From positions 50,458 through 114,457 of the forward strand of contig JAQUQI010000001.1 in assembly GCA_028716165.1 (NCBI GenBank): a stretch of 64,000 nucleotides of DNA, read 5' to 3'. The position numbers and the translations under genes were made by a program. Source of the stretch: Candidatus Omnitrophota bacterium (GTDB taxonomy: Bacteria; Omnitrophota; Gorgyraeia; JABMRG01). The notes beneath the pieces were generated by a model. That model made no database searches and was not told where the DNA came from. It saw nothing but the letters and a program-made list of their open reading frames with translations. This document shows positions 1 through 64,000 of the stretch, in pieces. Each line of letters starts with the position of its first letter. Within the stretch, counting starts at the first letter, position 1.

Positions 1-824
1 GCTGAATACAATAGCTCTTTTAGCTCTTTTTTAGAATGTGTCCAGGTCCTAAACCTTCTGCCTTTAAGCAAAATAGAAAGCCTGTCTTGAACAAATCTCG
101 GGAGCAATGATATGAACCTTATCCCGCAGTGCTCTTCCCGCAAGCCAAGAAAATAAAATATATTGTAACGGTTTTCTATAGCCAGATAGAGGCACCCTTC
201 TTCATTTAACGAAGCGTGTAACTTCTTCAAAAAACGCCTCTGTTCATCTATGGGCCTTTCTTTTGTGTCTTTGCTGAATATTTTTTTTACATTTGTAAAC
301 AACTGCCTGCTGCCTTTTATAAAATTATTTACTTCTATGTCCCCTTGTTCAGGCAGCCACTCTAAAACACCGTTTACAATAACTTTGGAAAAAATGCCAT
401 CGTGGAAATTTATCTCTTTTAAGTTGGCCCTGACCAGGTGCATATTCTCCAGGCGCTCTTCAAGCTTTCTCTGCTTCAATAATCTTAAGCTTTCCTCGGT
501 TTGGTCAACAGCTATAACATCAGCCTTAGCCCTGGCAAGAGGCACTGATAATGCCCCCCACATGCATCCGGCATCAAGAATCGTATCAGATTCACAAATA
601 TCCAATGTTGCCATACCGCCTGCTCTTTTTAAGGGAAATATGGCATCCTCATGCTCCGGGAAATACTTTCTAACCGTCTTCTCCGAGCCCAAGGCATTGA
701 GATCTTTTAAATAATCCCTGTTTTTTGATTTATCCAGGTTAGACCAATAGCCCGAGCCCGGCCCATAATAGATGCCGTCTTTATATTCCTTTATATTTTT
801 TATAACTCGTTTTACGTCTATCAT
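1..824 (-). CDS. class I SAM-dependent methyltransferase (3' end runs off window)
   Basis: Minus-strand ATG at 824-822 overlaps the stop of the upstream gene (ATGA). The translation (MIDVKRVIKNIKEYKDG...LDAGCMWGALSVPLARA...) carries a D-x-GCG-like SAM-binding motif. The frame stays open to position 1. Confidence 0.55.
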   Translation of the reverse strand, partial: MIDVKRVIKNIKEYKDGIYYGPGSGYWSNLDKSKNRDYLKDLNALGSEKTVRKYFPEHEDAIFPLKRAGGMATLDICESDTILDAGCMWGALSVPLARAKADVIAVDQTEESLRLLKQRKLEERLENMHLVRANLKEINFHDGIFSKVIVNGVLEWLPEQGDIEVNNFIKGSRQLFTNVKKIFSKDTKERPIDEQRRFLKKLHASLNEEGCLYLAIENRYNIFYFLGLREEHCGIRFISLLPRFVQDRLSILLKGRRFRTWTHSKKELKELLYS

Positions 825-1693
825 AACAGGTCTTTAGCCTTTAACGCGAGCTGGCTGTCAATCCAGCCGGACTTTGAGACAACATAAAAAGACGCGCAAA
901 ACAACAAAAACTCTTTGGCTACAAATGCCAAAAACACAACCCATGTGATAAATACCGGAGTAAATACTTCTATGACAAGAAGCAGGCATATAAAATCCAC
1001 CGTCCTAGCCCTGTTATCCAGAAAATTATTAATAAACTCCCGCGCCTTATCAAGCCTCGGGCTCAATATGCCGGTTTTTTCCGTCCGTCCGGCGGGCCTT
1101 TCGCTGTCCCGGAGCGCGTATTTGGCCAGGGCCTTTTTATTCAGGCATGATTTAAAAAGTTCGGCCAGAGCATAGTTATGGAATTTACCCAGGAAAAAAA
1201 GCGGTAATAAAGGTATCAGATAATAATATACCGCGCACGAGGACTTTTGCGCCGCGTAAAAACCCAGGCCTATCTGAAGACCCATGGCACCCATCACAGC
1301 CCCGTATCCGTCAAGCATGGCCCCCTGGCATGATTGCCTGTTTGTCACTCTTGCCAAATGGCCGTCACTCCAGTCTAATATGCCTTTTGTAAAAAATATA
1401 AACACAGCCGACAATACGCCAATCTTTGTAGCCATTCCAAGAAATATCCCGCCTGCCAGGCCCAGCAGGCAATATAACACTGTAAGCGCGTTCGGTGTCA
1501 CGGCTGTTCCTTGCAGGGCATATACCAGCCAGGCGCTTGTCTGCATATAAAATTTCGCCTTAAAACAGGAATAGGGCGTTTTCCAGCCCTTAAAACACCC
1601 CGGGCCTAAGTAATGCTGTTCATACTGCTCTTTTTTGAGCTCGGATATCGTTTTCATTAAAAAACCCTTTCTTATTAAAGATGGTAATATCAT
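821..1693 (-). CDS. CDP-alcohol phosphatidyltransferase family membrane protein
   Basis: Motif DWSDGHLAR-x8-GAMLDGYGAV matches the D-G-x2-A-R...G-x3-D-x3-D signature. Several hydrophobic segments are present. The start could be 1693 or 1657; either way it overlaps the upstream stop. Confidence 0.6.
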   Translation of the reverse strand: MILPSLIRKGFLMKTISELKKEQYEQHYLGPGCFKGWKTPYSCFKAKFYMQTSAWLVYALQGTAVTPNALTVLYCLLGLAGGIFLGMATKIGVLSAVFIFFTKGILDWSDGHLARVTNRQSCQGAMLDGYGAVMGAMGLQIGLGFYAAQKSSCAVYYYLIPLLPLFFLGKFHNYALAELFKSCLNKKALAKYALRDSERPAGRTEKTGILSPRLDKAREFINNFLDNRARTVDFICLLLVIEVFTPVFITWVVFLAFVAKEFLLFCASFYVVSKSGWIDSQLALKAKDLL

Positions 1694-3485
1694 TTTTGAT
1701 GATCTCCGCGATCAGATCAGAAGGCCGGGGAGAATCAATCCTGAAAGCGTATTTTTCCATTAAACCCTTAGAAAACCTGGATTCAAGAGCGTCTTTTTTA
1801 TACAGGGTAAGGCAATCCTCAAGCTCTTGCCGGCAGGATACGACGTAAAATCTGGAGCAAAGGTCTTTTTCCGACGAACTTCTTAACAGGGATTTGTCTT
1901 TGAGGTATATTATTACAGGCATATCAAGCGTTAAAGACACAGGCACAAGCGCTGTTCCGATATAATCAAGGATTAGAAGCCCGTATCTGTCAATAACAGC
2001 TTCGGCCGGAATGCGGCGCATGACATCCACCCTGTCCGCTTTTTTATCATTAACCATATGCCTGAAATACCCATAATTAAACCGCTCATCGCTCGGGTGT
2101 GCCTTAACACTCATAGAAAGTCCGAGGCTTTTTACGCAGTCAATTATATCGTTATTAATCTGGAATAAATCTCTTTCAGCCGAATTTGTCATCATGTCCC
2201 TGTAATTATAAGAATTGAAAACCGATGAGCAATACAATATCTTTTTATTTCGCCGCTTTCGCTCATTTTGGCGCGCATGATAAAAATCATAGAGCCTGTC
2301 GGAACCGGGCGCGTAAGAAGGCCCGGCATTGCCTTTGTTGAAAAAATCCAATTCAACCGCGCTATGATACATATTCGTCTTATCTATAACAGGGTTCTGC
2401 TCAACGTATTCCTGATAAGGGTGTTTATAAAACATCGTGGTCCCGCCGTGCTGGAAATAATAAAGGGGGATTTTCCTTTTATTGGCTATATAGGCGTAAA
2501 TGTCCTCGCTTATCCGGCAGGCTCCTGCCGCAAAAAACAATGCTGAAGGCTTGTCAGCGTCAAACCGCTTTTGCGCGTGATTAAAAAAAGACGCGATATA
2601 ACATGCCACCTGGCGGCAATATGAATCAAAGAGCCTTTTTATATCCGGCATGAAACCGTCAAACCATTTATCGCAAAATTCCTGCACGGCCTTTAGAGAA
2701 TCCTGGCCCATTTCAAAGGCAGTAGCCTTCAAAAATCCTGGGGCAGATTTTATATCATCAAGCGGCCTTATATAATCATATCCGGGCATACGATCCTTGA
2801 TATAACCTGTTTCATAACCTGCCTGCATAATATATATGCAACCCTGGAAATTCAATTTAATGCCCCGGCGCCCTAAAAAAAACACGCAATTACCCGCTTT
2901 TCTTGCCGCCCGCGAGGCCTTATGCAAATAATAAGGCAGGTTTATGCCCTGGTAATCACGGGCGTTATGCCAATAACACTGCGGCATAAGCAGGCTCCTA
3001 ACCATGGAAACTTTATTGGCCAGGCCCGCGTTAAAACTATGAAATGCCAGGCCGTTAAGCGACATGTCCATATTGATGTCAAAAACTTTATCATAATACG
3101 AACTGCCTGCTAAATACAGCCTGTTGTAATCCTTCCTTAGGCCCTGGCATACATTATAAACATAATAGAGGTTTGTAAAAAACGTCATAAAATACAGTAT
3201 ATTGCCGCTAAAGGCACGCTCATATTCTAATGCCTTCTCGTTTTGCCTGTCAAGCAGACGCAAAAGCTCCCCTGCCTGGCGCATCATGGCCGTATTGCCT
3301 TGACGAAAACTTCCAATATCAAAAAAATCGTCAAATACCCTGTAATCCATGCCATTTTGCCTGAAAGCGTGCATGGCATCAACTGTCATGGCTACCTTGC
3401 CGATATCCCAAGGCAAAAACTTTAGCGCCGGTTTCAGGCCGGCTTTATCTATGAGTATTAACGCGTCTTTTTTTTTGGGCCCCAT
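1620..3485 (-). CDS. TagF-like (CDP-glycerol glycerophosphotransferase family) putative phosphotransferase
   Basis: The C-terminal region VKAHPSDERF...LILDYIGTALVPVSLTLDMPVIIYLKD resembles the TagB/TagF H-P and D-Y-S-S...P-I-I-F-Y region. 621 aa. Confidence 0.35.
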   Translation of the reverse strand: MGPKKKDALILIDKAGLKPALKFLPWDIGKVAMTVDAMHAFRQNGMDYRVFDDFFDIGSFRQGNTAMMRQAGELLRLLDRQNEKALEYERAFSGNILYFMTFFTNLYYVYNVCQGLRKDYNRLYLAGSSYYDKVFDINMDMSLNGLAFHSFNAGLANKVSMVRSLLMPQCYWHNARDYQGINLPYYLHKASRAARKAGNCVFFLGRRGIKLNFQGCIYIMQAGYETGYIKDRMPGYDYIRPLDDIKSAPGFLKATAFEMGQDSLKAVQEFCDKWFDGFMPDIKRLFDSYCRQVACYIASFFNHAQKRFDADKPSALFFAAGACRISEDIYAYIANKRKIPLYYFQHGGTTMFYKHPYQEYVEQNPVIDKTNMYHSAVELDFFNKGNAGPSYAPGSDRLYDFYHARQNERKRRNKKILYCSSVFNSYNYRDMMTNSAERDLFQINNDIIDCVKSLGLSMSVKAHPSDERFNYGYFRHMVNDKKADRVDVMRRIPAEAVIDRYGLLILDYIGTALVPVSLTLDMPVIIYLKDKSLLRSSSEKDLCSRFYVVSCRQELEDCLTLYKKDALESRFSKGLMEKYAFRIDSPRPSDLIAEIIKNDITIFNKKGFFNENDIRAQKRAV

Positions 3486-3493
3486 AATGGAAA

Positions 3494-4174
3494 TTATCTT
3501 ATGCTCCTTATTGTCTCAAATGCCTCCGCAAGCCCGCGGCCGCTGCAACTGCCCCATTTTTTGGCATTGGCAAGCATGGCAGACCCTGAACGCGGATGCG
3601 GAAACTTTCTCATTTCAGTTTTATACACAGCCAGCGCCATGGCCTTTGCCTTATATGACTTCGTTATATCATAAAAAATATCGGGGCAAAATTGACGGCC
3701 ATATTGCCCAAAAGACCATTCGGTTGACGAGAGGGTTTCAAAAGCGTATATATCACGGATACCGCGGTTGGCTGGCAAGGGCCTGGCGGCCGTCAGAACG
3801 GCCCTGTGCGTCAGGCAATGATCCATATTCAAATCCGCGCAATGGTGCGTAAAAATAATATTGGGTTTAAAGCGTCCGATAATATCCTCAACCTTCTTAA
3901 CGATATCAAGCAAATCAACCGAATCAAACCTGTTATCAGGCAGGTCAAAAAAAGATATTTCCCTTGAGCCGAGTATCCTGCCCGCTTTAAGCGCGGCATT
4001 CTTTATCGCGGCAGTATCAGGCTTTCGCCCGGCTTGACAACGCGCGCCAAGCCCTTCTCCCAAAATAGCAATACGGATATCATGCTTTTCATCTGCCAGC
4101 CGCCTAATCGTCCCGCCGCAGCCTAATGTCTCGTCATCCGGATGAGCGCAAACTACCAGGATCCTGTCTTTCAT
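3494..4174 (-). CDS. PIG-L/LmbE family N-acetylglucosaminyl deacetylase
   Basis: N-terminal VVCAHPDDETLGCGGT motif of LmbE-like deacetylases. Confidence 0.8.
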   Translation of the reverse strand: MKDRILVVCAHPDDETLGCGGTIRRLADEKHDIRIAILGEGLGARCQAGRKPDTAAIKNAALKAGRILGSREISFFDLPDNRFDSVDLLDIVKKVEDIIGRFKPNIIFTHHCADLNMDHCLTHRAVLTAARPLPANRGIRDIYAFETLSSTEWSFGQYGRQFCPDIFYDITKSYKAKAMALAVYKTEMRKFPHPRSGSAMLANAKKWGSCSGRGLAEAFETIRSIR

Positions 4175-4183
4175 AATTCCTCC

Positions 4184-6013
4184 TTACGGATATTGATTAT
4201 TTTTTTCTTCCCCGTGCTGGTGCCGGTAAAGCCTGGCATAAAATCCACCCTTACTTAGCAATTCATTGTGACTGCCGGTTTCAACAACCCTGCCCGCGTC
4301 CAAGACTATAATGCTGTCAGCGTTGATTACCGTTGAAAGCCTGTGCGATACACAGATAACGGTCTTTGACCTGCTTAAGCCTTCTATTGCCTCCTGTATC
4401 TTTTTTTCCGAATACGTGTCAAGCGAACTTGTGGCTTCATCAAAGATATACACCTCCGGGTCCCTGTATACGGCCCTGGCAATGGCAAGCCTCTGCCTCT
4501 GGCCGCCTGAAAGCGTCAGCCCTCTTTCCCCTACAAGCGTGTCATAACCGTCTGGAAGGCCTGCTATAAAATCGTGTATATCGGCCGCCTTAGCCGAACT
4601 GATTATGGCGCTCTTTTCAACGGCACCCGCCTCAACGGCAAAAGATATATTGTCGGCAATAGTCCCGTTAAAAATAAAGGTGTCCTGGCTTATCAAACCT
4701 ATCATCCTCCGCCATGAACGGATATCAAAATCGCGCATATCCTGCCCGTCAATTCTTATAGAACCTGTATCATATCCATAAAATCCTATCAACAAGTCTA
4801 TAAGCGTGGATTTTCCGCTTCCGGACGGGCCTACAATTCCATAAAATTTGCCTTTCTCCAATTCAAGGTTAATGCCTGAAAGCCTGAAACCGCTCTGCCC
4901 ATAAGCAAAGCCTGTATTTGAAAAAGATATTCCTTTTTTAAAACATTTAATCGCGGGCATATCTTCCCTGGGGCGGGCCAGGCACAAAAGCCCTGAAACA
5001 ATATTTATTGAAGGCAGTAAACTGGCTATCTGGATAAAACCGCTGTTAATGCCGGACATGGAAGTCATTATCCTGTAAGAGGCGCCTCCGAATATAGCGA
5101 TAGCGGCAAATATAGAGCCGGCATTTTCCTTGGCAAGGCTGGCCGCGAATAAAACAAGCAGTATGGCCAAAACCACAAGAGTCTGCATGACAGGCGTCGG
5201 CATACAGCTTATCGTCGCGTTCCTGGTATAAATACGCGCCTTTTCGCATACCGCCTGGCAAAACCGCTTCTTAAAGAAATCCTCCGCCAAAAAAGCCTTT
5301 ACCTGTCTTATGCCGGAAATTACCTCCGCGGCAAGGGAATAAGATTCTTTCTGCAATTCAGCGTGCACCCTTGAATCCGCGTAAACTTTAATCCTGGAAA
5401 CGGCATAAACAATAACCATGCTTACAGCCGAAACCGCTATCAAAGATAATGCCCATTTAACGGATACGAAAAAGAGCATTGCAAACAATAACACGACTGT
5501 AAAAATATTCCTCGCTATCTGGCACGTATACACAATGGCATTACCCGCGTTTTCCGTGTGCACCATCTGTTTCTGCAAAAGATCTCCGGCGCGGTGTTTT
5601 ATAAAATAATCATAGTCCTGGCCCATATAACTTGAAAATATGTCGTTCTGCCATTTGCTCGTCAGCCCCTGCGAAAGCTTAAATTGAGCGTAATACGACA
5701 AAACAATAAATATCCCCCTTGCTATGAAAAATATAATTACCGACAGGAACAAAACCGGGACAATCTGCTCAAGGCCAATATCAAAGGGCAGGATATTATT
5801 AATCAACTTTGCATAAACACTTCTTTTCTCATCGCTGTTAAAAATATTTAATATAGGATAAAGCGTGCCTATGCCCAATGCCTCAAAGAGCGATGTCAGG
5901 GTAATGACAACTGTAAAGACAAATAAACGCGCCCTCTGCTGGTTTATAAGATAAAAAAGATTTTTTACCGTATCCGCTTGTATCCTGGGCATAATATCCT
6001 TTTTCTCAACCAA
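4184..6013 (-). CDS. ABC transporter, fused permease/ATP-binding exporter (MsbA-like)
   Basis: Six predicted transmembrane segments are followed by Walker A GPSGSGKST, the ABC signature LSGGQRQRLAIARA and Walker B IFDEATSSLD. Confidence 0.85.
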   Translation of the reverse strand: MVEKKDIMPRIQADTVKNLFYLINQQRARLFVFTVVITLTSLFEALGIGTLYPILNIFNSDEKRSVYAKLINNILPFDIGLEQIVPVLFLSVIIFFIARGIFIVLSYYAQFKLSQGLTSKWQNDIFSSYMGQDYDYFIKHRAGDLLQKQMVHTENAGNAIVYTCQIARNIFTVVLLFAMLFFVSVKWALSLIAVSAVSMVIVYAVSRIKVYADSRVHAELQKESYSLAAEVISGIRQVKAFLAEDFFKKRFCQAVCEKARIYTRNATISCMPTPVMQTLVVLAILLVLFAASLAKENAGSIFAAIAIFGGASYRIMTSMSGINSGFIQIASLLPSINIVSGLLCLARPREDMPAIKCFKKGISFSNTGFAYGQSGFRLSGINLELEKGKFYGIVGPSGSGKSTLIDLLIGFYGYDTGSIRIDGQDMRDFDIRSWRRMIGLISQDTFIFNGTIADNISFAVEAGAVEKSAIISSAKAADIHDFIAGLPDGYDTLVGERGLTLSGGQRQRLAIARAVYRDPEVYIFDEATSSLDTYSEKKIQEAIEGLSRSKTVICVSHRLSTVINADSIIVLDAGRVVETGSHNELLSKGGFYARLYRHQHGEEKNNQYP

Positions 6014-6653
6014 GACTTTTTATCGCCCGGTCAAGGCTTGTCATATTATTAATTTTTACGCAGTCTAAACTTCCGAACATTTCCTTGTTCGCCTCGTATA
6101 CGCGGGCGATAAAATTGACGGAATTGGCCCGCGCGGCCTGCATATCGCTTAAGGCGTCTCCTACATAAGCTGTTTCATCAGGCATTAAGGCGAAACGCCT
6201 AATTATGTCATTAACAGCGTCCTCTTTTTTAACAGGCGCTCCATACAGGGCCTTAAAAAAAGCGCTTATGCCCCTTTGTTCAACTATCCACTCCATTTCA
6301 GCTTGAGGCGTGGCAGTCGTTATAAAAAAATCAAAAAAATCCTTACGGGATTGCAGGAATTCCCGCGCGCCGGTAACATACGGCGCCTTTATCACTTCTT
6401 CCTTTACCAGAGCCGAAAACCTCTTGCATAGGTCATTGAATTCAGCGTCTCTTAATTCCCTTTTTAGAAAAGTTTTGTAAAAATACCTGAATTTATCAAA
6501 CCTTGAAACACCCGTATTAGCAATATGGTAGCTTTCAACCATGTCGGCTATTTCTTTTCCTTCGTGCTCAAACAGCCTCCTGAAAGCTTTGGTCTTAATA
6601 TCCACGGACTCAACCAATACACCGTCAAAATCAAAGATTATCGCCTTAATCAT
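6006..6653 (-). CDS. HAD-superfamily hydrolase (phosphatase)
   Basis: HAD motif I, IIFDFDGVLVES, is present. 215 aa. Confidence 0.7.
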   Translation of the reverse strand: MIKAIIFDFDGVLVESVDIKTKAFRRLFEHEGKEIADMVESYHIANTGVSRFDKFRYFYKTFLKRELRDAEFNDLCKRFSALVKEEVIKAPYVTGAREFLQSRKDFFDFFITTATPQAEMEWIVEQRGISAFFKALYGAPVKKEDAVNDIIRRFALMPDETAYVGDALSDMQAARANSVNFIARVYEANKEMFGSLDCVKINNMTSLDRAIKSLG

Positions 6654-7233
6654 TTAATAATACCGCCCTGGCGGGCGCTCCGTCGGAGTCTTTTATCCTT
6701 AAGGGAAGGCAGAACAATTTGTAAAATCCGTTTTTTACCCCCTTAAGCGCGAGATTTTCCACAATCACTATCTTTTTTGAAAGCAGCCTCTTGTGAACAG
6801 GATGGGCCTTATCATCCGAGGCTTCTATGCTCATCTCTTCGGTGCCTACAAGACTGAAACCGCCTTGAATTACCATATCTGCGTCTTTTAAATCAAGGCT
6901 TGCCTTTTTAGAGCCCCTCTTAAGCAATATGGCTTTTGCCCGCTTAAGCCCCGTGCCGTTTAAAAAACCTATGCTTTTTAGATCATCAATACCGGCAACG
7001 AGCGCCCTGCAAATAAGCTTATCAATTGCAATGCCGTCCACAGGCCCGGCGCCTTCTATGATATGCCGCGGAGCGTCAATATGCGTGCCTGTATGAGTGC
7101 CCAGGCTTAAAGCGCCGAGATTACATGAAGAACCTTTCTTGATAGATTTATGGCCTCTTAAAACAAATTCCGGATCAGAGGGATAAACCCGCATACCGTT
7201 ACGCAATTGCCTGCTGATATCTATGTATTTCAA
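6646..7233 (-). CDS. putative cyclase family protein (kynurenine formamidase-like)
   Basis: GTHTGTHIDAPRH motif of the cyclase family. Confidence 0.55.
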   Translation of the reverse strand: MKYIDISRQLRNGMRVYPSDPEFVLRGHKSIKKGSSCNLGALSLGTHTGTHIDAPRHIIEGAGPVDGIAIDKLICRALVAGIDDLKSIGFLNGTGLKRAKAILLKRGSKKASLDLKDADMVIQGGFSLVGTEEMSIEASDDKAHPVHKRLLSKKIVIVENLALKGVKNGFYKLFCLPLRIKDSDGAPARAVLLND

Positions 7234-7236
7234 CGC

Positions 7237-8163
7237 CTATTTCCTCCCGATATAAGAAAGAAGATTTTCAACCGAATCTATCTCCATTTTTATTCTTGCC
7301 TCCTTAGCATAAGAACCTATATGAGGAGTAAGGATAACATTATCAAATTGAATCATTTTTCCAGTATAAGGCTCTTTATCAAACACGTCCAGGCAGGCCC
7401 CCGCTACACTGCCGTCTTTTAATGCCGCGCAAAGCGCCTGCTCGTCAATAAGCCCGGGCCGCGACGTATTGATAATATAAGCGCCTTTTTTAATCAAGCC
7501 GAATTCCTTTGGGCCTATTACAGGCCCGTTTGAAGGCGCCGGGCAATGTAAGGATATTATATCGCAACAGGATAAAAGCGTTTTAAGGTCAAGGAACTTA
7601 CAGCCGAGCCTGCGCGGCATATCTATAATATCATAATAGGCGACCTTGGCGCCGAAGGCAAGAAGCATCTGGGCAAGCCTCTGCCCTATCCTGCCAAAAC
7701 CGATGATCCCAGCATATTTACCCTGCAAAAGAGAGCCCATTTGCTTGCGCCAGAGGCCCTTTCGCATATCCCTGTCCATATGGCTTATTTTTCTTAAGAT
7801 ATTTATTATAAGACCCATGGTGAGTTCAGCCACAGCAAGCGTCGGGCCGCAGGGCGTGTTAAATACCTTTATACCAAATTCACTTGCCGTTGCCAGGTCA
7901 ACATTATCAAGCCCTGTGCCGCAACGGGATACAACTTTTAGCTTTTTTGAAGAGGTTATGACATCTCTGGTTATAGGCTCCGTGCCGGCAATAAGAAAAT
8001 CAATGTCTTGCAAAAAGCCTTTTATTTCATCTTCTTTTAATTTCCTGCCCAGCCGGTTCATTTCAACCGCCAACCCAGCCGCCTCAAGCATCTCCAGCGG
8101 TTTTTTATCATATTCGGCAAAAGAAGTCGTGGATATAAAAACCTTTTTCGTGTTCATGATCAC
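7237..8163 (-). CDS. D-isomer-specific 2-hydroxyacid dehydrogenase (glycerate/phosphoglycerate dehydrogenase-like)
   Basis: NAD-binding GIIGFGRIGQ motif, with catalytic R...E...H spacing typical of the family. Confidence 0.75.
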   Translation of the reverse strand: MIMNTKKVFISTTSFAEYDKKPLEMLEAAGLAVEMNRLGRKLKEDEIKGFLQDIDFLIAGTEPITRDVITSSKKLKVVSRCGTGLDNVDLATASEFGIKVFNTPCGPTLAVAELTMGLIINILRKISHMDRDMRKGLWRKQMGSLLQGKYAGIIGFGRIGQRLAQMLLAFGAKVAYYDIIDMPRRLGCKFLDLKTLLSCCDIISLHCPAPSNGPVIGPKEFGLIKKGAYIINTSRPGLIDEQALCAALKDGSVAGACLDVFDKEPYTGKMIQFDNVILTPHIGSYAKEARIKMEIDSVENLLSYIGRK

Positions 8164-9092
8164 TCCTTAGCCGGGTCAATAATAACGGTGTCCTGCCTTT
8201 TTTCAGCATCTATCTCATCAATCATTTCCAAAAGCCCCTGGCCGAGATCGCAATAAGTGTTCATTACTATCTTCTTGCCTATGCGCGGCATATACGAATA
8301 CGGGGTCTGTATATAATGCGATATGGATTTTTCCGGGTTTACGCGTATCTTGACTTTGCCGCCGAGTATTTCATTAATAATATCAAGCAATTCCATAAGC
8401 TTCATCCTGTGGTGGCCCGTAAGGATTAGGGTTTGGCCCTTGTATTCGTCTTCCAATACCTCAACGCATATATCGGCGGCATCACAGACATGCACATACT
8501 CGCGTATTTCCTGGCCTGTGCCCTTAAATTCTATCTTGCCTGACTTAAAGGCCTCTTGCAGATACCTGAAAACGCTGTTTGAAGAGTTCGCCCTGGTGCC
8601 GTATAGCGTGCCGAATCTTAATATCGTGTAATTAAGGCCGTATCTTTCATTATACGCTTCAAGCAGGAGCTCACAGGCATGCTTGCTGACCCGGTAAAAA
8701 GAGCCTGTCCTGCTATAGACGTATATGGTGCTGGCAAATACAACACGCCGGACATTGTTCTGCCTTGCCGCCTCCAGAACATTGGTTGTCCCGATTATAT
8801 TTATCTTCATCGTGTCAGGGGCATTGTCGCAGGCTTCATCCACATCGGCAAGCGCGGCAAGATGAAAAACAGCGTCCATGTTTTTCATGGCTTGAGAAAG
8901 CTCCTGCGGATGCAATATATCGCCTACTATCATATCCTGGCCCGGTTTTATAAAAGCTGATTTCTTTTTATCAAAAATTGCGACGTGATGCCCCGCCTCT
9001 GTCAAGGCATCGGCTATATGACTGCCCAAAAATCCTGAACCGCCGGTAACAAGGACATTTAAAGCGCCTTGTTGCTTCTTATGTTTTCCCAT
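8160..9092 (-). CDS. NAD-dependent sugar epimerase/dehydratase
   Basis: VLVTGGSGFLGSH Rossmann motif and a YxxxK region. Confidence 0.75.
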   Translation of the reverse strand: MGKHKKQQGALNVLVTGGSGFLGSHIADALTEAGHHVAIFDKKKSAFIKPGQDMIVGDILHPQELSQAMKNMDAVFHLAALADVDEACDNAPDTMKINIIGTTNVLEAARQNNVRRVVFASTIYVYSRTGSFYRVSKHACELLLEAYNERYGLNYTILRFGTLYGTRANSSNSVFRYLQEAFKSGKIEFKGTGQEIREYVHVCDAADICVEVLEDEYKGQTLILTGHHRMKLMELLDIINEILGGKVKIRVNPEKSISHYIQTPYSYMPRIGKKIVMNTYCDLGQGLLEMIDEIDAEKRQDTVIIDPAKE

Positions 9093-9095
9093 GGC

Positions 9096-10541
9096 CTATA
9101 TCTCCTTATCCTTAGAGCCGATATTGCTTAAAAATGATTTCTCAAAATCCTCTTCACATAAACGAAAATGGTTTTTGCGGGATTGTTCCGGCAGAGACGA
9201 CATGTAATCTTTATAGTTATTTCTCATCCGCTCTTCGGCATCCGCCCGGACCAAATCAAATTCATCGTCACTAAGTTCGCTCATATTTACCACCCTGCGC
9301 CAATAACCTTCGCAGATCCGCGAAAGATAAGAGTCCTCATCTTTTATAATACCCTTTCCCAGGGCATAATCATATATCTGCGAACCCGGCAGAGGGGTAA
9401 ATATACAAAAACGCCTGCCCGGATGATGCAGGCCCTTGAACATCTCAACCGTCTCATTAACGCTTTGCCGTGTTTCACCCAGATATCCAAAAATCAAGGT
9501 GAGTTTTATATGAATACCTGCCTCAAGCGTCATCCTGATGGCATTTTCTATCTTCTGCCTTGTGATCCTTTTGTTCATGCGTTTTAGCATCTCATCACTG
9601 CCGCTCTCAACACCATAACCTATGGAAACTAAGCCGTTTTCCTTATAAAAGTTCAATTTATCCAGATTGATGGTGTCAACCCTGGCCTGGCCGTTCCAGA
9701 TAAGCCCTCTTTTGCCTAATTGGACCGCGAGCTCGTCTATGCTTTTCTGTTTAAGGAATAAAAGCTCGTCCACAAAGTTAATAGCGTTTATACCGTATCT
9801 TGCCCTAAGAAAATCTATCTCTTTAATTATAGAACCCGTGGAACGTATGCGTATGTTTCTGAATGTCCTGCTGCAAAAATTGCACACAAAAGGACAGCCC
9901 CTGCCGCTTATCATAGCCATGACATTGGGCTTTTGCCGGTTTTCATATAAAGCGGCTGATTTATTGTGCACATAAAGCTTATTGGTCTTGTAAATATCCA
10001 TATTGAACAGATCATAGGCCGGGCTGGGGAGCTTATCTATGTCCGTGATAAGCGGCCGCGGGCCGGTCTTTATGACCCTGCCCAGCCTTTTAAACGCTAT
10101 GCCGTTAACATTATCAAAATCATTTATATTATTCAATATGTCTAATGCGGTCAGCTCCCCCTCGCCTATAACGCAGATATCAACATCCGTGTTTTTAAGC
10201 ACCGCGTTATAGCTGAATGTGGCCAGCTGGCCGCCCAATATTATTGTGCAAGAGCCGTTTATCCTCTTAAGCTGCCGCGACAACCATTTAATATACACAT
10301 ACTGCGTTGCCATGGCGGTTATCATAACGCAATCAAAGGATTTCTCCTCAAGGCCTTTCAATGCCTCCTGCCTGTTCCATTGATGCGCGTATATATCAAA
10401 CAGATCCATATCAAAACCGTTCTGCCTCAAAATGCCTGTTATACAGCCAAGGCCCCATGGAAAATGCGGGTCAAATATATCAGGCGGACGCTTGTCGTCG
10501 CCGGTTCCGAAAGGAGGATGAATCAATAATATTTTACTCAT
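9096..10541 (-). CDS. B12-binding-domain radical SAM enzyme (class B rSAM methyltransferase-like)
   Basis: An N-terminal B12-binding-like domain precedes the radical-SAM cysteine cluster CPFVCNFC. Confidence 0.75.
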   Translation of the reverse strand: MSKILLIHPPFGTGDDKRPPDIFDPHFPWGLGCITGILRQNGFDMDLFDIYAHQWNRQEALKGLEEKSFDCVMITAMATQYVYIKWLSRQLKRINGSCTIILGGQLATFSYNAVLKNTDVDICVIGEGELTALDILNNINDFDNVNGIAFKRLGRVIKTGPRPLITDIDKLPSPAYDLFNMDIYKTNKLYVHNKSAALYENRQKPNVMAMISGRGCPFVCNFCSRTFRNIRIRSTGSIIKEIDFLRARYGINAINFVDELLFLKQKSIDELAVQLGKRGLIWNGQARVDTINLDKLNFYKENGLVSIGYGVESGSDEMLKRMNKRITRQKIENAIRMTLEAGIHIKLTLIFGYLGETRQSVNETVEMFKGLHHPGRRFCIFTPLPGSQIYDYALGKGIIKDEDSYLSRICEGYWRRVVNMSELSDDEFDLVRADAEERMRNNYKDYMSSLPEQSRKNHFRLCEEDFEKSFLSNIGSKDKEI

Positions 10542-10561
10542 GTTATCGCCTTATAAGATAA

Positions 10562-11551
10562 TTACTTTTTGCCCTTTGAGGGGCTTTTTATAAAAAATCC
10601 TCTTAGCAAGTCCCCTTGCAAGGATTCATCAAGGATGTTTTGTATAATATTTACGCACTCTGATTCTAAATTCAATCCATTCATTTTAGATATGGTAGAC
10701 ACATCTAAACCATTGCTCAATAATTTTTTACAGGCAAACCCATTCCTTGAACACATTTCAATTAAAGAGCGCTGTGAGAATAGCATAATATGGCGCGCCG
10801 ATTCAAATGTCCTATGCGCCTCTTTGCCTGTCGCCTCACAATACCTAACTAACAGAGAATCCGCTGAAGGGACTTCGATTAATAAAAGCCCATTCTTTTT
10901 TAATAAGGCTTTGCATTTTTTAAGAAGAGAGTCGGGCGTATACACATGCTCTATAACGCCCCATAGCATAACCAGATCGTATTTTTCCTCTTCAGGCATC
11001 TTAAATATATCGCATTTTTTTATATTTAGATTGAAATTATTTTTTGCATACTCAACTGCAAAATCGTTAAAGTCTATACCATCGCTTTTCCATCCATTCT
11101 CTTTAAATACACTTAAAAGCTCCCCTAAGCCACATCCTATATCCAATACCCTGCCAGGCTTTTTAAAAAACTCCATAACCTGCTTATACTTATTTTTTGC
11201 AAGAACGTTTCTTCTATAATCTATTGTTGGCATCACTTTGTTGATATAATGCTCTTTATAACAATCCTGAGAATGTATTTTTATATTTATCTCTTGTTTA
11301 AACCTTGGAACTGCGTATACCATCTGGCATTTAAAACAGCGTCTGTAGGCAAAACGCTTTTGCTTGAATGTGCTGCCGTCTTTTGACTCACAATTAGGGC
11401 AACTTGTATATTCAATAAATAAGGGCTTGATTTGGCCGTTTTTGCCAAAATACCTGTCCAAAAACCTCTCAAATCTCTCATTTAATTCTTCGGTTTTGCC
11501 ACTTGTTAACTTCTCATCCAGTGAAAATATATTACCTTTCTTGTAAGCCAT
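10562..11551 (-). CDS. class I SAM-dependent methyltransferase with N-terminal zinc ribbon
   Basis: CPNCES...CFKC zinc ribbon followed by the VLDIGCGLGELL SAM motif. Confidence 0.7.
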   Translation of the reverse strand: MAYKKGNIFSLDEKLTSGKTEELNERFERFLDRYFGKNGQIKPLFIEYTSCPNCESKDGSTFKQKRFAYRRCFKCQMVYAVPRFKQEINIKIHSQDCYKEHYINKVMPTIDYRRNVLAKNKYKQVMEFFKKPGRVLDIGCGLGELLSVFKENGWKSDGIDFNDFAVEYAKNNFNLNIKKCDIFKMPEEEKYDLVMLWGVIEHVYTPDSLLKKCKALLKKNGLLLIEVPSADSLLVRYCEATGKEAHRTFESARHIMLFSQRSLIEMCSRNGFACKKLLSNGLDVSTISKMNGLNLESECVNIIQNILDESLQGDLLRGFFIKSPSKGKK

Positions 11552-11589
11552 AAAACATTTTTCCCTTCATTTATACGCTATATTTGATA

Positions 11590-12218
11590 TTACCCCTTAT
11601 AGATGAAACTCATTCCTGAGTCACCGTAAGGACGCCAAGAAACTAACTCAGATTTAAAACAATTATTAATAGCTCCTGCCATACCCCTCGTAAAATCTGC
11701 TCTATAATTAAAATATTCACCGGCCAGGATTACTGTACCAGATTGTAGATAAGGTTTAATAAATCTAAGAGCATCCATAGTTGATTCCCATAAATCGCAA
11801 TCTAATATAACTAATGCTGCTTTGTTTTTTAAATCTAACAATGGTATATTTGAAAAATAACCCTGCACTATAGTATAATCTGATTGCGGGATTCCTTGTT
11901 TATGCAATTTTTGGACAAGGCTTTCTTTGCTAAATGTATATTTGCCTTTATGATATTTTCCATCAAGCGTGTCCTTTGGTGCTGGTAAACCCGCAAAAGA
12001 ATCAAACAGGTAAAAGTGCCTATTAATACCTCTATGCTCTCTGTAAGCAGCTACAAAATCCGCACCAGAGCCTACACCAAAATGAAAATAATCGCCAACT
12101 ACTTTATTGCAAGATAAATATTGACTAGAATGATAATAAATACCGCTACGACTTAAATAATCAAATAATATACCACTTCTTAATCGTGATACCCCCCCCT
12201 AATCAATCTTTCTATCAT
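11590..12218 (-). pseudogene. TylF/MycF-family O-methyltransferase interrupted by a frameshift at a C8 homopolymer (possibly phase-variable)
   Basis: An AGGAGG ribosome-binding site precedes ATG at 12218; the ATG frame reaches a stop 13 codons in. A different frame continues from the C8 tract (12192-12199) through FHFGVGSGADF, FDSFAGLP and LDCDLWESTMDAL to 11590. One extra C would fuse the two frames. Confidence 0.6.
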
Positions 12219-12246
12219 CACACAACCTCCTCTTTGGTTATAATGG

Positions 12247-13701
12247 CTAATTTACCAGCTCCTTGTAAATTCTATTAGAAACTATAGAGCTATTTATGCA
12301 TATATCATCTGCATTAATAAAAACCTTGTTATCTCCAGATAATATACCCAAAACTTTATCACGAAAAATCTCATAAGATGCAACGTTAAGACCTTCAAGT
12401 AATTTATCATTATAGTCAAGCAGTATGGTAGAATGCTTGTTAGGATTAAGGAAAAATGTTAAAATCCCATGCGCATTAAGCTCATAACCCATTGTGGATC
12501 CATATGTCACAGCACATCGCGAGCCAAAAGCAATTTTATAACTATTAGCGTTTTTATCTACCGCTTCTAAGCCCGTGCTGGCAATTATTTCTTCTTCAAT
12601 CTTATCTTCTCCGGCACTTGAATGATGCTTAATTGCTATGCGATAAGAAGGATAATCATTCTTAAACCTCACAAGCCACCTAATACAGTCATAATAATCA
12701 TCTATAAACTTCGAATATGAATCCATGCGCTCATAGGCATTCATTACATTTATTCCTAACATCACTATATCCAGGTTCTTTTCCACTTTTTCCTGGTTGC
12801 TGAACCAGTAATATTCCATAAACATTGAGCCTACTGGTATAATTTTATCAATTCTAGCGCCGTATTCAAACAATCCATCAGCCGTGCGGTTACCCAAAGA
12901 AAAAAACCAATCAATATCACAGTAGTAGTACATGGCGTCCAATTGTATGATATTTTTCTGTATACACGTAGAAGCCCGTCCCCCATTTTTTTTAAATAAA
13001 TAATTTTTTACAGCATTAGTAGCATAGTGCCTTTCCTGAACAATGTAGTCAGCTTTGTTAGCACTAAACAGTTTGCTATATTTAAGATAATCGTTAATAA
13101 CAGGCGTCATAAGCAATATGAGATTTACATTTAATCGTATTGATAATATCAAATATAACCACACGCCAAAAATTATTTCATAGAAAAAAGAATAAAGTAT
13201 ATCTCTTGCATTATAATGCTTAAATTTTTTCTCATACTCAATATTATAACCTTTAAACTCGTCTTTGGCTGTCTTATATGTTGTAATTATTAAAACCTTA
13301 TCTCTGCCTATTAAATCAATCAATTTCTTAAACCTTAGCAATTCTATTTTTGATGCAATGCCATCTACTATAAGCCTGTAGTTTTTCACGTTAAAAAACC
13401 ACCTAGAGCAAATGAGGGCATACAATAACAAACCAAGGTGTTTAATAAATGACATTAGGATCCATTTTAATTTCAAGGAATCATCAAATTTGGCTTTTTT
13501 ATACATATACAGATTTGCAATGCGTTTCTTAATCCCCTGCTTTATAACATTTTCCGGTAGATTGTACCACTTCCTAAAATACGCATACAAGCTTGTTAAA
13601 GCTGGTTGATCTGCAAACCTATTAATTATATCAAGAAGATTATCGCTTGATTTCTTAAAATCCTCATCCCTGTTGTGTGAAAACTTCACGAGCTTGATCA
13701 T
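12247..13701 (-). CDS. hypothetical polysaccharide-biosynthesis protein, possibly TagF-like phosphotransferase
   Basis: 484-aa ORF. The IKHHSSAGED...AVTYGSTMGYELNAHGILTFF region weakly resembles a TagF-type C-terminus. No firm motif identified. Confidence 0.3.
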   Translation of the reverse strand: MIKLVKFSHNRDEDFKKSSDNLLDIINRFADQPALTSLYAYFRKWYNLPENVIKQGIKKRIANLYMYKKAKFDDSLKLKWILMSFIKHLGLLLYALICSRWFFNVKNYRLIVDGIASKIELLRFKKLIDLIGRDKVLIITTYKTAKDEFKGYNIEYEKKFKHYNARDILYSFFYEIIFGVWLYLILSIRLNVNLILLMTPVINDYLKYSKLFSANKADYIVQERHYATNAVKNYLFKKNGGRASTCIQKNIIQLDAMYYYCDIDWFFSLGNRTADGLFEYGARIDKIIPVGSMFMEYYWFSNQEKVEKNLDIVMLGINVMNAYERMDSYSKFIDDYYDCIRWLVRFKNDYPSYRIAIKHHSSAGEDKIEEEIIASTGLEAVDKNANSYKIAFGSRCAVTYGSTMGYELNAHGILTFFLNPNKHSTILLDYNDKLLEGLNVASYEIFRDKVLGILSGDNKVFINADDICINSSIVSNRIYKELVN

Positions 13702-14381
13702 TGCTTTTCTCCGGATACTTCTTCCTTGCGCCTTCTATACATCATTTCACAAAAATCAAAATCTTCCTGGTAATCCACATCCATTGATGTTATCCTGTCA
13801 AGAATGAAAAAATACGGCTTTTGGCCGACGCATGAACCCCATCTGACCATATCATTTCTTTTTAGAATATTTATCAAAAAACTAAGGGCGCATAATCCTT
13901 TCAGGTCTTGTGAGCGCGGCCATGGATTGGGTTTAAAATTTATCGGCTTATTATTATAAAAAATATAATCCTTAACCTCATACGCGCTCAAAAGGCAATC
14001 GTATTCCGAGCCAAGCCCGTTATAGGCTTTTATCGCGTCTTCATAATTTTTCACAAGAGCAAGAGGATTAGTCACATTCACCCACGCTATATGCTCTCCC
14101 TTTATCTGGGAGGCTACATATGAATAGACATCGCTCATGGGTATACTGCTTGTGGAATACCTGCTATCGCGCCTGTGCGTGTCAAAACCCTTTTTCCTGG
14201 CTATCTCAAGTATCCGATCATCTTCGGAGGAGACAATGATATTAGAAAAACCCTTTACCATGCTCATGTGCTCAAGCTTTAATTCATAAAGGCTTGTATC
14301 ACAAAAAGGCCGTGTATTTTTGGACTTTACCCTTTCCGAAACCCCCTTAACAGGTATCACGGCGACTATCTCTTTACCCAT
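13698..14381 (-). CDS. acylneuraminate cytidylyltransferase family protein (second CMP-sugar synthetase)
   Basis: N-terminal AVIPVKGVSERVKSKN resembles the IPARGGSKG-KN motif of the CMP-NeuAc synthetase family. Confidence 0.55.
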   Translation of the reverse strand: MGKEIVAVIPVKGVSERVKSKNTRPFCDTSLYELKLEHMSMVKGFSNIIVSSEDDRILEIARKKGFDTHRRDSRYSTSSIPMSDVYSYVASQIKGEHIAWVNVTNPLALVKNYEDAIKAYNGLGSEYDCLLSAYEVKDYIFYNNKPINFKPNPWPRSQDLKGLCALSFLINILKRNDMVRWGSCVGQKPYFFILDRITSMDVDYQEDFDFCEMMYRRRKEEVSGEKQ

Positions 14382-14397
14382 GCTTATGCTCCTAATT

Positions 14398-15111
14398 TTA
14401 TATACTAATATCCTGCTTCGTTATATTGCCGCTCATTATAATGTCAAGCGACCTGTCCGGGCCCGCGTTAAAAAGCAGGTCAATTACCGATAGATTGGCC
14501 GCAAAACCAGGCCCAAGCTGGGGGTATTGGGGATGCTTATAATCCTGGAACAAAACTTTTATACCGCGCTCTTTGAACGAAGCGATATCAGCGTATTCCT
14601 TTCCCAGCGCGCCGAATATATATATACCGGCATTCAGTTTTACGCACATATCAAGCACCAGATCTGACTTACTGCCGGCAAAATTCATATCTGACGCTTT
14701 ACAGTATTTAACATTTATATTCAATTCCTTTAGAAAAAATTTAAGCATCCATTCGTTTAAATCTGTTAAATACACCCAATCCTTAGCGTAAAGATCTTTA
14801 AAAAAATCTGAATACATATTAAAAAATGGCGCTTTTCTATAGGCATGAAATATTGACTGCCAATGTTTTTTTCTCCAATCCACGGAATTATTTATCTCAA
14901 TCTGCCTTATCGGCTTTTCTCTGTGCCCTTTTGTCAGGACAGGCACGGTAAGCCAGATAACCCCGTTTGGAGTTTTTATCATGTTTCTGTTATTCCAGTC
15001 CTTTTTCAGGTATTGGACATTATCAAAATAACAAAAAGCGTCGCTTAGGGCTATTTTATGAAATAAGCCCAGCCACGGCAAATAAACAGGTTGATGCGCT
15101 GTCAGGATCAT
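14398..15111 (-). CDS. WbqC-like family protein
   Basis: N-terminus MILTAHQPVYLPWLGLFHKI is typical of WbqC-family proteins found in O-antigen and glycan loci. Confidence 0.6.
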   Translation of the reverse strand: MILTAHQPVYLPWLGLFHKIALSDAFCYFDNVQYLKKDWNNRNMIKTPNGVIWLTVPVLTKGHREKPIRQIEINNSVDWRKKHWQSIFHAYRKAPFFNMYSDFFKDLYAKDWVYLTDLNEWMLKFFLKELNINVKYCKASDMNFAGSKSDLVLDMCVKLNAGIYIFGALGKEYADIASFKERGIKVLFQDYKHPQYPQLGPGFAANLSVIDLLFNAGPDRSLDIIMSGNITKQDISI

Positions 15112-15127
15112 GCCAATCTATCCCTAT

Positions 15128-15895
15128 CTATTCAATGACCGCGTAAGAACGCACGCTGTCAAAGGGAAAACGCTTTATCCTTAAGCCGCCTATCCCGATA
15201 GTTTCAAGCAGAGCGGCCGTTTCTCCCGGCCAGTCAGGATGATTAAGCTCATCAAAAGCGATCACTGCCCCTTTTGGCATACGCGGAAAAAATGCCTCAA
15301 TGGCCGCCTTTGTAGGCTCATACAGGTCAAGGTCAAGATATAAAAGCGAGACAACAAGATGCGGATTATCCTTAACGTATTTTTTTGCCGTCTTTGTTAT
15401 ATCGCCTTTTACAAGCTCTATCTTATTGATATGCCCGACAGGCCTGTTTTGGTCAAACAATGACCTGCATCGGAGAAGTTCTTCCATAGAATCTACGCGC
15501 ATACCGCCTTTTTTCGCATTGGGGTCTTTGTCTTTTTTGTCTTTGGCTGATATGCCGGGAAAACCTGAAAAAGTGTCAAAACCTATGACCCTCCTTGAAT
15601 AGTTGACAGGCTCAAATATCGCGCTAAACATCGCCCATGACATCAGGCCGCCGCCATAACAGACGCCGCATTCCACAATACAGCCGTGGACATTGATTAT
15701 CTGTTTGAATATCTCGTATTTGACAAGAAAAGAAGCCATACTCTGCCTGGGAACATACATCGGAAAATTCATCATCTTTTCTATGCCGGACATTCTGCTA
15801 TTGTCTAATACCCCTGCCAATTGATCAATATAATTTATCTCTTTATCAGACCTTAAAGGCATGCCCAATCTATAATGCCCCTTTGCCTTTTCCAT
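15128..15895 (-). CDS. TylF/MycF-family (macrocin O-methyltransferase-like) methyltransferase
   Basis: Motifs GCIVECGVCYGGG, FDTFSGFPG and LYLDLDLYEPTKAAIE. Confidence 0.7.
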   Translation of the reverse strand: MEKAKGHYRLGMPLRSDKEINYIDQLAGVLDNSRMSGIEKMMNFPMYVPRQSMASFLVKYEIFKQIINVHGCIVECGVCYGGGLMSWAMFSAIFEPVNYSRRVIGFDTFSGFPGISAKDKKDKDPNAKKGGMRVDSMEELLRCRSLFDQNRPVGHINKIELVKGDITKTAKKYVKDNPHLVVSLLYLDLDLYEPTKAAIEAFFPRMPKGAVIAFDELNHPDWPGETAALLETIGIGGLRIKRFPFDSVRSYAVIE

Positions 15896-15919
15896 AAAAA
15901 TCCTCCGTGTTTAGACCGC

Positions 15920-16975
15920 TTAAAGCAATCTGCCCGCGGCCTTATTACTATCGCATGCCGATATAAGGCCCTGGCATACCCTCTCTGCCCCATTGCCATC
16001 AATAAGTTTTAGCCCATTAGCCGCCATGGCTTTTCTGCGCGCCGGCTTTGCCATAAAATCCCTGACGGCCTTTTCCAGAGAGAGATCAAACAGTGTACTT
16101 TCATTGTAAAAAGCGCCGAGTATAATCTCTCTGGCCGATAATTCAGACACATTGCCAAACTGGTTCTCCCACAGGCCTATGCCGATCGTCGGACGCCCCA
16201 GAGAAACCAGCTCATATAAAGTCTGGCCTCCGGCGCAAAATGCCAGTGAACATGCCCTCATATAATTGAAAAGCCCTGAAGGCGCGAATATGAGCTTGAC
16301 ATCCTTTTTCATTAAGCCTGCCTGGGCCTCTATCGCGGCTGTATTATCATAATAAGGCCCGACTATTACCGTGACGCTAAAAGAGCCGTCAATGCCTTCA
16401 AGTATTTTAAGTATCCTGGTGCTCAAATCATAGTGGTCAACCCCGCCCATGGTAATAAGCACATTATCAATATTATCGCTCTCGCTATAAGAGGCATTAA
16501 TGCCCCAGAAATCACTGCCAAGTATCAGATATCTTATGCCTAAAAAAAGCATTGTCCCTTCGGGCGCGTCGTATTTCATCGCTTCGGCATTAAGATTGCC
16601 GTTTATAATAATATGGGAGGGTACGCGCGCGCTGGCTGTATCATCTATAGAAACTGTCAGAAATCCCTTATCCATAAGCTTTTGCCTGAATCCTTCGCCT
16701 ATCTCATATGAATCAATAATAATCATATCGGCTTTAAGCCTTTGGGCCTCTTCCATGGTCCGAAGGCAATCACCCGGCGAGCCTGTCTTAAGATCCATTG
16801 CCGTATAGCCAAAACCTTCTTTATCCAGGAATTGCCCGGCGCATTTATCATCTGCTATCAAAAAACGCGCCGAAATATTCTTTTGTCTGAATTTCTGCGC
16901 CAGGCAAAGGCATCTTTTAAGATGGCCTAAAGCAATCTCTTTTTTGGCGTCAACTCTTATCAGTGCCGTGCGCAC
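15920..16975 (-). CDS. pseG: UDP-2,4-diacetamido-2,4,6-trideoxy-beta-L-altropyranose hydrolase (PseG-like)
   Basis: N-terminal RVDAKKEIALGHLKRCLCLAQ resembles the PseG IG-GH--R-L-LA motif. The fold is MurG/GT28-like and the gene lies inside the pse cluster. Confidence 0.55.
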   Translation of the reverse strand: MRTALIRVDAKKEIALGHLKRCLCLAQKFRQKNISARFLIADDKCAGQFLDKEGFGYTAMDLKTGSPGDCLRTMEEAQRLKADMIIIDSYEIGEGFRQKLMDKGFLTVSIDDTASARVPSHIIINGNLNAEAMKYDAPEGTMLFLGIRYLILGSDFWGINASYSESDNIDNVLITMGGVDHYDLSTRILKILEGIDGSFSVTVIVGPYYDNTAAIEAQAGLMKKDVKLIFAPSGLFNYMRACSLAFCAGGQTLYELVSLGRPTIGIGLWENQFGNVSELSAREIILGAFYNESTLFDLSLEKAVRDFMAKPARRKAMAANGLKLIDGNGAERVCQGLISACDSNKAAGRLL

Positions 16976-17012
16976 AGGATATCTCCTTCTTCTTCAGGCA
17001 GTGCCTGGAATT

Positions 17013-19121
17013 TTAAGCCTTATTGTTTTTATAAACGTAAACCGTAAAATCATGCCCCATATAATCATGCCTTAATACGGCTCTTCGGCTAAGCTTCAGG
17101 CAAAAATCAAGCGTATCTCCGGCCTGGGCATAATATTCCTGCTGATTAAAAAAATCCGCTTTAACACTCATCATATTAAAACCTATGCCCAGGCGGCAGG
17201 CGTCAAACATAGCCGTAATAGTATCGCTTACATACCTTTCATGCTCCGGCACTCTGCGGTTGAAAATACCCGAACAAAGTATATAATCATAAAAAAGGCC
17301 TGCCGGAATATCGCCTATGCCGCCGTGTATAAATTCTCCTTTGGGATATTTTTGCCTTGCCCGTTCTATCATGGACAAAGAAATATCCATTCCCGTATAA
17401 TCCGCCTTTATATCAGCCTCTTTCATCCAGCCGTAAAGATCGCCAAGCCCACAGCCGAGATCAAGGACCGATTTACCGTTTAGATCAGCTATAAGAGAGA
17501 GTATTTCAAAACGCTTTTCCTGCGAAGCCTTGCTTCCCCACGCGACAGAACCTATATCAGAACCATGCTGTTTTATATTATCATCATAAAAATCAACCAA
17601 AGCCTTCACGCCGGAGGCCTTGCAAGATAAAGCCTTTGCAACAGGCTCTTCGCAGGCTTGGCATGCACCGTCATAGCGCATGGCCAGATAACCCGACGGC
17701 CTGTCTTCATATGGAAATTCGTAAAAACCACACTTAGAAAAAAGCGACACGCTCGCCCTATTATCTTTTTTCATGACAGCAATGAATACTCCGTCCGGTT
17801 TTTTCCCCCGCATAACGCGAATACCATCTAAAAGCGCGGCAGGCCCTATGCCCATGCCGGTATATTTTTCCAAAAGATATATGCTTACAATATAATGCCC
17901 TTTTGCCGACAGCTCAAACCTGACCTGGCCTGCCGGAATATCCTTATAATTGATGATAAAAAAACCAGCCTCCTGGTCTTTCAGTATGCCGTCAAACCAT
18001 GCCGAATGCTCCTGCCGCGTAACCGCCCTGCCGCTTCCGCCTAAGCCTATCAGAAACGGCGTATTTCTCCAGCCAAATATCATGTCTTTGTCTTTGGCCT
18101 CAACCGGCCTTAAAGCGATGTCCCGGCGCGCGGCCTGTCCGCCTTCTTTAAGGCAAAATGAAAGAGTGCGCGATATGCCCTCTTTAAGTTTTACGCGCGG
18201 CCTGAAATTAAAAGCCTCTGTTATTTTTTTCGTATCAGAATAAAATTTGCCTAATTCTCCCACGCGTTCCGGCCGGCTTTCAAATACCGGCTTTTTGCCG
18301 CGCGCCTGACAAAATGCCTCAAAAACATCCATAACCGATACGCCTTCTCCACAGCCTACATTAAAGGTCTGCCCGGAACCGGCATTAAAGGCCGTAATAG
18401 TCGCTTCAACGGCATCATCTATGTAAATATAATCTCTCAAATGCATGCCGTCTCCAAATATGGTAAGGGGCAGGCCCTTGGCTATGCGGTCGGCAAATAT
18501 CGCTATTACTCCAACCTCGCCGAATATAGGCTGTCTCGGGCCATAAATATTGGCATAGCGGAGTATAGTATAATCAATCCCGAAATTATCGGAATAATAC
18601 CTTATATATTCCTCGGCGCATTTTTTAGCCACCCCGTATGAATAAACAGGCACAGGCTCATCACTCTCTTTTGCCGGAAGCAGTTTCGGCCTGCCGTATA
18701 CAGCCACCGAGGACGCGTATACGATCTTTTTTACCTTAAAATCAAGGCAGGATTTTAAAAGATTTATAGTGCCTATAACACTGCTTGCTATATCCGCGGC
18801 AGGGTCTTCAAGTTTTACGTTAAGGTTTATCTTGGCAGCCTCATGCAGGACATAATCAATCTTATGGCATCCGAATATCTTCTTCAAGATACCCATATCC
18901 GATATATCCGCCTTGTAAAAAACAACGCGCTGATCAATGTTTTCCAGCCTGCCTGTGCTTAGATTGTCTACAACAATAACATCATGGCCCAGAGACAATA
19001 ATCTATCAACCGCGTGAGAGCCGATAAAACCCGCTCCGCCGGTAACAAGAAAACACGCCTTCGTAAAATTTTTTATATTATTTCCTTTTACCATGCTATT
19101 TATCTGGCCAGGTCCTGCCAT
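17013..19121 (-). CDS. tri-domain fusion: NAD-dependent epimerase/dehydratase + GNAT N-acetyltransferase (PseH-like) + class I SAM methyltransferase
   Basis: [11 protein letters not shown] with a Y-x3-K region at the N-terminus, a GNAT region in the middle, and VLDLGCGLGDL at the C-terminus. 702 aa. Confidence 0.65.
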   Translation of the reverse strand: MAGPGQINSMVKGNNIKNFTKACFLVTGGAGFIGSHAVDRLLSLGHDVIVVDNLSTGRLENIDQRVVFYKADISDMGILKKIFGCHKIDYVLHEAAKINLNVKLEDPAADIASSVIGTINLLKSCLDFKVKKIVYASSVAVYGRPKLLPAKESDEPVPVYSYGVAKKCAEEYIRYYSDNFGIDYTILRYANIYGPRQPIFGEVGVIAIFADRIAKGLPLTIFGDGMHLRDYIYIDDAVEATITAFNAGSGQTFNVGCGEGVSVMDVFEAFCQARGKKPVFESRPERVGELGKFYSDTKKITEAFNFRPRVKLKEGISRTLSFCLKEGGQAARRDIALRPVEAKDKDMIFGWRNTPFLIGLGGSGRAVTRQEHSAWFDGILKDQEAGFFIINYKDIPAGQVRFELSAKGHYIVSIYLLEKYTGMGIGPAALLDGIRVMRGKKPDGVFIAVMKKDNRASVSLFSKCGFYEFPYEDRPSGYLAMRYDGACQACEEPVAKALSCKASGVKALVDFYDDNIKQHGSDIGSVAWGSKASQEKRFEILSLIADLNGKSVLDLGCGLGDLYGWMKEADIKADYTGMDISLSMIERARQKYPKGEFIHGGIGDIPAGLFYDYILCSGIFNRRVPEHERYVSDTITAMFDACRLGIGFNMMSVKADFFNQQEYYAQAGDTLDFCLKLSRRAVLRHDYMGHDFTVYVYKNNKA

Positions 19122-20140
19122 GTTATGGGCGCGCCTTTGGCGATATCAACCTTAAGCGCGAGCCCTTTTACATTATCAATATCTTTAGGTTTTATCCCTG
19201 TGCCCGGTTTGGCGATCAGGATATCTTTTACGCCGAGCCTGCGGCCTTTTTTCATCCGCCTTGCCGCGACAAGGCTTAGCGTGAATTCCTGCCTGCATGC
19301 CATTTCGTTTTTTGCCGGGCATATAAGGGCACTGCCCATGCGTTTTTCCGCTTCCCGGATATCTTTTACATACGCCTTAAGCCCTGAAGGCGTCATGCTA
19401 AACCAGTGGTCGGGGCCGCTCATATTCCGGTCAAGGGTAAAATGCTTTTCAATAATACTCGCGCCCAGCGCCACAGATTGTACGGCCGCGGCATTGCCGA
19501 CCGTATGGTCTGAAAATCCGACAGGCAGATTAAACTTTTGCCTTAATGCCGCCATGCGCGCCAAGTTTACGTCATCTGCCTTGGCAGGATAATTACTCGT
19601 GCAATGAAGTAAAATAACCCGAGTCTTGCCCGAGGCTGAAGCCGCCTCAACCGCTTCTCTTATATCTTGCTCATAAGCCATGCCGGTAGATAAAATGATG
19701 GGCAGTCTAAAACCCGACATATATCTTAAAAGCGGAAGATGCGATAAATAGTCGGAGCCGTTTTTAAGCATTTTAACGCCCGCGCGGATAAGTTCATCAA
19801 CGCCCTTTTTTGATGTCGGCGTTGACAAAAAATCTATGCCGAGGCAATCGCAAAGTTTTTTTAATTTTTCAATCCAGCCTTTGCCCATCTGGCACCGCCT
19901 GCATAACTGCCACATGGACTGTGTCTTTTTCCTGCCGCGCTCTTTATACGTGTAGGTGATAGATCTATCTACGATAAAATCTTTTGTATCATAATTCTGG
20001 AATTTTACCGCGTCAGCGCCTGAATCAGCCGAGGTTCTGACCATATCGCATGCCGTATGCAGACTGCCGTTATGATTTATCCCGGCTTCGGAAATTATAT
20101 AGACTTTTTTGCCTTGGCGTAAATCGTAATCAGTTTTCAT
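19100..20140 (-). CDS. pseI: pseudaminic acid synthase (NeuB/PseI family) with C-terminal SAF domain
   Basis: IISEAGINHNGS motif of the NeuB family. 346 aa. Confidence 0.8.
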   Translation of the reverse strand: MKTDYDLRQGKKVYIISEAGINHNGSLHTACDMVRTSADSGADAVKFQNYDTKDFIVDRSITYTYKERGRKKTQSMWQLCRRCQMGKGWIEKLKKLCDCLGIDFLSTPTSKKGVDELIRAGVKMLKNGSDYLSHLPLLRYMSGFRLPIILSTGMAYEQDIREAVEAASASGKTRVILLHCTSNYPAKADDVNLARMAALRQKFNLPVGFSDHTVGNAAAVQSVALGASIIEKHFTLDRNMSGPDHWFSMTPSGLKAYVKDIREAEKRMGSALICPAKNEMACRQEFTLSLVAARRMKKGRRLGVKDILIAKPGTGIKPKDIDNVKGLALKVDIAKGAPITWQDLAR

Positions 20141-20855
20141 GGCCGGACTTTATTTTATTTAAATAATATTTTACCAGCGCCACGTCATCAGGCATATCAA
20201 CCTCAAGCGTATACATCATATCGCTCTGGATTACAGGAACGACATTATTGCCCAAATAAATATGGGCCTTTCTTATGCCGCGGGCTTTGTAAAGATTTTC
20301 AACCCTTAAGGCAAGCACCGATCCGTCAAGCAGATAGCGCTTCGGAAATTCCTGCCTTCTTATGCCCTTGACATCCTTTACTATCGGGACAAGCATGCCC
20401 TTTTTATTTATTATCTTCATGGCCTCGGGCACCTGATCGGCCTCATAACAGGTTACGCAGGAATCGGCCTTTGAGGCTATGAGTTTTTTGATAACCTTGT
20501 CTATAATACCCTTTTGCCTTATAGGGACATTGGCCTGCGTCCACACAACTATATCCGCGTGATAGCCGAATTGTTTCTTAAGATATTCAACCGCGTGCAG
20601 AAGGGCCTCTTCTATGGGGGAATCATCTTTGGCGAATTTGGCGGGCCGTTTTATTACTTCAATATCATAGACGCTTTTAACAATACCGGCTATCTTATCG
20701 CTATCGGTTGAGACAACCGCCTTATCTATAAGCTCGGAGGCAAGAACGTCTTCTATCGTATAACCTATAAGGGGCTTACCGTTAAAATCAACGGTATGCT
20801 TGTCTTTTACACCTTTTGACCCTCCGCGCGCCGGTATAATGCTTAATATTTTCAT
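20130..20855 (-). CDS. pseF: CMP-pseudaminic acid synthetase / acylneuraminate cytidylyltransferase
   Basis: ILSIIPARGGSKGVKDK motif. Confidence 0.75.
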   Translation of the reverse strand: MKILSIIPARGGSKGVKDKHTVDFNGKPLIGYTIEDVLASELIDKAVVSTDSDKIAGIVKSVYDIEVIKRPAKFAKDDSPIEEALLHAVEYLKKQFGYHADIVVWTQANVPIRQKGIIDKVIKKLIASKADSCVTCYEADQVPEAMKIINKKGMLVPIVKDVKGIRRQEFPKRYLLDGSVLALRVENLYKARGIRKAHIYLGNNVVPVIQSDMMYTLEVDMPDDVALVKYYLNKIKSGHEN

Positions 20856-20869
20856 CCATTCGCTCCTTT

Positions 20870-22234
20870 TTAGCTATGCCTTACCTTGTTCCAGGCCTTC
20901 AATTCATCAATCATGTTGGCCTGTATTTCATAAAGCTGTTTATCTGAAAAATTTGTAAAATTTATCCTTATCTTTTCGCCTTGCTCGCCAAGCGATAGTA
21001 TATATTCCTCTTCATTTTTTATCATACCCTTGTTTAATGCCATCTCATACAAGCGCGTGCCGGGATAGGGCGTTAAAAAGAATATAACTTCGGGGACAAG
21101 CTCTAATTCCTTGCAAAAATCAATAGTCTCTTGTATGCTCTGCTTTGTCTCGCCGGGATACCCTATCATAAACGAGGTATCGGCCCATCCGAGATGCTTT
21201 CTGGTAAGGGCTACCGCCTTTTTTGCCTGCGTGATAGTAACGCGTTTTTTGATAAAATCAAGCATGGCCTGGCTTCCGGACTCTATGCCGTATCCTATAA
21301 GAACACATCCTGCCTGCGACATGGCAATTATCATATCCTCGGTCATCAGATTCACCCTGCCGGCACAGCCCCAGGTAATGGGCGATCCTATCTCTTGTGA
21401 AAATTCCTTTACAAGCCGGCAAAACTCAAAAGTAAAATCCCTATTGACGACAAACTCATCATCAATAAAATGAAAATACTTGACCCCGTAGCGGTTATAA
21501 AGCTGTTTTATCTCTTCCATAATATTGCCAGGCGAACGGGTCCTGTATCTTGCGCCCATAAAATCATGGTAACAATACACGCACTGATAAGGACAGCCCC
21601 TTGTCCCGTATATGTTCATGGAAAGGCTTTCTCCGTCCCGCGATGAGCCGTCTATCCATTTATTCCTGTTCGGCGCGCCCACGGGGTTTTTCAGGTATAT
21701 ATCCATGGGGAAAAGATCCCATGCCGGCAAAGCTATACTGTCTAAATCCTTTACAGGTTGTCTCGGGGCGGTCCGGATTATGCCTCCTTTATCGTCTTTA
21801 TAACAAATGCCGTTTACCGAGGACAAGTCCCCGCCCGCGGCCATAACGGATATCAATTCTTTGATCGTCTCTTCTCCTTCGCCGATAACAACTATATCAA
21901 CAGGGTTTGACCCAAGCATTATAGCGGGAATAGACGAACCGACACTGCCTCCTACAATTATCTTTCTGCCGGGATGGTGTTTCTTCAAAACCGACACAAG
22001 CCATTTGACATACTTGTATATAGTAATTATGCCTCCGATACCTACGACATCGTAATCCGCCCCGCTTATCATTTCTTCTACCTTCTGCCTGTCCCATCTG
22101 TATCCGTTTATATCCATAACCCAGACATCATGGCCATCTTTAAGCAATACAGAAGCTATATAACCTAATCCAAGAGGAAATACATTAGGTTTAGACCATT
22201 CGCGTATCGGCGGATTTATCAATAATACTTTCAT
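20870..22234 (-). CDS. B12-binding-domain radical SAM enzyme (second copy)
   Basis: N-terminal B12-binding-like domain (MKVLLINPP...) followed by the radical-SAM cluster CPYQCVYC. Paralogue of 9096..10541. Confidence 0.75.
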   Translation of the reverse strand: MKVLLINPPIREWSKPNVFPLGLGYIASVLLKDGHDVWVMDINGYRWDRQKVEEMISGADYDVVGIGGIITIYKYVKWLVSVLKKHHPGRKIIVGGSVGSSIPAIMLGSNPVDIVVIGEGEETIKELISVMAAGGDLSSVNGICYKDDKGGIIRTAPRQPVKDLDSIALPAWDLFPMDIYLKNPVGAPNRNKWIDGSSRDGESLSMNIYGTRGCPYQCVYCYHDFMGARYRTRSPGNIMEEIKQLYNRYGVKYFHFIDDEFVVNRDFTFEFCRLVKEFSQEIGSPITWGCAGRVNLMTEDMIIAMSQAGCVLIGYGIESGSQAMLDFIKKRVTITQAKKAVALTRKHLGWADTSFMIGYPGETKQSIQETIDFCKELELVPEVIFFLTPYPGTRLYEMALNKGMIKNEEEYILSLGEQGEKIRINFTNFSDKQLYEIQANMIDELKAWNKVRHS

Positions 22235-23379
22235 CTTAGAGCGTCCTTTAATATTTTCACAACACGGCGTATGTCCGACGGTTTGAGCGAAACATGAAGC
22301 GGCAGTGACAGTGTACCACGGTAATATCTGTCCGCGTTAGGGTAATCAGAGCGCACTCCCAAAGACCTTTTCGCGTAATAGGGGTGCTCATAAACAGGTA
22401 TATAATGGACCTGGGCTCGTATCTTATGAAGTAAAAGTTTTTCAAATACCTGCCTGCGTTTCTTACAGTCTTTGAGCCTGATAAAAAATAAATGGCACGC
22501 GCTGCGGCAATTATCTGATTCGGGCGGCAATTGAATATCACGGCAATCGCAAAGCAATTCCCGGTAAAGCGCGGCAAGCTCATTTCGCTTACCGATAAAG
22601 GCTTTGAGTTTTTTAAGCTGTGATATGCCGAGCGAGCACTGTATATCGGTTAGCCTGTAATTAAACCCTAACTCTTTCATTTCATAATACCAGGGCCCTT
22701 TTTTGGCTAAAATATTTTTATCCTTATAAGTGCCGTGCGCGCGCAATGCGCGCAATCTCCGGTATAAATTGGCATTATTTGTCGTAATCGCCCCGCCCTC
22801 GCCGGTGGTAATAGATTTTACTGGATGAAAACTAAATACCGACATGTCAGAGTGCTGGCAGGAACCTGTCTTGTGCCATACGCCGCCGCAGCGGTATTCG
22901 GCGCCTAAAGCGTGGCAGGCGTCTTCAATTATTGTTAAAGATCTTTTAAGGGCTATCTTTTTTATGCGCTCCATATCACAGGGAAAACCCGCGAAATGCA
23001 CGGGTAGAATGGCTTTGGTCTTTCTGGTAATCTGTTTCTCTATCAAAGAGGGGTTTATATTGACCGTGATGGGGTCTATATCGGCAAATACGGGCTTTGC
23101 CCCTGTATACAATACGGCATTTGATGTCGCCAAAAAAGTAATAGGGCTGGTAATAGCCTCGTCCCCGGGCTTGAGGCCGCAGGCAATACAGGCCAGATGA
23201 AGCGCCGCTGTTCCGCTTGAAAGCGCCACGCAATAACGTGCTGTCGTGTATTTACAGATCATGGATTCAAATTCATCCACTCTCGGGCCTTGCGTAAGCC
23301 AGTCCGAACGAAGCGCGCCAACCACTTCTTCTATATCCCGGCTATCAATGCATTGTCTTCCGTAACAAAGGTTTTTCAT
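22231..23379 (-). CDS. pseC: UDP-4-amino-4,6-dideoxy-N-acetyl-beta-L-altrosamine transaminase (DegT/DnrJ/EryC1 family)
   Basis: PLP-aminotransferase fold with a lysine region and a typical PseC-like N-terminus (YGRQCI..DI..V...L.S.WLTQGP). Confidence 0.8.
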   Translation of the reverse strand: MKNLCYGRQCIDSRDIEEVVGALRSDWLTQGPRVDEFESMICKYTTARYCVALSSGTAALHLACIACGLKPGDEAITSPITFLATSNAVLYTGAKPVFADIDPITVNINPSLIEKQITRKTKAILPVHFAGFPCDMERIKKIALKRSLTIIEDACHALGAEYRCGGVWHKTGSCQHSDMSVFSFHPVKSITTGEGGAITTNNANLYRRLRALRAHGTYKDKNILAKKGPWYYEMKELGFNYRLTDIQCSLGISQLKKLKAFIGKRNELAALYRELLCDCRDIQLPPESDNCRSACHLFFIRLKDCKKRRQVFEKLLLHKIRAQVHYIPVYEHPYYAKRSLGVRSDYPNADRYYRGTLSLPLHVSLKPSDIRRVVKILKDALR

Positions 23380-24365
23380 ACCATATCTTTGAGTATTTTT
23401 TGAAGCTCATTGCGGGTAAGGTTTTTATCGTTCTTATCACTGCGATAAGCAAAGCCGGGCTCAACCGGCTTATTCTTCTTGTATCTTTCAAATGCCTTTG
23501 TGCCCTGCCTGGCAAATTGGGATATTATAACATAGATATCGTCAAGGACCTTCGTATTGCGGCTTTCATCCTCCGATATAAGCGTTTCATGCACCTTCTC
23601 TCCCGGGCGTATGCCGGTGACCTTGAATTCGCAATCAGGATCAATCGCCCTGGCAAGGTCTGTTATTTTCATTGAAGGAATCCTGGGCACAAATACTTCT
23701 CCGCCTACAGCAACCTCAAGCGCCTTTATGACAAGCCCGACGCTTTGTTTTAAAGTCATCCAGAAACGGGTCATATTAAGGTCTGTTATGGGAAATTCTT
23801 TTACGCCTTTTTGTTTCAGGTCCATAAACAAGGGTATGACACTGCCGCGTGATGCCACAACATTGCCGTATCTTACCACGGAAAATGCCGTTCTGTCTCC
23901 GCCATAAGCGTTTGCCGCGATAAATATTTTTTCAGCGGCAAGCTTCGTCGCGCCGTAAAGGTTTATCGGGTTTACCGCCTTATCCGTTGACAAAGCTATT
24001 ACTTTTTTAACTCCGGAATCTATCGCCGCGTCAACAATATTGTCGGCGCCTATAATATTGGTCTTTACAGCCTCTATCGGATTATACTCTAAAGCTGGCA
24101 CTTGCTTTAATGCCGCGGCGTGGATCACTATGTCAACGCCGTAAAAAGCCCTGCCGAGCCTGCTCCTGTCCCTGATATCTCCCAAAAAATAACGTATTGG
24201 ATATTTACCGTCGGGAAAAAGCTTTGCCATATTATACTGTTTGAACTCGTCCCTGCTGAATACTATGACCTTTTTCGGCTTATAGGAATCAAACGCGGCT
24301 TGGACAAATTCATGTCCGAATGAGCCTGTGCCGCCGGTTATTAAGACAGTGCTGTTATTTAACAT
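23376..24365 (-). CDS. pseB: UDP-N-acetylglucosamine 4,6-dehydratase (inverting), PseB/FlaA1 family
   Basis: VLITGGTGSFG N-terminus. 329 aa. Confidence 0.8.
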   Translation of the reverse strand: MLNNSTVLITGGTGSFGHEFVQAAFDSYKPKKVIVFSRDEFKQYNMAKLFPDGKYPIRYFLGDIRDRSRLGRAFYGVDIVIHAAALKQVPALEYNPIEAVKTNIIGADNIVDAAIDSGVKKVIALSTDKAVNPINLYGATKLAAEKIFIAANAYGGDRTAFSVVRYGNVVASRGSVIPLFMDLKQKGVKEFPITDLNMTRFWMTLKQSVGLVIKALEVAVGGEVFVPRIPSMKITDLARAIDPDCEFKVTGIRPGEKVHETLISEDESRNTKVLDDIYVIISQFARQGTKAFERYKKNKPVEPGFAYRSDKNDKNLTRNELQKILKDMV

Positions 24366-24768
24366 AAGTTTCTCCCGCTGTATGCTTGCGTTTTACGTTA
24401 AACCCTTTAGGCAGTGTGCCAAAAGAAGCTTCCGCCTCTTTTTTCAGGGCAAGATACTCTTCCTCCTTGCGCTTAAGGTAGTGATGGGTATAGCGAAGCT
24501 TGGTCTCTATGCCTTTCTGCGTTAAAAGATAGCCTATCTTTCTGGCCTTTTGCCCTTCCTGGGTAAAATGCTTTATGGATACAAGGCCTCTTTTGGCTAT
24601 TACCTTAAGCAGGTAATTTATCTTACCCAGAGAAACGCCAAGACAGCTTGACAGGTCTCTTTGCGTCGGCTTGCTTCCCGAATAAAGTATCCTTAATATA
24701 TTAAAAATATCTTCCCTTATATCTTCTCTTATATTGTCTTTCATATACTGCCATCTCCGGCGCGGCAA
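24355..24768 (-). CDS. winged-helix transcriptional regulator (MarR-like, EPS-associated type)
   Basis: TQRDLSSCLGVSLGKINYLLKVIAKRGLV helix-turn-helix region. Small regulator embedded in the glycan locus. Confidence 0.5.
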   Translation of the reverse strand: MPRRRWQYMKDNIREDIREDIFNILRILYSGSKPTQRDLSSCLGVSLGKINYLLKVIAKRGLVSIKHFTQEGQKARKIGYLLTQKGIETKLRYTHHYLKRKEEEYLALKKEAEASFGTLPKGFNVKRKHTAGETYVK

Positions 24769-25649
24769 GCTTTGGGGCTTTTTTTGCAGGCGCTATCTTC
24801 GCGCACGCGGCTTAATATGTATACCAGATCGCTTTTTGCAAGCCTCCTCGGCCCGTCTTTTATTCTCTTATACTTCAATATCATGCCGGCAAGCCTGTCC
24901 GGCTTAAAATCAGGCATTATTATGTTCCGGGAATATTTTCGCAATAAAGAAACCACTTGCCGGGTAGACTCTAATCCCATAAGATAGGGAAGTTTGGCAT
25001 AATCCATAAACTGGACAAAATACGGCAATAGTTTACCGCATGCCGCGGCATGGCTTAGCCCATATCGGGAGGTAAAAGGATAAGACGAGGCATGGACAAC
25101 ATTGGTCTTGGAAATCTCTATGGCCTTTCCCGCTTCGTTTCCGGCTTTTATCAAAAGATCATTGTCCTTTGACTTGATATAGCTCATAAGCATGCGTAAT
25201 GCGCGGGCGCAATATCTGCGGCTTGGGCCTGTCGCGTTAACAGACCACAAAGACTCTATCGCGTGCGCGAAAGCGTCAAGCATAGTAAGCCTTGCCGTTT
25301 CGGCAGGAAGACTTTTGGCAATGCCTGGTATAAATTTTAATATGGGCTTTGCCGTGGCAACCGATATCTTGCCGCCTGCTTTCCAAAGTGTCGCGTAAGG
25401 CGTAATAGCCGCGCCGGATGCGGTAGACGGTATGGTTATCGCGGGCTTTCTGCCCGATATAACCTTGGCCGTATCAATCGCGCTTCCGCCTCCTATGCCT
25501 ATTACGACGTCCTTATCTGTTTTAAATCTAAGCAGATCAGTGCCGGGCTGGCCCGATACTGTTAAAAAATCCGTGTCTTTATAGCCTTGGGCAATTTTTA
25601 AAGCAAGGGCCTTATTACTTTTGCTATATACTATTAACGCTGAGCGCAT
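24741..25649 (-). CDS. iron-containing alcohol dehydrogenase family protein; weak, conjectural assignment as a phosphonoacetaldehyde reductase (FomC/PhpC-like)
   Basis: GIGGGSAIDTAK motif. 302 aa, short for the Fe-ADH family, so the call is weak. It lies immediately downstream of the decarboxylase and mutase genes. Confidence 0.5.
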   Translation of the reverse strand: MRSALIVYSKSNKALALKIAQGYKDTDFLTVSGQPGTDLLRFKTDKDVVIGIGGGSAIDTAKVISGRKPAITIPSTASGAAITPYATLWKAGGKISVATAKPILKFIPGIAKSLPAETARLTMLDAFAHAIESLWSVNATGPSRRYCARALRMLMSYIKSKDNDLLIKAGNEAGKAIEISKTNVVHASSYPFTSRYGLSHAAACGKLLPYFVQFMDYAKLPYLMGLESTRQVVSLLRKYSRNIIMPDFKPDRLAGMILKYKRIKDGPRRLAKSDLVYILSRVREDSACKKSPKACRAGDGSI

Positions 25650-26109
25650 GTTTAAACCTTGTCATAATCTCGCCGGGTTTCATGGGTATACGCGGCGCCA
25701 CACCCTTGTCTTTATCAACCTTTATCACGTATGTATTGGGCGCTATAGAAGCAAAGTCAACCGCGTCCGAACATGTCGGCTGGCCGCCCGTTGAACTGCA
25801 GCAATTATTATCCAGTATATAATGCTTTAGATTGGCAGGATTAAGCTTTTTATGAAGCGCCAATGTGCCTAAAGACATAAGCACGGCCGCGTCTCCGGAT
25901 ATCACGATAACCTTGCAGGAAGAATTGATAGCTATGCCAAGGCCTATGCCCAGAGCCGACCCCATGCTTCCGAGCATATAAAAATTCCTGTCCCTGTCCA
26001 TTACAGCGTATAATTCCCTTGATATCATGCCCGTGGATGAGACTACCGCCTCATCGGTGACATTTTTCATGATAGCGCTTATCGCCTCAATTCTCTTCAT
26101 TTTCATCAA
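25624..26109 (-). CDS. phosphonopyruvate (or sulfopyruvate) decarboxylase, beta subunit (TPP-binding)
   Basis: GDxxxLM thiamin-diphosphate motif (ISGDAAVLMSLG). 161 aa. Confidence 0.65.
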   Translation of the reverse strand: MMKMKRIEAISAIMKNVTDEAVVSSTGMISRELYAVMDRDRNFYMLGSMGSALGIGLGIAINSSCKVIVISGDAAVLMSLGTLALHKKLNPANLKHYILDNNCCSSTGGQPTCSDAVDFASIAPNTYVIKVDKDKGVAPRIPMKPGEIMTRFKHALSVNSI

Positions 26110-26437
26110 ATATCCTATAATCGTCGTATTCCAGAAGTTCCAATAGTTTTATTGTAATGCTTGCCATAAAAGCGTGGTGTTCTGGCTTGTCCCTTAGGCT
26201 GACAAGAAGCCCTATCCGCATCCCATAAGGCTTGACAAGCGAGGTCACTATATCAACTATATTTCCGAGCCCGCTATTCTGCAAAAAGACAAGCGGTTTT
26301 TTACCTGCCAAATAGGCGCCCGCGGCAAGCGCCATGGCTTCGTCTTCTTTTGTGCACGGGATATAGTTCTCTATCCGGTTTATGAATTTTTTTAATTTAG
26401 AGCACGGCACGCCGAAAACGGCGTCATAATCTTTCAT
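26087..26437 (-). CDS. phosphonopyruvate (or sulfopyruvate) decarboxylase, alpha subunit (TPP pyrimidine-binding)
   Basis: 116-aa TPP N-terminal domain (EDEAMALAAGAYLAGKK). It overlaps the beta-subunit gene. Confidence 0.55.
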   Translation of the reverse strand: MKDYDAVFGVPCSKLKKFINRIENYIPCTKEDEAMALAAGAYLAGKKPLVFLQNSGLGNIVDIVTSLVKPYGMRIGLLVSLRDKPEHHAFMASITIKLLELLEYDDYRIFDENEEN

Positions 26438-27714
26438 TTTTTACCGAACCTTTTTTCAATCATTTCAGTCTCTTTTATGGGCGTAAGATATCTCATGTCG
26501 TCAAGCGTTGCCGAGAGCCCTTTTTCTATGGCTAAGGTATTGTCATTCTCCTTGATAAGCCTAAGGCCCTGGCGTATGGCCTTAATCTTTATCCTTTCCG
26601 TCTGATTGGCAAGCACTACAACGGAAAACCCCGCGTGGAACAGGCGTTTATTGTTTATCTGTGGAAATTTTGTCGGTACTATTACAAGGGGCGTATCCAA
26701 TTTCCACCTGCCGGGTATAGACAAAGCCTGCCTGCCCGTAGCCTCTCTTGTGTGTATCATCACCATGTCCGCGCCGCAAGAAGCATAATACTTGGCCCTT
26801 TTGACTGCTTCAGCCATACCGTATCCGCGTATCAATGCCTCTGTCCTTGCCACTATTATAAAATCCCTGGTATTCTGCGAGGCCTTGCCCGCCATTATTT
26901 TCATGCCATGCTCTTGCATAGACAAGAGAGGGACTTTACCGCCCCATAATGAATTCTGTTTGGGGAATATATTGTCCTCAACGCATATGCCAGCACAGCC
27001 TATCTTTTCAAATTCCTTTACCGTCCTTACAAAGTTATGCAGTCCGCCGTATCCGTTATCGGTATCCACTATCACGGGCAATGAAGTGGCATCAACAATA
27101 GGCTTGGCAACATTAAGCATATCGGTCATTGTTATAGAACCATTATCAGTCAGCCCCAGCCTGGCAGAGGCCTCAAAACCCGATACCCATATACCGTCAA
27201 AATCCGCCTCTTCCACAAGCCTTGCCGTTATCGCGTCCCCTGCGGAGACAAGCACGGCCTTTTTGCCCTTATCAACAGAAGCCTTCAGGCTCTTTCTTTG
27301 TTTTATCCTATCCAATATGGCTGTGGTTGTGACATCAGGATATGCCTCCACCTGGACTACCTTGCATAATTTTTGCTGTTTTATCTTTTTATATTCGGCA
27401 GGCAGCCAGTCATTACCGTGAACAGCTATATCAACTTTATATTTTTTGATGTTTTCGGACATAGTAGGGCGCCTGGAACCCATGCAGTCTTCCACGACCA
27501 GGTCCACACCCCTGACAGATTCTATTATGGCCTTTCTGTCTTCAAAGGGTATGACAGGGTTTCTCTTGTAGGCCTTGATAATATCATCCGGGTGAAGGCC
27601 TATGATCACAAAATCCCCAAGCGTGTTTATCTTTTTGATAAATTCTAAATGCCCGCGGTGAAAAAGATCACCTGCCATCGTGGCATATACTATCCTTTCC
27701 TTTTTATTGTGCAT
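26434..27714 (-). CDS. bifunctional cytidylyltransferase / phosphoenolpyruvate mutase (Fom1-like)
   Basis: N-terminal HxGH nucleotidyltransferase motif (AGDLFHRGHLEFIKK). The C-terminus belongs to the PEP mutase/isocitrate lyase superfamily (VIVDTDNGYG, CVEDN). 426 aa. Confidence 0.75.
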   Translation of the reverse strand: MHNKKERIVYATMAGDLFHRGHLEFIKKINTLGDFVIIGLHPDDIIKAYKRNPVIPFEDRKAIIESVRGVDLVVEDCMGSRRPTMSENIKKYKVDIAVHGNDWLPAEYKKIKQQKLCKVVQVEAYPDVTTTAILDRIKQRKSLKASVDKGKKAVLVSAGDAITARLVEEADFDGIWVSGFEASARLGLTDNGSITMTDMLNVAKPIVDATSLPVIVDTDNGYGGLHNFVRTVKEFEKIGCAGICVEDNIFPKQNSLWGGKVPLLSMQEHGMKIMAGKASQNTRDFIIVARTEALIRGYGMAEAVKRAKYYASCGADMVMIHTREATGRQALSIPGRWKLDTPLVIVPTKFPQINNKRLFHAGFSVVVLANQTERIKIKAIRQGLRLIKENDNTLAIEKGLSATLDDMRYLTPIKETEMIEKRFGKK

Positions 27715-27800
27715 AAAAAGCCCTCTTGTCTGTGGTTACTGATGCGGGAGATCGGCGCGCAAAAAGTCTTGGCGCGGGGTCATATGTTCATTTATTGAAC

Positions 27801-27829
27801 ATTATACAGGGTTAATAAAATTAATGCAA
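27801..27829 (-). promoter_or_regulatory. putative sigma70 promoter for the phosphonate/pse operon
   Basis: On the minus strand, TTGCAT, a 17-nt spacer, then TATAAT, about 85 nt upstream of the 27714 start codon. Confidence 0.4.
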
Positions 27830-27850
27830 GAGAAATATGAAAAGAAGGCT

Positions 27851-29467
27851 TTATTTGCGGGTAGCCCGCTTCGGGGCAGGTTTTGGCTTCGCGGGCAATA
27901 TTTTGCCGGATCGCAGGACATAGCGCCTGCCGCAATACGAGCAGTCCGCCTTACCGCCAACAGGCTTAATCCTTGTCCCGCACTCACAGGCCCAGCCTAT
28001 CTGGCGGGCGGGAACACCGGCAACCATGCAATAATCCGGTATATCTTTTTTTACAACCGCGCCGGCCGCCACAAAGGCATAATTGCCTATTGTAATGCCC
28101 GATATTATCGTGGCATTGGCGCCTATTGAGGCGCCCTTTTTAACAAGTGTGGGTAAAAATTCTTTTTTTCTGTCTATAAAAGCCCTCGGCGTATAAACAT
28201 TGGTAAATACGCACGACGGCCCGCAGAATACATCGTCTTCAAGGCAAACACCTTTATACACGGATACATTATTTTGTATCTTACAGCCGTTACCTATTTT
28301 AACATCAGGGCCTATGGAAACGTTTTGGCCTATTACACAGTTTTGGCCTATATCGGAACCGGAGAGTATATGCGAAAAATGCCATATCTTTGTTCCGCGG
28401 CCGATTATGGCGCCTTCTTCCACATATGAGCTCTGATGGCAAAAATAATCTTTTTCACGCAATGGCCCGCGCGCACTGCCGGTTTCTTTTCTTATCAGCA
28501 TATCCGCCTCCTCAAGAACGCTTAATACCCTTAGCCCTTCCCTGCCGTCTGTCAAAGGGGCCTTTCTCTGCCTTACACAATGCACAAAATGCGCTATCTC
28601 TTCTTTCAAAGGCTCTTTGTCTTCAATCTCTATTATCTGACAGTCCGCTTTTACGGCAATAGGCGGCCCGCCATTATTCCGTGTTATCTTGTGCGGATAG
28701 ATAAATAGCTTTTCCCGTGTCATATCGTCAAAAACCGCCATGGCCTTTGAGCCCACGACCACGAGCTTTTGTTCTTTATACGGGTTAAGCCAGCTTACGA
28801 ATATATGAGCCTTGACCTTGTTTTTGAATTCAAGAGTAGTCAGGGTAACATCATGGACTTTACTGCTTAGATAATCCTCTCCGAAACAGCCTATCTTTAC
28901 AGGCATATCATTTAAAAGCATGAGTATCACCGATATATCATGCGGGGCAAAACTCCATAGGATGTTTTCTTCAACCCTGACCTTGCCGATATTAAGCCTG
29001 TTGGAATTGACATACTGTATATCGCCCAATAAGCCCTGGCCGATAAGCTCCTTAAGTTTTATAACAGCGGGATGATATTGCAGGATATGGCCTACCATCA
29101 ATACGCGCCTCTTCTCTTCGGCAATCCGGACAAGCTCTTCACCATCTCTGGTATTGAGCGCTAACGGTTTTTCAACAAAGACGTCCTTGCCGGCAAGGAG
29201 CGCGGCCTTGGCCATATTAAAATGCGCCGCCGCGGGCGTTGATATCAGAACGGCATTAACCAGCTCGTCCTTTATGATATCGTTAAAATCATCCGTAAAT
29301 CGCACGCCGGAAAAGGCGGGTTTTTTTTCTTCAAGGGTCTTTATATCAGTATCACAGGCGGCATAAAGAAGGCCTGTCTGATAGGCATTGCGCAATATAT
29401 TCTTGCCCCAATAACCCAGGCCCGCGACCGCCAACCTTATATCTTGTTCTTGTCTTTGCATATGCAA
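27851..29467 (-). CDS. fusion of Gfo/Idh/MocA oxidoreductase and hexapeptide-repeat acyltransferase (WbpB/WbpD-like)
   Basis: N-terminal LAVAGLGYWGKN Rossmann motif. The C-terminal half has a left-handed beta-helix of hexapeptide repeats and a terminal Cys4 ribbon. Confidence 0.65.
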   Translation of the reverse strand: MHMQRQEQDIRLAVAGLGYWGKNILRNAYQTGLLYAACDTDIKTLEEKKPAFSGVRFTDDFNDIIKDELVNAVLISTPAAAHFNMAKAALLAGKDVFVEKPLALNTRDGEELVRIAEEKRRVLMVGHILQYHPAVIKLKELIGQGLLGDIQYVNSNRLNIGKVRVEENILWSFAPHDISVILMLLNDMPVKIGCFGEDYLSSKVHDVTLTTLEFKNKVKAHIFVSWLNPYKEQKLVVVGSKAMAVFDDMTREKLFIYPHKITRNNGGPPIAVKADCQIIEIEDKEPLKEEIAHFVHCVRQRKAPLTDGREGLRVLSVLEEADMLIRKETGSARGPLREKDYFCHQSSYVEEGAIIGRGTKIWHFSHILSGSDIGQNCVIGQNVSIGPDVKIGNGCKIQNNVSVYKGVCLEDDVFCGPSCVFTNVYTPRAFIDRKKEFLPTLVKKGASIGANATIISGITIGNYAFVAAGAVVKKDIPDYCMVAGVPARQIGWACECGTRIKPVGGKADCSYCGRRYVLRSGKILPAKPKPAPKRATRK

Positions 29468-29479
29468 TTTACACCTTAT

Positions 29480-30538
29480 TTAAAATGGGCAATAACTCGT
29501 CTTTGACGCCCATTCGCAAATGTCCTCTATGATCTTTTCTTTTGATGCCAGGGGAACCCAGCCAAAATCCGCCCGAATCCGGCTATTGTCAGAGATATAT
29601 ACCGGGATATCAAAAGGCCTTGTATTGGCCTGGGATAAAATACGAGTCTTATTGCCTGTCACAGCCTGGCATAATTCGGTAAGCTCAAGTAAAGACAATG
29701 AATTCTTTGCCCCTCCGCCCACATTATATACCCGGCCGCCTGCCTTACCCATGTCATCCGCCTGCATAGCTATAAGGCGGCAGAGGTCGTCAATGTGCAA
29801 GATATCTCTTACCTGTTTGCCTTTGCCCGACCATCCGATATAAGATACCGGCTTTTGAAAAAGATGGGACATGGCCCATAGGCTGATAAAACCCTGGTCT
29901 GTTTTGCCAAACTGCCACGCTCCTGCCACAACAGACATTCTGTTTATTACAGCCTTTATGCCGTAATTAGCGGCATATTCGGTAAGCAGTAATTCACAGG
30001 AAAGCTTTGTCGCCCCATAAAGGCTCCTGGCGCCTTCAAGGCTAAAACCTTCGCCTATGCCCCTTGAAGAAAAACCTGCTATCCGGCTTTTTTCATTCCA
30101 GATAAAACGCGATTTTTCCTCTTTGATCTTAAGGGCCCTTATGCCGGCATAGGGATAAACCCTGCTCGTTGATAAAAAAATAAAATCGCTTGCCTTTTTA
30201 CGGGCCAGCTCAAGGCAATTTACCATACCCATAAGATTGGTATTGATAACATATTCAGGCCCTGATGATATATCGGCAAGCACCGAAGGCTCGGCGCTGC
30301 ATTCTATGATAAGCCCGATCGGGGTTTTTATGTCAAGGTCTTCGCGGCACCTGATATCGCCGTGTAAAAAAACAATGCCGTTCTCGGACAATCGTTTAAT
30401 ATTAAGCTCCGAGCCGCGCCTTTTAAGACTATCCAATGCCATAATGCGCGCCTTTGGATACAGCTTCTTAAGATATAAGCAGATATTACTGCCGATAAAA
30501 CCCGCGCCGCCTGTTACCAGTATATTTTTATGCCCCAC
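29480..30538 (-). CDS. NAD-dependent sugar epimerase/dehydratase
   Basis: [13 protein letters not shown] motif. Confidence 0.7.
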
Positions 30539-31589
30539 TCCTGGCCTCCATTTCTTCGCACATCTGCGCTATAGTCTCATCCAGGTTGTATTCATAATCC
30601 CATTTTGGATAGTGGTTCTTGAATTTAGACACGTCTGATATATACCAGATATGGTCGCCCGTCCTCGGTTTATCGCAATATTCCATAACCGCCTTTTTAC
30701 CGGTTATGGCCTCTATCTTCTTTACCGCCTCAATTATAGAGATATTTGAATGCCTTGAACCGCCGATATTATACACCTCACCACAACGGGGATTACAATA
30801 AAAATGATAAAAGGCATTCACCAGATCGTGGGAGTGTATATTATCCCTTACCTGCTTGCCCTTGTAACCATTGATAATGTATTTTTTGCCGCAAAGCGCG
30901 CATTGGATAAGATAGGCGAGAAAACCGTGTAAAATCGCCGCGCTGTGACGAGGGCCCGTAAGACAACCTCCTCTAAAAACAGCTGTCTTTAATCCGAAAT
31001 ACCTGCCGTATTCCTGCACAAGAAGGTCGGCCGAGGCTTTTGAAACACCGAATAAGCTGTGCGTGGACATGTCAATACTCATGGTCTCGTTTATACCCTG
31101 ATAAAATTTGTGGCCTTGCGGTATTTCGTATCTTGTATCAAGCTCTACAAAAGGCAGGGTATTGGGGCTGTCTCCATAGACCTTGTTTGTGGAAGTAAAT
31201 ATAAAAACCGCTTCAGGGCAATACCTGCGAAAAACCTCAAGGAGCAAAAGCGTGGCAAAGGCGTTAACGCTAAAATCAGTCTCGGGGTCTGTTGCCGCCC
31301 AATCATGCGAAGGCTGGGCAGCGGCATGAATGATAAGGTTGAATTTATTTTTTTTAAATATGGCTTCTATGCCGGGCTTATCCCTTATATCAATATCTAT
31401 GTGCCTGAAGCCCGGGCAGTCCTTTATGAGAAGTTCTTTATTCCACGAAGTCCCGGCAGTAGGCCCAAAAAAAGAGCTTCTCATGTCATTATCAATTCCC
31501 GTGACAAGAAACCCTCTTTCAGAGAAAAATCTGACGGCCTCTGAACCGACTAATCCGCTGGAACCTGTTACAAGTACATTTGGGGTCAT
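30528..31589 (-). CDS. NAD-dependent sugar epimerase/dehydratase
   Basis: [13 protein letters not shown] motif and YGVSKAS catalytic region. Confidence 0.7.
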
Positions 31590-31637
31590 TTGGACTTCAT
31601 AAACGGTTAAATTAGCGTAAAAAACATTATGATGAAT

Positions 31638-31665
31638 ATTATCACATTTGCGCTGTTTTTGTCAA
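31638..31665 (-). promoter_or_regulatory. putative sigma70 promoter upstream of the epimerase operon
   Basis: On the minus strand, TTGACA, a 16-nt spacer, then GATAAT, about 45 nt upstream of the start at 31589. Confidence 0.45.
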
Positions 31666-31756
31666 CACCGGGAATGCAATTAGGCGCGTATATCAAAAAG
31701 ATCCAATAATATACGCTTATCCGGCCTGCGTTATTCAGACAATTAGCTTTTGAAAA

Positions 31757-33028
31757 TTAAAACTTGTGGATAACAAGGCCGGTAATGGGCTTGGGGTAAA
31801 AATAGGTGGATTTATGCGGCATCCTTTCGCCATTTTTTGCAAGCGCTATCACATCATCCATCGTGGAAGGATTTAATAATATTCCAAGGCCGTATCTGCC
31901 GTCATTAACATGGGTTATAAGTTCTTTGCTGTCTTTGTAATAATAAATATTACGCTCTTTTTTAACGCGCTCTTTTATTTTCAAAAACCTTTTAAGCACG
32001 AGATTATGCAGGATAGAAACATCAAGGCCTTTCCATCTAAGGCTGGCTCCCTTAGGCTCCATGCCCTTTATGATGGTTTTGTCTTTAAGTGATATAAAAA
32101 TATATTTATTTTCATAATACATGACAAAAGAACATCTTTTGGCTAAAAACGCCCGTTTCATAAGCCTGTCCGCACAGGAAGGCTTAATCTGCCTGACATC
32201 AAAATGCGGGCTCAATCTGTCCTTTATATAATCAATGCCAAAACCCGAGGGCAATTGCCTGACAGCGCGGTGCGTGGGAAGTATCTTAAGGCCTTTATCG
32301 CGCGAGCTTACAAAATACGCCAGGGTAAATCTGTGCCCGCCGGGGGCTCTATACCTTGAATCAAAATAATCCCTTGTCATCACCGATGCCTTGAAGCGAT
32401 GATGGCCGTCGGCAATAAAAGTCCGTGAACGGTCAAGCTTGCGCTGTATTCCAAAGACCAATTCCTTATCGTTAAGGCGCCATAGCCTATGCCTGCAGTT
32501 GTCGGCGCGTATATCAAGGTCGGGCTTTATCTTTTTAATAATCTTCTTTAGCCGGGCCTGGCATAAACCGCCTTTGTCATCAAAAACCATGAACACAGGG
32601 CTAAGATGGGCGCGGACAGCCTTCATCAGGCTTACCCTGTCAAGCAAGGGTTTTAAAAATACATTTTCATGCGGCAGTGGGGACTTATCTTTTGAACTCT
32701 CAAGCCCGAGCAGTGAAATAAATCCAAGCCTTTTAGATAATTTTCCGGCAAGGGTAAATTCCTGCTCATAAATATATAATGATTCCGCGCTGTCCTGGCA
32801 AAAAATACCTTTGTCTATCCACGACGACAACTCGTTCCCGGCCCCGACATATCCGCCGTTACCTGCCCTGCGTTCGGGAAGGACTATCCTTACGATATTA
32901 TAAGCGGATTTTTTTAAAAACTCACTGCGCTGCTGCCTGTTTATCACGTCATACGGCGGGCAAACCGCCTTGTCTAATTTTATACGTTTGTCATATCTTA
33001 GAGCCTTGAAAGGGATTATCCTGGCCAT
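31757..33028 (-). CDS. DUF1015 family protein
   Basis: N-terminus MARIIPFKALRY is characteristic of the family. 423 aa. Confidence 0.5.
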   Translation of the reverse strand: MARIIPFKALRYDKRIKLDKAVCPPYDVINRQQRSEFLKKSAYNIVRIVLPERRAGNGGYVGAGNELSSWIDKGIFCQDSAESLYIYEQEFTLAGKLSKRLGFISLLGLESSKDKSPLPHENVFLKPLLDRVSLMKAVRAHLSPVFMVFDDKGGLCQARLKKIIKKIKPDLDIRADNCRHRLWRLNDKELVFGIQRKLDRSRTFIADGHHRFKASVMTRDYFDSRYRAPGGHRFTLAYFVSSRDKGLKILPTHRAVRQLPSGFGIDYIKDRLSPHFDVRQIKPSCADRLMKRAFLAKRCSFVMYYENKYIFISLKDKTIIKGMEPKGASLRWKGLDVSILHNLVLKRFLKIKERVKKERNIYYYKDSKELITHVNDGRYGLGILLNPSTMDDVIALAKNGERMPHKSTYFYPKPITGLVIHKF

Positions 33029-33037
33029 ATACTCCTC

Positions 33038-33406
33038 TTATTTTCTCTTTCTAAAATTAAAAAACAAAACTCCTGACAAGGCGCCGGCAGTATTAAAAAA
33101 AATATCCAATATCTCCAAAGACCTGTAAGGCAGTAACAATTGGCAAATCTCCATTAAGGCCCCGTACGCGAATACCGCGCCGAAAGCCCTGACAGCCGGC
33201 CCACCTGCCGCGGGCCTGGCGCCTGTATTGTAAAAAGCCCTGAAAAACAAAAACGCCAATGCCGCGTAAGCTGAAAAATGGAATATCTTATCAGGGCATA
33301 TTTCAAGCCCTATTTCCTGCGGAATAGCTGACAATGACAGGATAAAAATGGCAAGCGCGCATACAATTACAGGAAACCAGTATCTGAAAAAAACTTTCTT
33401 TACCAC
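33038..33406 (-). CDS. VanZ-like family membrane protein
   Basis: 122-aa multi-pass membrane protein with VanZ-like hydrophobic architecture. Confidence 0.45.
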   Translation of the reverse strand: MVKKVFFRYWFPVIVCALAIFILSLSAIPQEIGLEICPDKIFHFSAYAALAFLFFRAFYNTGARPAAGGPAVRAFGAVFAYGALMEICQLLLPYRSLEILDIFFNTAGALSGVLFFNFRKRK

Positions 33407-33409
33407 GCC

Positions 33410-33685
33410 TTATTTCCCGGAATTCGGACAGTTGGCGCATGATGATTTTTTACCGGCAGGGCATGTTCCGGCCGCTTCCTTTTGGGCCTGGCGCTTGTAA
33501 TCAGGTTTGCGGTAATCAGTGGCGTAAAAACCATTGCCCTTCAATATAAAACCCGCGCCCGGGCTTATAAGGCGGCGCACCTTGCCGGAACAAAACTTAC
33601 ATTTTTTAACAGGCTCGGCAGTGATAGAGTGAAACTCTTCAAAAATCTTACCGCACTTTTCGCACTTATACTCATATGTCGGCAT
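33410..33685 (-). CDS. FmdB-family zinc-ribbon protein
   Basis: MPTYEYKCEKCG...CKFCSG double CxxC zinc ribbon. Confidence 0.6.
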   Translation of the reverse strand: MPTYEYKCEKCGKIFEEFHSITAEPVKKCKFCSGKVRRLISPGAGFILKGNGFYATDYRKPDYKRQAQKEAAGTCPAGKKSSCANCPNSGK

Positions 33686-33723
33686 ATCAATTTCCCTTCC
33701 CTTGACGGCTTAAAAAAACCAGG

Positions 33724-34881
33724 TCAACGAAACGCTCCTTTTATTTTGTCCATAAAGGAATTTATGCCCGGCGTTGATCTGCCGCCAAGGGCGTCAAATT
33801 CCTTTAATAATTCTTTTTGCCTGGCGGAAAGCTTGACCGGCACGTCAATAACAATCCTGACCAGCTGGTCTCCTTTGCCATAACCATGCACGTCCACGAT
33901 ACCTTTTTCGCGCAGTCTAAATGTCTTTCCGGGCTGTGTCCCGGCGGGTATCTTCATCTTTACATTGCCGTAAAGAGTCGGGACATCCGTCTCATCCCCT
34001 AATACCGCTTGAGAAAAACTAATGGGCAGTTCGCATATAACATTATTTCCGTCGCGCTTATATAAAGGATGTTTTTTTACGTAAATAAGTATATAAAGAT
34101 CGCCGCGGCCGCCGCCTTTGGCTCCGGCCTCCCCCTCGCCATGCACCCTTACCCTTGTGCCTGTATCAACGCCGGCGGGTATATGGACGTCTATTTTTCT
34201 CTCTTGTTTTATCCTGCCTGTGCCGCGGCATTCAGTGCAAGGCGATGATATAATCTCTCCTTCTCCCTGACAACGGGGGCATACCCTTGCTATGCTCAAA
34301 AAACCCGACTGGCTTCTTATCTGCCCACTGCCGCCGCAATAAGAACATCGTGATTTGCCTGTGCCGGGCTTGGCCCCCTGGCCTTTGCAGGCAGGGCACG
34401 CTTCATACCTCGGAAGTTTTATCTTTTTCTCAACGCCGAAAGCAGACTCCTCAAACTCTATCTCCATGCTCATCTCAATGTCATTTCCGCGCCTTGGCCC
34501 CTGCCTGCGCCCGGAGGAAACCCCCTCGCCGAAGATGCCGTCAAATATATCGCCGAAAATTCCGCCGCCCGCGCCGCCAAAGCCGCTCATAAAATCACGG
34601 AAAACCTCTTCGGCATGTTCCATATTGCCGGGACCTGCGCCAAAGCCGTTCTGGAAAGCGCTATGCCCGTATTGGTCATACTGGGCCTTCTTCTTGGTGT
34701 CACCTAATACCTCGTATGCCTCTGTGGCTTCCTTGAATTTTTCGCTGGCCTGTTTCTTTTCAGATTCCTGCACCCTGTCAGGATGATATTTTAAAGCAAG
34801 CTTTCTATATGCCTTCTTTATCTCATCCTCGGAAGCTGACCGGGCGACACCAAGTATTTCATAGTAATCACGTTTTGACAA
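33724..34881 (-). CDS. dnaJ: molecular chaperone DnaJ
   Basis: J domain (YYEILGV...HPD), G/F-rich region and four CxxCxGxG zinc-finger repeats. Confidence 0.9.
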
Positions 34882-34907
34882 TATAAGGCCCTTAACCCTT
34901 CCTTGTT

Positions 34908-36812
34908 TTAATTACCTTTATCCTCTTTGTATTCGGCATCAACAACATCATCCTTGCCGGACGGCTGGTTATTATCCGCTCCCGGATTAGCCTGCGCGGC
35001 ATCAGGGCCCGGCTGGGCGCCTGGCTGCTGCTGTTGCTTGGCTGACTGGGCCTTATATATCTCTTCGGCAAGTTTATGCGATGCGGCGGCAAGCGCGTCC
35101 ATGGACTTTTTTATGGCCTGCGTATCATCGGTCTTCACCTTTTCCTTTAGGTCATTTATGCCCGACTCTATGGCCTTTTTCTCTGCGTCAGAGACCTTGT
35201 CCGCGTAATCTTTAAGCGCCTTTTCCGTTGAATAGATAAGAGTATCCGCCTGGTTTTTCATCTCCACGGCCTCTTTTCTCTTTTTATCATCTTCGGCAAA
35301 ACGCTCGGCGTCTTTTACCATTTTTTCTATCTCTTCTTCGCTAAGCTTCTTGGGCGCCGATATCCTGATAGACTGTTCTTTGCCTGTGCCAAGGTCTTTG
35401 GCGCCTACATGAACAATGCCGTTCTGGTCTATATCAAATGTAACCTCTATCTGCGGCACGCCTCTTGGGGCAGGGGGTATGCCGACTAAGTCAAACCTGC
35501 CAAGCTCAACATTGTCATTGGCCATCTGCCGCTCGCCCTGAAGGACGCGTATGGTAACTGCCGGCTGATTATCCGCTGCTGTTGAAAATGTCTGGCTCTT
35601 TTTTGTCGGCACAGTAGTATTTCTTTCAATCAACTTGGTAAAAACCTGGCCGAGTGTTTCAATGCCCAAAGAAAGCGGCGTTACGTCCAGCAAAAGAACG
35701 TCTTTGGCGTCGCCTTTGATAATAGCCGCCTGGGCGGCAGCGCCAAGAGCCACGCACTCCATAGGGTCTATGCCGCGCTCTATCTTTTTGCCGACATAAT
35801 CCTCAAGGAATTTCTGCACTATGGGCATACGCGTAGGCCCGCCTACCATTATTATCTTATCTATGTCCCTTACCCTTAATTTCGCGTCGTCTATGGCCTG
35901 CTGTAAAGGATGTTTACACCTTTCAATGATTGAGGCCACAAGCTCTTCAAGCCTGGCCCTGTTAATGGTCATCGTAAGATGTTTAGGCCCTGAAGCGTCA
36001 GCCGTAATAAAAGGCAGATTGATATCGGTGGTTAAAGCGCTTGACAGCTCAACCTTGGCCTTTTCGGCGGCCTCCCGCAATCTCTGCATGGCCATCTTGT
36101 CTTTTCTAAGGTCAATGCCGGACTGCTTTTTAAAATCATCGGCGATATACTCTATGAACACATTGTCCATATCCGTCCCGCCGAGTTTTGTATCACCGCT
36201 TGTTGACTTTACCTCAAAGGTAGCGGCCTTGTGCTCATCGTCCCAGCCCATTTCAAGTATAGTCACGTCAAGCGTTCCGCCGCCGAAATCAAACACCATT
36301 ATCATCTGTTCTTTACCGGCCTTGTCAAGCCCATAAGCAAGGCAGGCGGCTGTAGGCTCATTGATTATCCTCAATACCTCAAGCCCTGCTATCTTTCCGG
36401 CGTCCTTTGTAGCCTGGCGCTGATTATCGTTAAAATAAGCCGGTACCGTTATAACAGCCTCTTTTACCTCTTCTCCGAGATAGCTCTCGGCATCCTGCTT
36501 TACCTTTTGCAGGATAAAAGCGGATATCTGTTGAGGCGTATATTTTTTACCGTAAGCGTTAAAATGAAAATCCTCTCCCATTCTCCTTTTCGCGGCCTGT
36601 ATCGTGCCTTCGGGATTTACAGATGCCTGCCTTCTGGCAGGTTCTCCGACGAGCTTCTGGCCGTCTTTCGTAAAAGCCACTACCGAAGGAAACGCCTTGC
36701 CGCTGGCAACGCCGGCGCCTTCTGCCGAAGGTATTATAGTAGGCCTTCCGCCTTCCATTACAGCCGCCGCTGAATTTGATGTCCCAAGATCAATTCCTAT
36801 TACTCTTGCCAT
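34908..36812 (-). CDS. dnaK: molecular chaperone DnaK (Hsp70)
   Basis: [18 protein letters not shown] and the rest of an Hsp70 signature. 634 aa. Confidence 0.95.
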
Positions 36813-36881
36813 TTTTTGTCCCTCCTGAATTTTTTAAATTACCGTCTGTCCGCGCCGATAAAGCGCTGTCTGGCCTAAAAA

Positions 36882-37574
36882 CTAATCCTGCGTGTTTGGG
36901 CCTTTTTCCGTTTCTTCCATATTCTCTTTGCCGCCTTTTTTATTGCTCTCTTCATCGCCCGACTGCGGTTCTTTGCCGCTTTCGGCCTGCGTGCAGGCGG
37001 CCTGCTGTTTGTTGTTTTTGGCAACCTTTACCATGGCAGGCCTTATAATCTTATCATTTAACATATAACCCGGCTGGAATTCTTCCAATACGGCCCCGTC
37101 ATCGGCATCTGCGGACTCAACAACCTCAATGGCATCATGCCTTACCGGGTCAAATTTCTCTCCAAGGCTGTTTATCCTTCTAAGCCCTTTTTCTTCAAGC
37201 AGTTTGTGGAGCTGTTTGGATATCATGTCAACACCCTGATGGAGTAATTTAAAATCCTGCTTTTGGTCAGCGGCCTTTATACTGCGCTCAAAGTTATCAA
37301 GCATGCCGACAAGCTCTATTATAAGCGCCTCATTGGCATATTTTATAAACTCCTGCTTCTCGCGGGCCGAGCGCTTCCTGAAATTATCAAATTCCGCCTG
37401 CAGTCTCAATAACCTGTCCTGAAAGGCGTCTTTTTTTAAAAGCTCCTCGCGCAGGACTTTAAGCTCTGCCTCAATATCCTTTATGTCAGCTCTAACAGCA
37501 GGCCCTTGCGCGCCTGTCTCGCTATCCTGATTTTTGTCTTTGTTCTTATCGTCTTTTTTGTCTTTGGCTGTCAT
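36882..37574 (-). CDS. grpE: nucleotide exchange factor GrpE
   Basis: LRLQAEFDNFRKR region. It lies between hrcA and dnaK. Confidence 0.85.
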   Translation of the reverse strand: MTAKDKKDDKNKDKNQDSETGAQGPAVRADIKDIEAELKVLREELLKKDAFQDRLLRLQAEFDNFRKRSAREKQEFIKYANEALIIELVGMLDNFERSIKAADQKQDFKLLHQGVDMISKQLHKLLEEKGLRRINSLGEKFDPVRHDAIEVVESADADDGAVLEEFQPGYMLNDKIIRPAMVKVAKNNKQQAACTQAESGKEPQSGDEESNKKGGKENMEETEKGPNTQD

Positions 37575-38599
37575 TTTAATATCCGGCTTAGTTTTTCCGC
37601 TACATAATCAACTATGGAGACGAGCCTCGCGTATTCCATACGCTTGGGCCCTATTATTCCAAGTATGCCGCACGGTATATCGCCAACGCGGTAATCACTG
37701 GCTATCATACTGCAGTCTGAAAACTCTTCGCCCAATTCGGAACCTATGTAAACGCCAGGCGCTTCCCTGTCGCTTATTTTTTTAAGCAAAGAGAACAGGA
37801 AATCCTTGCTCTCAAGGTGCTTTAAAAGGCTTTTAACCTTTTCCACGTTCTCAAATTCGGGCTGTTCCGTTATATGAAACCTGCCGTCAAGATATATCCT
37901 GTTCTCTTTTACCACATCCAGTATAATATCTATGATGGCCTTGGCGCGTTCCAGCACATAAAAAAAAGAATCTCTCTCGGCTATAAGCTTGCGGACAATC
38001 TCCTGCCTGATCTCGTTTAAAGAGTTCTTGCCCATATATTTATTGATAAAATTATTTATACGCGACAACTCCTGGGCCTGTATATCATCGTCAAGGAAGA
38101 CCACAAAATCCTTCGTAACTCCTGATGACATTATAAGCACGGCGAGTATCTCATTGGGGCCGAGTTTTACCAGCTCCACATGCCTGAAGGGGCTTTTCTG
38201 CAATAGAGGCAGAAATACAACCCCGGCCTGATTAGTTATTGACGACAATATACCCGATGTCTTGTCAAGAAGGCTGTTAAGCTCGCTTACTTTGGCATCA
38301 AACTCTTTGTCCACAAGCCTTTTCTCTTCTTCGGTAAGAAGAGATGCTCTCATCAGCTTGTCTATATAATGCCTATAACCTTTCTCGGTAGGCATCCTGC
38401 CTGCCGAGGTATGCGGATGCATTATAAGGCCCTGCTCCTCAAGGTCGCTCATGATATTTCTAACGCTGGCAGGGCTTAAGCTCATGCGCAGTTTCTTGCT
38501 TATGGCCCTTGAGGCTATAGGCTCGGCTGTGCTGATATAGCTATCAATTATCATAGCTAATATTTTATCTTTTCTGATATGTGTATCTTTCTGCGCCAT
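37571..38599 (-). CDS. hrcA: heat-inducible transcription repressor HrcA
   Basis: N-terminal winged helix (RKDKILAMIIDSYISTAEPIASRAIS). 342 aa. A CIRCE element lies directly upstream. Confidence 0.85.
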   Translation of the reverse strand: MAQKDTHIRKDKILAMIIDSYISTAEPIASRAISKKLRMSLSPASVRNIMSDLEEQGLIMHPHTSAGRMPTEKGYRHYIDKLMRASLLTEEEKRLVDKEFDAKVSELNSLLDKTSGILSSITNQAGVVFLPLLQKSPFRHVELVKLGPNEILAVLIMSSGVTKDFVVFLDDDIQAQELSRINNFINKYMGKNSLNEIRQEIVRKLIAERDSFFYVLERAKAIIDIILDVVKENRIYLDGRFHITEQPEFENVEKVKSLLKHLESKDFLFSLLKKISDREAPGVYIGSELGEEFSDCSMIASDYRVGDIPCGILGIIGPKRMEYARLVSIVDYVAEKLSRILK

Positions 38600-38633
38600 A
38601 TTGTGACCTTTGGGTTTTTCAGGCCGCGGATAT

Positions 38634-38660
38634 TAGCACTCTATTATTAAGAGTGCTAAC
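38634..38660. promoter_or_regulatory. CIRCE operator (HrcA binding site)
   Basis: Perfect TTAGCACTC, 9-nt spacer, GAGTGCTAA inverted repeat, 35 nt upstream of the hrcA start. Confidence 0.85.
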
Positions 38661-38671
38661 ACGGAAGCCAA

Positions 38672-38699
38672 TTCTATCACTTTTGCAATTTTTGTCAAG
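38672..38699 (-). promoter_or_regulatory. sigma70 promoter of the hrcA-grpE-dnaK-dnaJ operon
   Basis: On the minus strand, TTGACA, a 16-nt spacer, then TAGAAT. CIRCE starts 11 nt downstream of the -10 element. Confidence 0.55.
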
Positions 38700-38752
38700 A
38701 ATTATTTTGCGAATTTTTTCTCAATTTATTTTGCGGAGTTTTCTATCCGGGA

Positions 38753-40030
38753 TCAGGCCTTTAACTTAGCCTTTAGATGATGGGGCACAACCGCTTTTAT
38801 CCTGATGCCTTCAGGGACATCTTTTCTTTCAAGAACACGGCCCTGCTCATATATAGAGCTTAAAAGGCCCATTTTATCATGCGGGATAAGGATATCAATT
38901 TTTTCAACAAGCATCGTCATCCTTGACTTTATCATATCAACCAGGGTCTTAAGTGACGTGCCTTCTTTTGCCGATATAAGAACAGAATCTTCAATATTGC
39001 GGCGAAAATGCCCTGCTTCAAAATTATCGCTGACAAGGTCTATCTTGTTAAGGGCGGTTATAATGGGCTTCTCATATGAATCTATCTCCTTTAACACGCC
39101 CATTACAGCCTCCAGATGTTCGCCTGCCTTGGGACTGCTTATATCAAGAACATGAAGTAAAAGGTCGGCCTCTTTTACCTCTTCAAGGGTCGCCTTAAAA
39201 GCCTCAATAAGATTATGCGGCAGTTTATGTATAAAACCGACGGTATCAACAAGCAGTATCTTTTGATTATTCGGCAATACCAGCCTGTGCGCCGTAAGGT
39301 CTAATGTGCAAAATAACCTGTTATCAGAAAGAACATCGGAACCTGTAAGCTTGTTTATAAGGGTTGATTTGCCGGCATTGGTATATCCTATTACCGCGAC
39401 GGTAGCCACGGAATGTTCCATCCTGTTCTGCCGCAGTTTTTTTCTCCTTTTGCTAAGCTTGGCAAGCTCTGATTTGGCATATTTTATCTTGCGCATTATG
39501 CCGCGACGGTCTGTTTCAAGCATTTGCTCACCAGGGCCCCTTGTGCCTATGCCGCCGCCAAGCCTTGACAGCTTGACGCCTAATCCGGAAAGCCTGGGAA
39601 GCATATATTCAAGCCGGGCAAGCTCAACCTGAAGTTTTCCTTCATTGGTATGCGCGCGCTGTGAGAAGATATCAAGTATAAGCTGCGTCCTGTCAATAAC
39701 CTTGACTCCCAGGGCGTGTTCTATGTTTCTCTGCTGTGTGCTTGAGAGGTTTTCGCTAAATATCACCGAATCAATACCACTGCCGAATGATTCAACCATG
39801 GTATGTATTTCTTCTATCTTGCCTTTTCCAAGAAACAGATTGGCTGTGGGCTCATCCAGCCTGACTACAATATGGCCCAGCACCTTTGCCCCGCTTGAAA
39901 GGGCAAGCTCTTCAAACTCGGCACTGCTGTCTTCAGGCGACCAGCCCTTTTGCCTGTCTTCATATAGGCTTATTGTGACAAGAAGGCACCTGTTGCTCAA
40001 GGGCCCTTTTACTTCATAAGTTTTTTGCAT
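38753..40030 (-). CDS. hflX: GTPase HflX
   Basis: HflX N-terminal domain plus G-domain motifs (GYTNAGKST, DTVGF, NKID). Confidence 0.85.
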   Translation of the reverse strand: MQKTYEVKGPLSNRCLLVTISLYEDRQKGWSPEDSSAEFEELALSSGAKVLGHIVVRLDEPTANLFLGKGKIEEIHTMVESFGSGIDSVIFSENLSSTQQRNIEHALGVKVIDRTQLILDIFSQRAHTNEGKLQVELARLEYMLPRLSGLGVKLSRLGGGIGTRGPGEQMLETDRRGIMRKIKYAKSELAKLSKRRKKLRQNRMEHSVATVAVIGYTNAGKSTLINKLTGSDVLSDNRLFCTLDLTAHRLVLPNNQKILLVDTVGFIHKLPHNLIEAFKATLEEVKEADLLLHVLDISSPKAGEHLEAVMGVLKEIDSYEKPIITALNKIDLVSDNFEAGHFRRNIEDSVLISAKEGTSLKTLVDMIKSRMTMLVEKIDILIPHDKMGLLSSIYEQGRVLERKDVPEGIRIKAVVPHHLKAKLKA

Positions 40031-40923
40031 AATATCCTTGCCGCCTGGGCGGGGGAAAGTCCGTCAATATCAACCCGCTCAAACCTTTTGTCGTTTCTAA
40101 ACCAAGACAATTGCCTCTTGGCATAATTTCTTGTCCTCTGCTTTATCAATTCCCTGGCCCTGTCCAGGCTTATTTTATTATCAAGATAATCAAATACCTC
40201 CACGTAACCTAAGGCCTGGCGCGCTGTCATGGAAAGCTCTTCTTTCTTAAGCCTTCGGCATTCAGCCACAAAGCCTCTCCTGAACATGGCGTCCACTCTT
40301 TTATTTATTATATCATATAAGGCCTGCCTGTTCCTGTTAAGGTAAAATATCTTTATATCATATTTATCCTTAAGGCCTCTGGTATTTTTTCTAAGCTCTG
40401 ATATCGGGGAATGGGCTTTTATGCATACCTCCAAAGCCCTGATGACGCGGCGCGTATCGTTAGGATGCAGTTTATCGGCAGTCTCATGGTCAATAGCCGA
40501 TAATTTTTTATGAAGAAATCCCCTGCCGTTTAAGGCTTCCTGTTTTGACAATTCTTCTCTTAAAGCATAATCAGCCGGGGGGGAGACAAAAAGCCCGTCC
40601 ACCAATGATTTTATATAAAGCGCGGTGCCTCCGGTAATCAATGCCCGGCGGCCTTTTTTTTCAATGGCATCAAGGCATTTTAAAGCATGCTTACAAAAAT
40701 CGGCCGCGCTGAAATTTATTGAAGGCGCGGCTATATCAATCATGTGATGTATTATGCCGCGTCTCTGGCAGGGGGTGGGTTTCTGCGTGCCTATGTCCAT
40801 GCCTTTATATATCTGCATGGAATCGCAGGATATTATCTCGGCCCTTAATCGTTTTGCCAATGACAATGAAACCGCCGTCTTGCCCACTGCTGTAGGCCCG
40901 GTTATGAATACTATTGAGTCCAA
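40009..40923 (-). CDS. miaA: tRNA dimethylallyltransferase
   Basis: P-loop ITGPTAVGKT and a DSMQIYKGMDIGT region. Confidence 0.85.
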   Translation of the reverse strand: MDSIVFITGPTAVGKTAVSLSLAKRLRAEIISCDSMQIYKGMDIGTQKPTPCQRRGIIHHMIDIAAPSINFSAADFCKHALKCLDAIEKKGRRALITGGTALYIKSLVDGLFVSPPADYALREELSKQEALNGRGFLHKKLSAIDHETADKLHPNDTRRVIRALEVCIKAHSPISELRKNTRGLKDKYDIKIFYLNRNRQALYDIINKRVDAMFRRGFVAECRRLKKEELSMTARQALGYVEVFDYLDNKISLDRARELIKQRTRNYAKRQLSWFRNDKRFERVDIDGLSPAQAARILCKKLMK

Positions 40924-40949
40924 TAAATAAACCCTCTTTCGGAATACCT

Positions 40950-41705
40950 CTAACTTATTATCGTGCCGGAAAATCCGTCTTTTTTAAGGCGCGCCAATTC
41001 GGACTCGGCAGATGCCAATGTGCTAAAATTTCCTCTCTTAATCTTATACAGCACATTATTGCCTTCCATCTCCTTATCCACCGAGACGGCATAGCCTTTT
41101 GCCTCAAGGGCCTCGGCGTATCTTAAGGCGTTTTCCCTTTTTGAAAATGCCCCCAGCTGTATGGTAAAAAATGACTGCCTTCTGTAATAATCTCCGGCCT
41201 CCTTTGCTTCAAGGCTTGAAGGGTATTGCTGTATAATCTTATTAAAACATCCCCGCGCAAGCTCCCATTTACCCTGTTTGCGCAAGGCCTTGCCTGACCC
41301 AAGATATGCCAAAGCGGCATAGTCTGATGAAGGGTATTTATCCAGCATAGCCTTATAGGCTTTTCCTGCCCTGTCAAAATCTTTTTCCAGAAAATATGAA
41401 TCCGCGATACCAAGTAAAAGCAATTCATCCAACCCTGACCGCGGATAATACTTTACGACAAATTCAAAATTTTCTCTTGCCGCCTCTGCCTGGCCAAGCG
41501 CTAAAAAAGCAAGCCCCATGATATACCTGCCCTGGTCGCCTAAGGAGGCATTGCCCGCGATAGAGCGGCATATGCTAATCGTCTGTTTATAATCTCCGCG
41601 CAGATAATACGCCCATGCCCCATCAATACCCTGCCCGGCGCAATACCCGGGACTGGAGGCAAAAAATAAAGCGCACGCCAAAATAATTGTTAAGGGCTTT
41701 TTCAT
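40950..41705 (-). CDS. TPR-repeat protein with C-terminal SPOR domain (signal peptide)
   Basis: N-terminal signal sequence, TPR-like repeats, and a C-terminal FTIQLGAFSKRENA...YKIKRGNFST segment typical of SPOR domains. Confidence 0.5.
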   Translation of the reverse strand: MKKPLTIILACALFFASSPGYCAGQGIDGAWAYYLRGDYKQTISICRSIAGNASLGDQGRYIMGLAFLALGQAEAARENFEFVVKYYPRSGLDELLLLGIADSYFLEKDFDRAGKAYKAMLDKYPSSDYAALAYLGSGKALRKQGKWELARGCFNKIIQQYPSSLEAKEAGDYYRRQSFFTIQLGAFSKRENALRYAEALEAKGYAVSVDKEMEGNNVLYKIKRGNFSTLASAESELARLKKDGFSGTIIS

Positions 41706-43135
41706 ACAATATTTCCCACAAGAGTATTATCCTGGACGCCTGTTATTTTAACATCAAATATCTTTCCTATCAAAGATTTATCCGCCTTGCAGACTATTTG
41801 ATAATTTTTCATTGTCCGGGCCTTTATATAATAATCCTGCGCGCAAGCCAAACTATCGGGCGGCCTTTTAGCCGGCGAAAGCCCCAAAACGCTTTCAACG
41901 TTTCCGATAAACCCGACGATGTTTTCCCTCATTTTCCGCGCCTGAAGGTTAAGCAAATCCTGGTTGCGCCGCCTCTTGGCATCTTCGCTGACATCATCTT
42001 GCATCTTAAAAGATTCCGCGAAAGGCCTGGGTGAATATTTGAATATAAAAGCGCCGTCAAAACCTATTCTGTCCATAATATCGCGCGTATGCCCAAAGTC
42101 TTCTTCGGTTTCAGAGGGAAAGCCGACAATGATATCTGTCGTGATCGCGCATTCAGGCGCTATCTTTCTCATATCATCTACGAGCTTTTGATAATGCTTT
42201 GAACTATAGCCTCTGTTCATAAGCTTTAATATCCTGTCAGAACCCGACTGCAGGGGCAGATGCAGATGCTGGCAAACCTTATCAAGGCCTGCTATGGCCT
42301 TAAAAAGCTCAAGGTTGGCATCTTTAGGATGAGATGTCATAAACCTTATTCTCTCAAGCCCCGAAATCCTGTTTACCGATTGGAGCAATTTCACAAAATC
42401 ATTCTTGCCGCCTAATAAGGCCCTGCCCGAAGATTTGTAGGAATTCACGTTTTGGCCTAAAAGTGTTACTTCTTTAATACCCCTGTCAACAAGGTATTTT
42501 ATCTCTTCAATTACGCATCCGCGCGGGCGGCTTACTTCTCTGCCCCTTACATAAGGCACAATGCAATACGAACAAAAATTATTACAGCCATAGCTGATAT
42601 TGACGAATGAGCTGACATTATTTTCTCTATATAAATATAATGACTCGGCAGAGCCTTTTAAACCCTTCTCCCTGTCCAAAGGCCTACTTTCTTTTGAAAC
42701 AGAACAAATATGGCGCTTGCCGGAAGAAACCTTTTCAACCAAAGCGGGTATATCATAGATATTGGAAGGCCCGCAGACAAAGTCAACATGCTCAAGCCTT
42801 TTAAATACGTCCTTGCCATAGGCCTTGCCCATACAGCCTGCAAGCCCTATAATAATATCTCTATCAGGCATATCCTGCGCCAGGCCTGCTTTATTTGCCG
42901 GGCATTTACTACTTTCCTTGACCTTGAGGCGCTTCAGCTCGCTTAGCTTGCCCCAAACCCTGTCCTCGGCGTGCTTTCTAACAGCGCAGGTATTAAATAT
43001 TATGATATCCGCATCCTCGTATGACTGGGCAGGGACATAGCCTTTTCGTATCATCAGGCTATAAATGATCTCCGAATCCCGCTCATTCATCTGGCATCCG
43101 AACGTCTTTATATACACTCGTTTTAATTTATCCAT
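41702..43135 (-). CDS. miaB: tRNA-2-methylthio-N6-dimethylallyladenosine synthase
   Basis: N-terminal MTTase cluster (KTFGCQMNERDSE), radical-SAM CNNFCSYC cluster, and TRAM-like C-terminus. Confidence 0.9.
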   Translation of the reverse strand: MDKLKRVYIKTFGCQMNERDSEIIYSLMIRKGYVPAQSYEDADIIIFNTCAVRKHAEDRVWGKLSELKRLKVKESSKCPANKAGLAQDMPDRDIIIGLAGCMGKAYGKDVFKRLEHVDFVCGPSNIYDIPALVEKVSSGKRHICSVSKESRPLDREKGLKGSAESLYLYRENNVSSFVNISYGCNNFCSYCIVPYVRGREVSRPRGCVIEEIKYLVDRGIKEVTLLGQNVNSYKSSGRALLGGKNDFVKLLQSVNRISGLERIRFMTSHPKDANLELFKAIAGLDKVCQHLHLPLQSGSDRILKLMNRGYSSKHYQKLVDDMRKIAPECAITTDIIVGFPSETEEDFGHTRDIMDRIGFDGAFIFKYSPRPFAESFKMQDDVSEDAKRRRNQDLLNLQARKMRENIVGFIGNVESVLGLSPAKRPPDSLACAQDYYIKARTMKNYQIVCKADKSLIGKIFDVKITGVQDNTLVGNIV

Positions 43136-43212
43136 AACATGGATACTCCGTTAGAGTTATGCGTAATTTTCACACAACTGAATTTATCCACAGAACCGTA
43201 CGTTAGTGAGAC

Positions 43213-43909
43213 TTATAAATCCAAGTCAACAATAACCAGCATATGATCACCATATCTTAACCACTCTGAATTTCTACCTATTTTCATATGGCTAGCTTTT
43301 TTTGCGATACCCCTATCCGCAAAGATGTAATCTATATGGTATGGCTTATTCTTATTTCTTTGCAAATACAAAGTGGATCTCGTCTCCTTGCCCTGCTTTT
43401 CGTCGAAATATTCATGGTATAAGCTTTTAATCCCTAATTCTTTCAATTCTCTAACTACATCTGAATGATTCCACCATCTATCCCACTTATCCCAGATAAC
43501 ATTGCTATTAAAATCACCAGCAATGACGGCTTTTTTTAATTTTCTTTTATGTAGCTGAAGATATTTCCAAAACTGGCCTATATAGCCAAATGTTGGAGAA
43601 TTTGCGCCGTGACACCACACTCCAACAAGATTAAATGAACCGTTCACCCTACAGGGTATAAAATATTTTAGCCCCTTATTGTCCCAACCTAATTGTTCTA
43701 TCTTTATGTCCTCTTTAGCAAAAATGCCTAACCCTTTATTCTGGTTTTCCCCTGTCCAAATGTAATTATTAGCCCACCCTCTGAAATCATCATCCTTATT
43801 CTTTGCTGGGTTTTCACACTCCTGAATTACAACAATATCGGCTTTTATTTTTTTAAATATACAAATTTTTTCTTAACGCGCCGTTACAATTCCAAGTGAT
43901 TATTCTCAT
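43213..43909 (-). pseudogene. endonuclease/exonuclease/phosphatase (EEP) family gene disrupted by a frameshift in a T6/A6 run
   Basis: ATG at 43909 gives MRIITWNCNGALRKNLYI then a stop. A different frame continues FKKIKADIVVIQECENP...GDHMLVIVDLDL. Removing one base from the homopolymer at 43866-43871 restores a full EEP ORF. Confidence 0.6.
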
Positions 43910-44092
43910 TTAAAACCTTTGCCACTATTCACGTTCGGTTCCTTCTTTGCCCAGTATCATAACTCATTTTTCTGCAAACAATTAACCCTTATCGTACCAA
44001 TCTCTCAACGAGTGTATAATCCGAGTGTAGCAATTTGTCCATCTGGCAGCCCAGAGTCCGTATAAAAACTTTCTTCACATTATTTATCCTAT

Positions 44093-44214
44093 TAAACCCC
44101 TTCCAATACGATAGCATTCATTTTTGTTGCTTTTTCACGTAATGGCGCGATCGCACGATACTCATCTGAATCCCACCAAGCTTGGAATCTATCCATAGAA
44201 TCGAACTCTACCAT
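44093..44214 (-). pseudogene. possible C-terminal remnant of a DUF1330-like gene
   Basis: 40-codon ORF (MVEFDSMDRFQAWWDSDEYRAIAPLREKATKMNAIVLEGV). It is cut off at its 5' side by repeat copy 1. The family assignment is from memory only. Confidence 0.2.
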
Positions 44215-44216
44215 GA

Positions 44217-44334
44217 TAACATACGTAGACGTCCTATTTGGTAACACCCTACATATAGCGGGGCGCTAAAAGTAAAAAGTTTTTTATATCCATTTGGCAG
44301 GGTGTAACTAAATAGGACGCCTGCTGATACCTAC
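44217..44334. repeat. copy 1 of a ~118-bp repeat with ~26-bp terminal inverted repeats (MITE-like)
   Basis: Near-identical copies at 58036-58152, 59220-59335 and 63213-63337. Termini are GTAGACGTCCTATTTGGTAACACCCT and AGGGTGTAACTAAATAGGACGCCTGC. Confidence 0.85.
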
Positions 44335-44452
44335 TTGAATACCTCAAGACCTTCGCGCTTAGTAAATGATTCAAGATATTCTCTCTGCACCTCAAGAGAA
44401 TATCCCTCTTTGGCTTGATCTTTTGTTGGTACCCGAATATAGAAGGCAATTT

Positions 44453-45052
44453 TCATTTGTTAGATTCTCTTTCCTTTGCTTTAAGCAACCGTTCTCTTGC
44501 TTTTGCAAAAATCTCTAATAATTTTGGTTGCATACCACTATTGAAAGTTCCACGCATATTAAAATGTCCATTAATTTCATTTACCATGGACTCGTATATT
44601 AATTTCTCAGCATCTTTCCATTCTTCAAAGCTAAAATAACTTGGGATTTTACCAGTTTCTGTATGATAGGCAGTTATCCACTCCCGTGTATTTTTTCCTC
44701 CAGAAAATTTTAAAGTTCTATCTATACTTTCTAAATAACGAGTAATATATAAATAATACTCATTTGGTGTTAATAAGCCTTTCTTTTCTTTTTCTTTTAA
44801 TTCCTTAAGGTCTTTGGACATCTCTGTTTGTCCTTGCAGTGTTTGATCTTGATATAATTCATTTCTGAAATCTTTATAATCTGTCGCCTTTTTCTCTCTC
44901 CAACCATACCATCCTTGGAATATTAAGCATAAGAAGATTATGGCAAATAACCCGATCTTAAATTCTTTAGTAATGCGATGTTCAGGAACAAAGCTGATAG
45001 CAGCACTGATTAGAGCAACAACAGCTATTGAAATAAAAAATGTCTTATCCAT
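44453..45052 (-). CDS. hypothetical membrane-anchored protein
   Basis: 199-aa ORF with two N-terminal hydrophobic segments and a charged coiled-coil-like C-terminus. No motif recognised. Confidence 0.4.
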   Translation of the reverse strand: MDKTFFISIAVVALISAAISFVPEHRITKEFKIGLFAIIFLCLIFQGWYGWREKKATDYKDFRNELYQDQTLQGQTEMSKDLKELKEKEKKGLLTPNEYYLYITRYLESIDRTLKFSGGKNTREWITAYHTETGKIPSYFSFEEWKDAEKLIYESMVNEINGHFNMRGTFNSGMQPKLLEIFAKARERLLKAKERESNK

Positions 45053-45058
45053 TTTAAA

Positions 45059-45247
45059 TTACTCCTTTAATTCACCACGCCACTTTTCAATATTTTTAAT
45101 ATCTTCTTTAGTAAAGACTGGATAATTGCGGTAATCACGTTTAGGTTTAACCCACCCCTTCTCTATCCAATTATAAAGAGTCTGACGGGTAATACCTAAT
45201 TCCCTTGCGGCATGAGTGATGTTATATATCTTATTCATAATGAGCAT
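45059..45247 (-). CDS. small helix-turn-helix DNA-binding protein (excisionase/AlpA- or MerR-like)
   Basis: 62 aa with ITHAARELGITRQTLYNWIEKGW, a typical excisionase-type HTH. Adjacent to repeat A. Confidence 0.5.
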   Translation of the reverse strand: MLIMNKIYNITHAARELGITRQTLYNWIEKGWVKPKRDYRNYPVFTKEDIKNIEKWRGELKE

Positions 45248-45299
45248 ATTTTACAGTATTAGACATTAATAGTCAATCTAAACTTTAGGTGGGAATAAA

Positions 45300-46010
45300 T
45301 TGGCTCGTAGCGCAAGGAGCGGAAACCGAAGGTTAACGCCTGAGCAACGAGACAATTTTTCGGGTGGGTGGGGGTTTCTCTTTCCACTGCTTTTTACTGG
45401 CAATTAGGGAATTGACAGACGGATTGCGAGCCGTGCGGGCGAGCAAGACGGAAAACATCAAAATCGCCCCCGCCATCGGCGGGGCATTACCCCCAAAAAG
45501 AATTTCTTTTTCTTTCTTTGCCCTCTTTAATTTTTTATTTTCGGAAACAGAAAAGAAACTGCAAGGCCAAAAAAATCAAAAAGGTTATAAAAATATGTCA
45601 AAAAAAATCTACATCCACACCTTCGGCTGACCCTTGGTTTGTTCTTTACAAGTTGGCTAAACCGTTCTTTTTCACGGCTTTTCAGGTTGAGTTGGCTGAA
45701 TAATGCACCGCCCGCTTCCGCCTCCTGAACGTCGGCTCCAGCGGGCTGCGTGGGTGGTGTTGGCACCGTTCGCCCCGCCTTGGGACGTGGCTCACTTGGC
45801 GGCCGCCTAGGCCGGCGGTCTTCGTGGTTGTGCAAGAGTACGATTCGGCTTTCCGTGTTTGGCGGATTTTGGACGGCGGCGAAAAATTTATAAAATGTGT
45901 TTTTGCTCTTCTTTAAGGGTGGGTGAGGCAAACGCACAAAGGGCGATGCGTAAATCCGAAGGATTAAAGCCGCCCGATTGCAATTGCCGAGGGAGGGAAA
46001 TTAGTACTAT
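45300..46010. repeat. mosaic repeat A (~0.7 kb, non-coding)
   Basis: 45620-45712 and 45801-45868 match the reverse complement of 57174-57279 and 57001-57152. 45895-45936 and 45307-45330 match 56595-56639 and 56981-57010 in direct orientation. Confidence 0.8.
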
Positions 46011-46031
46011 GTCCCCTGATTTAATGTTTTC

Positions 46032-46895
46032 TTATGTTTGTTTCTCTGGCTTATGGACTAAAATTCTATCTCCAGCAAACATTACTTCTTCTGGCTGGCC
46101 ACGAATAACTGCAATTGCATACCATTTCCATTCGCTTTCAACTCCGGCCAGTTTTCTTCTACCTTTCATTTTACTTCCGTATATAGTCCAACCTGAAGTT
46201 TCTAATTCACCCACCATATCAGAGACACGACTTGTAGCTTTCATTTGGCCAGGAATATCTATGTCATCCCAGATATCGCACCAATCTCGCAATTCTTGAA
46301 GGAAACCACCGACAAGATCGATTTCTGCATCATTATTAGGCTCGTCATTAAATGAATAAGAAAAATGACAGCTGGTTACAACATCAATAACTTCTCGGCC
46401 GGTGGTCAACCGTGGCATTACGGTTATTCGCTTTTGCCACGCTTCAATTATCCCGGGTTTTATTACTTCAATCAACTTTGCTAAAACAACATAGATACCC
46501 TCTTCCCATCTCCCTGCTATTCGATCTGCCAAAGTAGGCGAAAAAGATCTAATTTGCTTTGCGTCCATCTTAACCCAAATAGGGAGAATTACCTTCTCTC
46601 CATCTACTTCCCTTTGTGCCAACCCATCAAGTTCAAGCTTCGTATAGTGCTTATCAAAAAAAGCCGGGGACAAAACTGCAATACCGTAGCGGCTTTTCTT
46701 CAACCCTTCATCTATTTTATGTCGAAGGCTATCTCCAATTTTTAAATCAAACTGATCAAACCATACGCTTATTCCTAAAGAAGACAATAGCTGAGCAAGT
46801 GGTTTTGCAACTACCTCCCGATCTTCCGAGGCATATGAAATAAATACATCTTTCTCTACTGTAGAAGAATTATTCATTAAGCAATCCCATCTCAA
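46032..46895 (-). CDS. TIR-domain protein with uncharacterised C-terminal domain
   Basis: N-terminal TIR signature DVFISYASEDRE...SVWFD...GDSL...IAVLSP.F. It overlaps the 3' end of gajB by 26 nt, suggesting one operon. Confidence 0.65.
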   Translation of the reverse strand: MRWDCLMNNSSTVEKDVFISYASEDREVVAKPLAQLLSSLGISVWFDQFDLKIGDSLRHKIDEGLKKSRYGIAVLSPAFFDKHYTKLELDGLAQREVDGEKVILPIWVKMDAKQIRSFSPTLADRIAGRWEEGIYVVLAKLIEVIKPGIIEAWQKRITVMPRLTTGREVIDVVTSCHFSYSFNDEPNNDAEIDLVGGFLQELRDWCDIWDDIDIPGQMKATSRVSDMVGELETSGWTIYGSKMKGRRKLAGVESEWKWYAIAVIRGQPEEVMFAGDRILVHKPEKQT

Positions 46896-48816
46896 TCAAA
46901 AATCTTGAAGGCGTTTTACTCCATCCTCGATATTTTTCAGAATAGCTAAGTGTTAAACTTTTTATTGCCCGCGTAATCGCGACAAAGCAATTCCTCCGCT
47001 CTTCTTCCATTTCAGGACTCTTCTCGCCTTTTTGTTTACTCTGAAAAGATGGCAACTCATCTTCAACTAGACCAATCAAATATACATGATCAAATTCTTT
47101 GCCCTTTGCTCCATGTATTGACATAAGAACTACAGTATCGGGTTTTATCTTTGATTCTTTCGAGTGCAATTGTAATTCTTGCAAAAAGACCTCCAAAGAT
47201 AATTCTGTTCCAAGAGAAGCCGCTATTTCCTTAACAAGATCGTCCCAGACGGCGCGCTCTTCGTCATATCCCGCAAATACTTCTATACCTTGAGCGTTTG
47301 AAGCCACGTCTGGATTTTTTATCAGCTTGTCAAACCAGCTGATTGCATTCTTACAAAATAAACGGAAGTTCTTTTCGCCACCAATGAAGGCGAATACCTC
47401 AGCAATAATCTCTTTGGTTAAAACATCGCTACTCTTCTGCTCAGCAAATCTCATCCAATTTTGCAAGAAACCCAACGTCGAAGATTGCGCTTGCGTTACA
47501 ACTTCATCGGGGTCAATCTCAATGCCAACAAGTTGCTTAAATGCACCACACAAGGAATCTAAACTTGCCTTATCCTGCCGATTACTAGCAAGCCTTAAGA
47601 CCGAATGTAACCATACAAAAGGCGAACTAATAAACTCATCTTTCCTCTGCGCCACAACCGCAGGAATACCTTGATCTTGCAGTCCCTTAAAGGCCCCGTC
47701 TAATAACTTTCTGTTTCTGGCTAAAATAACAACAGATCCAAGCTGATTCGAGTAGCATTTTTTAATATCTTCACCAACGCCTTTTGCTTCTGTTTCAAAT
47801 TCAGGGAAGCGAGACAACAAACGCACCACATCCGCGCACTTACTAATTGGCTTATCTGCTAAAAGTGGTTTCTTCCCCGGAGATCTTAAAAAGTTATTAC
47901 TGATCAAATTATTCGCAATTGAAACAACCTCCGGAGGGCATCGATAATTCGTGGGCAACTGTAAAATTTCAGGGGAATAATCTTGAACAAATTGCTCGAT
48001 TCGCTTATGGCTCGCGCCGTTCCACTGATAAATAATCTGGTCATCATCAGCCACAATAAAAAAGTTTTTGTACTGATCCTCGGATAACGCTCTAATTAAT
48101 TTGTATTGTGCCTCATTTGTATCTTGAAATTCGTCTATGCATATGTAAGGATAAACTGTTCTATAACGTTTGGCAAAAGCCGGGAATTTCGTAAAAAGCC
48201 GGTAGGCCTGGAAAATCAACGAACTAAAATCTAAAGAATTTCGTCTTGATAATGCTTCTTCATAGGCTGGATAAACAACGGCCATGCGTTTTCCGAATTC
48301 CTTATCTCGAAAAACATCAACACACTGAGATGGCTCAATAAGAAACGATTTTAATCTTTGTATAACCGGCAATGTTTTCTTGTCGAGGTCAGATATTATA
48401 TCGCTTGTCTTCTTTGCTTCAGTTACCGCATCATCTAAAACGGCTTGAAGATCATAATCTTGAGAATAAATCTGAAAGTTTGGATTAATCCCTAAATGCA
48501 CTCCATGTTGACGTAATACATCCGCACAAAACGAATGGAATGTTCCTAAAAATAATCTGCTTTCTTGCCCCGGAACAAGATTAGCCACTCTTAAGCGCAT
48601 TTCGTCTGCGGCTTTATTAGTAAAAGTCAGGCCAAGAATTCTAAAATTCTTATCCTGACTTTTATCAAGAATCTTCGCTATACGACAGGTTAAAACTCTC
48701 GTCTTCCCAGACCCGGGGCCTGCAAGCACCAATAATGCCTCATCACCCCACTCAGCGGCTTTCTTCTGAACAAGACTTAATTTCTGCCATGCATTATCCA
48801 AGTCATTATTCGCCAT
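46870..48816 (-). CDS. gajB: UvrD/PcrA-like SF1 helicase (Gabija GajB-like)
   Basis: Walker A AGPGSGKT and helicase motifs (DEFQDTN, YRCPPEV). Immediately downstream of the OLD-family gene. Confidence 0.6.
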   Translation of the reverse strand: MANNDLDNAWQKLSLVQKKAAEWGDEALLVLAGPGSGKTRVLTCRIAKILDKSQDKNFRILGLTFTNKAADEMRLRVANLVPGQESRLFLGTFHSFCADVLRQHGVHLGINPNFQIYSQDYDLQAVLDDAVTEAKKTSDIISDLDKKTLPVIQRLKSFLIEPSQCVDVFRDKEFGKRMAVVYPAYEEALSRRNSLDFSSLIFQAYRLFTKFPAFAKRYRTVYPYICIDEFQDTNEAQYKLIRALSEDQYKNFFIVADDDQIIYQWNGASHKRIEQFVQDYSPEILQLPTNYRCPPEVVSIANNLISNNFLRSPGKKPLLADKPISKCADVVRLLSRFPEFETEAKGVGEDIKKCYSNQLGSVVILARNRKLLDGAFKGLQDQGIPAVVAQRKDEFISSPFVWLHSVLRLASNRQDKASLDSLCGAFKQLVGIEIDPDEVVTQAQSSTLGFLQNWMRFAEQKSSDVLTKEIIAEVFAFIGGEKNFRLFCKNAISWFDKLIKNPDVASNAQGIEVFAGYDEERAVWDDLVKEIAASLGTELSLEVFLQELQLHSKESKIKPDTVVLMSIHGAKGKEFDHVYLIGLVEDELPSFQSKQKGEKSPEMEEERRNCFVAITRAIKSLTLSYSEKYRGWSKTPSRFLIEMGLLNE

Positions 48817-48817
48817 T

Positions 48818-50734
48818 TTATCTCCCCAATGCCATGGAATCTTTTACTAAAGCAGAAAGAAAGTCGGGTACCCGATCTCCCTGCATATTTTTTCCCCGAA
48901 GTTTAGAAATCAACGCGTATGCATAGCCCACTTTATCTTTTCGGATAAGCGCTAATATTTCATTCCCATATTCAGCATCACCGGGCTTATTTTTTAACTT
49001 ATTGCCATTCCCCGTGATGAGCTCCGCATACTCAGCAACAAAACCATTTTTAATTAAGAATTCTTCTAAATCTTTACACGAATTAGGCCACAGCCTAATC
49101 GCGGTCTTAATTTGATCATCGCTGACACCACGATTCTTTACTTCTTTGATCGAATTCTTCCCCTGTTCATCGGTATCACACAGCATTAACCACGGAAAGG
49201 CAAATATTCGTGCTAACCCTACAAACAAACCAGCCGATCCATTATTTCTGTAATCAATTAAAGCAATGCCGTTGCAATCGAAAGACTGACCTAAAACTTC
49301 CGAGAAATAACGTACTATTGGATATTCTGATTGCCCTTCGCATAGAAGCCATGCCCGAGCAAAAAGAATTTCGCCTCTGATCCGCTTGACACATGTTTCT
49401 AACTTAATGAGATCTTGATCTGTTAAATGCAGACATGACTCCTCATATAAACTTTTGAGGTTTCCATGCAAATCAGTTTCGCCAGAATACATTGTTAAAA
49501 GCGACCGATATTCACTCTCTTCCATTTTCCCATTCAACGTTAATATCGATGTGGTCGAATCATAATGATACTTGGCAGATGATTGAGAACAAAAATTTTC
49601 TAATCCATCTTTGACCGGAAGCTTCACTGAAAATGAACGTTTAATACAATAAACATTAGATGCATTGTCGCCTCTCCTGAACAATCTAATGTCTTGGAAA
49701 GGAATTTCTTGAATAAAGTGGGGCGAATGAGAGGATATTATTTTTTGTGTCTTCAATTCGCATAAATTAGCGGCAAGCGCACGAATAGCTTGCGGATGCA
49801 AATGCGCCTCTGGCTCTTCCAATGTCAAAATAGCCTCTGTTTCTGATTCAAATGATGGCTTCAAAAGAATTTCAATATAAGCATAAAAAAGAAATAATAC
49901 AGTTAGACTTTGAATTCCTTGGCCATGACGGAGTAAAGGAATATCAATATCACTGCCCTTGGGCTTAATAACTACCTCTGATTTCGACATCAAATCCCAA
50001 GGCTTTAAAGGCACCGCCTGAATTGATGTATTACTGCCATCTCCAAAAGCCATAATTTTTTGGGCATTAGCAAAAGACGATCTAAATTTCTCAAGTCGAG
50101 GATCTGCCTTTAATAGATCCTTATTAATTTTCAGCAGATCTTCTCCGAGCGTTCTTCGCTGTTCATCACTAATCTTTAAATCTTTAAGAAATTTTCCCCA
50201 GTACTGCGACCTGACGGAAAACTCCTCGTCAGCATCCCGCAAAGCAGATAATGCGAATATTCGGATATAAGTTAAGAAGGCGGTAACATTACTGGCTTTT
50301 ACCTTTAAGACTTGTCCATCGATAGACAAAAATTCCACTCGGGGAGTGATAGTTTTGGTGACGGTGTCAGCTTTACTAGATAATCGTATACCGATAGAAT
50401 CGATATCTTTTATTGGATCCGTCTGGATAATGTCCTGAAGCGATTGAGATAACGATTCCGGCCATTCATCAGACTTGTCCTCGCGAAACCATAGCTCTAT
50501 TTCAATGCCTTCACTTGATAAAGGAGAATCCCCTGCTTTTGACATATAATAATCGTATTCATCGAATACAACGTTTTTCCCGTAAGAAGCCCGAGTCAAT
50601 ACGATTCGAATAGCCTCCAATAAAGCAGTTTTGCCGCTATTATTTTCTCCAATCAGAACGCAAGTGTCCGTAACGGACATCCGCATATCCTTAAGGCATC
50701 TAAAATTTTTTATAAAAATCTCTCTGAGTTTCAC
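48818..50734 (-). CDS. gajA: OLD-family ABC ATPase with C-terminal TOPRIM nuclease domain (Gabija GajA-like)
   Basis: N-terminus MKLREIFIKNFRCL...GENNSGKT is an OLD/RecF-like ATPase. The C-terminal Toprim has a glutamate in LLCEGQSE and a DTDEQG motif. 638 aa. Confidence 0.6.
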   Translation of the reverse strand: MKLREIFIKNFRCLKDMRMSVTDTCVLIGENNSGKTALLEAIRIVLTRASYGKNVVFDEYDYYMSKAGDSPLSSEGIEIELWFREDKSDEWPESLSQSLQDIIQTDPIKDIDSIGIRLSSKADTVTKTITPRVEFLSIDGQVLKVKASNVTAFLTYIRIFALSALRDADEEFSVRSQYWGKFLKDLKISDEQRRTLGEDLLKINKDLLKADPRLEKFRSSFANAQKIMAFGDGSNTSIQAVPLKPWDLMSKSEVVIKPKGSDIDIPLLRHGQGIQSLTVLFLFYAYIEILLKPSFESETEAILTLEEPEAHLHPQAIRALAANLCELKTQKIISSHSPHFIQEIPFQDIRLFRRGDNASNVYCIKRSFSVKLPVKDGLENFCSQSSAKYHYDSTTSILTLNGKMEESEYRSLLTMYSGETDLHGNLKSLYEESCLHLTDQDLIKLETCVKRIRGEILFARAWLLCEGQSEYPIVRYFSEVLGQSFDCNGIALIDYRNNGSAGLFVGLARIFAFPWLMLCDTDEQGKNSIKEVKNRGVSDDQIKTAIRLWPNSCKDLEEFLIKNGFVAEYAELITGNGNKLKNKPGDAEYGNEILALIRKDKVGYAYALISKLRGKNMQGDRVPDFLSALVKDSMALGR

Positions 50735-50776
50735 TGCTAATCCTCTTTAATACGGAGGTGATTCCTTTTCCCTAAT

Positions 50777-51304
50777 CTACACCGCCTCAAATACTCTTAT
50801 CTTATTCCGTACTTCTTCGAACATAACGTATTCGGGCCCCTTTGCCGTATCCCAATCGATTCCCTTATTCTTAAACCTTGGATCTGCACCTATCTCTATG
50901 TACATTTGATGATTACTTAGTTTGAACAAGACTTTACTTGCTTTTTCCAACAAAAAGAGATTCCGCGCAATTTCTTGAGTTTGCAATTTGTGCGCAATAT
51001 TGTGCGCTAAATCATTGCGATGTTCCCTCAATTCCTGAATAATCGAAACGTCATCAGAATCTATAATCTTCATAAAATCACGTAAATATAAAAGACAAGC
51101 TTCAAACTCATTCTTATGCCGAATTAAAACATCGTCTTCGTAAGACTTAAACGGCCCCCCTTCAGAAAACGTCATGTGCCAATAGAACGTTTTAATTGGC
51201 TTTACGATGAGACTTTTAACTAGTTCGAACGCAACTAAGATCAACCCAGCATAAGCGAGTGTTTGTGTAATCTCTCCATTTGTCAAATCACTAATTTTAT
51301 TCAT
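50777..51304 (-). CDS. hypothetical protein with N-terminal TM helix and HEPN-like Rx4H motif
   Basis: 175 aa with EHRNDLAHN. Sits between res and gajA. Confidence 0.35.
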   Translation of the reverse strand: MNKISDLTNGEITQTLAYAGLILVAFELVKSLIVKPIKTFYWHMTFSEGGPFKSYEDDVLIRHKNEFEACLLYLRDFMKIIDSDDVSIIQELREHRNDLAHNIAHKLQTQEIARNLFLLEKASKVLFKLSNHQMYIEIGADPRFKNKGIDWDTAKGPEYVMFEEVRNKIRVFEAV

Positions 51305-51482
51305 CGTTACTTTTATCTATCATCCTTCCGGAATTTCTTCTCGCATTTTGGACATTCGACTTCGTTATCGAAAAACAGGCTGCACGGCACATCGGCGCCG
51401 CAGTGCGGGCATTTCACGACGTCTGCGCCCATGGTGAAATCGTAGCCTAGAAACTCATTGAACGAATCATCGCCGGGCATTG

Positions 51483-54398
51483 TTAAAACAGGGTGCCCTG
51501 AATCATATTCTTGGTTATCTTTAGATAATTAAAAATCTCAAGAATGTTGGCTCCCTGATCCCGCATGCTATAGAACGTATTTTCGCCCACCAGCACATAT
51601 TCCCACTCCGCACCCATCCGGTCCTCCGGCTTCAGCTGATTGATCCTCTCGACCCAGTCGATGGTTGCCAGCTGCTTGAGCTTTACGTTTTCAACCGAAA
51701 TCTTATCCTGCCCCTTGGTTTCGACGATATAACTCCTGCCCTTGGTCTTTACTATGAAATCGGGAGAATAAGACGCCAGCATCCCATCGGATCGCACGTA
51801 ATTGATGCGGGCGAAATAGTGATAATTTTCATTAACCTTAACGAACGCCTCTACGTTGGTATCGCTATCGCAAAACTCCATAAAGGCTTTTTCCAGCCCG
51901 CCTTTATTCGAAGGATATGACTGCTTCTCATAAATCGTTTTGACAATATCAAGGCAATACTTCTCTCTCATTCTCAACGTCGCGATTTCCGAGAAGTGCC
52001 GCTTGATAATCGTTGCCTCGGAAATATCAATATTATTCTGCAGTTCAAAAATTGCCTTGCTTATCTGTTTGATAATATGTTCCACAATGCCGGTTTGCGA
52101 AAGCAATAATACGCGCCAATTATTCTCAAAAAAAGGGTCGAACTCCTGCTTGAATAACTTTTCCCGGACAAATTTATCAATCGCCCTGGCAACCTCGACC
52201 TGATTAACCTGCATAGAGGGATATTCTTTTGTCTTGCGCGCGCTTACCTTAACAATCATTGTAGAAACAGCATTAACGATCTTCCCGATAAACTCGTTAT
52301 AGCTCTTTGAATTAAAAACGTCTGCCTTGACCTCATAATCACCGAAGCGGGTCTTGACCGTCATCTCTTCGGAGTAAAAGATATCGCCGCCCTTAGGCAC
52401 CATCTTTTTGAGCTGTTCCAACCCATAAAAATCGAACGATGCCAGTTTGTCAGCGTCGATCTCCGTAGGCATAAGGTTCTCTTCCCGGTCAATAAGAATA
52501 ATCGGGAAATACAAATCGTAGTCCTTGTAATTGCTCTTGAGCCCTACGTTTATGATGTCGCCCAGGACATCCGTTCTGTCTTTGGGTTCGGTCTCGATCA
52601 CTGGCGCCTCTTTGATTAACTCATCATAAAATTCTATGAATGCCGGATGCTCAATAATACTTAAAATATCCATGCAATTCTTAGGCTCTTGTTTCTTCTG
52701 AAGAAGAGCAGTTCTATTTTCGTCCTTGCTTTCCTGATATTCCGGCTCGCGCCACATAAGCCGTAGGCCCCGCCCAATAACCTGCTCAAGAAGAATAGGC
52801 GCCTGGCTTGAGCGCAAAGGCACGGTAACGCAAATATTGTTGATATCAAACCCCTCACGTAACATCAAAACCGAAATAATCACTTTCGGCTGAGGATGCT
52901 TGTCCACATTAAAAAGCCGCTGCTTCAGCTGAAACCACTCATCCTGCGGCACGGACCCTTTTTTATCAGAGTCGATCTGCGCTACGTCCTTTTCATCCAG
53001 GCCCTCGTACTTTGTCAGATACTCCACGACATGCGGCGTAACTTTAGTATCCTCGCAAACAACGAACATCTTGGGATATTTTGAACATTCGGCCCCATCT
53101 GTTAACGAGGTAAAATGTTCCTCCAGTTTTTTAAGCTTGGCTAAACCCGCCCTCAGCATTGTCTTTTGTCCATTAGATAATCCTACGACCTCCCGACCGT
53201 CACGCTCCGCCTTGAAATCCAAAGGCAACGAGGCAATCTCCTTGCGACGGTCAAGCGCTATGGTCTTGACAAGGCCCATGTGGATTGCCGTACGAAGGTC
53301 GAAATCAATCACTATGTGTGGGAAATAGTGCTTCGTTCTTTTCTGACCGCTCCCGGTCACATCATATGGTGTAGCTGAAAAGTCTATCTGGATAAATTTC
53401 GATCCTTTGTCTGAACTGATATAAGAAAGGCTTCGCTGCCACTCAACCTCCTGAATATCGCCATACGTCTTGTTCTCATGGATATGGTGGGCTTCATCAT
53501 TGATAACAACTAAATCTTTTAACCTCTTCAAAAACTCAAGCTCATTGCCTTTAAGATACTGATTGTCCAGCGTCTCCAAGGAATGACCTGCGGATATTCC
53601 CGGCCGTATCGGCAGAATATCATCAACGATTTTGCTCGGATCTTCTAATGGTGAAATCTCGACAGATTCTTCATCATCAAGGCCTGACAGCAAATGCCAG
53701 TTTGTTATGGCGATAAGGCCGTCGCCCGTAACTTTTCTGCCGATTTCTTCCTTCCTGCAAACACTGCTCTGGATAAAGCCAAAAATCTCCTCGCTAAACC
53801 AGGGAGGAATAAATAAGGCCTCGTACTGCTTGAAGTCCGAAGATAAGAAACTACGCTGCCCTTCCTCATCCTCCTTGCCCAGATACGCATCCAATAGCCG
53901 CTCGTAAACAATCAGCCCCGGAGCCACAAGAAGAAAATTCTTGGAATACCAGCCGCTTAGCGCTTCTTCATGTTTCGCGTTTAGATACTGCCAAATGAGA
54001 AGCGCGTGCATTACCCAGGTTTTTCCGGTTCCGGTAGCCATTTTCATCGCGTACTTGGGATGCTGATATTTTGCCTTTTTAAGCTCGACCTTGTCCATCT
54101 CGGCAAGTATCTCGTCATCCACAAGGGAATACATATCAAAGACCGTTGCGGGCTTCAAAACCTCATGCACATAAATGGTATTCATGATGGCCTGCTTCTG
54201 GCCGATATGAAAGTTGATATTGCGGTTCTCGCAGAAATTATCCTCAAACCAGAACCGTAAGAGATCCCTGGTTACGGGGGTGAATTTTTCGATAAAAGCA
54301 GGGTCCTTAAGATTGAACTGGCTGTTAATGCTATCGGTAAGCCTTCTGGCAAAACGAAGCGGGATGTCCCGGGTGCCGATGTTAAGAGGCGTGGGCAT
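51483..54398 (-). CDS. res: Type III restriction enzyme, Res subunit (SF2 helicase-nuclease)
   Basis: Walker A TGTGKT and DEAH box VINDEAHH. 971 aa. Its start overlaps the mod stop. Confidence 0.8.
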   Translation of the reverse strand: MPTPLNIGTRDIPLRFARRLTDSINSQFNLKDPAFIEKFTPVTRDLLRFWFEDNFCENRNINFHIGQKQAIMNTIYVHEVLKPATVFDMYSLVDDEILAEMDKVELKKAKYQHPKYAMKMATGTGKTWVMHALLIWQYLNAKHEEALSGWYSKNFLLVAPGLIVYERLLDAYLGKEDEEGQRSFLSSDFKQYEALFIPPWFSEEIFGFIQSSVCRKEEIGRKVTGDGLIAITNWHLLSGLDDEESVEISPLEDPSKIVDDILPIRPGISAGHSLETLDNQYLKGNELEFLKRLKDLVVINDEAHHIHENKTYGDIQEVEWQRSLSYISSDKGSKFIQIDFSATPYDVTGSGQKRTKHYFPHIVIDFDLRTAIHMGLVKTIALDRRKEIASLPLDFKAERDGREVVGLSNGQKTMLRAGLAKLKKLEEHFTSLTDGAECSKYPKMFVVCEDTKVTPHVVEYLTKYEGLDEKDVAQIDSDKKGSVPQDEWFQLKQRLFNVDKHPQPKVIISVLMLREGFDINNICVTVPLRSSQAPILLEQVIGRGLRLMWREPEYQESKDENRTALLQKKQEPKNCMDILSIIEHPAFIEFYDELIKEAPVIETEPKDRTDVLGDIINVGLKSNYKDYDLYFPIILIDREENLMPTEIDADKLASFDFYGLEQLKKMVPKGGDIFYSEEMTVKTRFGDYEVKADVFNSKSYNEFIGKIVNAVSTMIVKVSARKTKEYPSMQVNQVEVARAIDKFVREKLFKQEFDPFFENNWRVLLLSQTGIVEHIIKQISKAIFELQNNIDISEATIIKRHFSEIATLRMREKYCLDIVKTIYEKQSYPSNKGGLEKAFMEFCDSDTNVEAFVKVNENYHYFARINYVRSDGMLASYSPDFIVKTKGRSYIVETKGQDKISVENVKLKQLATIDWVERINQLKPEDRMGAEWEYVLVGENTFYSMRDQGANILEIFNYLKITKNMIQGTLF

Positions 54399-56305
54399 TA
54401 CTTCACCTCCTCGATAACCGCGCTTTCAAAGCCAAAGACATCAACGGCTTTTATGCAAACCCTGCGCTTATGTTTCAGTTTCGGGACGCGCAGTTTGGTG
54501 TTTCTTACCACGCGCATCGGGTCATCATCCACCTCGGTATTGCCGCGATAATCCTGCCACTTGCTCCTAAAAACCTCTCCGTCATAATCCGGGTCTATAC
54601 TCCAATACTCGATCAGGGCCAGGGGATCCCTGGCGATTATTTCCTGCAATTTCTCCTTGTCTTTCTCCTCAAGCGGCAGCGCATCCGGAGAAAGAAGCAC
54701 ATAATTATCAAGCTTGACGGAAATTTCCTCTTCTTCCTTATTGAGCTCTTCCATATGAACCGGCTTAACGGAAAGATACTGCAGTGATGAAAAGCGTATT
54801 TTCCCACCCTTGATTAATTTCTGGTATGATGACTTGGTTTTAAGCCTATCAAGTAAATCTGGAGGAATAACAAGCACTTCAATATGCGGGTCATTAAGAT
54901 TTGCTATAACCTGCCCGATATCGGTTACGAAATTCCATCCCAGCACCACGACCTTCTTCCATCCGCCCATAAAGCTTGCGCGCAATTCCTGTGCCCTCTT
55001 AAGCGTTCCATAGCCGGTTAGCTTTGATGGCGAATCTACCATTACAAGCGTCCGGGACTCCTTAATGTATCCCAGGTTTCTCTGGGTAGGCTCTACATCC
55101 GAGAAGGGAATGGCACCATATAGATTGAGTACCACATGAGCAAGGTCGCTTACACGTCGGAACTCGCTTTTTTCGAATTGCTCTTTCTGGTAATCGCCAA
55201 TGCATTGGTATAAGAATGGTTTTGCGTCTTGATCAATAAGGCGTTTCCGCATAACCATACAGGATGGCTTGCCAATATCAACCGTAATCCAACGTCGCCC
55301 AAGTTTTTCTGCAACAGATCCAGTCGTTCCTGACCCGGCAAAGAAATCCGCGATAATCGAACCTTCTTTTGATGATGCTTTAATTATTCTTTCCAATAGC
55401 CTCTCGGGTTTTTGTGTTTGAAATCCTAAGTGCTCTGGTAATGCATGAAAAACTTGAACTATATTATTTTCTTTTCTATCAATCCATGTCCATACATCAT
55501 CGGCTTTTCTTCCTTCATCTGCATAATAACGCGTTGCGTTATTATTGCCTGACATCCGATATTTTCTACCCTTCTCATCTGTAAAAGGATAGATAGATTC
55601 ATCCTTAACCATTAGACGAATTTCGTTAAAAACATTCTCCGTTCCTTTACAATAAAATAATAGATTATCATGTTTTTTCGCAAATCCATTTTGAGGAGCT
55701 GTTCCTGCCTGATAGTGCCAAATAATTTCATTTCTAAAATTATTTTTCCCAAAAATATCATCCATCAATACTTTTACATAGTGCCCAACATGCCAATCTA
55801 AATGAACATATATTGAACCTTGCTCCGATAAAAGTTCTCGCATCAAGCAAATCCTCGGATAAAGCATCTTAAGATAACTCGCCGTTCCATCCTTCCAAGT
55901 ATCAGAATACGCAAATTGTTCAATGACTGTTGGCTTTTGTTCAATATCGCCGTTAGGCAAGGTAATTTTTGTGCGATAATCAGCTTTGGAATCAAACGGC
56001 GGGTCAATATAAATAAGATCTATTTTGCCGCGCATAGAGGGAAAGGCGGTTGACGGATCACCCGAGAGAAGTGCCTGCATCACTAAAAGATTATCGCCGT
56101 AAATCAAACGATTAAACCACTCCTTTTTATCAATCTCCCTGACGGCACCGCGGAAGAGTCCAGAACGCTCTTTGGACGGCAAAACATATTCATTTGTCTG
56201 CAAAACAATTCTTTCCTTTTCGGAAAGCTCGTTTAAAATCCTCTCCGCCTCCTTTTTTCCTTCGGCTACAATTTTTGGCAGTTGTTCAATTAATGATTCA
56301 GGCAT
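54398..56305 (-). CDS. mod: Type III R-M DNA methyltransferase, Mod subunit
   Basis: DPPF motif (IYIDPPFDSKADY) and a SAM-binding region (FFAGSGTTG). Confidence 0.8.
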   Translation of the reverse strand: MPESLIEQLPKIVAEGKKEAERILNELSEKERIVLQTNEYVLPSKERSGLFRGAVREIDKKEWFNRLIYGDNLLVMQALLSGDPSTAFPSMRGKIDLIYIDPPFDSKADYRTKITLPNGDIEQKPTVIEQFAYSDTWKDGTASYLKMLYPRICLMRELLSEQGSIYVHLDWHVGHYVKVLMDDIFGKNNFRNEIIWHYQAGTAPQNGFAKKHDNLLFYCKGTENVFNEIRLMVKDESIYPFTDEKGRKYRMSGNNNATRYYADEGRKADDVWTWIDRKENNIVQVFHALPEHLGFQTQKPERLLERIIKASSKEGSIIADFFAGSGTTGSVAEKLGRRWITVDIGKPSCMVMRKRLIDQDAKPFLYQCIGDYQKEQFEKSEFRRVSDLAHVVLNLYGAIPFSDVEPTQRNLGYIKESRTLVMVDSPSKLTGYGTLKRAQELRASFMGGWKKVVVLGWNFVTDIGQVIANLNDPHIEVLVIPPDLLDRLKTKSSYQKLIKGGKIRFSSLQYLSVKPVHMEELNKEEEEISVKLDNYVLLSPDALPLEEKDKEKLQEIIARDPLALIEYWSIDPDYDGEVFRSKWQDYRGNTEVDDDPMRVVRNTKLRVPKLKHKRRVCIKAVDVFGFESAVIEEVK

Positions 56306-56484
56306 TATCTCTCCCTTTTATTTTTATCTTTCTGCATCGCCTGGTTAATAAATCCCCTGATGATAGACACAACGGATGCGTTCTTATTTTGCTTCTGCAA
56401 CTCGAGGGCTTTTTCTTTCAGAAAAAAATACTGGTCTTGCGTGATTTCAATTGTCGTTTTCTTTATGCGTTTATTGGCAGGCAT
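56305..56484 (-). CDS. small ribbon-helix-helix-like protein, candidate controller of the Type III R-M operon
   Basis: 59-codon ORF (MPANKRIKKTTIEITQDQYFFLKEKALELQ...). Its stop overlaps the mod ATG (TAATG). Shorter than the ORF-track cutoff. Confidence 0.35.
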   Translation of the reverse strand: MPANKRIKKTTIEITQDQYFFLKEKALELQKQNKNASVVSIIRGFINQAMQKDKNKRER

Positions 56485-56559
56485 GTTTCGCTCCTTGATT
56501 GTTGCTTGACTATTTTACCCGTATACCCATATTTATGGATTATAGCACAATACATTGCT

Positions 56560-57290
56560 TTTGGAAACAAAAAAACCTCTAAGGGACAAGTAATCACACA
56601 AAGGGCGTTGCGGAAGCCCAAAGGGCTGAAGCCGCCCGGCTGTGACTGTTGGGCGGAGTTTTTTAAAATCCAAATATTCATCAAAGCAACGCGAACCCGA
56701 AGGGCAAAAGTCTTTCCGCCGAAGGCGGAATGTCTTTTGGCGGTGCGATCTGTTCTGGTTTTTTGAAAAAAAGACAGAAGTGTTGATGAATATTTGATAC
56801 AAGGTTTCTTTTCCTTTTTGGGGAAAAGTAGGCTTTGAGCGCAGGCAACGGAAGCCCGAAGGGCTGAAGTCCGAGCACAAAGACTGCTTTAGGTGGGTGG
56901 GGTATATAGAACCACCTCTGTTACCAAGATAGATTCGGCTTTGCCCCGACAAGCGATGTCCCGAAATGAATACGGGACAATCGCGCAGGCGGGGCGCGGA
57001 CGAAACCGAACAAAAACACCTTTTATAAATTTTTCGCGGCCGCCGATATAAAAAAGGAATAATTTAAGAGAATTTTTGCGAGGTTGAGGACGCTAAAGTG
57101 TTTGGCGAATTTTGGGTGGGGGCAAAATTCGCCAAACACGAAAAGCCGAATCGAACCCTTGCATAGGAAATGCTGGCGGTGCATCATTACCCCTTACATT
57201 GCCGTTAACTCAACTTGAAAAGCCGTAAAAAAGAACGGTTTAGCGAACTTGTAAAGAACAAACCAAGGGTCAGCCGAAAGTCCTCAGAAA
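56560..57290. repeat. mosaic repeat B (~0.7 kb, non-coding), partner of repeat A
   Basis: See repeat A. It contains two copies (56603-56639, 56843-56880) of a hairpin motif also present at 45901-45936. Confidence 0.8.
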
Positions 57291-57393
57291 AACTCGCTTT
57301 TTTGTATCAGTTTTATTCGTCATAAATTATGAAATATCTTTAGTCGTATATAAATCCCAATTTAGTCATGGTCGTTCATCGGTTCTATTAGCG

Positions 57394-58041
57394 TTAAATT
57401 TCTTTATTGATGTGGTAGTACGAAAATAATTTCCTATTTTTGTCTTTTGGTTCAAATAGTACGAGCATTGAATCATTGCAAGGGCCGAGTATGCCATTAA
57501 TCGAAGTGCAAGGTTTGTATAAAATGCCATCAAAGCCCATATTAAGTAGATATTCTGCAAATTCACCACTTTTTTTATATGACTGTTCGTTTCTTTGAAA
57601 CAAAATATCGAGCGCACTTTGATTTTGAATATCTTTATCAAAGTTAAATATTTTAGCAGATTGGTTAATCTTGAAAGCACCTTTGATTTCCTGTATTGGT
57701 TCTGGAGATGCAATCTGACTTGTCATTCTAGGCCATAAGTCTTGATTAAAATCAGGTTTATTATTATCAACTTTATAGTTCTTGAAATATTCTCCTATTT
57801 CAAAATCGATACGAGCGCAATCTTTAGCAAGATAACATACAGCTTGTTCTTTCGGAGCAAATCGAGTCTTCTTAGAATCTCTTTTAAAGTAAGGCTTCCA
57901 GTTTTTTGATGTTGTTCCACTATACCATTGAGAAACATAAACATGATCATTATGGCCTAATACATATTCTTTAAGATTTGATTCAATAAAAATTTCTTTG
58001 AATTGTGAGTTTTTCATGCTTGTAATCTTATTTGATAACAT
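57394..58041 (-). CDS. RES-domain protein (putative NAD+-targeting toxin)
   Basis: TRFAPKEQAVCYLAKDCARIDFEI (R, E) and GFDGILYKPCTSING...SMLVLFEP (S) resemble the RES domain's three conserved regions. Start taken as ATG at 58041, which lies inside repeat copy 2. Confidence 0.4.
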   Translation of the reverse strand: MLSNKITSMKNSQFKEIFIESNLKEYVLGHNDHVYVSQWYSGTTSKNWKPYFKRDSKKTRFAPKEQAVCYLAKDCARIDFEIGEYFKNYKVDNNKPDFNQDLWPRMTSQIASPEPIQEIKGAFKINQSAKIFNFDKDIQNQSALDILFQRNEQSYKKSGEFAEYLLNMGFDGILYKPCTSINGILGPCNDSMLVLFEPKDKNRKLFSYYHINKEI

Positions 58042-58152
58042 ACGTGGACGTCCTATTTGGTAACACCCTACATATGGCGGGGCGCTAAAAGTAAGAAGTT
58101 TTTTATATCTATTTGGCAGGGCGTAACTAAATAGGACGCCTGCTGATACCTC
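58036..58152. repeat. copy 2 of the ~118-bp repeat
   Basis: Alignment to the 44217-44334 copy. Confidence 0.85.
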
Positions 58153-58183
58153 TATTCTCATATTCACTGTTAAACGATTAATC

Positions 58184-59152
58184 TTATTTTTTTAAACGCT
58201 TCTCGATATCTAAAATGGTTGACCATTCTCGATCATCCAAACAATCAGGCTTTTCTAATGGTAATACTTGATTGCTAAAAATCATATTAAGCAAGCCAAA
58301 CAACTCGCTAAACTTGTATTGCTTAACAACTCTTTGGGCAGTATTTTTTAATGTTTCATAATCTTCTAGTTTCATCCACTGAGGCTTTTCAGCTTTAAGA
58401 AAGTCTATAGCAGATACATAATCGAAGCGACTTTCGGTATTTTGAAACATTACCCTGTAAGCCTCATCTCTCAACTCACGCTTATCTGCCTCTTTGTGTA
58501 AGATTTCATCTAATTTAACTTCTGTCAAATACACAAAAGGTTTCTTTTTGGATATTATTTCACGATAACTTTTAAATTCTGATTTCCCCGTCCAGTAACC
58601 TCTAAGAAATGAACAAATGAGAATAAATAATATATGTATAAGATAAATAACTGATAATAAAAGGATAGACAAAATAGTAGATGAATTTGACTGCGAAAGA
58701 GCTGGTTTACACAAACCATTCTGGTCAGCTATAGTAATATTTTCATCCTGAACATCTGCACCAATTGAGCTAAATATCAGAGTAAAATTACCATCCGGCG
58801 GAAGTTCAGGGTACAGTAAACTGAATTCTGCATCTTTCTTAATTATTTCAGGTTTGTCGGAAGCAAAATTTCTATTAACATCATATTTAATAACTTTTCG
58901 CTTAATAGTTACGCGAACATTTTCTGCTTTTAAGTTACCTAAGTTTTTAATGACTAGCTCTTGGGCAATTACTTTCGCATCTTCTGGTTTAATAGTCTCG
59001 CCCTGAAATGAAGTAATTGATATGCCTTTGGACAAAGTATAACTAACATTGGGTGACTTTTTGTTTAACGCAAATGACAAAATGACAGCGATTAAAGGAA
59101 CTATAATACTTATATTTTTCACAATTTTCATATAACCCTCCTCAAAAATCAT
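58184..59152 (-). CDS. hypothetical membrane protein
   Basis: 322 aa with an N-terminal signal/TM segment and an internal TM. A GAGGAGGG ribosome-binding site precedes an internal ATG (MKIVKNI). Confidence 0.4.
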   Translation of the reverse strand: MIFEEGYMKIVKNISIIVPLIAVILSFALNKKSPNVSYTLSKGISITSFQGETIKPEDAKVIAQELVIKNLGNLKAENVRVTIKRKVIKYDVNRNFASDKPEIIKKDAEFSLLYPELPPDGNFTLIFSSIGADVQDENITIADQNGLCKPALSQSNSSTILSILLLSVIYLIHILFILICSFLRGYWTGKSEFKSYREIISKKKPFVYLTEVKLDEILHKEADKRELRDEAYRVMFQNTESRFDYVSAIDFLKAEKPQWMKLEDYETLKNTAQRVVKQYKFSELFGLLNMIFSNQVLPLEKPDCLDDREWSTILDIEKRLKK

Positions 59153-59219
59153 ACTAAATCATTCATCCATTTTTTTATCTTTCCGATATCAACATCCGTG
59201 AACACAGGATAATTTCTAT

Positions 59220-59335
59220 TAACATACGTAGACATCCTATTTGGTGACACCCTACATATAGCGGGGCGCTAAAAGTAAGGTGTTTTTTATATCCATTTGG
59301 CAGAGTGTAACTAAATAGGACGCCTGCTGATATCT
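59220..59335. repeat. copy 3 of the ~118-bp repeat
   Basis: Alignment to the other copies. Confidence 0.85.
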
Positions 59336-59370
59336 GCAAATCCTTTTTTAAAACCGTTCATTGGCACCCC

Positions 59371-59583
59371 CTATTCGTTACCTTGAATATTTAAACTTTT
59401 AATTTCTTCCAACCCTATGTTTTTATATTCTTCGGGAAGAATCAAATGTTCTGCATTTAAAACAACTATATTTTTGATTATCTGGCCGGACTTTAACACA
59501 ATATCTACTTTTTGATACCCCATGCCGGTTTCTGGGTATTTAAGTAAATATTCAGTCCAGTATTTATTTAGTTTCAGTTTCAT
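59371..59583 (-). CDS. small protein paralogous to the N-terminal domain of the adjacent TNT-like protein
   Basis: 70 aa sharing the PETGMGYQ motif and flanking residues with residues 1-60 of 59584..60246. Confidence 0.4.
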   Translation of the reverse strand: MKLKLNKYWTEYLLKYPETGMGYQKVDIVLKSGQIIKNIVVLNAEHLILPEEYKNIGLEEIKSLNIQGNE

Positions 59584-60246
59584 TTAATTCGCTGGGATTG
59601 TATTGGGTCCAGTTACAGTCTTTTTGGGAGATCCATTTTCAAATAACACCTCTACTCCACCACCAGGTTTTCCATTCGCTGGTTCTACAACTCCAACTCG
59701 AACAGACGTTTTTTCAGGAGGCTGAATAGTAAAAACATAAATTGCAGGCTCATCACTAGGCAAGGCATATCTGTTCATTGCATCACTTCCCGTTCTAACA
59801 TTTCGAGCATCTGCTTCTGTAGTTGCATAAGCTCCGGGTAGTAAACTGCCATCCTCCCCAATACGACGGTCATTCCTATAGGGTGAGAACCTTTTAAAAA
59901 CTTGATCTTTGCCTGTTAAAGAACTAGCGGCTTGACAAGCAGGCACTCCTGCAGATTTTGCAAAATGCCTAGTTTCTCCAAGTTGAAGTCGGCTTCGTCC
60001 AACAACTTTTAATGTTCGAATGTACCCAGGCCTTTCTGCTTCGTTAAGAATTGCTGAATATGTAAGAAATCGCCTACCCATAATTTTTTCAATTCTTTCT
60101 TCGGGAATAAAAACTTCTGAATTCAGCACTACGCCTTGCGAGGTAGATAAATTACTCATTGAGGCTTCGACATATTGATACCCCATCCCTGTCTCTGGTT
60201 GACTAACTAATTCTCGAATTTGTGTATCAGATAATTTGTACGGCAT
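59584..60246 (-). CDS. two-domain protein: N-terminal PETGMGYQ-motif domain + C-terminal TNT-like (NAD+ glycohydrolase toxin-like) domain
   Basis: The C-terminal region (YRNDRRIGEDGSLLPGAYATTEADARNVRTGSDAMNRYALP...GKPGGGVEVLF) resembles the TNT/DUF4237 pattern ending in G-Q-P-G-G-G. This is recalled from memory, not searched. Confidence 0.35.
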   Translation of the reverse strand: MPYKLSDTQIRELVSQPETGMGYQYVEASMSNLSTSQGVVLNSEVFIPEERIEKIMGRRFLTYSAILNEAERPGYIRTLKVVGRSRLQLGETRHFAKSAGVPACQAASSLTGKDQVFKRFSPYRNDRRIGEDGSLLPGAYATTEADARNVRTGSDAMNRYALPSDEPAIYVFTIQPPEKTSVRVGVVEPANGKPGGGVEVLFENGSPKKTVTGPNTIPAN

Positions 60247-60258
60247 ATCATCCCTCCT

Positions 60259-62058
60259 TCAATTTTTCTCTTGCTGTCTTTTAGTTACACAAACTAAAAG
60301 GCAAATACTGAGCCATAAAAGAAATAACGATGAATTACTGCTTATATCTAACGAATTTATCAGACCATGGCAAACCCTATTCCTTAAATTTGGGCCATAC
60401 TTTTTTATGAGGAGCGAACGCATTTCCCATACTAAATCTTTTCCAAAGATAGCTTCTGCGCTCTGGTCATTTAATAATTGATTTAAGTCGCGTTCCTCTT
60501 GCACCCCGCTCGACGAAACCGATGTTGTTTTAAGCCCATTTAAGCCAAAAAGCATCCTTATAGAATTCTCAATCTGGGGGACAATAAAGTGAATAAATGT
60601 CAGATAGTCGCCCTCAAATCCGGCAATCAAAGCCCTCTCAAAGATATCCGTTCGATCTTTTGGCACAAAGATGCTCTTTCCAACTAATTCCTTTATAGTA
60701 TCCCGCCATGATTCCTCTGATTGAAGAAATAAGTCAACACCTCTTTTTATCGTCGTACAAGCCGAAAGACTTTGACCGAGATTATATCCTTTGATTATTT
60801 GCGCCTTAAGGCTACCTTCATAATCCTCAGTCATGCCAGGTATTTTCGCAGTAACGTTTCCCTCATCTTCAATTATGTGGGCACCAATAATTCCTTGCAG
60901 CGGATGCTCTTTAAGCATTTTTTCAGCAGACGCTTTCTCCTGGTCGTAATTAAATGGTCTGTGCAAGGCGGCAAAAGCCTCGATTGCCTCGATTCCTTTC
61001 TTGCCCTGTATTAAGTCGTCAGCGATTTTTATTAATGGGCCTGCGTCAATAGTTGGACTTTTTATCACCTTCATTTGACTGATTGAAATTTTGTTTGCTT
61101 CCTTCAATTCATGTACTAACTCTTCCGCTCGCTTTTTGTCACCTGCCGCTCGGTATGCGTGAATAGCTTGCTCAATCCTATGTGCCAAGTTTAAGCCGTC
61201 ACAACCTTGAGGAGTCTTAAAAGCCTGTGCTTCGTCTTCCCAATGTTTAGCTATGGCTAACTTTGCTTCCTTTGCCTTTTCAGGCTTGTCCGCATAACTA
61301 TAACATGTTGCCGCATATTCATAGTATTTTCGAGGGGCATCACAACCGGGAGAAATTGGAAAACCTTTGGCAATTTCTACCGCCTTCCCAGCAAGCTCTT
61401 CCCAATTGTCAACAAGCTTATTCTCGATTAAAAGCTCTAAAAGCGAAGACGGCCAATAATCCTGTTTCGCATTAAAGCATGTCTTCATGCTTTCTTCAAA
61501 GAGACTCAGAATCTTATCTCGGACAGTCTGCCTTTCTTGAGCTTTCTCACCCAACTCCATAGCTATTTGCGTAGCTCGTTTAAGCCATTCACTTCTCGGC
61601 ACCCAACACTCATCCTTATCCTCGTCAACAGATTGCAAATATGCCTTTACGGCTTTCTGCGCAAACAAATAATTTCTGCGTCTTATCCAAAGGACATCAC
61701 TAATTCTGGCAACAAATTGAAGATTAGTAAATACAGTTAATACTTCTTCAAGTTCCGACAATTCTGTGTCGCTCAAATCTTCAGGCATCATTGTTCTTCC
61801 CTGTGGCCCTGACATAAGTGGCCCAAATGGCTGTTTCTCGCCCCATTGAAAAAACATCGAGAAAACGCCCCAAAGTAGCCGCATAAATTCTTCCAATTCC
61901 TTATCATCAGCCTTCTTAGCGGCATCTTGCCTCTGCCTAAACGAAGATAAAAAATCGGTAAACTTCTTTCCCTGAACATCGGCAATAGCCTCTTTACAAG
62001 CACATATTAACTTTTCACTTAATTTTGACATCTTCTTTATCCATCTGCTAAATCTCAT
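60259..62058 (-). CDS. large hypothetical protein with C-terminal HEPN-like motif (DUF4209-like)
   Basis: 599 aa. The C-terminal GPNLRNRVCHGL fits the HEPN Rx4-6H motif. Confidence 0.35.
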   Translation of the reverse strand: MRFSRWIKKMSKLSEKLICACKEAIADVQGKKFTDFLSSFRQRQDAAKKADDKELEEFMRLLWGVFSMFFQWGEKQPFGPLMSGPQGRTMMPEDLSDTELSELEEVLTVFTNLQFVARISDVLWIRRRNYLFAQKAVKAYLQSVDEDKDECWVPRSEWLKRATQIAMELGEKAQERQTVRDKILSLFEESMKTCFNAKQDYWPSSLLELLIENKLVDNWEELAGKAVEIAKGFPISPGCDAPRKYYEYAATCYSYADKPEKAKEAKLAIAKHWEDEAQAFKTPQGCDGLNLAHRIEQAIHAYRAAGDKKRAEELVHELKEANKISISQMKVIKSPTIDAGPLIKIADDLIQGKKGIEAIEAFAALHRPFNYDQEKASAEKMLKEHPLQGIIGAHIIEDEGNVTAKIPGMTEDYEGSLKAQIIKGYNLGQSLSACTTIKRGVDLFLQSEESWRDTIKELVGKSIFVPKDRTDIFERALIAGFEGDYLTFIHFIVPQIENSIRMLFGLNGLKTTSVSSSGVQEERDLNQLLNDQSAEAIFGKDLVWEMRSLLIKKYGPNLRNRVCHGLINSLDISSNSSLFLLWLSICLLVCVTKRQQEKN

Positions 62059-62127
62059 TTAAATACTTTACGATAGTCATGCAACACTGCATTCCTTAAA
62101 AGCGCCACCTTTTAGGGTTTTTATTTT

Positions 62128-63099
62128 TCACCAAGCTGTTACACGATAATCTTTCCCGTCCTTTCCAGTCCCTTCAAAAGTGCGAGGGATTGTCAGGTTA
62201 AAGTTTCTCAATCCTTTTGTAATTTCCATTTTTAAAGATTTGCGCCTTTTCTCATCAAGCAAGGCATAATCAAGTTCTTGCAAAATATATTTTTTTCTGT
62301 CCGCGCTCTTTTGATTGCGTCTTTTTTGATCCCTTAGCAATATTAAAAGTATTATAATTGCTTTTCTTGTATATCGTGAGATAAGGCTTCGATCAGGGTC
62401 ATACGATAAAGATCCTCCTCCATGAACTAATGTGCTTCGTTTATTATAAAATGATTTTAGCTTTTCAAAACTTTCTATCGGGTCGATACCACAAAAGCTG
62501 AGTAAAAAACTCGCTCGTTGTGCTAATTTGTATTTGATATCTATAGGCGCATCATTAAATAGCGCCTCCATGCTAATCATCGCATTAACGAAGCCTTCGT
62601 CACTATGAATAGATTTTTTATTTGCTTCGTGGAAGTATTCTAAGGCCACAGCTAAAAATTTGTTCTGATTAACAATATCAATATACTTATCATGAAGCTT
62701 ACCAATGAACCCCAAGAACTTGTGAGCATATTTTTCTATACCATCCACAGCTTCATTAGGTATAGATGTAGTGATTGAACAGGAAAAAAGTGGTTTCTTT
62801 CCAAGCTCACTTTCGGAAGATATTGATCTCCCACCACCACAAGTTAAATCAGGAGAATTCGGCGTTATCAAACAAGATACCCATAAATAGGGGATTATTT
62901 TATTCTCGTTATCTGTCGTTTTATTATCATCACCTAACAGATAGGCAATAAGATTGTCGCCCTTTTTCTCTAGCAACAACTCGCCTTTTTTTAACCAGAC
63001 TTTTTTCTTCAGATGTACCTGTCTAGGAATTAGCCCATCTATCGTAAAATTCCACTGGTATAACTTTGAATTAACTTTTCCACTCATACCATGCATCAT
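62128..63099 (-). CDS. hypothetical HEPN-motif protein (Abi-like)
   Basis: 323 aa. YNKRSTLVHGGG fits the Rx4-6H HEPN motif. Confidence 0.35.
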   Translation of the reverse strand: MMHGMSGKVNSKLYQWNFTIDGLIPRQVHLKKKVWLKKGELLLEKKGDNLIAYLLGDDNKTTDNENKIIPYLWVSCLITPNSPDLTCGGGRSISSESELGKKPLFSCSITTSIPNEAVDGIEKYAHKFLGFIGKLHDKYIDIVNQNKFLAVALEYFHEANKKSIHSDEGFVNAMISMEALFNDAPIDIKYKLAQRASFLLSFCGIDPIESFEKLKSFYNKRSTLVHGGGSLSYDPDRSLISRYTRKAIIILLILLRDQKRRNQKSADRKKYILQELDYALLDEKRRKSLKMEITKGLRNFNLTIPRTFEGTGKDGKDYRVTAW

Positions 63100-63212
63100 A
63101 TAATTCTGCCTCGCCTTCTTCTGCCAAATCCTGTTTTATCCCTATTAATCTCTATCGCCCTTTCTACCCATTACGAATATCAACGGCTTCCGTTTACCAG
63201 ATGGTGCTTAAA

Positions 63213-63337
63213 TAACATACGTAGACGTCCTATTTGGTAACACCCTACATACTACATATAGCGGGGCGCTAAAAGTAAAAAGTTTTTTATATCCATTTGG
63301 CAGGGTGTAACTAAATAGGACGCCTGCTAATACCTAC
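63213..63337. repeat. copy 4 of the ~118-bp repeat (with 7-bp internal duplication)
   Basis: Alignment to the other copies. ACATACT is duplicated at 63247-63260. Confidence 0.85.
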
Positions 63338-63443
63338 TGCATAATCCGAATCATTGGTGATAAACCGAAAAATGTTCTTAGGCTCATGGTTCTCCAAGAA
63401 CTTCTCGAATTCACCTTTATTTCCAGCGAGAACAAGAATCATT

Positions 63444-64000
63444 TTAGCTCTTTCCATTAGCCATACGCAGTAGATCGTTCTGTGTCTCATAAACGCATGA
63501 TGCTATCAACTTAATAAAATCCGTGTCGCTTTTATGCGCTTTTTCAAGAGCGCTGATGTATTCCGACCGTTTAAGCGGCGGGATTATTGCAATGATGTAT
63601 CCTGCCTGCATAAGCGCCACATTCATTAAAAGTCTGGCCACTCGTCCATTGCCGTCAACAAACGGATGAATAAACACAAATTCTTTATGAAACTTGGCGG
63701 CATAGACAACAGGATGGGTGTCTTTCTTCAAACGGGGCAAATCCTTAATAAATTTCTGCATAATCCCGGGAAGCGCGTCTGGTGTAGGCAAAGGATATTG
63801 AGAACCCGTAATAATAGCCTGAACCTTCCGATACACACCGGCATCTTCTTCTTTGATGCGGTGATAAAAAAGCGCGTGCAACTTTTTGATATCTTCTTCC
63901 GTTATTGTTTTCCCGGTAGCAAGCGCATACATATGATCAAACGCGTCACTGTGCCCCGTGGCCTCGTAATGATCTCTAAGCGGCTTTCCGGCAATGGTGA
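63444..64000 (-). CDS. Fic/DOC family protein (5' end outside window)
   Basis: Fic motif HPFVDGNGRVARL. The frame stays open upstream of the annotated ATG at 63932 to the window edge. Confidence 0.8.
   Translation of the reverse strand, partial: TIAGKPLRDHYEATGHSDAFDHMYALATGKTITEEDIKKLHALFYHRIKEEDAGVYRKVQAIITGSQYPLPTPDALPGIMQKFIKDLPRLKKDTHPVVYAAKFHKEFVFIHPFVDGNGRVARLLMNVALMQAGYIIAIIPPLKRSEYISALEKAHKSDTDFIKLIASCVYETQNDLLRMANGKS

What the first reader, a model, noticed from the sequence alone, without database searches (positions are those of the whole stretch)
46032..51304. Gabija-like gajA-gajB pair co-transcribed with a TIR-domain gene and preceded by a HEPN-like gene
An OLD-family ATPase-Toprim protein (48818-50734) is followed 1 nt later by a UvrD-like helicase (46870-48816). 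This is the class-2 OLD plus helicase arrangement that defines Gabija. Here the helicase gene overlaps a downstream TIR-X fusion protein by 26 nt, where X is an unrecognised ~150-aa C-terminal domain. A small TM protein with a HEPN-like motif lies 43 nt upstream. Canonical Gabija is a two-gene system. A TIR NADase coupled to GajAB would be an unusual four-gene variant, possibly linking nucleic-acid sensing to NAD+ depletion.
Basis: partly seen in the sequence, partly recalled or inferred. Interest (0 to 1): 0.75.

Follow-up and report, generated by a model that had tools for sequence, protein, structure and literature searches.

The report
Gabija with TIR and HEPN neighbours
This is an ordinary two-gene Gabija anti-phage system, packed into one operon-like array with a restriction system and two uncharacterised, independently mobile single-gene modules (a membrane-anchored HEPN protein and a TIR enzyme with a new sensor-like domain), not a demonstrated four-gene Gabija variant.

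Summary
All four ORFs and their domain assignments are real. GajA (class 2 OLD ATPase-Toprim) and GajB (UvrD-like) match curated Gabija models end to end and keep the catalytic motifs. The downstream gene is an AbTIR-like TIR with its catalytic Glu, fused to a confidently folded, unannotated C-terminal domain ("X"). The upstream gene has a hydrophobic N-terminal helix and a canonical RNDLAH HEPN motif.

Comparative genomics does not support a four-gene Gabija. The TIR-X family occurs without GajAB in 13 of 13 genome loci and as a solitary gene at 67-69% identity. The TM-HEPN family lacks GajA in about 38 loci with room downstream. GajAB relatives at 82-83% and 66-68% identity are plain two-gene units.

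A 5.45-kb cassette (Zn-ribbon ORF, TM-HEPN, GajA, GajB, TIR-X) does recur at about 80% nucleotide identity behind three different restriction-like systems. It is mosaic and confined to a narrow clade.

New points: X is a portable module also fused to Cap5-like HNH, Xre-HTH and Schlafen domains. TM-HEPN resembles Csx28 in architecture only. Functional coupling remains possible but unshown.

The parts
56539..56567 (-). Sigma-70-like promoter match (TTTCCA-17-TATAAT with extended TG) upstream of the array. Context only, predicted.
   Evidence: 10 of 12 matches. The number of such sites in the region is no higher than in shuffles, so this is only a candidate.
56305..56484 (-). 59-aa ORF of possible ribbon-helix-helix (controller protein) type. 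Its stop overlaps the Mod start (TAATG). First gene of the array (context).
   Evidence: translation. The RHH assignment is my reading of the sequence and was not tested with a profile.
54398..56305 (-). Type III restriction-modification methyltransferase (Mod). Context: a separate defence system in the same array.
   Evidence: PADLOC MTase_III, 258 bits.
51483..54398 (-). Type III restriction enzyme (Res). Context.
   Evidence: PADLOC REase_III, 76 bits. Overlaps Mod by 1 nt.
51313..51480 (-). 55-aa Zn-ribbon ORF (two CxxC pairs). First gene of the conserved 5.45-kb cassette.
   Evidence: sub-threshold Zn-ribbon families; cassette homology to L081, L082 and L174 begins at 51471; it precedes TM-HEPN only in the clade that also carries GajA.
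50777..51304 (-). TM-HEPN: 175-aa protein with an N-terminal hydrophobic helix (aa 16-34) and a canonical HEPN Rx4H motif (R96-H101). A member of a widespread, unannotated, independently mobile family.
   Evidence: For mobility.
48818..50734 (-). GajA: class 2 OLD nuclease (ABC-type ATPase plus Toprim). Walker A GENNSGK35T, Toprim E466, D520-x-D522.
   Evidence: Defining residues taken from PMC10781630.
46870..48816 (-). GajB: UvrD/PcrA/Rep-like SF1 helicase with Walker A GPGSGKT and a DEFQD (DEXQD) box.
46443..46877 (-). TIR domain of TIR-X (aa 1-145). AbTIR/PdTIR-like, with the catalytic-position Glu E82 invariant in the family.
46032..46442 (-). X domain of TIR-X (aa 146-281) plus the stop codon. 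A confidently folded alpha/beta domain with no Pfam, NCBIfam or PDB-sequence relative. A portable module also fused to HNH_2, Xre-HTH and Schlafen domains.
   Evidence: pLDDT 93-97; no hits; architectures; the partner HNH is Cap5-like.
45935..45976 (-). Extended hairpin followed by a U-rich tract, about 55 nt after the TIR-X stop. Candidate terminator of the array.
   Evidence: MFE -32.6 kcal/mol, z = -2.7. It is not a canonical intrinsic terminator. The second copy of the element, at 56583-56638, is not significant.
45619..45693 (.). Left arm of an imperfect inverted repeat that brackets the 11.6-kb block (partner at 57207-57281, 95% complementary; further patches at 45831-45908 and 57008-57163).
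   Evidence: Only two copies in the window and none in the fetched loci. Significance unknown.

Best explanation
The locus is a compact defence-island array from a Candidatus Omnitrophica MAG. A canonical, self-sufficient two-gene Gabija system sits between two autonomous hitchhiker defence genes, downstream of a type III restriction-modification system.

Gabija (mechanism inferred by homology to the Bacillus system): GajA is an OLD-family ATPase-Toprim nuclease and GajB is a UvrD-like helicase. They are expected to form a GajA-tetramer/GajB complex that cleaves DNA once infection relieves nucleotide inhibition.

TIR-X is most likely a single-protein sensor-effector. The X domain occupies the position that SAVED holds in TIR-SAVED and in HNH-SAVED (Cap5). 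I infer that it senses a still unknown trigger and drives assembly of the AbTIR-like TIR domain, which hydrolyses NAD+ and aborts infection.

TM-HEPN is most likely a membrane-anchored HEPN toxin or effector, acting either as an RNase or, like Csx28, as a membrane-perturbing oligomer.

The eight genes (RHH-like ORF, Mod, Res, Zn-ribbon, TM-HEPN, GajA, GajB, TIR-X) are probably co-transcribed. That reflects how small defence genes attach to the 3' ends of existing operons, not biochemical dependence. The five-gene cassette persists in one narrow clade by linkage and perhaps by additive or synergistic protection.

Shown here: gene content, domains, motifs, module boundaries and distribution. Inferred: all activities, the trigger and co-transcription.
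For: Canonical Gabija: full-length PADLOC GajA and GajB matches. Walker A, Toprim Glu, DxD and the DEXQD box are all present.

GajAB is autonomous: blastn homology to L170 and L172 covers exactly gajA-gajB (window 50733..46874) and nothing else. Relatives at 82-83% identity have a type I RM or housekeeping genes upstream, and a Hypoth_Ymh/PD-Lambda-3_B gene or a methyltransferase downstream. Relatives at 66-68% identity are bare two-gene inserts among housekeeping genes.

TIR-X is autonomous:
- 0 of 13 full-length genome loci have GajA or GajB within 10 kb.
- Its neighbours there are HNH, type III Res, a prophage tail gene, HEPN-TPR, a resolvase and ArdC.
- At 70% identity it overlaps an Abi_C gene that follows a PDC-S06 gene.
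- At 77% identity it follows another TIR gene.
- At 69% and 67% identity it is a solitary gene, in L180 between opposite-strand housekeeping genes.
- Homology of the window to L088 covers only the TIR-X gene.

TM-HEPN is autonomous: the family has 582 members at 55-90% identity across phyla. In 80 metagenome loci GajA follows only in the three closest cassette copies. None of 38 non-cassette loci with more than 750 nt downstream has GajA. Its neighbours are heterogeneous: AAA_15, reverse transcriptases, Abi_C, Schlafen, HNH, integrase, transposase and housekeeping genes.

Mosaicism: per-gene identities to the window differ strongly between cassette copies. L081 shows HEPN 69, GajA 79, GajB 85, TIR-X 93. 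L174 shows 90, 89, 85, 73. Cassette TIR-X alleles are not monophyletic.

Literature: Gabija is described as a two-gene system (PMC10781630; PMC13069673). A systematic TIR survey set standalone TIR proteins aside as a distinct class and mentions no Gabija or helicase link.
Against: - A contiguous 5.45-kb block (window 51471..~46024; the L174 alignment stops at 46099), holding Zn-ribbon, TM-HEPN, GajA, GajB and TIR-X, is conserved at 79-81% nucleotide identity behind three different upstream systems: a type III RM here, a PLD-SNF2 helicase plus MmeI-like methyltransferase in L081-L087, and a DUF499 protein in L174. That is longer persistence than chance adjacency would suggest.
- gajB and TIR-X overlap by 8 nt, which suggests translational coupling.
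- Two divergent TIR-X alleles (93-100% and 73%) both sit directly after gajB.
- The Zn-ribbon ORF is found only where GajA is also present.
- X-domain genes lie directly next to TM-HEPN in two non-cassette loci (L103, L116). There are no such extra hits in 1.04 Mb of control defence-rich loci. This hints at some functional affinity between the two accessory families.
- No experiment was possible.
Confidence: 0.6

Rival explanations
1. A real multi-gene Gabija variant. Within this clade TIR-X and/or TM-HEPN (with the Zn-ribbon protein) work with GajAB. They could be second effectors triggered by GajAB activity or by its inhibition by phage anti-Gabija proteins, adding NAD+ depletion or membrane/RNA damage to DNA cleavage. 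The analogy is Csx28, which boosts Cas13b.
For: The five-gene cassette is conserved at about 80% nucleotide identity in at least three flanking contexts. gajB and TIR-X overlap by 8 nt. Two divergent TIR-X alleles both sit after gajB. The Zn-ribbon ORF is restricted to GajA-bearing copies. There is precedent for a 177-aa TM plus HEPN accessory protein activated by a nuclease system (Csx28, bioRxiv 10.1101/2021.11.02.466367).
Against: Equally close GajAB pairs (82-83% identity) lack both accessory genes and carry other genes in the same slots. Both accessory families occur overwhelmingly without GajAB. In L174 the overlap is replaced by a 7-nt gap. The cassette is mosaic. No literature links Gabija with TIR.
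Confidence: 0.2
2. TM-HEPN and X-domain proteins form a facultative two-gene system of their own, with X as sensor/regulator and TM-HEPN as effector. In this cassette that pair brackets a Gabija insert, making nested systems.
For: An HNH_2-X gene lies 2 nt downstream of TM-HEPN in L103. An Xre-HTH-X gene lies 30 nt upstream of TM-HEPN in L116. Both families are rare. Neither family turns up beyond the query position in 1.04 Mb of TIR-selected control loci.
Against: Only 2 of roughly 33-38 non-cassette TM-HEPN loci with room on a given side have an X gene. 0 of 13 TIR-X genome loci contain TM-HEPN. No locus shows TM-HEPN directly adjacent to TIR-X without GajAB between them. Gene order differs between L103 and L116.
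Confidence: 0.1
3. A Thoeris-like signalling pair. TIR-X acts as a ThsB-type signal producer (cADPR isomer) and TM-HEPN as the signal-activated effector.
For: The TIR domain scores on PADLOC ThsB models (107 bits) and is closest to AbTIR, which is deposited in the PDB as an NAD(+) hydrolase. Many new Thoeris effectors are TM proteins or RNases (bioRxiv 10.64898/2025.12.03.692087).
Against: The two genes are separated by 3.9 kb of GajAB and never co-occur outside the cassette. TM-HEPN has no room for a ligand-binding domain, being 175 aa of TM helix plus helical bundle. TIR-X is often solitary, which is the class that survey set aside as not signalling systems.
Confidence: 0.03

Closest known systems
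Gabija (GajA/GajB of Bacillus cereus VD045; class 2 OLD nucleases such as Thermus scotoductus OLD, PDB 6P74)
   Same: An ATPase-Toprim OLD nuclease immediately followed by a UvrD-like helicase. Walker A, Toprim Glu, DxD and the DEXQD box are all present. Full-length matches to curated GajA and GajB profiles.
   Different: Very distant in sequence from the studied Bacillus GajA (about 30 bits by phmmer) and closer to TsOLD (66 bits). Here it is embedded in an eight-gene array with accessory genes. The complex and its activity are untested.
Type II Gabija (GajB plus MazF-like GajC; Nucleic Acids Res 2026, PMC13069673)
   Same: A precedent that Gabija modules recombine with other effector genes.
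   Different: There GajA is replaced. Here GajA is intact and the extra genes are additions with lives of their own.
AbTIR/PdTIR bacterial TIR NADases and plasmid DUF1883-TIR proteins (PADLOC candidate PDC-S66)
   Same: The TIR domain is 40-55% identical and the catalytic-position Glu is conserved.
   Different: Domain order and partner domain differ. Here TIR is N-terminal and is followed by the new X domain. In PDC-S66/DUF1883-TIR the TIR is C-terminal. Only the TIR half of the PDC-S66 profile matches.
TIR-SAVED and HNH-SAVED (Cap5) effector-sensor fusions of CBASS and type III CRISPR
   Different: X is about 125 aa with no detectable similarity to SAVED. No cyclase or other signal generator is linked to it, and the gene is often solitary.
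Csx28, the accessory protein of type VI-B2 CRISPR-Cas13b
   Same: Almost the same size (177 vs 175 aa), with a single N-terminal TM helix followed by a four-helix bundle carrying a HEPN motif. A small gene appended to a nuclease-based defence system.
   Different: No sequence similarity and no specific structural match. The motif here is canonical RNxxxH, not divergent. It is not associated with Cas13.
Thoeris ThsB
   Same: A TIR domain protein in a defence island, with moderate scores on ThsB profiles.
   Different: No ThsA or other conserved effector gene is adjacent in any context examined.

Membership tests
Gabija | GajA has an N-terminal ABC-type ATPase domain with Walker A | tested here: met
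   AAA_15 at 120 bits over 1-341. GENNSGK35T.
Gabija | GajA has a C-terminal Toprim domain with an invariant Glu and a DxD motif (E379 and D432/D434 in BcGajA, PMC10781630) | tested here: met
   OLD-like_TOPRIM at 41.7 bits over 457-522. LLCE466G and D520-T-D522 aligned with the TsOLD Toprim. Defining residues.
Gabija | An adjacent UvrD/PcrA/Rep-like helicase (GajB) with a DEXQD box | tested here: met
   UvrD-helicase at 232 bits plus UvrD_C. GPGSGKT and DEFQD in the translation. 1-nt gap from gajA.
Gabija | Full-length match to curated Gabija profiles | tested here: met
   PADLOC GajA PDLC00062 at 668 bits (1-631 of 638). GajB PDLC00114 at 857 bits (9-647 of 648).
Gabija | The two genes form a self-contained unit | tested here: met
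   Relatives at 82-83% and 66-68% identity occur as bare gajA-gajB pairs. Homology to L170 and L172 ends exactly at the pair's borders.
Gabija | A GajA-tetramer/GajB supramolecular complex, nucleotide-regulated DNA cleavage and phage defence | not testable with these tools
   Needs biochemistry and phage assays.
   They are present only in a narrow subgroup (window, L081-L087, L174). They are absent from L170-L173 (82-83%) and from L176 and L177 (66-68%).
   TIR-X: 0 of 13 genome loci have GajAB, and there are solitary copies. TM-HEPN: 0 of 38 non-cassette loci with room downstream have GajA.
Catalytic TIR NADase (AbTIR-like) | TIR fold with the conserved catalytic-position glutamate | tested here: met
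Catalytic TIR NADase (AbTIR-like) | NAD+ hydrolysis or cyclisation activity | not testable with these tools
   Needs an enzyme assay.
Thoeris | The TIR gene is paired with a conserved adjacent effector gene (ThsA or another Ths effector) | tested here: not met
   No conserved neighbour in 13 genome loci or in L088, L178, L179 and L180.
HEPN superfamily | Rx4-6H motif | tested here: met
   R96-N-D-L-A-H101. R96 and H101 are nearly invariant and N97 is invariant in 30 sequences.
HEPN superfamily | A profile match above a curated threshold | tested here: not met
   HEPN_Swt1 scores 22.2 bits against a cut-off of 27.5. Sub-threshold hits to four HEPN families occur in 13 of 30 members.
HEPN superfamily | An alpha-helical bundle fold similar to solved HEPN domains | tested here: inconclusive
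Csx28 | Sequence or structural homology to Csx28, and linkage to Cas13b | tested here: not met

The most novel reading that the evidence does not exclude
The conserved five-gene cassette (Zn-ribbon, TM-HEPN, GajA, GajB, TIR-X) is a functional unit. In it the small membrane HEPN protein and the TIR-X sensor-effector act as accessory arms of Gabija. For example, they might fire when GajAB is activated or when it is blocked by phage anti-Gabija proteins. This would link DNA sensing to NAD+ depletion and membrane or RNA damage. The X domain would then define a new family of portable immune sensor domains shared by TIR, Cap5-like HNH, Schlafen and Xre-HTH proteins.
Probability: 0.2. Interest if true: 0.75.

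Novelty: new variant of a known kind. Interest (0 to 1): 0.42.

Why it matters
The Gabija core is ordinary, so the headline claim of a TIR-coupled four-gene Gabija should not be taken at face value.

What is worth keeping:
1. Two widespread, unannotated candidate single-gene defence families. TIR-X has about 2,000 relatives. TM-HEPN has about 580 relatives at unusually high conservation.
2. The X domain is a well-folded, portable C-terminal module fused to four kinds of N-terminal domain (TIR, Cap5-like HNH, Schlafen, Xre-HTH). That is the signature of an immune sensor domain not yet described.
3. This is a clean natural example of how defence operons are assembled: three modules with sharp, gene-exact recombination boundaries, stacked behind interchangeable restriction systems.

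If the cassette turned out to be functionally integrated, it would be the first Gabija with accessory effectors and a parallel to Csx28 with Cas13b.

Tried and rejected
- Rfam over the whole window at gathering threshold, and over 45200-46100 at E up to 1: nothing credible. No tRNA genes.
- Searching for a sequence-conserved partner of TM-HEPN by all-against-all BLAST of neighbours in 80 loci: none found.
- The Csx28 homology idea was rejected at the sequence level and kept only as an analogy.
- The viral-contig scan with GajB found nothing. The plasmid collection holds no TM-HEPN and no full-length TIR-X.
- The Thoeris-like reading was rejected on distribution.
- The 56-nt repeat as a shared terminator: only the copy after TIR-X folds better than shuffles.
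- The inverted repeats bracketing the 11.6-kb block could not be linked to any transposase or found in any other locus. They are left unexplained.


Full report
**What is in the sequence**

On the minus strand, the region 46032-56484 is one co-directional, tightly packed array:

| Gene | Coordinates | Junction with the next gene |
|---|---|---|
| 59-aa ORF of possible ribbon-helix-helix type | 56305-56484 | stop overlaps the Mod start |
| type III Mod | 54398-56305 | 1-nt overlap |
| type III Res | 51483-54398 | 2-nt gap |
| 55-aa Zn-ribbon ORF | 51313-51480 | 8-nt gap |
| 175-aa small protein (TM-HEPN) | 50777-51304 | 42-nt gap |
| GajA | 48818-50734 | 1-nt gap |
| GajB | 46870-48816 | 8-nt overlap |
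| TIR gene (TIR-X) | 46032-46877 | last gene |

Homologs, including the 100% identical database entry from a Candidatus Omnitrophica MAG, begin at the ATG at 46877. The gajB/TIR overlap is thus 8 nt (ATGAATAA), not 26 nt.

A promoter-like site lies upstream of the first ORF (56567-56539). No convincing minus-strand terminator lies inside the array. A stable hairpin with a U-rich tail follows the TIR stop (z = -2.7). Co-transcription is plausible but only predicted.

**Identity of the parts**

- **GajA** matches the PADLOC GajA model over its full length (668 bits). It carries AAA_15 plus OLD-like Toprim, Walker A GENNSGK35T, the Toprim Glu (E466) and DxD (D520/D522). Its closest solved relative is the Thermus class 2 OLD nuclease 6P74. 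These are the features that define GajA in PMC10781630.
- **GajB** matches the PADLOC GajB model at 857 bits and has a DEFQD box.
- **The C-terminal ~135 aa ("X")** fold confidently (pLDDT 93-97). They have no Pfam, NCBIfam, PDB-sequence or viral-structure relative.

**Do the accessory genes belong to Gabija? From the TIR-X side**

The TIR-X family is large (1,962 hits) and conserved along its whole length across many phyla.

- In 13 genomes with full-length copies, none has GajA or GajB within 10 kb. The neighbours are HNH, type III Res, a prophage tail gene plus resolvase, HEPN-TPR and ArdC.
- At 70% identity it overlaps the end of an Abi_C gene that follows a PDC-S06 gene.
- At 77% identity it follows another TIR gene.
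- At 69% and 67% identity it is a solitary gene among housekeeping genes.

**From the TM-HEPN side**

The family has 582 relatives at 55-90% identity. Among 80 metagenome loci, GajA follows only in the three closest copies. None of 38 non-cassette loci with more than 750 nt downstream has GajA. Neighbours are heterogeneous.

**From the Gabija side**

GajB relatives form a tight 82-87% group and a huge 64-68% group. In the tight group:

- L174 has the full set behind a DUF499 gene.
- L170/L171 have a type I RM, then GajAB, then a Hypoth_Ymh/PD-Lambda-3_B gene.
- L172/L173 have housekeeping genes, then GajAB, then a methyltransferase.

At 66-68% identity GajAB is a bare pair among housekeeping genes.

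**Module boundaries**

Nucleotide comparison gives gene-exact borders.

- Window 51471..46024, from the Zn-ribbon start to just past the TIR-X stop, aligns as one block at 79-81% identity to L081 and L082. L174 aligns over 51471..46099, and L087 from 51393.
- Only 50733..46874 (gajA-gajB) aligns to L170 and L172.
- Only 46871..46057 (TIR-X) aligns to L088.

So there are three modules: [Zn-ribbon + TM-HEPN], [GajA + GajB] and [TIR-X]. The five-gene combination exists behind at least three different restriction-like systems.

The combination is mosaic. Identities to the window are HEPN 69, GajA 79, GajB 85 and TIR-X 93 in L081, against 90, 89, 85 and 73 in L174. Cassette TIR-X alleles are not monophyletic. 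The Zn-ribbon ORF accompanies TM-HEPN only where GajA is present.

**What TIR-X and TM-HEPN probably are**

Searching X alone against 1.84 billion representative proteins finds 356 clusters. Among 56 of them the N-terminal partners are:

| N-terminal partner of X | Count (of 56) |
|---|---|
| Xre-type HTH | 21 |
| HNH_2 | 20 |
| TIR | 5 |
| Schlafen/AlbA_2 | 1 |

The HNH of an HNH-X protein matches CBASS SAVED-HNH (Cap5-type) effector models. X therefore sits where SAVED sits in TIR-SAVED and HNH-SAVED. I infer that it is a sensor or assembly domain that controls an N-terminal effector, and that TIR-X is a single-protein sensor plus NADase. Its trigger is unknown.

TM-HEPN has the size and layout of Csx28: 177 aa, one N-terminal TM helix, a four-helix HEPN-like bundle, and a pore that boosts Cas13b (bioRxiv 10.1101/2021.11.02.466367). 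No homology is detectable. It often sits 8-10 nt behind the last gene of unrelated operons. This is the behaviour of a hitchhiking toxin or effector gene.

**A residual signal for coupling**

An X-domain HMM finds X genes directly adjacent to TM-HEPN in two non-cassette loci: L103 (HNH-X, 2 nt downstream) and L116 (HTH-X, 30 nt upstream). In 1.04 Mb of TIR-selected control loci, TM-HEPN does not appear and X appears only at the query position. TM-HEPN is also absent from all 13 TIR-X genome loci. The association is therefore real-looking but of low penetrance. I keep it as a rival reading.

**Comparison with the literature**

- Gabija is described as a two-gene system (PMC10781630).
- The only named variant replaces GajA with a MazF-like GajC (PMC13069673).
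- A systematic survey of TIR systems set standalone TIR proteins aside and reports no link to Gabija, helicases or HEPN (bioRxiv 10.64898/2025.12.03.692087).
- Gabija is a frequent co-occurrer with other systems in environmental genomes (PMC12881386).

**Verdict**

The best-supported reading (about 0.6) is a canonical Gabija flanked by two autonomous, mobile single-gene defence modules within a defence-island operon. A narrow-clade five-gene cassette may be kept together by linkage or synergy. A functionally integrated variant has about 0.2 probability.

Interest is moderate. The Gabija part is known. The X domain, and the TM-HEPN and TIR-X families, are the new leads.

Noticed in passing
window 45619-45693 and 57207-57281 (also 45831-45908 / 57008-57163; direct copies at 45921-45976 / 56583-56638): Imperfect inverted repeats bracket the whole 11.6-kb block from the TIR-X gene to the ORF upstream of Mod. 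The longest arm is 75 nt at 95% complementarity. There are only two copies in the 64-kb window and none in any fetched locus. They could be the ends of a non-autonomous mobile element, an invertible segment, or a duplicated intergenic element.
   Followed up: partly
window 44214-44332, 58033-58151, 59217-59335, 63217-63335: A 119-nt element occurs four times in the same orientation (76-96% identity over the full 119 nt; 94-96% by local BLAST). Each copy has an internal 38-nt inverted repeat, and the copies lie mostly between genes of the island. One 1,184-nt interval holds a single ORF (58184-59152). This looks MITE-like or like a recombination site, which hints that the island is built from cassettes.
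   Followed up: partly
window 45250-46030: About 780 nt of non-coding, partly GC-rich sequence lies between the TIR-X stop and a MerR-like gene. There is no Rfam match, even at a permissive threshold.
   Followed up: partly
window 60259-62058 (-): A 599-aa DUF7380 + DUF4209 protein matches the PADLOC defence candidate PDC-S39 over its full length (394 bits). The island therefore extends well beyond the finding. It is flanked by unannotated 220-, 257-, 322- and 323-aa ORFs.
   Followed up: partly
window 63444-63932 (-): A Fic/DOC family protein (82 bits) at the edge of the window, in the same low-GC island.
   Followed up: no
window 44453-45247 (-): A 62-aa MerR-type HTH gene is followed 6 nt later by a 199-aa protein with strongly hydrophobic N-terminal segments and no family match. 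This is a possible further two-gene module downstream of the cassette.
   Followed up: no
window 41702-43135 (-) and L176 8230-9492: A MiaB-like radical-SAM gene lies close to GajAB in two places: the island boundary here, and directly after GajAB in the 68% identical L176 locus (DnaK-DnaJ-GajAB-MiaB-like). This may be a shared integration hotspot.
   Followed up: no
L103 7089-7799; L116 489-1115: HNH_2-X and Xre-HTH-X proteins lie directly adjacent to TM-HEPN genes, outside any Gabija context. The HNH is of the Cap5 (SAVED-HNH) effector type.
   Followed up: partly
L178 132-3077: A tandem of a 331-aa TIR protein, a TIR-X gene (77% identical to the window's) and a DUF6602 gene. It is another context in which TIR-X is stacked with other immune genes.
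   Followed up: no
L170 9979-12084: In a GajAB locus at 83% identity, the slot after gajB holds a Hypoth_Ymh protein matching PD-Lambda-3_B/HEPN models, followed by a Schlafen-ATPase gene. The position after gajB looks like a hotspot for different defence genes.
   Followed up: partly
window 43213-43647 (-): A 144-aa ORF with a weak, partial match to the C-terminal part of the endonuclease/exonuclease/phosphatase family. It is probably a gene fragment at the island border.
   Followed up: no

Follow-up and report, generated by a model that had tools for sequence, protein, structure and literature searches.

Gene Content of the Locus

The window analysed here is a stretch of 64,000 nucleotides from a Candidatus Omnitrophota metagenome-assembled genome (MAG). 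Its first part (1–43 kb) contained housekeeping and sugar-modification genes, and every gene from 43.2 to 64 kb was carried on the minus strand. The chromosomal neighbours of this island were the housekeeping genes dnaK, hflX, and miaB. GC content changed from ~0.45 in the flank to 0.36–0.41 across most of the island, which runs on past the window edge, its far boundary lying beyond 64 kb. The features identified were:

44214..44332, minus: copy 1 of the oriented, palindromic 119-nt repeat, the final one in the direction of the genes, at the island edge facing miaB
44453..45052, minus: predicted membrane protein, 199 aa (ORF; weak sub-threshold Pfam match only)
45619..45999, no strand: non-coding X element, left copy, in inverted orientation to 57008–57294 (repeats I1–I3, 90–95% identical)
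46032..46877, minus: TIR plus conserved C-terminal domain protein, 281 aa (Pfam TIR_2 2e-22, above threshold)
46870..48816, minus: GajB, UvrD-type helicase of Gabija (PADLOC GajB 3e-258, full length; Pfam UvrD-helicase 1.5e-68)
48818..50734, minus: GajA, OLD-family ATPase plus TOPRIM (PADLOC GajA 3e-201, full length; Pfam AAA_15, OLD-like_TOPRIM)
50777..51304, minus: HEPN-like protein, 175 aa, with RNDLAH motif; its gene opens the portable block (Pfam HEPN_Swt1 1.8e-4, HEPN_Cthe2314 0.03)
51483..54398, minus: Type III restriction subunit, Res (Pfam ResIII 3e-15; PADLOC REase_III 5e-22)
54398..56305, minus: Type III modification methyltransferase, Mod (Pfam N6_N4_Mtase 6e-44; PADLOC MTase_III 3.6e-77)
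56305..56484, minus: 59-aa ORF abutting mod
56583..57294, no strand: non-coding stretch with three GCCC-TTCG-GGC type hairpin repeats (56583–56871) and the right X copy (57008–57294)
57394..58017, minus: divergent solo protein with a RES domain, 207 aa if translated from the probable start (family Pfam matches, AF2/Foldseek)
58033..58151, minus: 119-nt repeat, copy 2
58184..59152, minus: predicted membrane protein, 322 aa, alone between two 119-nt repeats (ORF)
59217..59335, minus: 119-nt repeat, copy 3
59371..59583, minus: 70-aa partner of the TNT-like gene, PE[TS]GMGYQ motif (BLASTP, alignment)
59584..60246, minus: 220-aa protein with an N-terminal PETGMGYQ domain and a C-terminal TNT-like (ART-fold) NADase domain (Pfam, AF2, Foldseek)
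60259..62058, minus: PDC-S39 candidate defence protein, DUF7380 plus DUF4209 (C6orf70-type HEPN, RNRVCH; PADLOC 3e-118, full length)
62128..63099, minus: protein of 323 aa whose C-terminal half is an Apea-like HEPN, RSTLVH (Pfam HEPN_Apea 5e-3, phrog_28161 2.7e-5)
63217..63335, minus: 119-nt repeat, copy 4, with a 7-nt insertion
63444..63932, minus: short Fic protein, 162 aa, intact HPFVDGNGRVAR motif (Pfam Fic 4.9e-23)

All elements named in the original prediction were found where it had placed them, on the minus strand throughout, and the clustering of Gabija, Type III restriction–modification (R-M), TIR, HEPN, and Fic genes with PADLOC candidates agrees with its picture of a dense defence island. 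The 199-aa membrane protein had no PADLOC or PHROG match, and the 322-aa membrane protein had no match in Pfam, PADLOC, NCBIfam, or PHROGs.

Known Defence Systems and a Portable Block

A complete Gabija system, overlooked in the original prediction, was identified at 46870–50734. The end of gajB is overlapped by the start of the TIR gene, whose ORF spans 46032–46895 with an annotated start at 46877. The TIR protein resembles PDC-S66/ThsB in PADLOC, a match covering only its TIR part; the architecture differs. We found 331 full-length homologs, and Glu82, at the catalytic position of the TIR domain, was invariant in the 33 homologs compared. This family of ~280-aa proteins is widespread and occurs alone or after unrelated operons; no novel partner is needed for the TIR protein.

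The small HEPN-like gene, gajA, gajB, and the TIR gene form a portable block of 5.4 kb (window 51393–46024), which was 81% identical over 5.39 kb to contig L016, where the copy is preceded by a different R-M system. Upstream of the block lies the Type III R-M system (Mod and Res), present as predicted, as was the Fic gene. The 59-aa ORF abutting mod looks, by eye, like a ribbon-helix-helix controller; it had no significant Pfam match, and its DNA was 76% identical to positions 12395–12480 of the related contig L008, upstream of a Type I R-M system. Gabija and Type III R-M, as already described complete systems, account for ~10 kb of the 18 kb; here the original prediction, supported in part, needs correction.

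HEPN and Fic Proteins

The HEPN assignment of 60259–62058 is robust: Pfam identified DUF7380 (6.8e-36) and DUF4209 (1.5e-15), and DUF4209 belongs to the C6orf70 HEPN family (PMC3710099). The protein is an already catalogued PADLOC candidate. The other two proposed HEPN proteins have thinner support. Both Pfam HEPN scores of the 175-aa protein were sub-threshold, and the HEPN_Apea match of 62128–63099 was below the cut-off, while covering model positions 3–128 of 136. In both proteins, the motif is located where it would be expected. Of 37 housekeeping ORFs taken from the window as a control, 23 (62%) also contained a loose Rx4-6H motif, which is therefore no evidence for HEPN on its own; the strict form R[NDHQ]xxxH was absent from all 37 and present in two HEPN candidates out of three. 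The support for these two proteins consists of the strict motif RNDLAH for the 175-aa protein and a near-whole Apea-domain profile alignment for the 323-aa protein. The short Fic protein matched PADLOC PDC-S04 (2e-23) and SoFic (2e-22), with the alignment starting at about model position 67.

The RES-Like Protein

The Pfam RES match of the ORF at 57394–58041 was below threshold (E = 0.017, 15.6 bits vs. a cut-off of 23.2). Across its family, 13 of 20 members matched RES (best 3.6e-11) with essentially no competing family, and the top Foldseek matches of the AF2 model were MbcT (6fkg) and NatT (8qnl), with a probability of 1.0; the model itself was moderate (pLDDT 70, TM about 0.5). Residues R60, Y70, E81, and S/T158 (215-aa ORF numbering) are conserved. 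The gene probably starts at M9 (58017), because the first eight codons lie inside a repeat and homolog starts, MK(N/T), align with M9. The clade is very rare, with 20 representatives in 1.84 billion.

As had been noted, no Xre/DUF2384 (MbcA/NatR-type) antitoxin gene was found upstream or downstream. No neighbour was conserved across the three available contexts, and a novel partner is therefore unproven for this gene. A solo RES protein with no visible antitoxin is hard to square with a constitutively active toxin, which counts against the explanation we favour below.

A TNT-Like Protein and Its 70-aa Partner

The 220-aa protein was also below the Pfam threshold for TNT (E = 0.014, 16.3 bits vs. 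a cut-off of 27), and 30 of 42 relatives matched TNT, weakly, and almost no other family. Its AF2 model had a pLDDT of 90, and the top 15 Foldseek matches in the PDB were solely TNT-like NAD(P)+ glycohydrolases (Tne2 6b12, Rhs1-CT 6xtd, and fungal NADases), the C-terminal ~115 aa giving a fold match probability of 1.0. Residues F117, R119, D126, R128, and R159 are invariant in the family. Where TNT, Tne2, and Tse6 carry a key Gln (PMC6398120), this family has Glu (GGGVE), and the protein could therefore be an ADP-ribosyltransferase instead of a plain NADase. We identified 161 homologs without a Pfam domain, uniformly stand-alone proteins of ~220 aa, encoded by intact full-length ORFs conserved across phyla.

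That the RES, TNT, and HEPN calls reflect chance similarity, the ORFs being unrelated proteins or decaying pseudogenes, is highly improbable. Each weakly called window protein is, taken alone, below the Pfam gathering cut-off, and the loose motif is common in control ORFs. Against this, the matches are consistent family-wide (TNT 30/42, RES 13/20), independent fold comparisons lead to the same RES and TNT families with a probability of 1.0, polar residues are invariant where expected, and the ORFs are conserved and intact. No RES, TNT, or HEPN call was moved to an unrelated family by the HMM and fold checks, and three different NAD+-using folds (TIR, RES, and TNT-like) do lie beside HEPN proteins, as proposed.

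Directly after the TNT-like gene lies the 70-aa gene, to which the original prediction had not pointed and which is the clearest instance of the novel partners it anticipated. By BLASTP, its product was 40% identical to the N-terminal domain of the TNT-like protein (E = 4e-8), and alignment shows the two to be paralogous. This small gene, at 66–74 aa and paralogous to the N-terminal domain throughout, directly followed the TNT-like gene in 5/5 contexts from several phyla, including L008, L009, L010, and L017/L018. The pairs ranged from 86% to 40% identity, with one Verrucomicrobiae MAG among the neighbourhoods, and nearby genes included R-M, AbiE, MTase, reverse-transcriptase, and HepT/MNT genes. 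The pair was missing from PADLOC and PHROGs and under threshold in Pfam. We propose it as a candidate new two-gene NADase module, with a putative immunity role for the 70-aa protein.

The toxin-like genes might instead have no part in phage defence and have accumulated in a recombination hot spot as addiction (toxin–antitoxin, TA) modules or as interbacterial polymorphic toxins paired with immunity proteins; in particular, the 220-aa and 70-aa proteins would be a secreted NADase effector and its immunity protein. The closest structures, Tne2, Rhs1-CT, and TNT, are indeed secreted effectors with a downstream immunity gene (PMC10539506), and the order of toxin first and small gene second follows the effector–immunity pattern. 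MbcT and NatT, the closest RES relatives, are classical TA toxins. However, Pfam reveals no trafficking domain such as PAAR, Rhs, or LXG in the 220-aa protein, its family is of uniform length and stand-alone, and R-M, Abi, and TA genes, not secretion genes, abound in all five neighbourhoods. An immunity protein homologous to the toxin's N-terminal domain would also be atypical of polymorphic toxins. We consider this alternative unlikely.

Intergenic Repeats

Four copies of the 119-nt repeat lie between modules, compared with zero expected, and a pattern search found none in 1–44 kb. Its plus strand forms a long imperfect hairpin (z = −5.2). Elsewhere, a search of 596 Gb of genomes turned up the repeat in a single further contig, and JGI metagenomes had none. 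Inverted ~290-bp repeats also set modules apart. Two copies of the X element are also present in contig L008; the window's left copy had no Rfam match, and the non-coding stretch at 56583–57294 had none at E ≤ 1.

Alternatively, the locus could be an array of integron-like cassettes, either a CALIN or the distal portion of a sedentary chromosomal integron. The palindromes would then serve as attC-type sites for single-strand recombination, the defence genes would be captured cassettes, and the integrase would be located beyond 64 kb. Integron cassettes carrying defence systems are known (bioRxiv 10.1101/2024.07.02.601719; PMC12614218). The four copies all point the same way, each lies on the 3′ side of a gene or a group of genes, and the 44 kb of core genes contain no copy; they are 113–126 nt long, fold better on the strand opposite the genes, and are >90% alike, as in chromosomal integron arrays. 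In L001, the repeat lies on both sides of a lone gene for a 663-aa DUF4365 protein and after a Fic gene, and short-read contigs end within the repeat. Nevertheless, both strands of every copy lack a RYYYAAC or GTTRRRY core site, the outermost 10 nt at either end of the repeat are not complementary to each other, and the mismatches are symmetric, with no extrahelical bulges. The GTTA end is lost in the L001 copy, one of the "cassettes" would span 13.8 kb and hold about 10 genes, and no integrase can be seen. Related loci hold no diverged copies, and the repeat recurs in just the single further contig. An integron is thus quite unlikely. Most likely, both repeat types are intergenic repeat elements specific to the lineage, which promote the exchange of modules by recombination.

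Proposed Function of the Island

We interpret 43.2–64 kb as a mosaic anti-phage defence island in which known systems are combined with remote, so far unannotated relatives of three toxin folds that destroy NAD+, and give this explanation as a whole a probability of roughly 0.8. A point against it is that, taken individually, the RES-like and TNT-like proteins of the window and two HEPN candidates out of three score under the Pfam thresholds. The analysis established the gene content, the assignments to families and folds, the conserved pairing of the TNT-like and 70-aa genes, the portable nature of the Gabija block, and the repeats. We infer the enzyme activities and the defence role of the island genes, and from knowledge of their families a role in abortive infection.

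The island would consist of independent modules stacked on the minus strand: Fic; the Apea-like HEPN protein; PDC-S39; the TNT-like and 70-aa pair; a membrane protein; the solo RES protein; Type III R-M with the small ORF before it; and the HEPN-GajA-GajB-TIR block. R-M and Gabija would be the first line against incoming DNA. Should they fail, the TIR, RES-like, and TNT-like proteins would destroy NAD+ and the HEPN proteins would cleave RNA, as suicide or dormancy effectors. For the TNT-like pair, a toxin plus immunity protein is the most likely mechanism: the 70-aa protein, encoded by the adjacent, probably translationally coupled gene, would hold the NADase off until infection upsets the balance.

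Comparison with Known Systems

The 119-nt repeats resemble integron attC sites and ERIC-, REP-, or Correia-type repeats as imperfect palindromes of about 120 nt that are intergenic, orientation-biased, and very similar among themselves. Unlike attC, they lack the attC core sites, and unlike ERIC or REP, they are so far known only from one other contig and from the defence island, with 0 copies across the 44 kb of core genes. The Gabija genes are typical, with full-length GajA (ATPase plus TOPRIM) and GajB (UvrD helicase) adjacent in canonical order. They differ in travelling, in two genomes, as a single block with the upstream 175-aa HEPN-like gene and the downstream overlapping TIR gene, whose family is not Gabija-specific.

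Xre-RES toxins (MbcTA, NatRT, and P. putida Xre-RES) degrade NAD+. The RES-like protein shares their RES-type fold, Arg/Glu/Ser(Thr) triad, and Tyr, but has neither an adjacent Xre/DUF2384 gene nor, in three contexts, a conserved neighbour, and its clade is extended at the N-terminus by ~55 aa that include an invariant Trp. The TNT-like pair resembles TNT-IFT of M. tuberculosis, Tne2-Tni2, Tse6-Tsi6, and Serratia Rhs1CT-RhsI1 in its C-terminal fold, its aromatic, Arg, and Asp positions, and the small gene directly downstream. In contrast to these effectors, the TNT-like protein lacks a secretion or trafficking domain, has Glu for the conserved Gln in the GGGxQ/E motif, carries the N-terminal PETGMGYQ domain, and is encoded among defence genes and not in a T6SS or T7SS context. 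The 70-aa protein is unrelated to IFT, Tni2, and RhsI.

Like other defence islands, this one is a dense one-strand cluster (Gabija, Type III R-M, TIR, HEPN, Fic, and PADLOC candidates) with GC below that of its flanks, and a mosaic whose blocks occur in related contigs in other combinations. It differs in its host, an uncultured Omnitrophota MAG, in the several modules outside PADLOC v2, Pfam, and PHROGs, and in the oriented palindromic repeat that punctuates its modules. The locus type is ordinary; what is new are family members and the candidate two-gene NADase module, and the main interest of the island lies in this one new pair of a toxin gene and its small partner.

Organization of the island

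All credible genes from ~43.2 kb to the end of the window lie on the minus strand, and GC content drops from ~0.45 in the flank to 0.36–0.41 across most of this region. The DNA derives from a Candidatus Omnitrophica MAG, in which a protein with 100% identity has the locus tag PHV77_00520 and lies on a 301-kb contig. The preceding 43 kb of the window consists of housekeeping and sugar-modification genes. The flanking genes and those of the island are listed below.

Flanking genes and island genes (window coordinates)
34908-36812, flank, DnaK
38753-40030, flank, HflX
no coordinates given, flank, TPR/SPOR protein
41702-43135, flank, MiaB
46032-46877 (-), TIR protein
46870-50734 (-), Gabija system (GajA and GajB)
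50777-51304 (-), HEPN candidate, Swt1-like
51483-54398 (-), Res; PADLOC REase_III 5.2e-22, Pfam ResIII 3e-15
54398-56305 (-), Mod; PADLOC MTase_III 3.6e-77
57394-58017 (-), RES-like protein
59371-59583 (-), 70-aa protein
59584-60246 (-), TNT-like protein, 220 aa
60259-62058 (-), HEPN candidate, PDC-S39
62128-63099 (-), HEPN candidate, Apea-like
63444-63932 (-), Fic protein

The original prediction had read this region as an island of NAD+-targeting and HEPN modules. The gene calls it had observed were confirmed, and its interpretation held in part: this is a defense island, and it does contain HEPN proteins and three folds that use NAD+; more than half of the island, however, turned out to be already-described systems. 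The locus is of an ordinary kind, and its moderate interest lies in the new family members that it supplies. The chief novelty is the TNT-like pair of genes, and the oriented repeats come second. Little has been charted of the defense islands in uncultured, ultra-small phyla such as Omnitrophota, and this one brings three NAD+-destroying folds (TIR, RES, and TNT-like) together with HEPN RNases, Gabija, and restriction-modification (R-M). Since two of the three NAD+ folds were recognizable only by sensitive methods, such islands hold toxin families that are missed by current HMM sets.

Between miaB and the first 119-nt repeat, a 144-aa ORF (43213–43647) weakly matched the C-terminal part of Exo_endo_phos and may be a gene remnant at the island border. 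Elsewhere in the window, positions 10000–14000 were low in GC (0.34–0.38) amid methyltransferase, radical-SAM/B12, cytidylyltransferase, and epimerase genes, which probably marks a variable locus for surface polysaccharide. The window contained no tRNA or tmRNA gene, and no Rfam family was matched in a gathering-threshold scan of the whole window or in scans at E ≤ 1 of 43.6–46.05 kb and 56.3–57.4 kb. The ORFs at 45527–45937, 56194–56766 (plus strand), 56533–56952, and 59175–59339 (54 aa) were rejected as spurious, being repeat or non-coding DNA in translation; for the last of them, the DNA is that of a 119-nt repeat.

Described defense systems

The stretch 46870–50734, which the original prediction had left unnamed, contained a complete Gabija system. 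GajA matched its PADLOC model at 3.3e-201 over positions 1–631 of 638 aa and carried the Pfam domains AAA_15 and OLD-like_TOPRIM, corresponding to an OLD-family ABC ATPase with a C-terminal TOPRIM nuclease domain. GajB, a UvrD-like SF1 helicase, matched over its full length (3e-258), and its gene starts 2 nt past the gajA stop. The mod gene (N6/N4 methyltransferase) and the res gene (SF2 helicase plus endonuclease) follow one another in that order with an overlap of 1 nt and make up a Type III R-M system.

The TIR protein scored well over the Pfam TIR_2 cut-off (2e-22; 80.4 bits vs. 28), and its Glu82 was invariant among 33 homologs, which together place it with the TIR-domain NADases. Judging from its position in the xELDGL motif, Glu82 would be the catalytic Glu. 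The protein has an N-terminal TIR domain followed by a conserved C-terminal domain of 160 aa, and its family comprises 331 full-length homologs from many phyla. Matches to the PADLOC models PDC-S66, ThsB, and retron-TIR were confined to the TIR part. Thoeris pairs a ThsB-type TIR protein with a ThsA effector (SIR2 or TM + SLOG/Macro) and was rejected because the ThsB match covered the TIR domain only, no ThsA-like gene was present among the island ORFs scanned, and the homologs occur in unrelated contexts. The related contig L016 and the window have a 5.39-kb stretch in common (window positions 51393–46024, 81% identity), which is exactly the HEPN-like gene, gajA, gajB, and the TIR gene; in L016, this block stands behind a different SNF2-PLD/methyltransferase system. 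A third Gabija subunit was ruled out as the role of the TIR protein, given that the same family occurs after AAA_13 and Abi_C genes in another contig (L014) and alone in Longimicrobium. The TIR protein is thus an autonomous module, not a Gabija subunit.

Among the HEPN candidates, the 599-aa protein at 60259–62058 gave a full-length match to the PDC-S39 candidate-system HMM (PADLOC 3.3e-118, positions 19–597) and contained DUF7380 and DUF4209 (57.5 bits vs. a cut-off of 22.3), with an RNRVCH motif at residue 559. Anantharaman et al. (PMC3710099) list DUF4209 among the HEPN families as C6orf70, in which an Rx4-6H motif is conserved. The profile match and an Rx4-6H motif in the C-terminal helix assign this protein to HEPN. 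The two remaining candidates fell below their Pfam cut-offs: the Swt1-like match had 22.2 bits vs. 27.5 (1.8e-4) and the Apea-like match 17.6 bits vs. 24.4 (5e-3), with RNDLAH and RSTLVH, respectively, inside the aligned regions. Because the loose Rx4-6H motif was present in 23 of the 37 housekeeping ORFs of the window, it was given no evidential weight. The strict form R[NDHQ]xxxH occurred in none of these 37 ORFs vs. two of the three candidates.

The Fic protein matched Pfam Fic at 4.9e-23 (82.2 bits vs. a cut-off of 24), and its motif, taken straight from the translation, was intact (HPFVDGNGRVAR, conforming to HxFx(D/E)GNGRxxR), which makes it a Fic/Doc protein. The N-terminal ~65 positions of the PDC-S04 models have no counterpart in this short protein (162 aa).

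Repeats and module junctions

Four copies of a 119-nt repeat, all in one orientation, split the island into four units. They were confined to the island within the window, with none in the 44 kb of core genes.

Copies of the 119-nt repeat (one orientation)
44214-44332
58033-58151
59217-59335
63217-63335

Each copy is an imperfect palindrome. Ungapped identity to the reference copy ranged from 76 to 96%; the copy at 63217, which carries an insertion of 7 nt, reached ~90% in gapped BLAST. Across 596 Gb of genomes plus the JGI metagenomes, the only true occurrence elsewhere was on a contig of 2.9 kb (L001), where a pair of copies flanks one DUF4365-domain gene and comes after a Fic gene. Three matches in the JGI metagenomes were dismissed as chance 18–21-mers, and an nhmmer search of related loci revealed no diverged copies. 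Contig L001 (JAQVLK010000103.1) is binned as Candidatus Gracilibacteria, and its repeat shares 96% identity with the one in the Omnitrophota MAG; either it is a mis-binned short contig or the element moved between lineages.

The arrangement of the repeats resembles a cassette array, and their shape is attC-like (imperfect palindromes within 57–141 nt, in one orientation, 3' of each cassette). The palindromes might accordingly be sites of recombination for a non-canonical, integron-like system of cassettes by which defense genes are stocked in Omnitrophota, but we regard this as improbable. The upstream side of such an array in gene direction, where an IntI integrase and attI would be expected, lies beyond position 64000. 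A regex search of both strands of the four copies and 30-nt flanks returned no pair of the defining attC core sites, RYYYAAC (R'') and GTTRRRY (R'), and the repeat ends are not complementary. On these two grounds, a lineage-specific REP/ERIC-like element was ranked above an integron-like system. A canonical integron attC was ruled out, as the boxes are missing and the 'GTTA' end is not kept in L001. Contig L012 carries a Y1 transposase gene (IS200/IS605 or RAYT-type; 978–1661), 0.8 kb upstream of the closest homolog of the RES-like gene. Y1 transposases act on palindromic ends, which may bear on the palindromic repeats.

Other non-coding elements recur in the related contig L008. A ~290-bp repeat, the X element, forms an inverted pair (45619–45999 and 57008–57294, 90–95% identical) around the 11-kb segment of R-M, HEPN, Gabija, and TIR genes, and it also forms an inverted pair in contig L008, where it flanks other defense genes. 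It had no Rfam match; a MITE-like element, a promoter-bearing element, and a recombination substrate are the candidates for its nature. Three hairpins of the GCCC-TTCG-GGC type ('CTTCAGCCCTTCGGGCTTCCG') lie at 56583–56871 upstream of a 59-aa ORF, and these repeats recur in L008 next to other defense genes. The 59-aa ORF itself (56305–56484) abuts mod and has the look of a ribbon-helix-helix controller by eye only, with no significant Pfam match; its DNA and a non-coding leader of ~800 nt have conserved counterparts in L008, where they precede a Type I R-M system. Between res and the HEPN-like gene, a stretch of 150 nt (51323–51471) is 80% identical to L008 positions 19115–19263, directly upstream of an nSTAND NTPase gene, and may represent a leader or promoter shared by module junctions.

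A divergent RES protein

The RES-like ORF aligned partially to Pfam RES (PF08808; E = 0.017) with 15.6 bits, below the gathering threshold of 23.2. It had seven close homologs, and only 20 relatives emerged when 1.84 billion representatives were searched with a profile; of these, 13 matched Pfam RES (best 3.6e-11). Across these 20 sequences, R60 was invariant, E81 was present in at least 90%, and S/T158 in nearly all (numbering of the 215-aa ORF). In Foldseek, the only PDB neighbors of note for an AF2 model of moderate quality (pLDDT 70) were MbcT (6fkg; E = 1.2e-3, probability 1.0) and NatT (8qnl). With the RES polar residues and a RES/ART-like fold in a model of this quality, the protein is a rare, divergent RES protein. 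PDB sequence searches with single proteins and profiles returned nothing meaningful for it, the TNT-like protein, or the three HEPN proteins.

The true start is probably 58017, which is likelier because the first codons of the longer ORF are translated 119-nt repeat. The 255-aa NCBI annotation (P0121) shares these codons and probably starts too early, its extension at 58017–58167 being repeat translation.

As had been predicted, no Xre/DUF2384-type antitoxin gene adjoins the RES-like gene, and it does not form an Xre-RES pair. Upstream lie a 119-nt repeat and then a gene for a 322-aa membrane protein; downstream are 0.9 kb of non-coding repeats. In two other contexts, what lies upstream is unrelated (one has a gene for a 145-aa TM/Zn-ribbon protein, the other a DUF4136 gene), so no alternative partner is supported, and the novel partner that had been suggested for the gene could not be demonstrated. 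The 145-aa gene, in L012, was considered as a conserved partner and rejected, having no counterpart in the window by tblastn. How a RES toxin would be restrained without an Xre antitoxin is the question that this solo clade raises. In L008, a second, different RES-domain protein (17554–18420; Pfam RES 1.7e-6) is encoded directly after Type I R-M and before RadC. The attachment of RES genes to R-M operons may recur in this lineage.

The TNT-like protein and its small partner

The 70-aa ORF begins at the base directly after the TNT-like stop codon, and its product is a paralog of the first ~50 residues of the TNT-like protein (40% identity, E = 4e-8). The motif PE[TS]GMGYQxV...V.N.E is invariant in both. 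The same order, toxin and then small gene, was found in every distinct context read: the window, L008 (toxin 86% identical to the window copy), L009 (70%), L010 (46%), and L017/L018 from a Verrucomicrobiae MAG (40%). The neighbors of the pair change each time, with R-M, AbiE, methyltransferase, reverse-transcriptase, and HepT/MNT genes among them. PDC-S39 stands upstream only in the window, which makes the pair an independent two-gene module. An origin from viruses or plasmids was rejected: IMG/VR, INPHARED, and BFVD held no viral relatives of the toxin gene, and the sole plasmid match was one Rhizobium plasmid at 28% coverage.

We infer, as our preferred mechanism, that the 70-aa protein acts as immunity or regulator to the TNT-like toxin. 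A bolder reading is that the pair constitutes a new, phylum-spanning two-gene NAD+-depleting immunity module whose regulator or antitoxin is a free-standing copy of the PETGMGYQ N-domain of the toxin. The copy would then compete with that domain or serve as its decoy, and would not plug the active site in the classical way. This is a tentative proposal, to which we give a probability of roughly one in three. With at least 161 members and no Pfam, PADLOC, PHROG, or NCBIfam model, the pair is a cheap and concrete experimental target, and it could add a new NADase defense or toxin-antitoxin family and a new style of regulation.

By profile, the toxin scored 16.3 bits against Pfam TNT (PF14021), below the gathering threshold of 27. 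Its homologs are nearly all ~220 aa long, and none has a precomputed Pfam domain; TNT was matched weakly by 30 of 42 (best 1.3e-4), with essentially no competing family. The AF2 model (pLDDT 90, pTM 0.86) had Tne2 (6b12), Serratia Rhs1-CT (6xtd), and a series of fungal NADases for its top 15 PDB matches in Foldseek, with target-normalized TM scores of 0.68 and 0.61 for the top two, and shows a predicted TNT/Tne-type palm fold. All 15 fall within the TNT-like NAD(P)+ glycohydrolase group (PMC10539506).

The key residues of TNT are the aromatic scaffold F727, the D756/R757 pair, R780, and the catalytic-site Q822 (PMC6398120). In the family described here, F117, R119, D126, R128, R159, and a GGGVE motif are invariant, and the position of GGGxQ is taken by an invariant Glu (E199), a correspondence drawn through the Pfam alignment region and not through superposition. 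The Gln is important in TNT, Tne2, and Tse6 (PMC6398120), whereas the TNT-like family has Glu in its place, a difference from these toxins that makes ADP-ribosyltransferase activity possible for the TNT-like protein.

Follow-up and report, generated by a model that had tools for sequence, protein, structure and literature searches.

Effectors that target NAD+ hold a central place in bacterial immunity and among bacterial toxins alike. To our knowledge, TNT-type domains have been described only as secreted NADases that are paired with unrelated immunity proteins. These NADases strictly conserve a Gln (PMC10539506, PMC6398120, PMC7955114), the catalytic residue being Q822 in TNT, Q387 in Tne2, Q194 in AfNADase and Q1452 in Rhs1, and an Arg pair binds NAD+ (R757 and R780 in TNT, R129 and R148 in AfNADase). 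In the fungal TNT NADases, activity depends on homodimerisation (PMC11187862). Neutralisation of a toxin by a copy of its own domain is known from the anti-phage Rpn system, in which RpnS blocks full-length RpnL (bioRxiv 10.1101/2023.05.02.539157), and orphan antitoxin-like genes of phages neutralise DarTG1 (PMC11825919, PMC11481870).

Here, we describe a two-gene locus that recalls each of these systems. It lies in a 64,000-nucleotide stretch of DNA from a Candidatus Omnitrophota bacterium, referred to below as the window. An earlier note on this DNA had reported two neighbouring ORFs of 220 and 70 amino acids, here called L and S, and both are present where it had placed them, on the minus strand (Table 1). 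A hypothetical protein from a Candidatus Omnitrophica MAG matches L at 100% identity. The Shine-Dalgarno-like sequence of L falls in a 12-nt gap behind the stop codon of the upstream PDC-S39 gene, the TAA of L directly abuts the ATG of S, and a search of the window locus found no promoter-like site between the two genes. Two copies of a 116-nt repeat bracket a block of four genes, encoding a HEPN-Apea-like protein, PDC-S39, L and S. An Rfam search with this repeat returned no match and its predicted fold is unremarkable; we considered integron attC sites and set the idea aside, as the ends fit the R'/R'' consensus poorly and an integrase was not seen nearby.

Table 1. Positions of the features of the L-S locus within the window.
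Feature	Position	Strand	Remark or basis
L gene	59584..60246	-	220-aa two-domain ORF, putative toxin/effector
S gene	59371..59583	-	70-aa ORF, free N-domain paralogue, putative neutraliser/antitoxin
N-terminal PETGMGYQ domain of L, aa 1-81	60004..60246	-	AF2 secondary structure; paralogy to S
PETGMGYQ motif of L, aa 17-24	60175..60198	-	loop preceding strand 2
Linker of L, aa 82-105	59932..60003	-	variable; low model confidence
TNT-like catalytic domain of L (predicted), aa 106-220	59587..59931	-	Pfam, Foldseek, hhalign
Glu199 codon GAG	59650..59652	-	position of catalytic Gln in TNT-type NADases
PETGMGYQ motif of S, aa 17-24	59512..59535	-	read from ORF and alignment
Shine-Dalgarno-like GGAGGG	60252..60257	-	5 nt 5' of L ATG; read from sequence
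116-nt imperfect-palindrome repeat	59220..59335	.	36 nt 3' of S
Second copy of 116-nt repeat	63220-63335		

The end of L had been likened to a TNT-type fold on the strength of three motifs, all of which we verified in the protein (R128-I-G-E-D-G133, Y160-A-L-P163 and G192-K-P-G-G-G-V-E-V200). Structure and profile comparisons agree with this likeness, at a sub-threshold Pfam score. When the L model was compared with the PDB using Foldseek, the top 15 matches were all TNT-type/ART-fold NAD enzymes, with Tne2 (6b12_A) first, Tre23 (6xtd_A) second and fungal TNT NADases in positions 3 to 15. As a reference we used a bona fide TNT domain, the last 123 aa of an Rhs protein from Nonomuraea, which score 86.8 bits on Pfam PF14021. 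Against it, the profile of the L C-terminal domain reached 95.4% probability in hhalign (E 1.7e-8, 32 columns), and tblastn gave a match at E 6e-3 (residues 19-110). L itself scores 16.3 bits on PF14021 (E 0.014, residues 160-203), and its family as a whole lies below the curated gathering threshold of 27 bits, with weak sub-threshold matches in 45 of 52 members (best E 1.3e-4) and 13-16 bits in the more divergent ones. Sequence searches of the PDB with L, with its full-length profile and with its C-domain profile found no TNT match, and L matched none of the ART Pfam families. Judged by its model and profiles, the C-terminal domain of L has a TNT-type fold. Its invariant residues are R119, T142, T143, R159, Y160, G195, G197 and E199. 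The two arginines, in FKRF and RYALP, lie in columns outside the hhalign span; the spacing from R159 to E199 is 40 residues, close to the 42 of TNT and the 46 of AfNADase.

A departure from the TNT enzymes concerns the last of these residues. The hhalign alignment sets GGGVEV of L against GGGFQI of the reference, with E199 in the Gln column, and independent ungapped Pfam alignments of three family members each put a Glu on position 68 of the PF14021 HMM. Glu199 is invariant in two family alignments (A1 and A5), and all divergent members that we read have it as well. Since L misses the Pfam gathering score and carries Glu where a Gln is strictly conserved, its sequence does not secure the label "NADase", and the chemistry of L may be either NAD+ hydrolysis or ADP-ribosyl transfer.

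Instead of depleting NAD+ as a hydrolase, the effector could thus act on a specific protein or nucleic-acid target as an ADP-ribosyltransferase, a cyclase or a base-exchange enzyme. In favor of such an enzyme, TNT-type NADases keep Gln where L has its invariant Glu (PMC10539506, PMC6398120), ARTs and cyclases have Glu or Asp there and proceed through an oxocarbenium intermediate (PMC7955114), and the second-best structural match, Tre23, is an RNA ADP-ribosyltransferase (PMC8661411). Moreover, the invariant R119, T142-T143 and E199 seem to resemble the triad of the R-S-E clade (Arg on strand 1, Ser/Thr-x-Ser/Thr on strand 2, catalytic Glu on strand 5). They occur in the same order along the sequence, R119 and T142/T143 being putative equivalents of the ART positions. 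Against such an enzyme, the best match and every fungal match in Foldseek are pure NADases, GQPGGGx[QE] is a TNT motif, and Tne5, an ART-fold toxin with Glu, proved to be an NADase in which its Glu is dispensable (bioRxiv 10.64898/2026.01.26.701734). We consider an enzyme of this kind a possible but doubtful assignment. The assignment would change nothing but the chemistry and would leave room for S as an inhibitor.

The N-terminal domain of L ties the two genes together. The earlier note had described the first ~60 residues of L as paralogous to the 70-aa protein; the paralogy stands, while the span needs correction, as AF2 secondary structure extends the domain to residues ~1-81. In BLASTP, L and S share 21 of 52 residues (40%, E 4e-8 for a single comparison), PETGMGYQ occupies residues 17-24 in both, and the relationship can still be traced in the DNA (75% identity over 44 nt, 59504-59547 versus 60167-60210). 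The modelled topology of the L N-domain is beta-alpha-beta3 followed by two helices and a last beta strand. In the family alignment E18, G20, M21, G22 and Q24 of L are invariant and N42 nearly so. AF2 modelled L with a pLDDT of 90.2 and a pTM of 0.86, and S with a pLDDT of 90; the linker of L, which carries many insertions and deletions across the family, has values of 50-68, and the sole segment below 50 is residues 90-97. The S model found no credible fold match in the PDB (best E 0.78) or in BFVD (best E 0.15), no similarity of S to known NADase immunity proteins was found, and we found no mention of the PETGMGYQ motif in the literature searched.

N-domains and S proteins are 29% identical within a locus and 28% identical between loci, and the nearest neighbor is another S for all 57 S sequences and another N-domain for 55 of the 57 N-domains. 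With identity nearly the same within and between loci and almost every sequence closest to its own type, these comparisons indicate that the duplication is ancient and that both genes are co-inherited. In an exploratory analysis, the evolutionary distances of S correlated with those of both domains of L (S-C|N 0.54, S-N|C 0.42, N-C|S 0.22); such correlations do not discriminate among candidate partners, and we do not read them as a pointer to what S binds. A seemingly compensatory Tyr swap between the two loops was likewise dropped: an L with PEYGMGYQ pairs with an S carrying PE[ST]SMG[SA]Q, but a canonical S accompanies an L with PEYRMGYQ, and so the swap is not counted as evidence of L-S contact.

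The family is large. At E<=1e-3 we collected 1035 cluster representatives of L (~1,000 clusters at 50% identity), and nearly all of the best 150 are 200-250 aa long with the same short architecture. S has 68 close homologs, on contigs whose lengths match those of contigs with L homologs. A search for PETGMGYQ pairs in other genomes, proposed in the earlier note, recovered the same pair and motif almost throughout a set of 83 related loci that covers many phyla, a recurrence that places the pairing far above chance. In almost all of these loci, S lies directly 3' of L and often overlaps it. They span Omnitrophota, Verrucomicrobiota, Acidobacteriota, Bacteroidota, Gemmatimonadota, Proteobacteria and other phyla in a patchy manner. 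On plasmids, the sole find was a distant L-like protein from Rhizobium, whose N-domain is degenerate and which comes without S. No conserved third gene was found among the 83 loci. A DNA methylase gene, the sole neighbor to recur, occurs in 11 of them at variable positions, which we take as a general defense-island signal, and we discarded the idea that PDC-S39, encoded upstream, works together with the pair, since the adjacency is not kept elsewhere. The two genes are adjacent, co-oriented, translationally coupled and co-inherited across taxa, and they can stand on their own between housekeeping genes. Against PADLOC-DB 2.0, L gave no credible match (only mREase_II at E 0.022) and S none, and NCBIfam and PHROGs models matched neither protein. 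Together, L and S make up a self-contained module that is so far undescribed.

The surroundings of the pair are often defense islands or mobile contexts. In the window, its neighbors are Gabija, a type III R-M system, a TIR protein, PDC-S39, PDC-S66, HEPN and Fic/SoFic-like genes; other loci adjoin TIR, Eco57I, DruA, reverse transcriptase or methylase genes. This setting bears on whether L might be a polymorphic toxin secreted in interbacterial competition and S its immunity protein, in the manner of CpnT/IFT or Tne2/Tni2. The predicted TNT-type fold, the small gene immediately 3' of the toxin gene and the orphan copies of that small gene, which recall orphan immunity genes (PMC10539506), are all in keeping with it. 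However, Pfam and sequence inspection found no Rhs, LXG, PAAR, MuF or other delivery domain in L and no hydrophobic N-terminus, the best 150 representatives are as short as L itself, secretion genes do not recur near the 83 loci, and the neighbors are anti-phage systems. Moreover, S is homologous to a part of the toxin, unlike any known immunity protein. We therefore judge a secreted toxin very unlikely. We give even less credence to an ordinary housekeeping or regulatory pair with no role in conflict and only a fortuitous likeness to TNT. The sub-threshold Pfam score, the empty PDB sequence searches and one locus amid housekeeping genes could be cited for it, but fold, profile and motif evidence are concordant, the distribution is patchy over many phyla and in mobile or defense-island contexts, and L pseudogenes as well as phage-captured S genes exist.

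The fate of the two genes across loci is unequal. Among 76 assessable S loci, 20 lack a detectable L. Clear C-terminal remnants of L lie directly 5' of an intact S in five of these 20, a 41-aa N-terminal remnant lies beside an intact S in two, and two further loci show only marginal L matches of 8-9 aa. The converse, an apparently intact L without S, was found at only 4 of ~85 loci (L052, L062, L066 and L086), and so an L that lacks its S need not be lethal. This is the asymmetric decay by which toxin-antitoxin pairs are recognized, with L lost or truncated, S kept and orphan S genes present. We also found two natural L-S fusion proteins, which show that degradation of S is not required for the system to work.

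Phages carry the small gene as well. In IMG/VR, S-type genes without L occur in ~6 phage lineages and three in-frame fusions join S to phage proteins, in contrast to a single full L-S pair and a single L alone. The phage copies are all of the S type, and two of them are 75-77% identical to bacterial S. Neither L nor phage-type S was found in GenBank phages. One S-bearing lineage also encodes a NAMPT and NMNAT-like gene pair. Pairs of this type, NARP2, work against NAD+ depletion (bioRxiv 10.1101/2024.02.11.579819); as the pair was seen in that single lineage only, we do not propose a general tie between phage-borne S and NAD+ reconstitution.

These data allow us to weigh whether S might instead be a required subunit, co-sensor or activator, so that the N-domain and S together sense a phage-derived trigger or build the active enzyme and phage S proteins act as dominant-negative decoys. 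That both domains retain one invariant loop (E, G, M, G and Q, with an N further downstream) on ~30%-identical backgrounds would fit a shared ligand or partner, and the viability of L-S fusions, the few L genes without S and the exploratory correlation of S distances with both N and C point the same way. Yet the repeated loss of L beside an intact S is the pattern left by a harmful gene with a protective partner and not by obligate subunits, and the capture of S alone by phages is best explained by an antidote. A role as subunit or activator appears unlikely to us.

The ancient co-inherited duplication, the decay of L next to intact S, the L-S fusions and the phage S genes without L suggest that S is likely an inhibitor of a toxic L. 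Some observations do not sit easily with such a toxin-inhibitor module: S differs from classical type II antitoxins both in its place behind the toxin gene and in lacking a DNA-binding domain, the TNT score is sub-threshold, the Gln is missing, S has no known immunity or fold relatives, and the catalog models are silent.

Considering all of these data, we propose that L-S is a horizontally mobile toxin-antitoxin or abortive-infection module in which an NAD+-attacking L is held inactive through mimicry by S and which phages counter with S, a reading to which we assign a probability of roughly 55%. L would be a cytoplasmic effector, presumably toxic and NAD+-using, whose TNT/ART-type C-domain attacks NAD+ through hydrolysis or through transfer of ADP-ribose to a target, and its PETGMGYQ N-domain would be regulatory. 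S would be translated from the L transcript, as the abutting or overlapping stop and start codons suggest, and would bind L and keep it inactive through domain mimicry. It may pair with the N-domain of L and thereby prevent an active assembly, or it may occupy the place on the catalytic domain at which the N-domain docks; that the N-domain docks there at all, we infer solely from the pTM of 0.86. Infection or another stress might then break the balance between the two proteins and release L, and phages would counter the module by carrying S copies of their own.

Every element of novelty combined, namely a TNT-fold enzyme whose catalytic Glu may let it transfer or cyclise ADP-ribose and not just hydrolyse NAD+, its restraint through competition between its N-domain and the free paralog, a small fold without known relatives, a widespread uncataloged anti-phage module and phages that defeat it by acquiring the paralog, some of which fuse it to head-morphogenesis proteins, makes a picture that we hold only tentatively. 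The module is small (220 and 70 aa), widespread and easily testable, and its PETGMGYQ domain, conserved and without a known fold relative, makes a structure worthwhile.

Compared with the PF14021 toxins that have immunity partners (M. tuberculosis CpnT-TNT/IFT, P. protegens Tne2/Tni2 and Serratia Rhs1-CT/RhsI1), L has in common the predicted fold, the C-terminal motif ...P.[FN]GQPGGGx[Q/E], and a small gene immediately downstream that is putatively protective in the case of S; the two invariant Arg of L upstream of this motif may correspond to their NAD+-binding pair. It differs from them in having Glu for the catalytic Gln and in scoring below the gathering threshold, and in being short, predicted cytoplasmic and devoid of a delivery domain, within anti-phage islands instead of secretion loci. 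Their partners are unrelated proteins of which a loop plugs the active site, whereas S is a paralog of the L N-domain. If our proposal is correct, L would be a cytoplasmic, defense-island version of the TNT fold with a Glu at the very place where the absence of an acidic residue was used to explain the hydrolysis-only chemistry of TNT. The fungal surface NADases that fill structural ranks 3 to 15 (AfNADase, FoNADase1 and NcNADase) are, unlike L, secreted, glycosylated eukaryotic enzymes with a Gln (Q194), a thumb domain and no partner protein; their need to homodimerise points to a way in which mimicry of a domain could switch L off. Tre23/Tri23, an ART-HYD1 Rhs toxin that ADP-ribosylates 23S rRNA, illustrates that a compact fold like that of L can be a transferase, but it has an H-Y-[EDQ] triad (PMC8661411) and T6SS delivery, whereas L has Arg in the first position and a TNT-type GGGx[E].

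By analogy, RpnL/RpnS is the closest precedent for the proposed neutraliser derived from a toxin's own domain. Internal initiation of translation yields RpnS, whose sequence is exactly that of the C-terminal domain of its toxin, a PD-(D/E)XK nuclease; S has neither property, being a separate downstream gene, an old paralog with 29-40% identity and a copy of the N-terminal domain of a predicted NAD+ enzyme. Should the proposal hold, L would be a second, independent toxin controlled by a free copy of its own domain, here a stably inherited paralogous gene and not an internal translation product. DarTG, RES-Xre and aRES are, as is predicted for L-S, two-gene modules of defense islands with an NAD+-using toxin of the ART superfamily. 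Their antitoxins are of other kinds, DarG being an enzyme with a macrodomain that undoes the modification and Xre a DNA-binding protein, whereas S is a 70-aa domain without an enzymatic signature. Nevertheless, the orphan antitoxin-like genes with which phages neutralise DarTG1 parallel the S-type genes on phage contigs, which would, if S acts as proposed, constitute a candidate family of phage anti-defense proteins that can be recognized by sequence alone.

As far as computation goes, our analysis supported the interpretation of the earlier note, which had seen in the 220-aa ORF L a TNT-like toxin and in the 70-aa ORF S a copy of its N-terminal domain that might act as a partner. The best-supported reading is that L and S form a toxin-antitoxin-like or abortive-infection module. 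Both ORFs were found where they had been placed, on the minus strand, the ATG of S directly abutting the TAA stop of L, and the C-terminal motifs that had been read in L are present. The paralogy with S was likewise confirmed: the first 50 residues of L and the first 52 of S align over 52 columns at 40% identity (BLASTP, E 4e-8), with PETGMGYQ at residues 17 to 24 of both, and the relationship is visible even in the DNA as a 44-nt stretch of 75% identity. A hypothetical protein on a 301-kb contig of a Candidatus Omnitrophica MAG matches L at 100% identity. A Shine-Dalgarno-like GGAGGG lies 5 nt before the start of L, within the 12 nt that separate this start from the stop codon of the preceding gene (PADLOC candidate PDC-S39), and no promoter-like site belonging to L was found; in the window, L probably rides on the PDC-S39 transcript. 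This adjacency is not kept at other loci.

The L-S family is widespread. Searched exhaustively with HMMER, 1.84 billion cluster representatives yielded 1035 L-family proteins at E<=1e-3, of which 242 reach E<=1e-30, and since nearly all of the best 150 cluster representatives measure 200 to 250 aa, the architecture of L is fixed. GTDB species representatives hold 226 relatives; we retained 80 loci, which are spread over Omnitrophota, Verrucomicrobiota, Acidobacteriota, Gemmatimonadota, Bacteroidota, Gamma- and Alphaproteobacteria, Planctomycetota, Desulfobacterota, Chloroflexota, Actinomycetota and further groups. The search for PETGMGYQ pairs in other genomes that the earlier note had proposed thus found them across many phyla: a 62- to 85-aa gene carrying this motif directly follows L, commonly with an overlap of a few bases, in almost all of 83 loci. 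Several seemingly S-less loci carry a divergent S (for example, PESSMGSQ or PETSMGAQ) or one missed by the gene caller, leaving L apparently intact without S only in L052, L062, L066 and the viral L086. All-against-all clustering of flanking ORFs in the 83 loci found no third conserved gene, the sole recurrent neighbor being a DNA methylase in 11 loci, at varying positions. L-S is a conserved, self-contained module. The only plasmid relative at E<=1e-3 is QND24523.1, a 238-aa hypothetical protein of Rhizobium leguminosarum plasmid CP050566.1 (L101, 2530-3246), which has the same C-terminal domain as L (GRYALP...GQAGGGVEV), a degenerate N-terminal motif and no S gene after it.

The pair lies in a dense defence island, which occupies the minus strand of the window from about 44 kb onwards. 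Elsewhere the pair adjoins TIR proteins, Eco57I, a SocA/Panacea-domain protein, nSTAND and DruA, or a reverse transcriptase with methylases. A rival reading, that the pair has no role in conflict, has to be weighed beside these neighbors and beside one locus where the pair stands by itself, flanked by genes for glutaminyl-tRNA synthetase and carbonic anhydrase. Two copies of a 116-nt repeat with 38-nt arms flank the block of HEPN-Apea-like gene, PDC-S39, L and S. Every copy lies 30 to 110 nt 3' of a minus-strand gene; three copies compared share 74 to 91% identity, and the one near 44.2 kb was found only through core-pattern matches. None of the 101 loci compared contains the repeat, Rfam does not match it and its predicted fold is unremarkable; an attC-like element, a REP-like element and a MITE are candidate identities. 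The ORF at 59175..59339 and the N terminus of that at 57394..58167 amount to mere translations of the repeat, and the RES-domain hint in the latter vanished once this N terminus was removed.

Features of the window and of compared loci (positions are those of the window unless a locus handle precedes them)
Feature	Position	Strand	Remarks
116-nt imperfect-palindrome repeat, four copies	~44217-44332, 58036-58151, 59220-59335, 63220-63335		
TIR protein	46032-46895	minus	PDC-S66/ThsB-like
Gabija GajB	46870-48816	minus	857 bits
Gabija GajA	48818-50734	minus	668 bits
HEPN Swt1-like gene	50777-51304	minus	
Type III Res	51483-54398	minus	type III restriction-modification pair
Type III Mod	54398-56305	minus	type III restriction-modification pair
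~210-aa protein	57394-58167	minus	downstream of pair; weak RES-domain hint, E 0.027
322-aa protein	58184-59152	minus	downstream of pair; hydrophobic segments, no family match
S gene	59371..59583	minus	70 aa
L gene	59584..60246	minus	220 aa
PDC-S39	60259-62058	minus	DUF7380 + DUF4209; 394 bits
HEPN-Apea-like gene	62128-63099	minus	weak
Fic gene	63444-63932	minus	SoFic/PDC-S04-like
S-prohead protease fusion	L089 3837-4724		in frame; Peptidase_S78
S as N terminus of 643-aa protein	L097 6491-8422		adjoins (after) portal/MuF-like gene
S as N terminus of >=312-aa protein	L090 8001-8939		
Nonomuraea Rhs reference	L102 59-2785		Nonomuraea gerenzanensis NZ_LT559118.1; canonical YD-repeat/Rhs polymorphic toxin

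The C-terminal domain of L is a divergent TNT relative. The Pfam TNT match (PF14021, residues 160 to 203) is below threshold (E 0.014; 16.3 bits, the cut-off being 27). Of 52 diverse family members, 45 give a similarly weak match, and no other Pfam match recurs among them. PDB sequence searches with the family gave no match. The AlphaFold2 model, built on an alignment of 52 sequences, is confident (pLDDT 90.2, pTM 0.86) and comprises an N-terminal domain (about 1 to 81), a poorly predicted linker (about 82 to 105) and a compact C-terminal domain (106 to 220). The earlier note had suggested comparing this last region with TNT proteins by structure or profile. In Foldseek against the PDB, ranks 1 to 15 were all NAD+-using toxins sharing the fold, namely, Tne2 at the top (6b12_A; E 1.5e-3, probability 1.00, target-normalized TM 0.66), the Photorhabdus Rhs toxin Tre23 (6xtd_A) and thirteen fungal TNT NADase chains, with rank 16 at E 0.56. 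As a TNT reference sequence we used a Nonomuraea Rhs protein, picked up by tblastn of plasmid records with a C-domain sequence; it ends in a bona fide TNT domain of 123 residues (PF14021, 86.8 bits). Matching the C-domain profile of the L family to that domain, hhalign gave 95.4% probability (E 1.7e-8), pairing VEPANGKPGGGVEVLF of the L family with VRPWFGQPGGGFQILL of the Nonomuraea domain. The TNT domain of this Rhs toxin carries WFGQPGGGFQ, and a small ORF lies downstream.

Whereas a strictly conserved Gln marks TNT-type NADases (TNT Q822, Tne2 Q387, Tse6 Q413, AfNADase Q194, Rhs1 Q1452), its site is occupied in the L family by the invariant Glu199, and the three members with ungapped Pfam alignments have Glu on HMM position 68. 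The proposed TNT-like NADase therefore stood as to fold, but because gathering score and catalytic Gln both failed, L is a Glu-bearing relative and not a TNT member. Transferase chemistry is accordingly a rival to NAD+ hydrolysis: ARTs and cyclases, which pass through an oxocarbenium intermediate, carry Glu or Asp at the Gln position (PMC6398120, PMC7955114 and PMC10539506, for both Gln and Glu/Asp), and yet a recent Glu-bearing ART-fold toxin is a plain NADase (bioRxiv 10.64898/2026.01.26.701734), so that Glu alone does not decide between the two. L may perform either NAD+ hydrolysis or ADP-ribose transfer.

The N-domain of L and S share 29% identity within one locus and 28% across loci, where S-S and N-domain-N-domain identities are 41% and 34%. 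The nearest neighbor is another S for 57/57 S and another N-domain for 55/57 N-domains, and by these comparisons the duplication is ancient. A P-E-x-G-M-G-Y-Q loop and a downstream Asn are almost invariant in both. The S model is confident (pLDDT 90) and has the beta-alpha-beta3 ... beta order of the N-domain; a credible structural relative was found in neither the PDB nor BFVD. Pfam, NCBIfam, PADLOC and PHROGs gave no match for S or the N-domain, and neither these four libraries nor the literature searched describes the L-S family or mentions the motif.

Which partner is harmful is suggested by decay. A metagenome scan for S-type genes was narrowed to the 80 nearest to a phage-borne S: L lies upstream in 56, no L is detectable in 20, and the contigs of 4 are too short for a decision. 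Of the 20 L-less loci, five retain clear L C-terminal remnants immediately before an intact S (among them GGEECFFENGTSFGTFKQQTSYGIFYP, and one other interrupted by an internal stop), in two L is reduced to its first 41 residues ahead of S, and two more show only marginal 8- to 9-aa matches. Intact L without S is rare. That L was inactivated repeatedly while S was kept, an observation to be weighed against rival readings as a secreted toxin with its immunity protein or as a module with S as co-sensor, is what a toxic L and a protective S would lead one to expect. In two Bacteroidota-like metagenome loci (L142, 4627-5900; L149, 4670-5927), S without detectable L sits just downstream of a conserved gene pair (about 160 and 257 aa); in L142, a short L C-terminal remnant lies between.

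Among 2.9 million IMG/VR contigs, L genes are very few (one full pair, L085, and L086 alone), and S-type genes are commoner. Phage copies are all S-type, none N-type. Stand-alone genes of 64 to 70 aa occur in about six lineages (L087/L088, L093, with a truncated 46-aa copy, L094, L095, L096 and L098) on contigs of 47 to 186 kb, with no TNT-like sequence within 8 kb; leaving L093 aside, five such loci are flanked by UvsX, DNA polymerase or helicase genes or unnamed PHROG families. In three others (L089, L097 and L090) an S-type domain is joined in frame to a phage protein. Identities to bacterial S of 77% (L089) and 75% (L090) point to recent capture by phages. At the L089 fusion junction VMRIK is repeated, as would result from insertion of S at the beginning of the protease gene. 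In the AT-rich phage contig L087 (IMGVR_UViG_3300005914_000007), which encodes a UvsX-like recombinase, adjoining NMNAT-like (cytidylyltransferase-like) and NAMPT genes (9920-10825 and 10831-12426) lie 2.7 to 3.6 kb from S (7019-7213), resembling the NARP2 set used against NAD+-depleting defences (bioRxiv 10.1101/2024.02.11.579819). Because neither gene was found within 8 kb of other phage S genes, the association is anecdotal.

We propose that L would be an NAD+-directed effector and S its neutralizer, derived from the regulatory domain of L itself. That pTM is high although the linker is floppy suggests docking of the N-domain on the catalytic domain in the model; S might occupy this docking place or pair with the N-domain. 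Two independent L-S fusions exist, an ORF in L068 (297 aa) and the protein P0283 (317 aa). Such viable fusions, the few S-less L genes and an S lacking a DNA-binding domain favor S as a stable regulator over S as a labile antitoxin, and also point to possible autoinhibition of L. Since fungal TNT NADases must dimerize to be active (PMC11187862), it is plausible, by analogy, that S blocks dimerization. Phage-borne orphan antitoxins are known from DarTG (PMC11825919, PMC11481870), and a precedent for the control proposed here is RpnS, which copies a domain of its toxin and blocks that toxin (bioRxiv 10.1101/2023.05.02.539157), as S would do with L.
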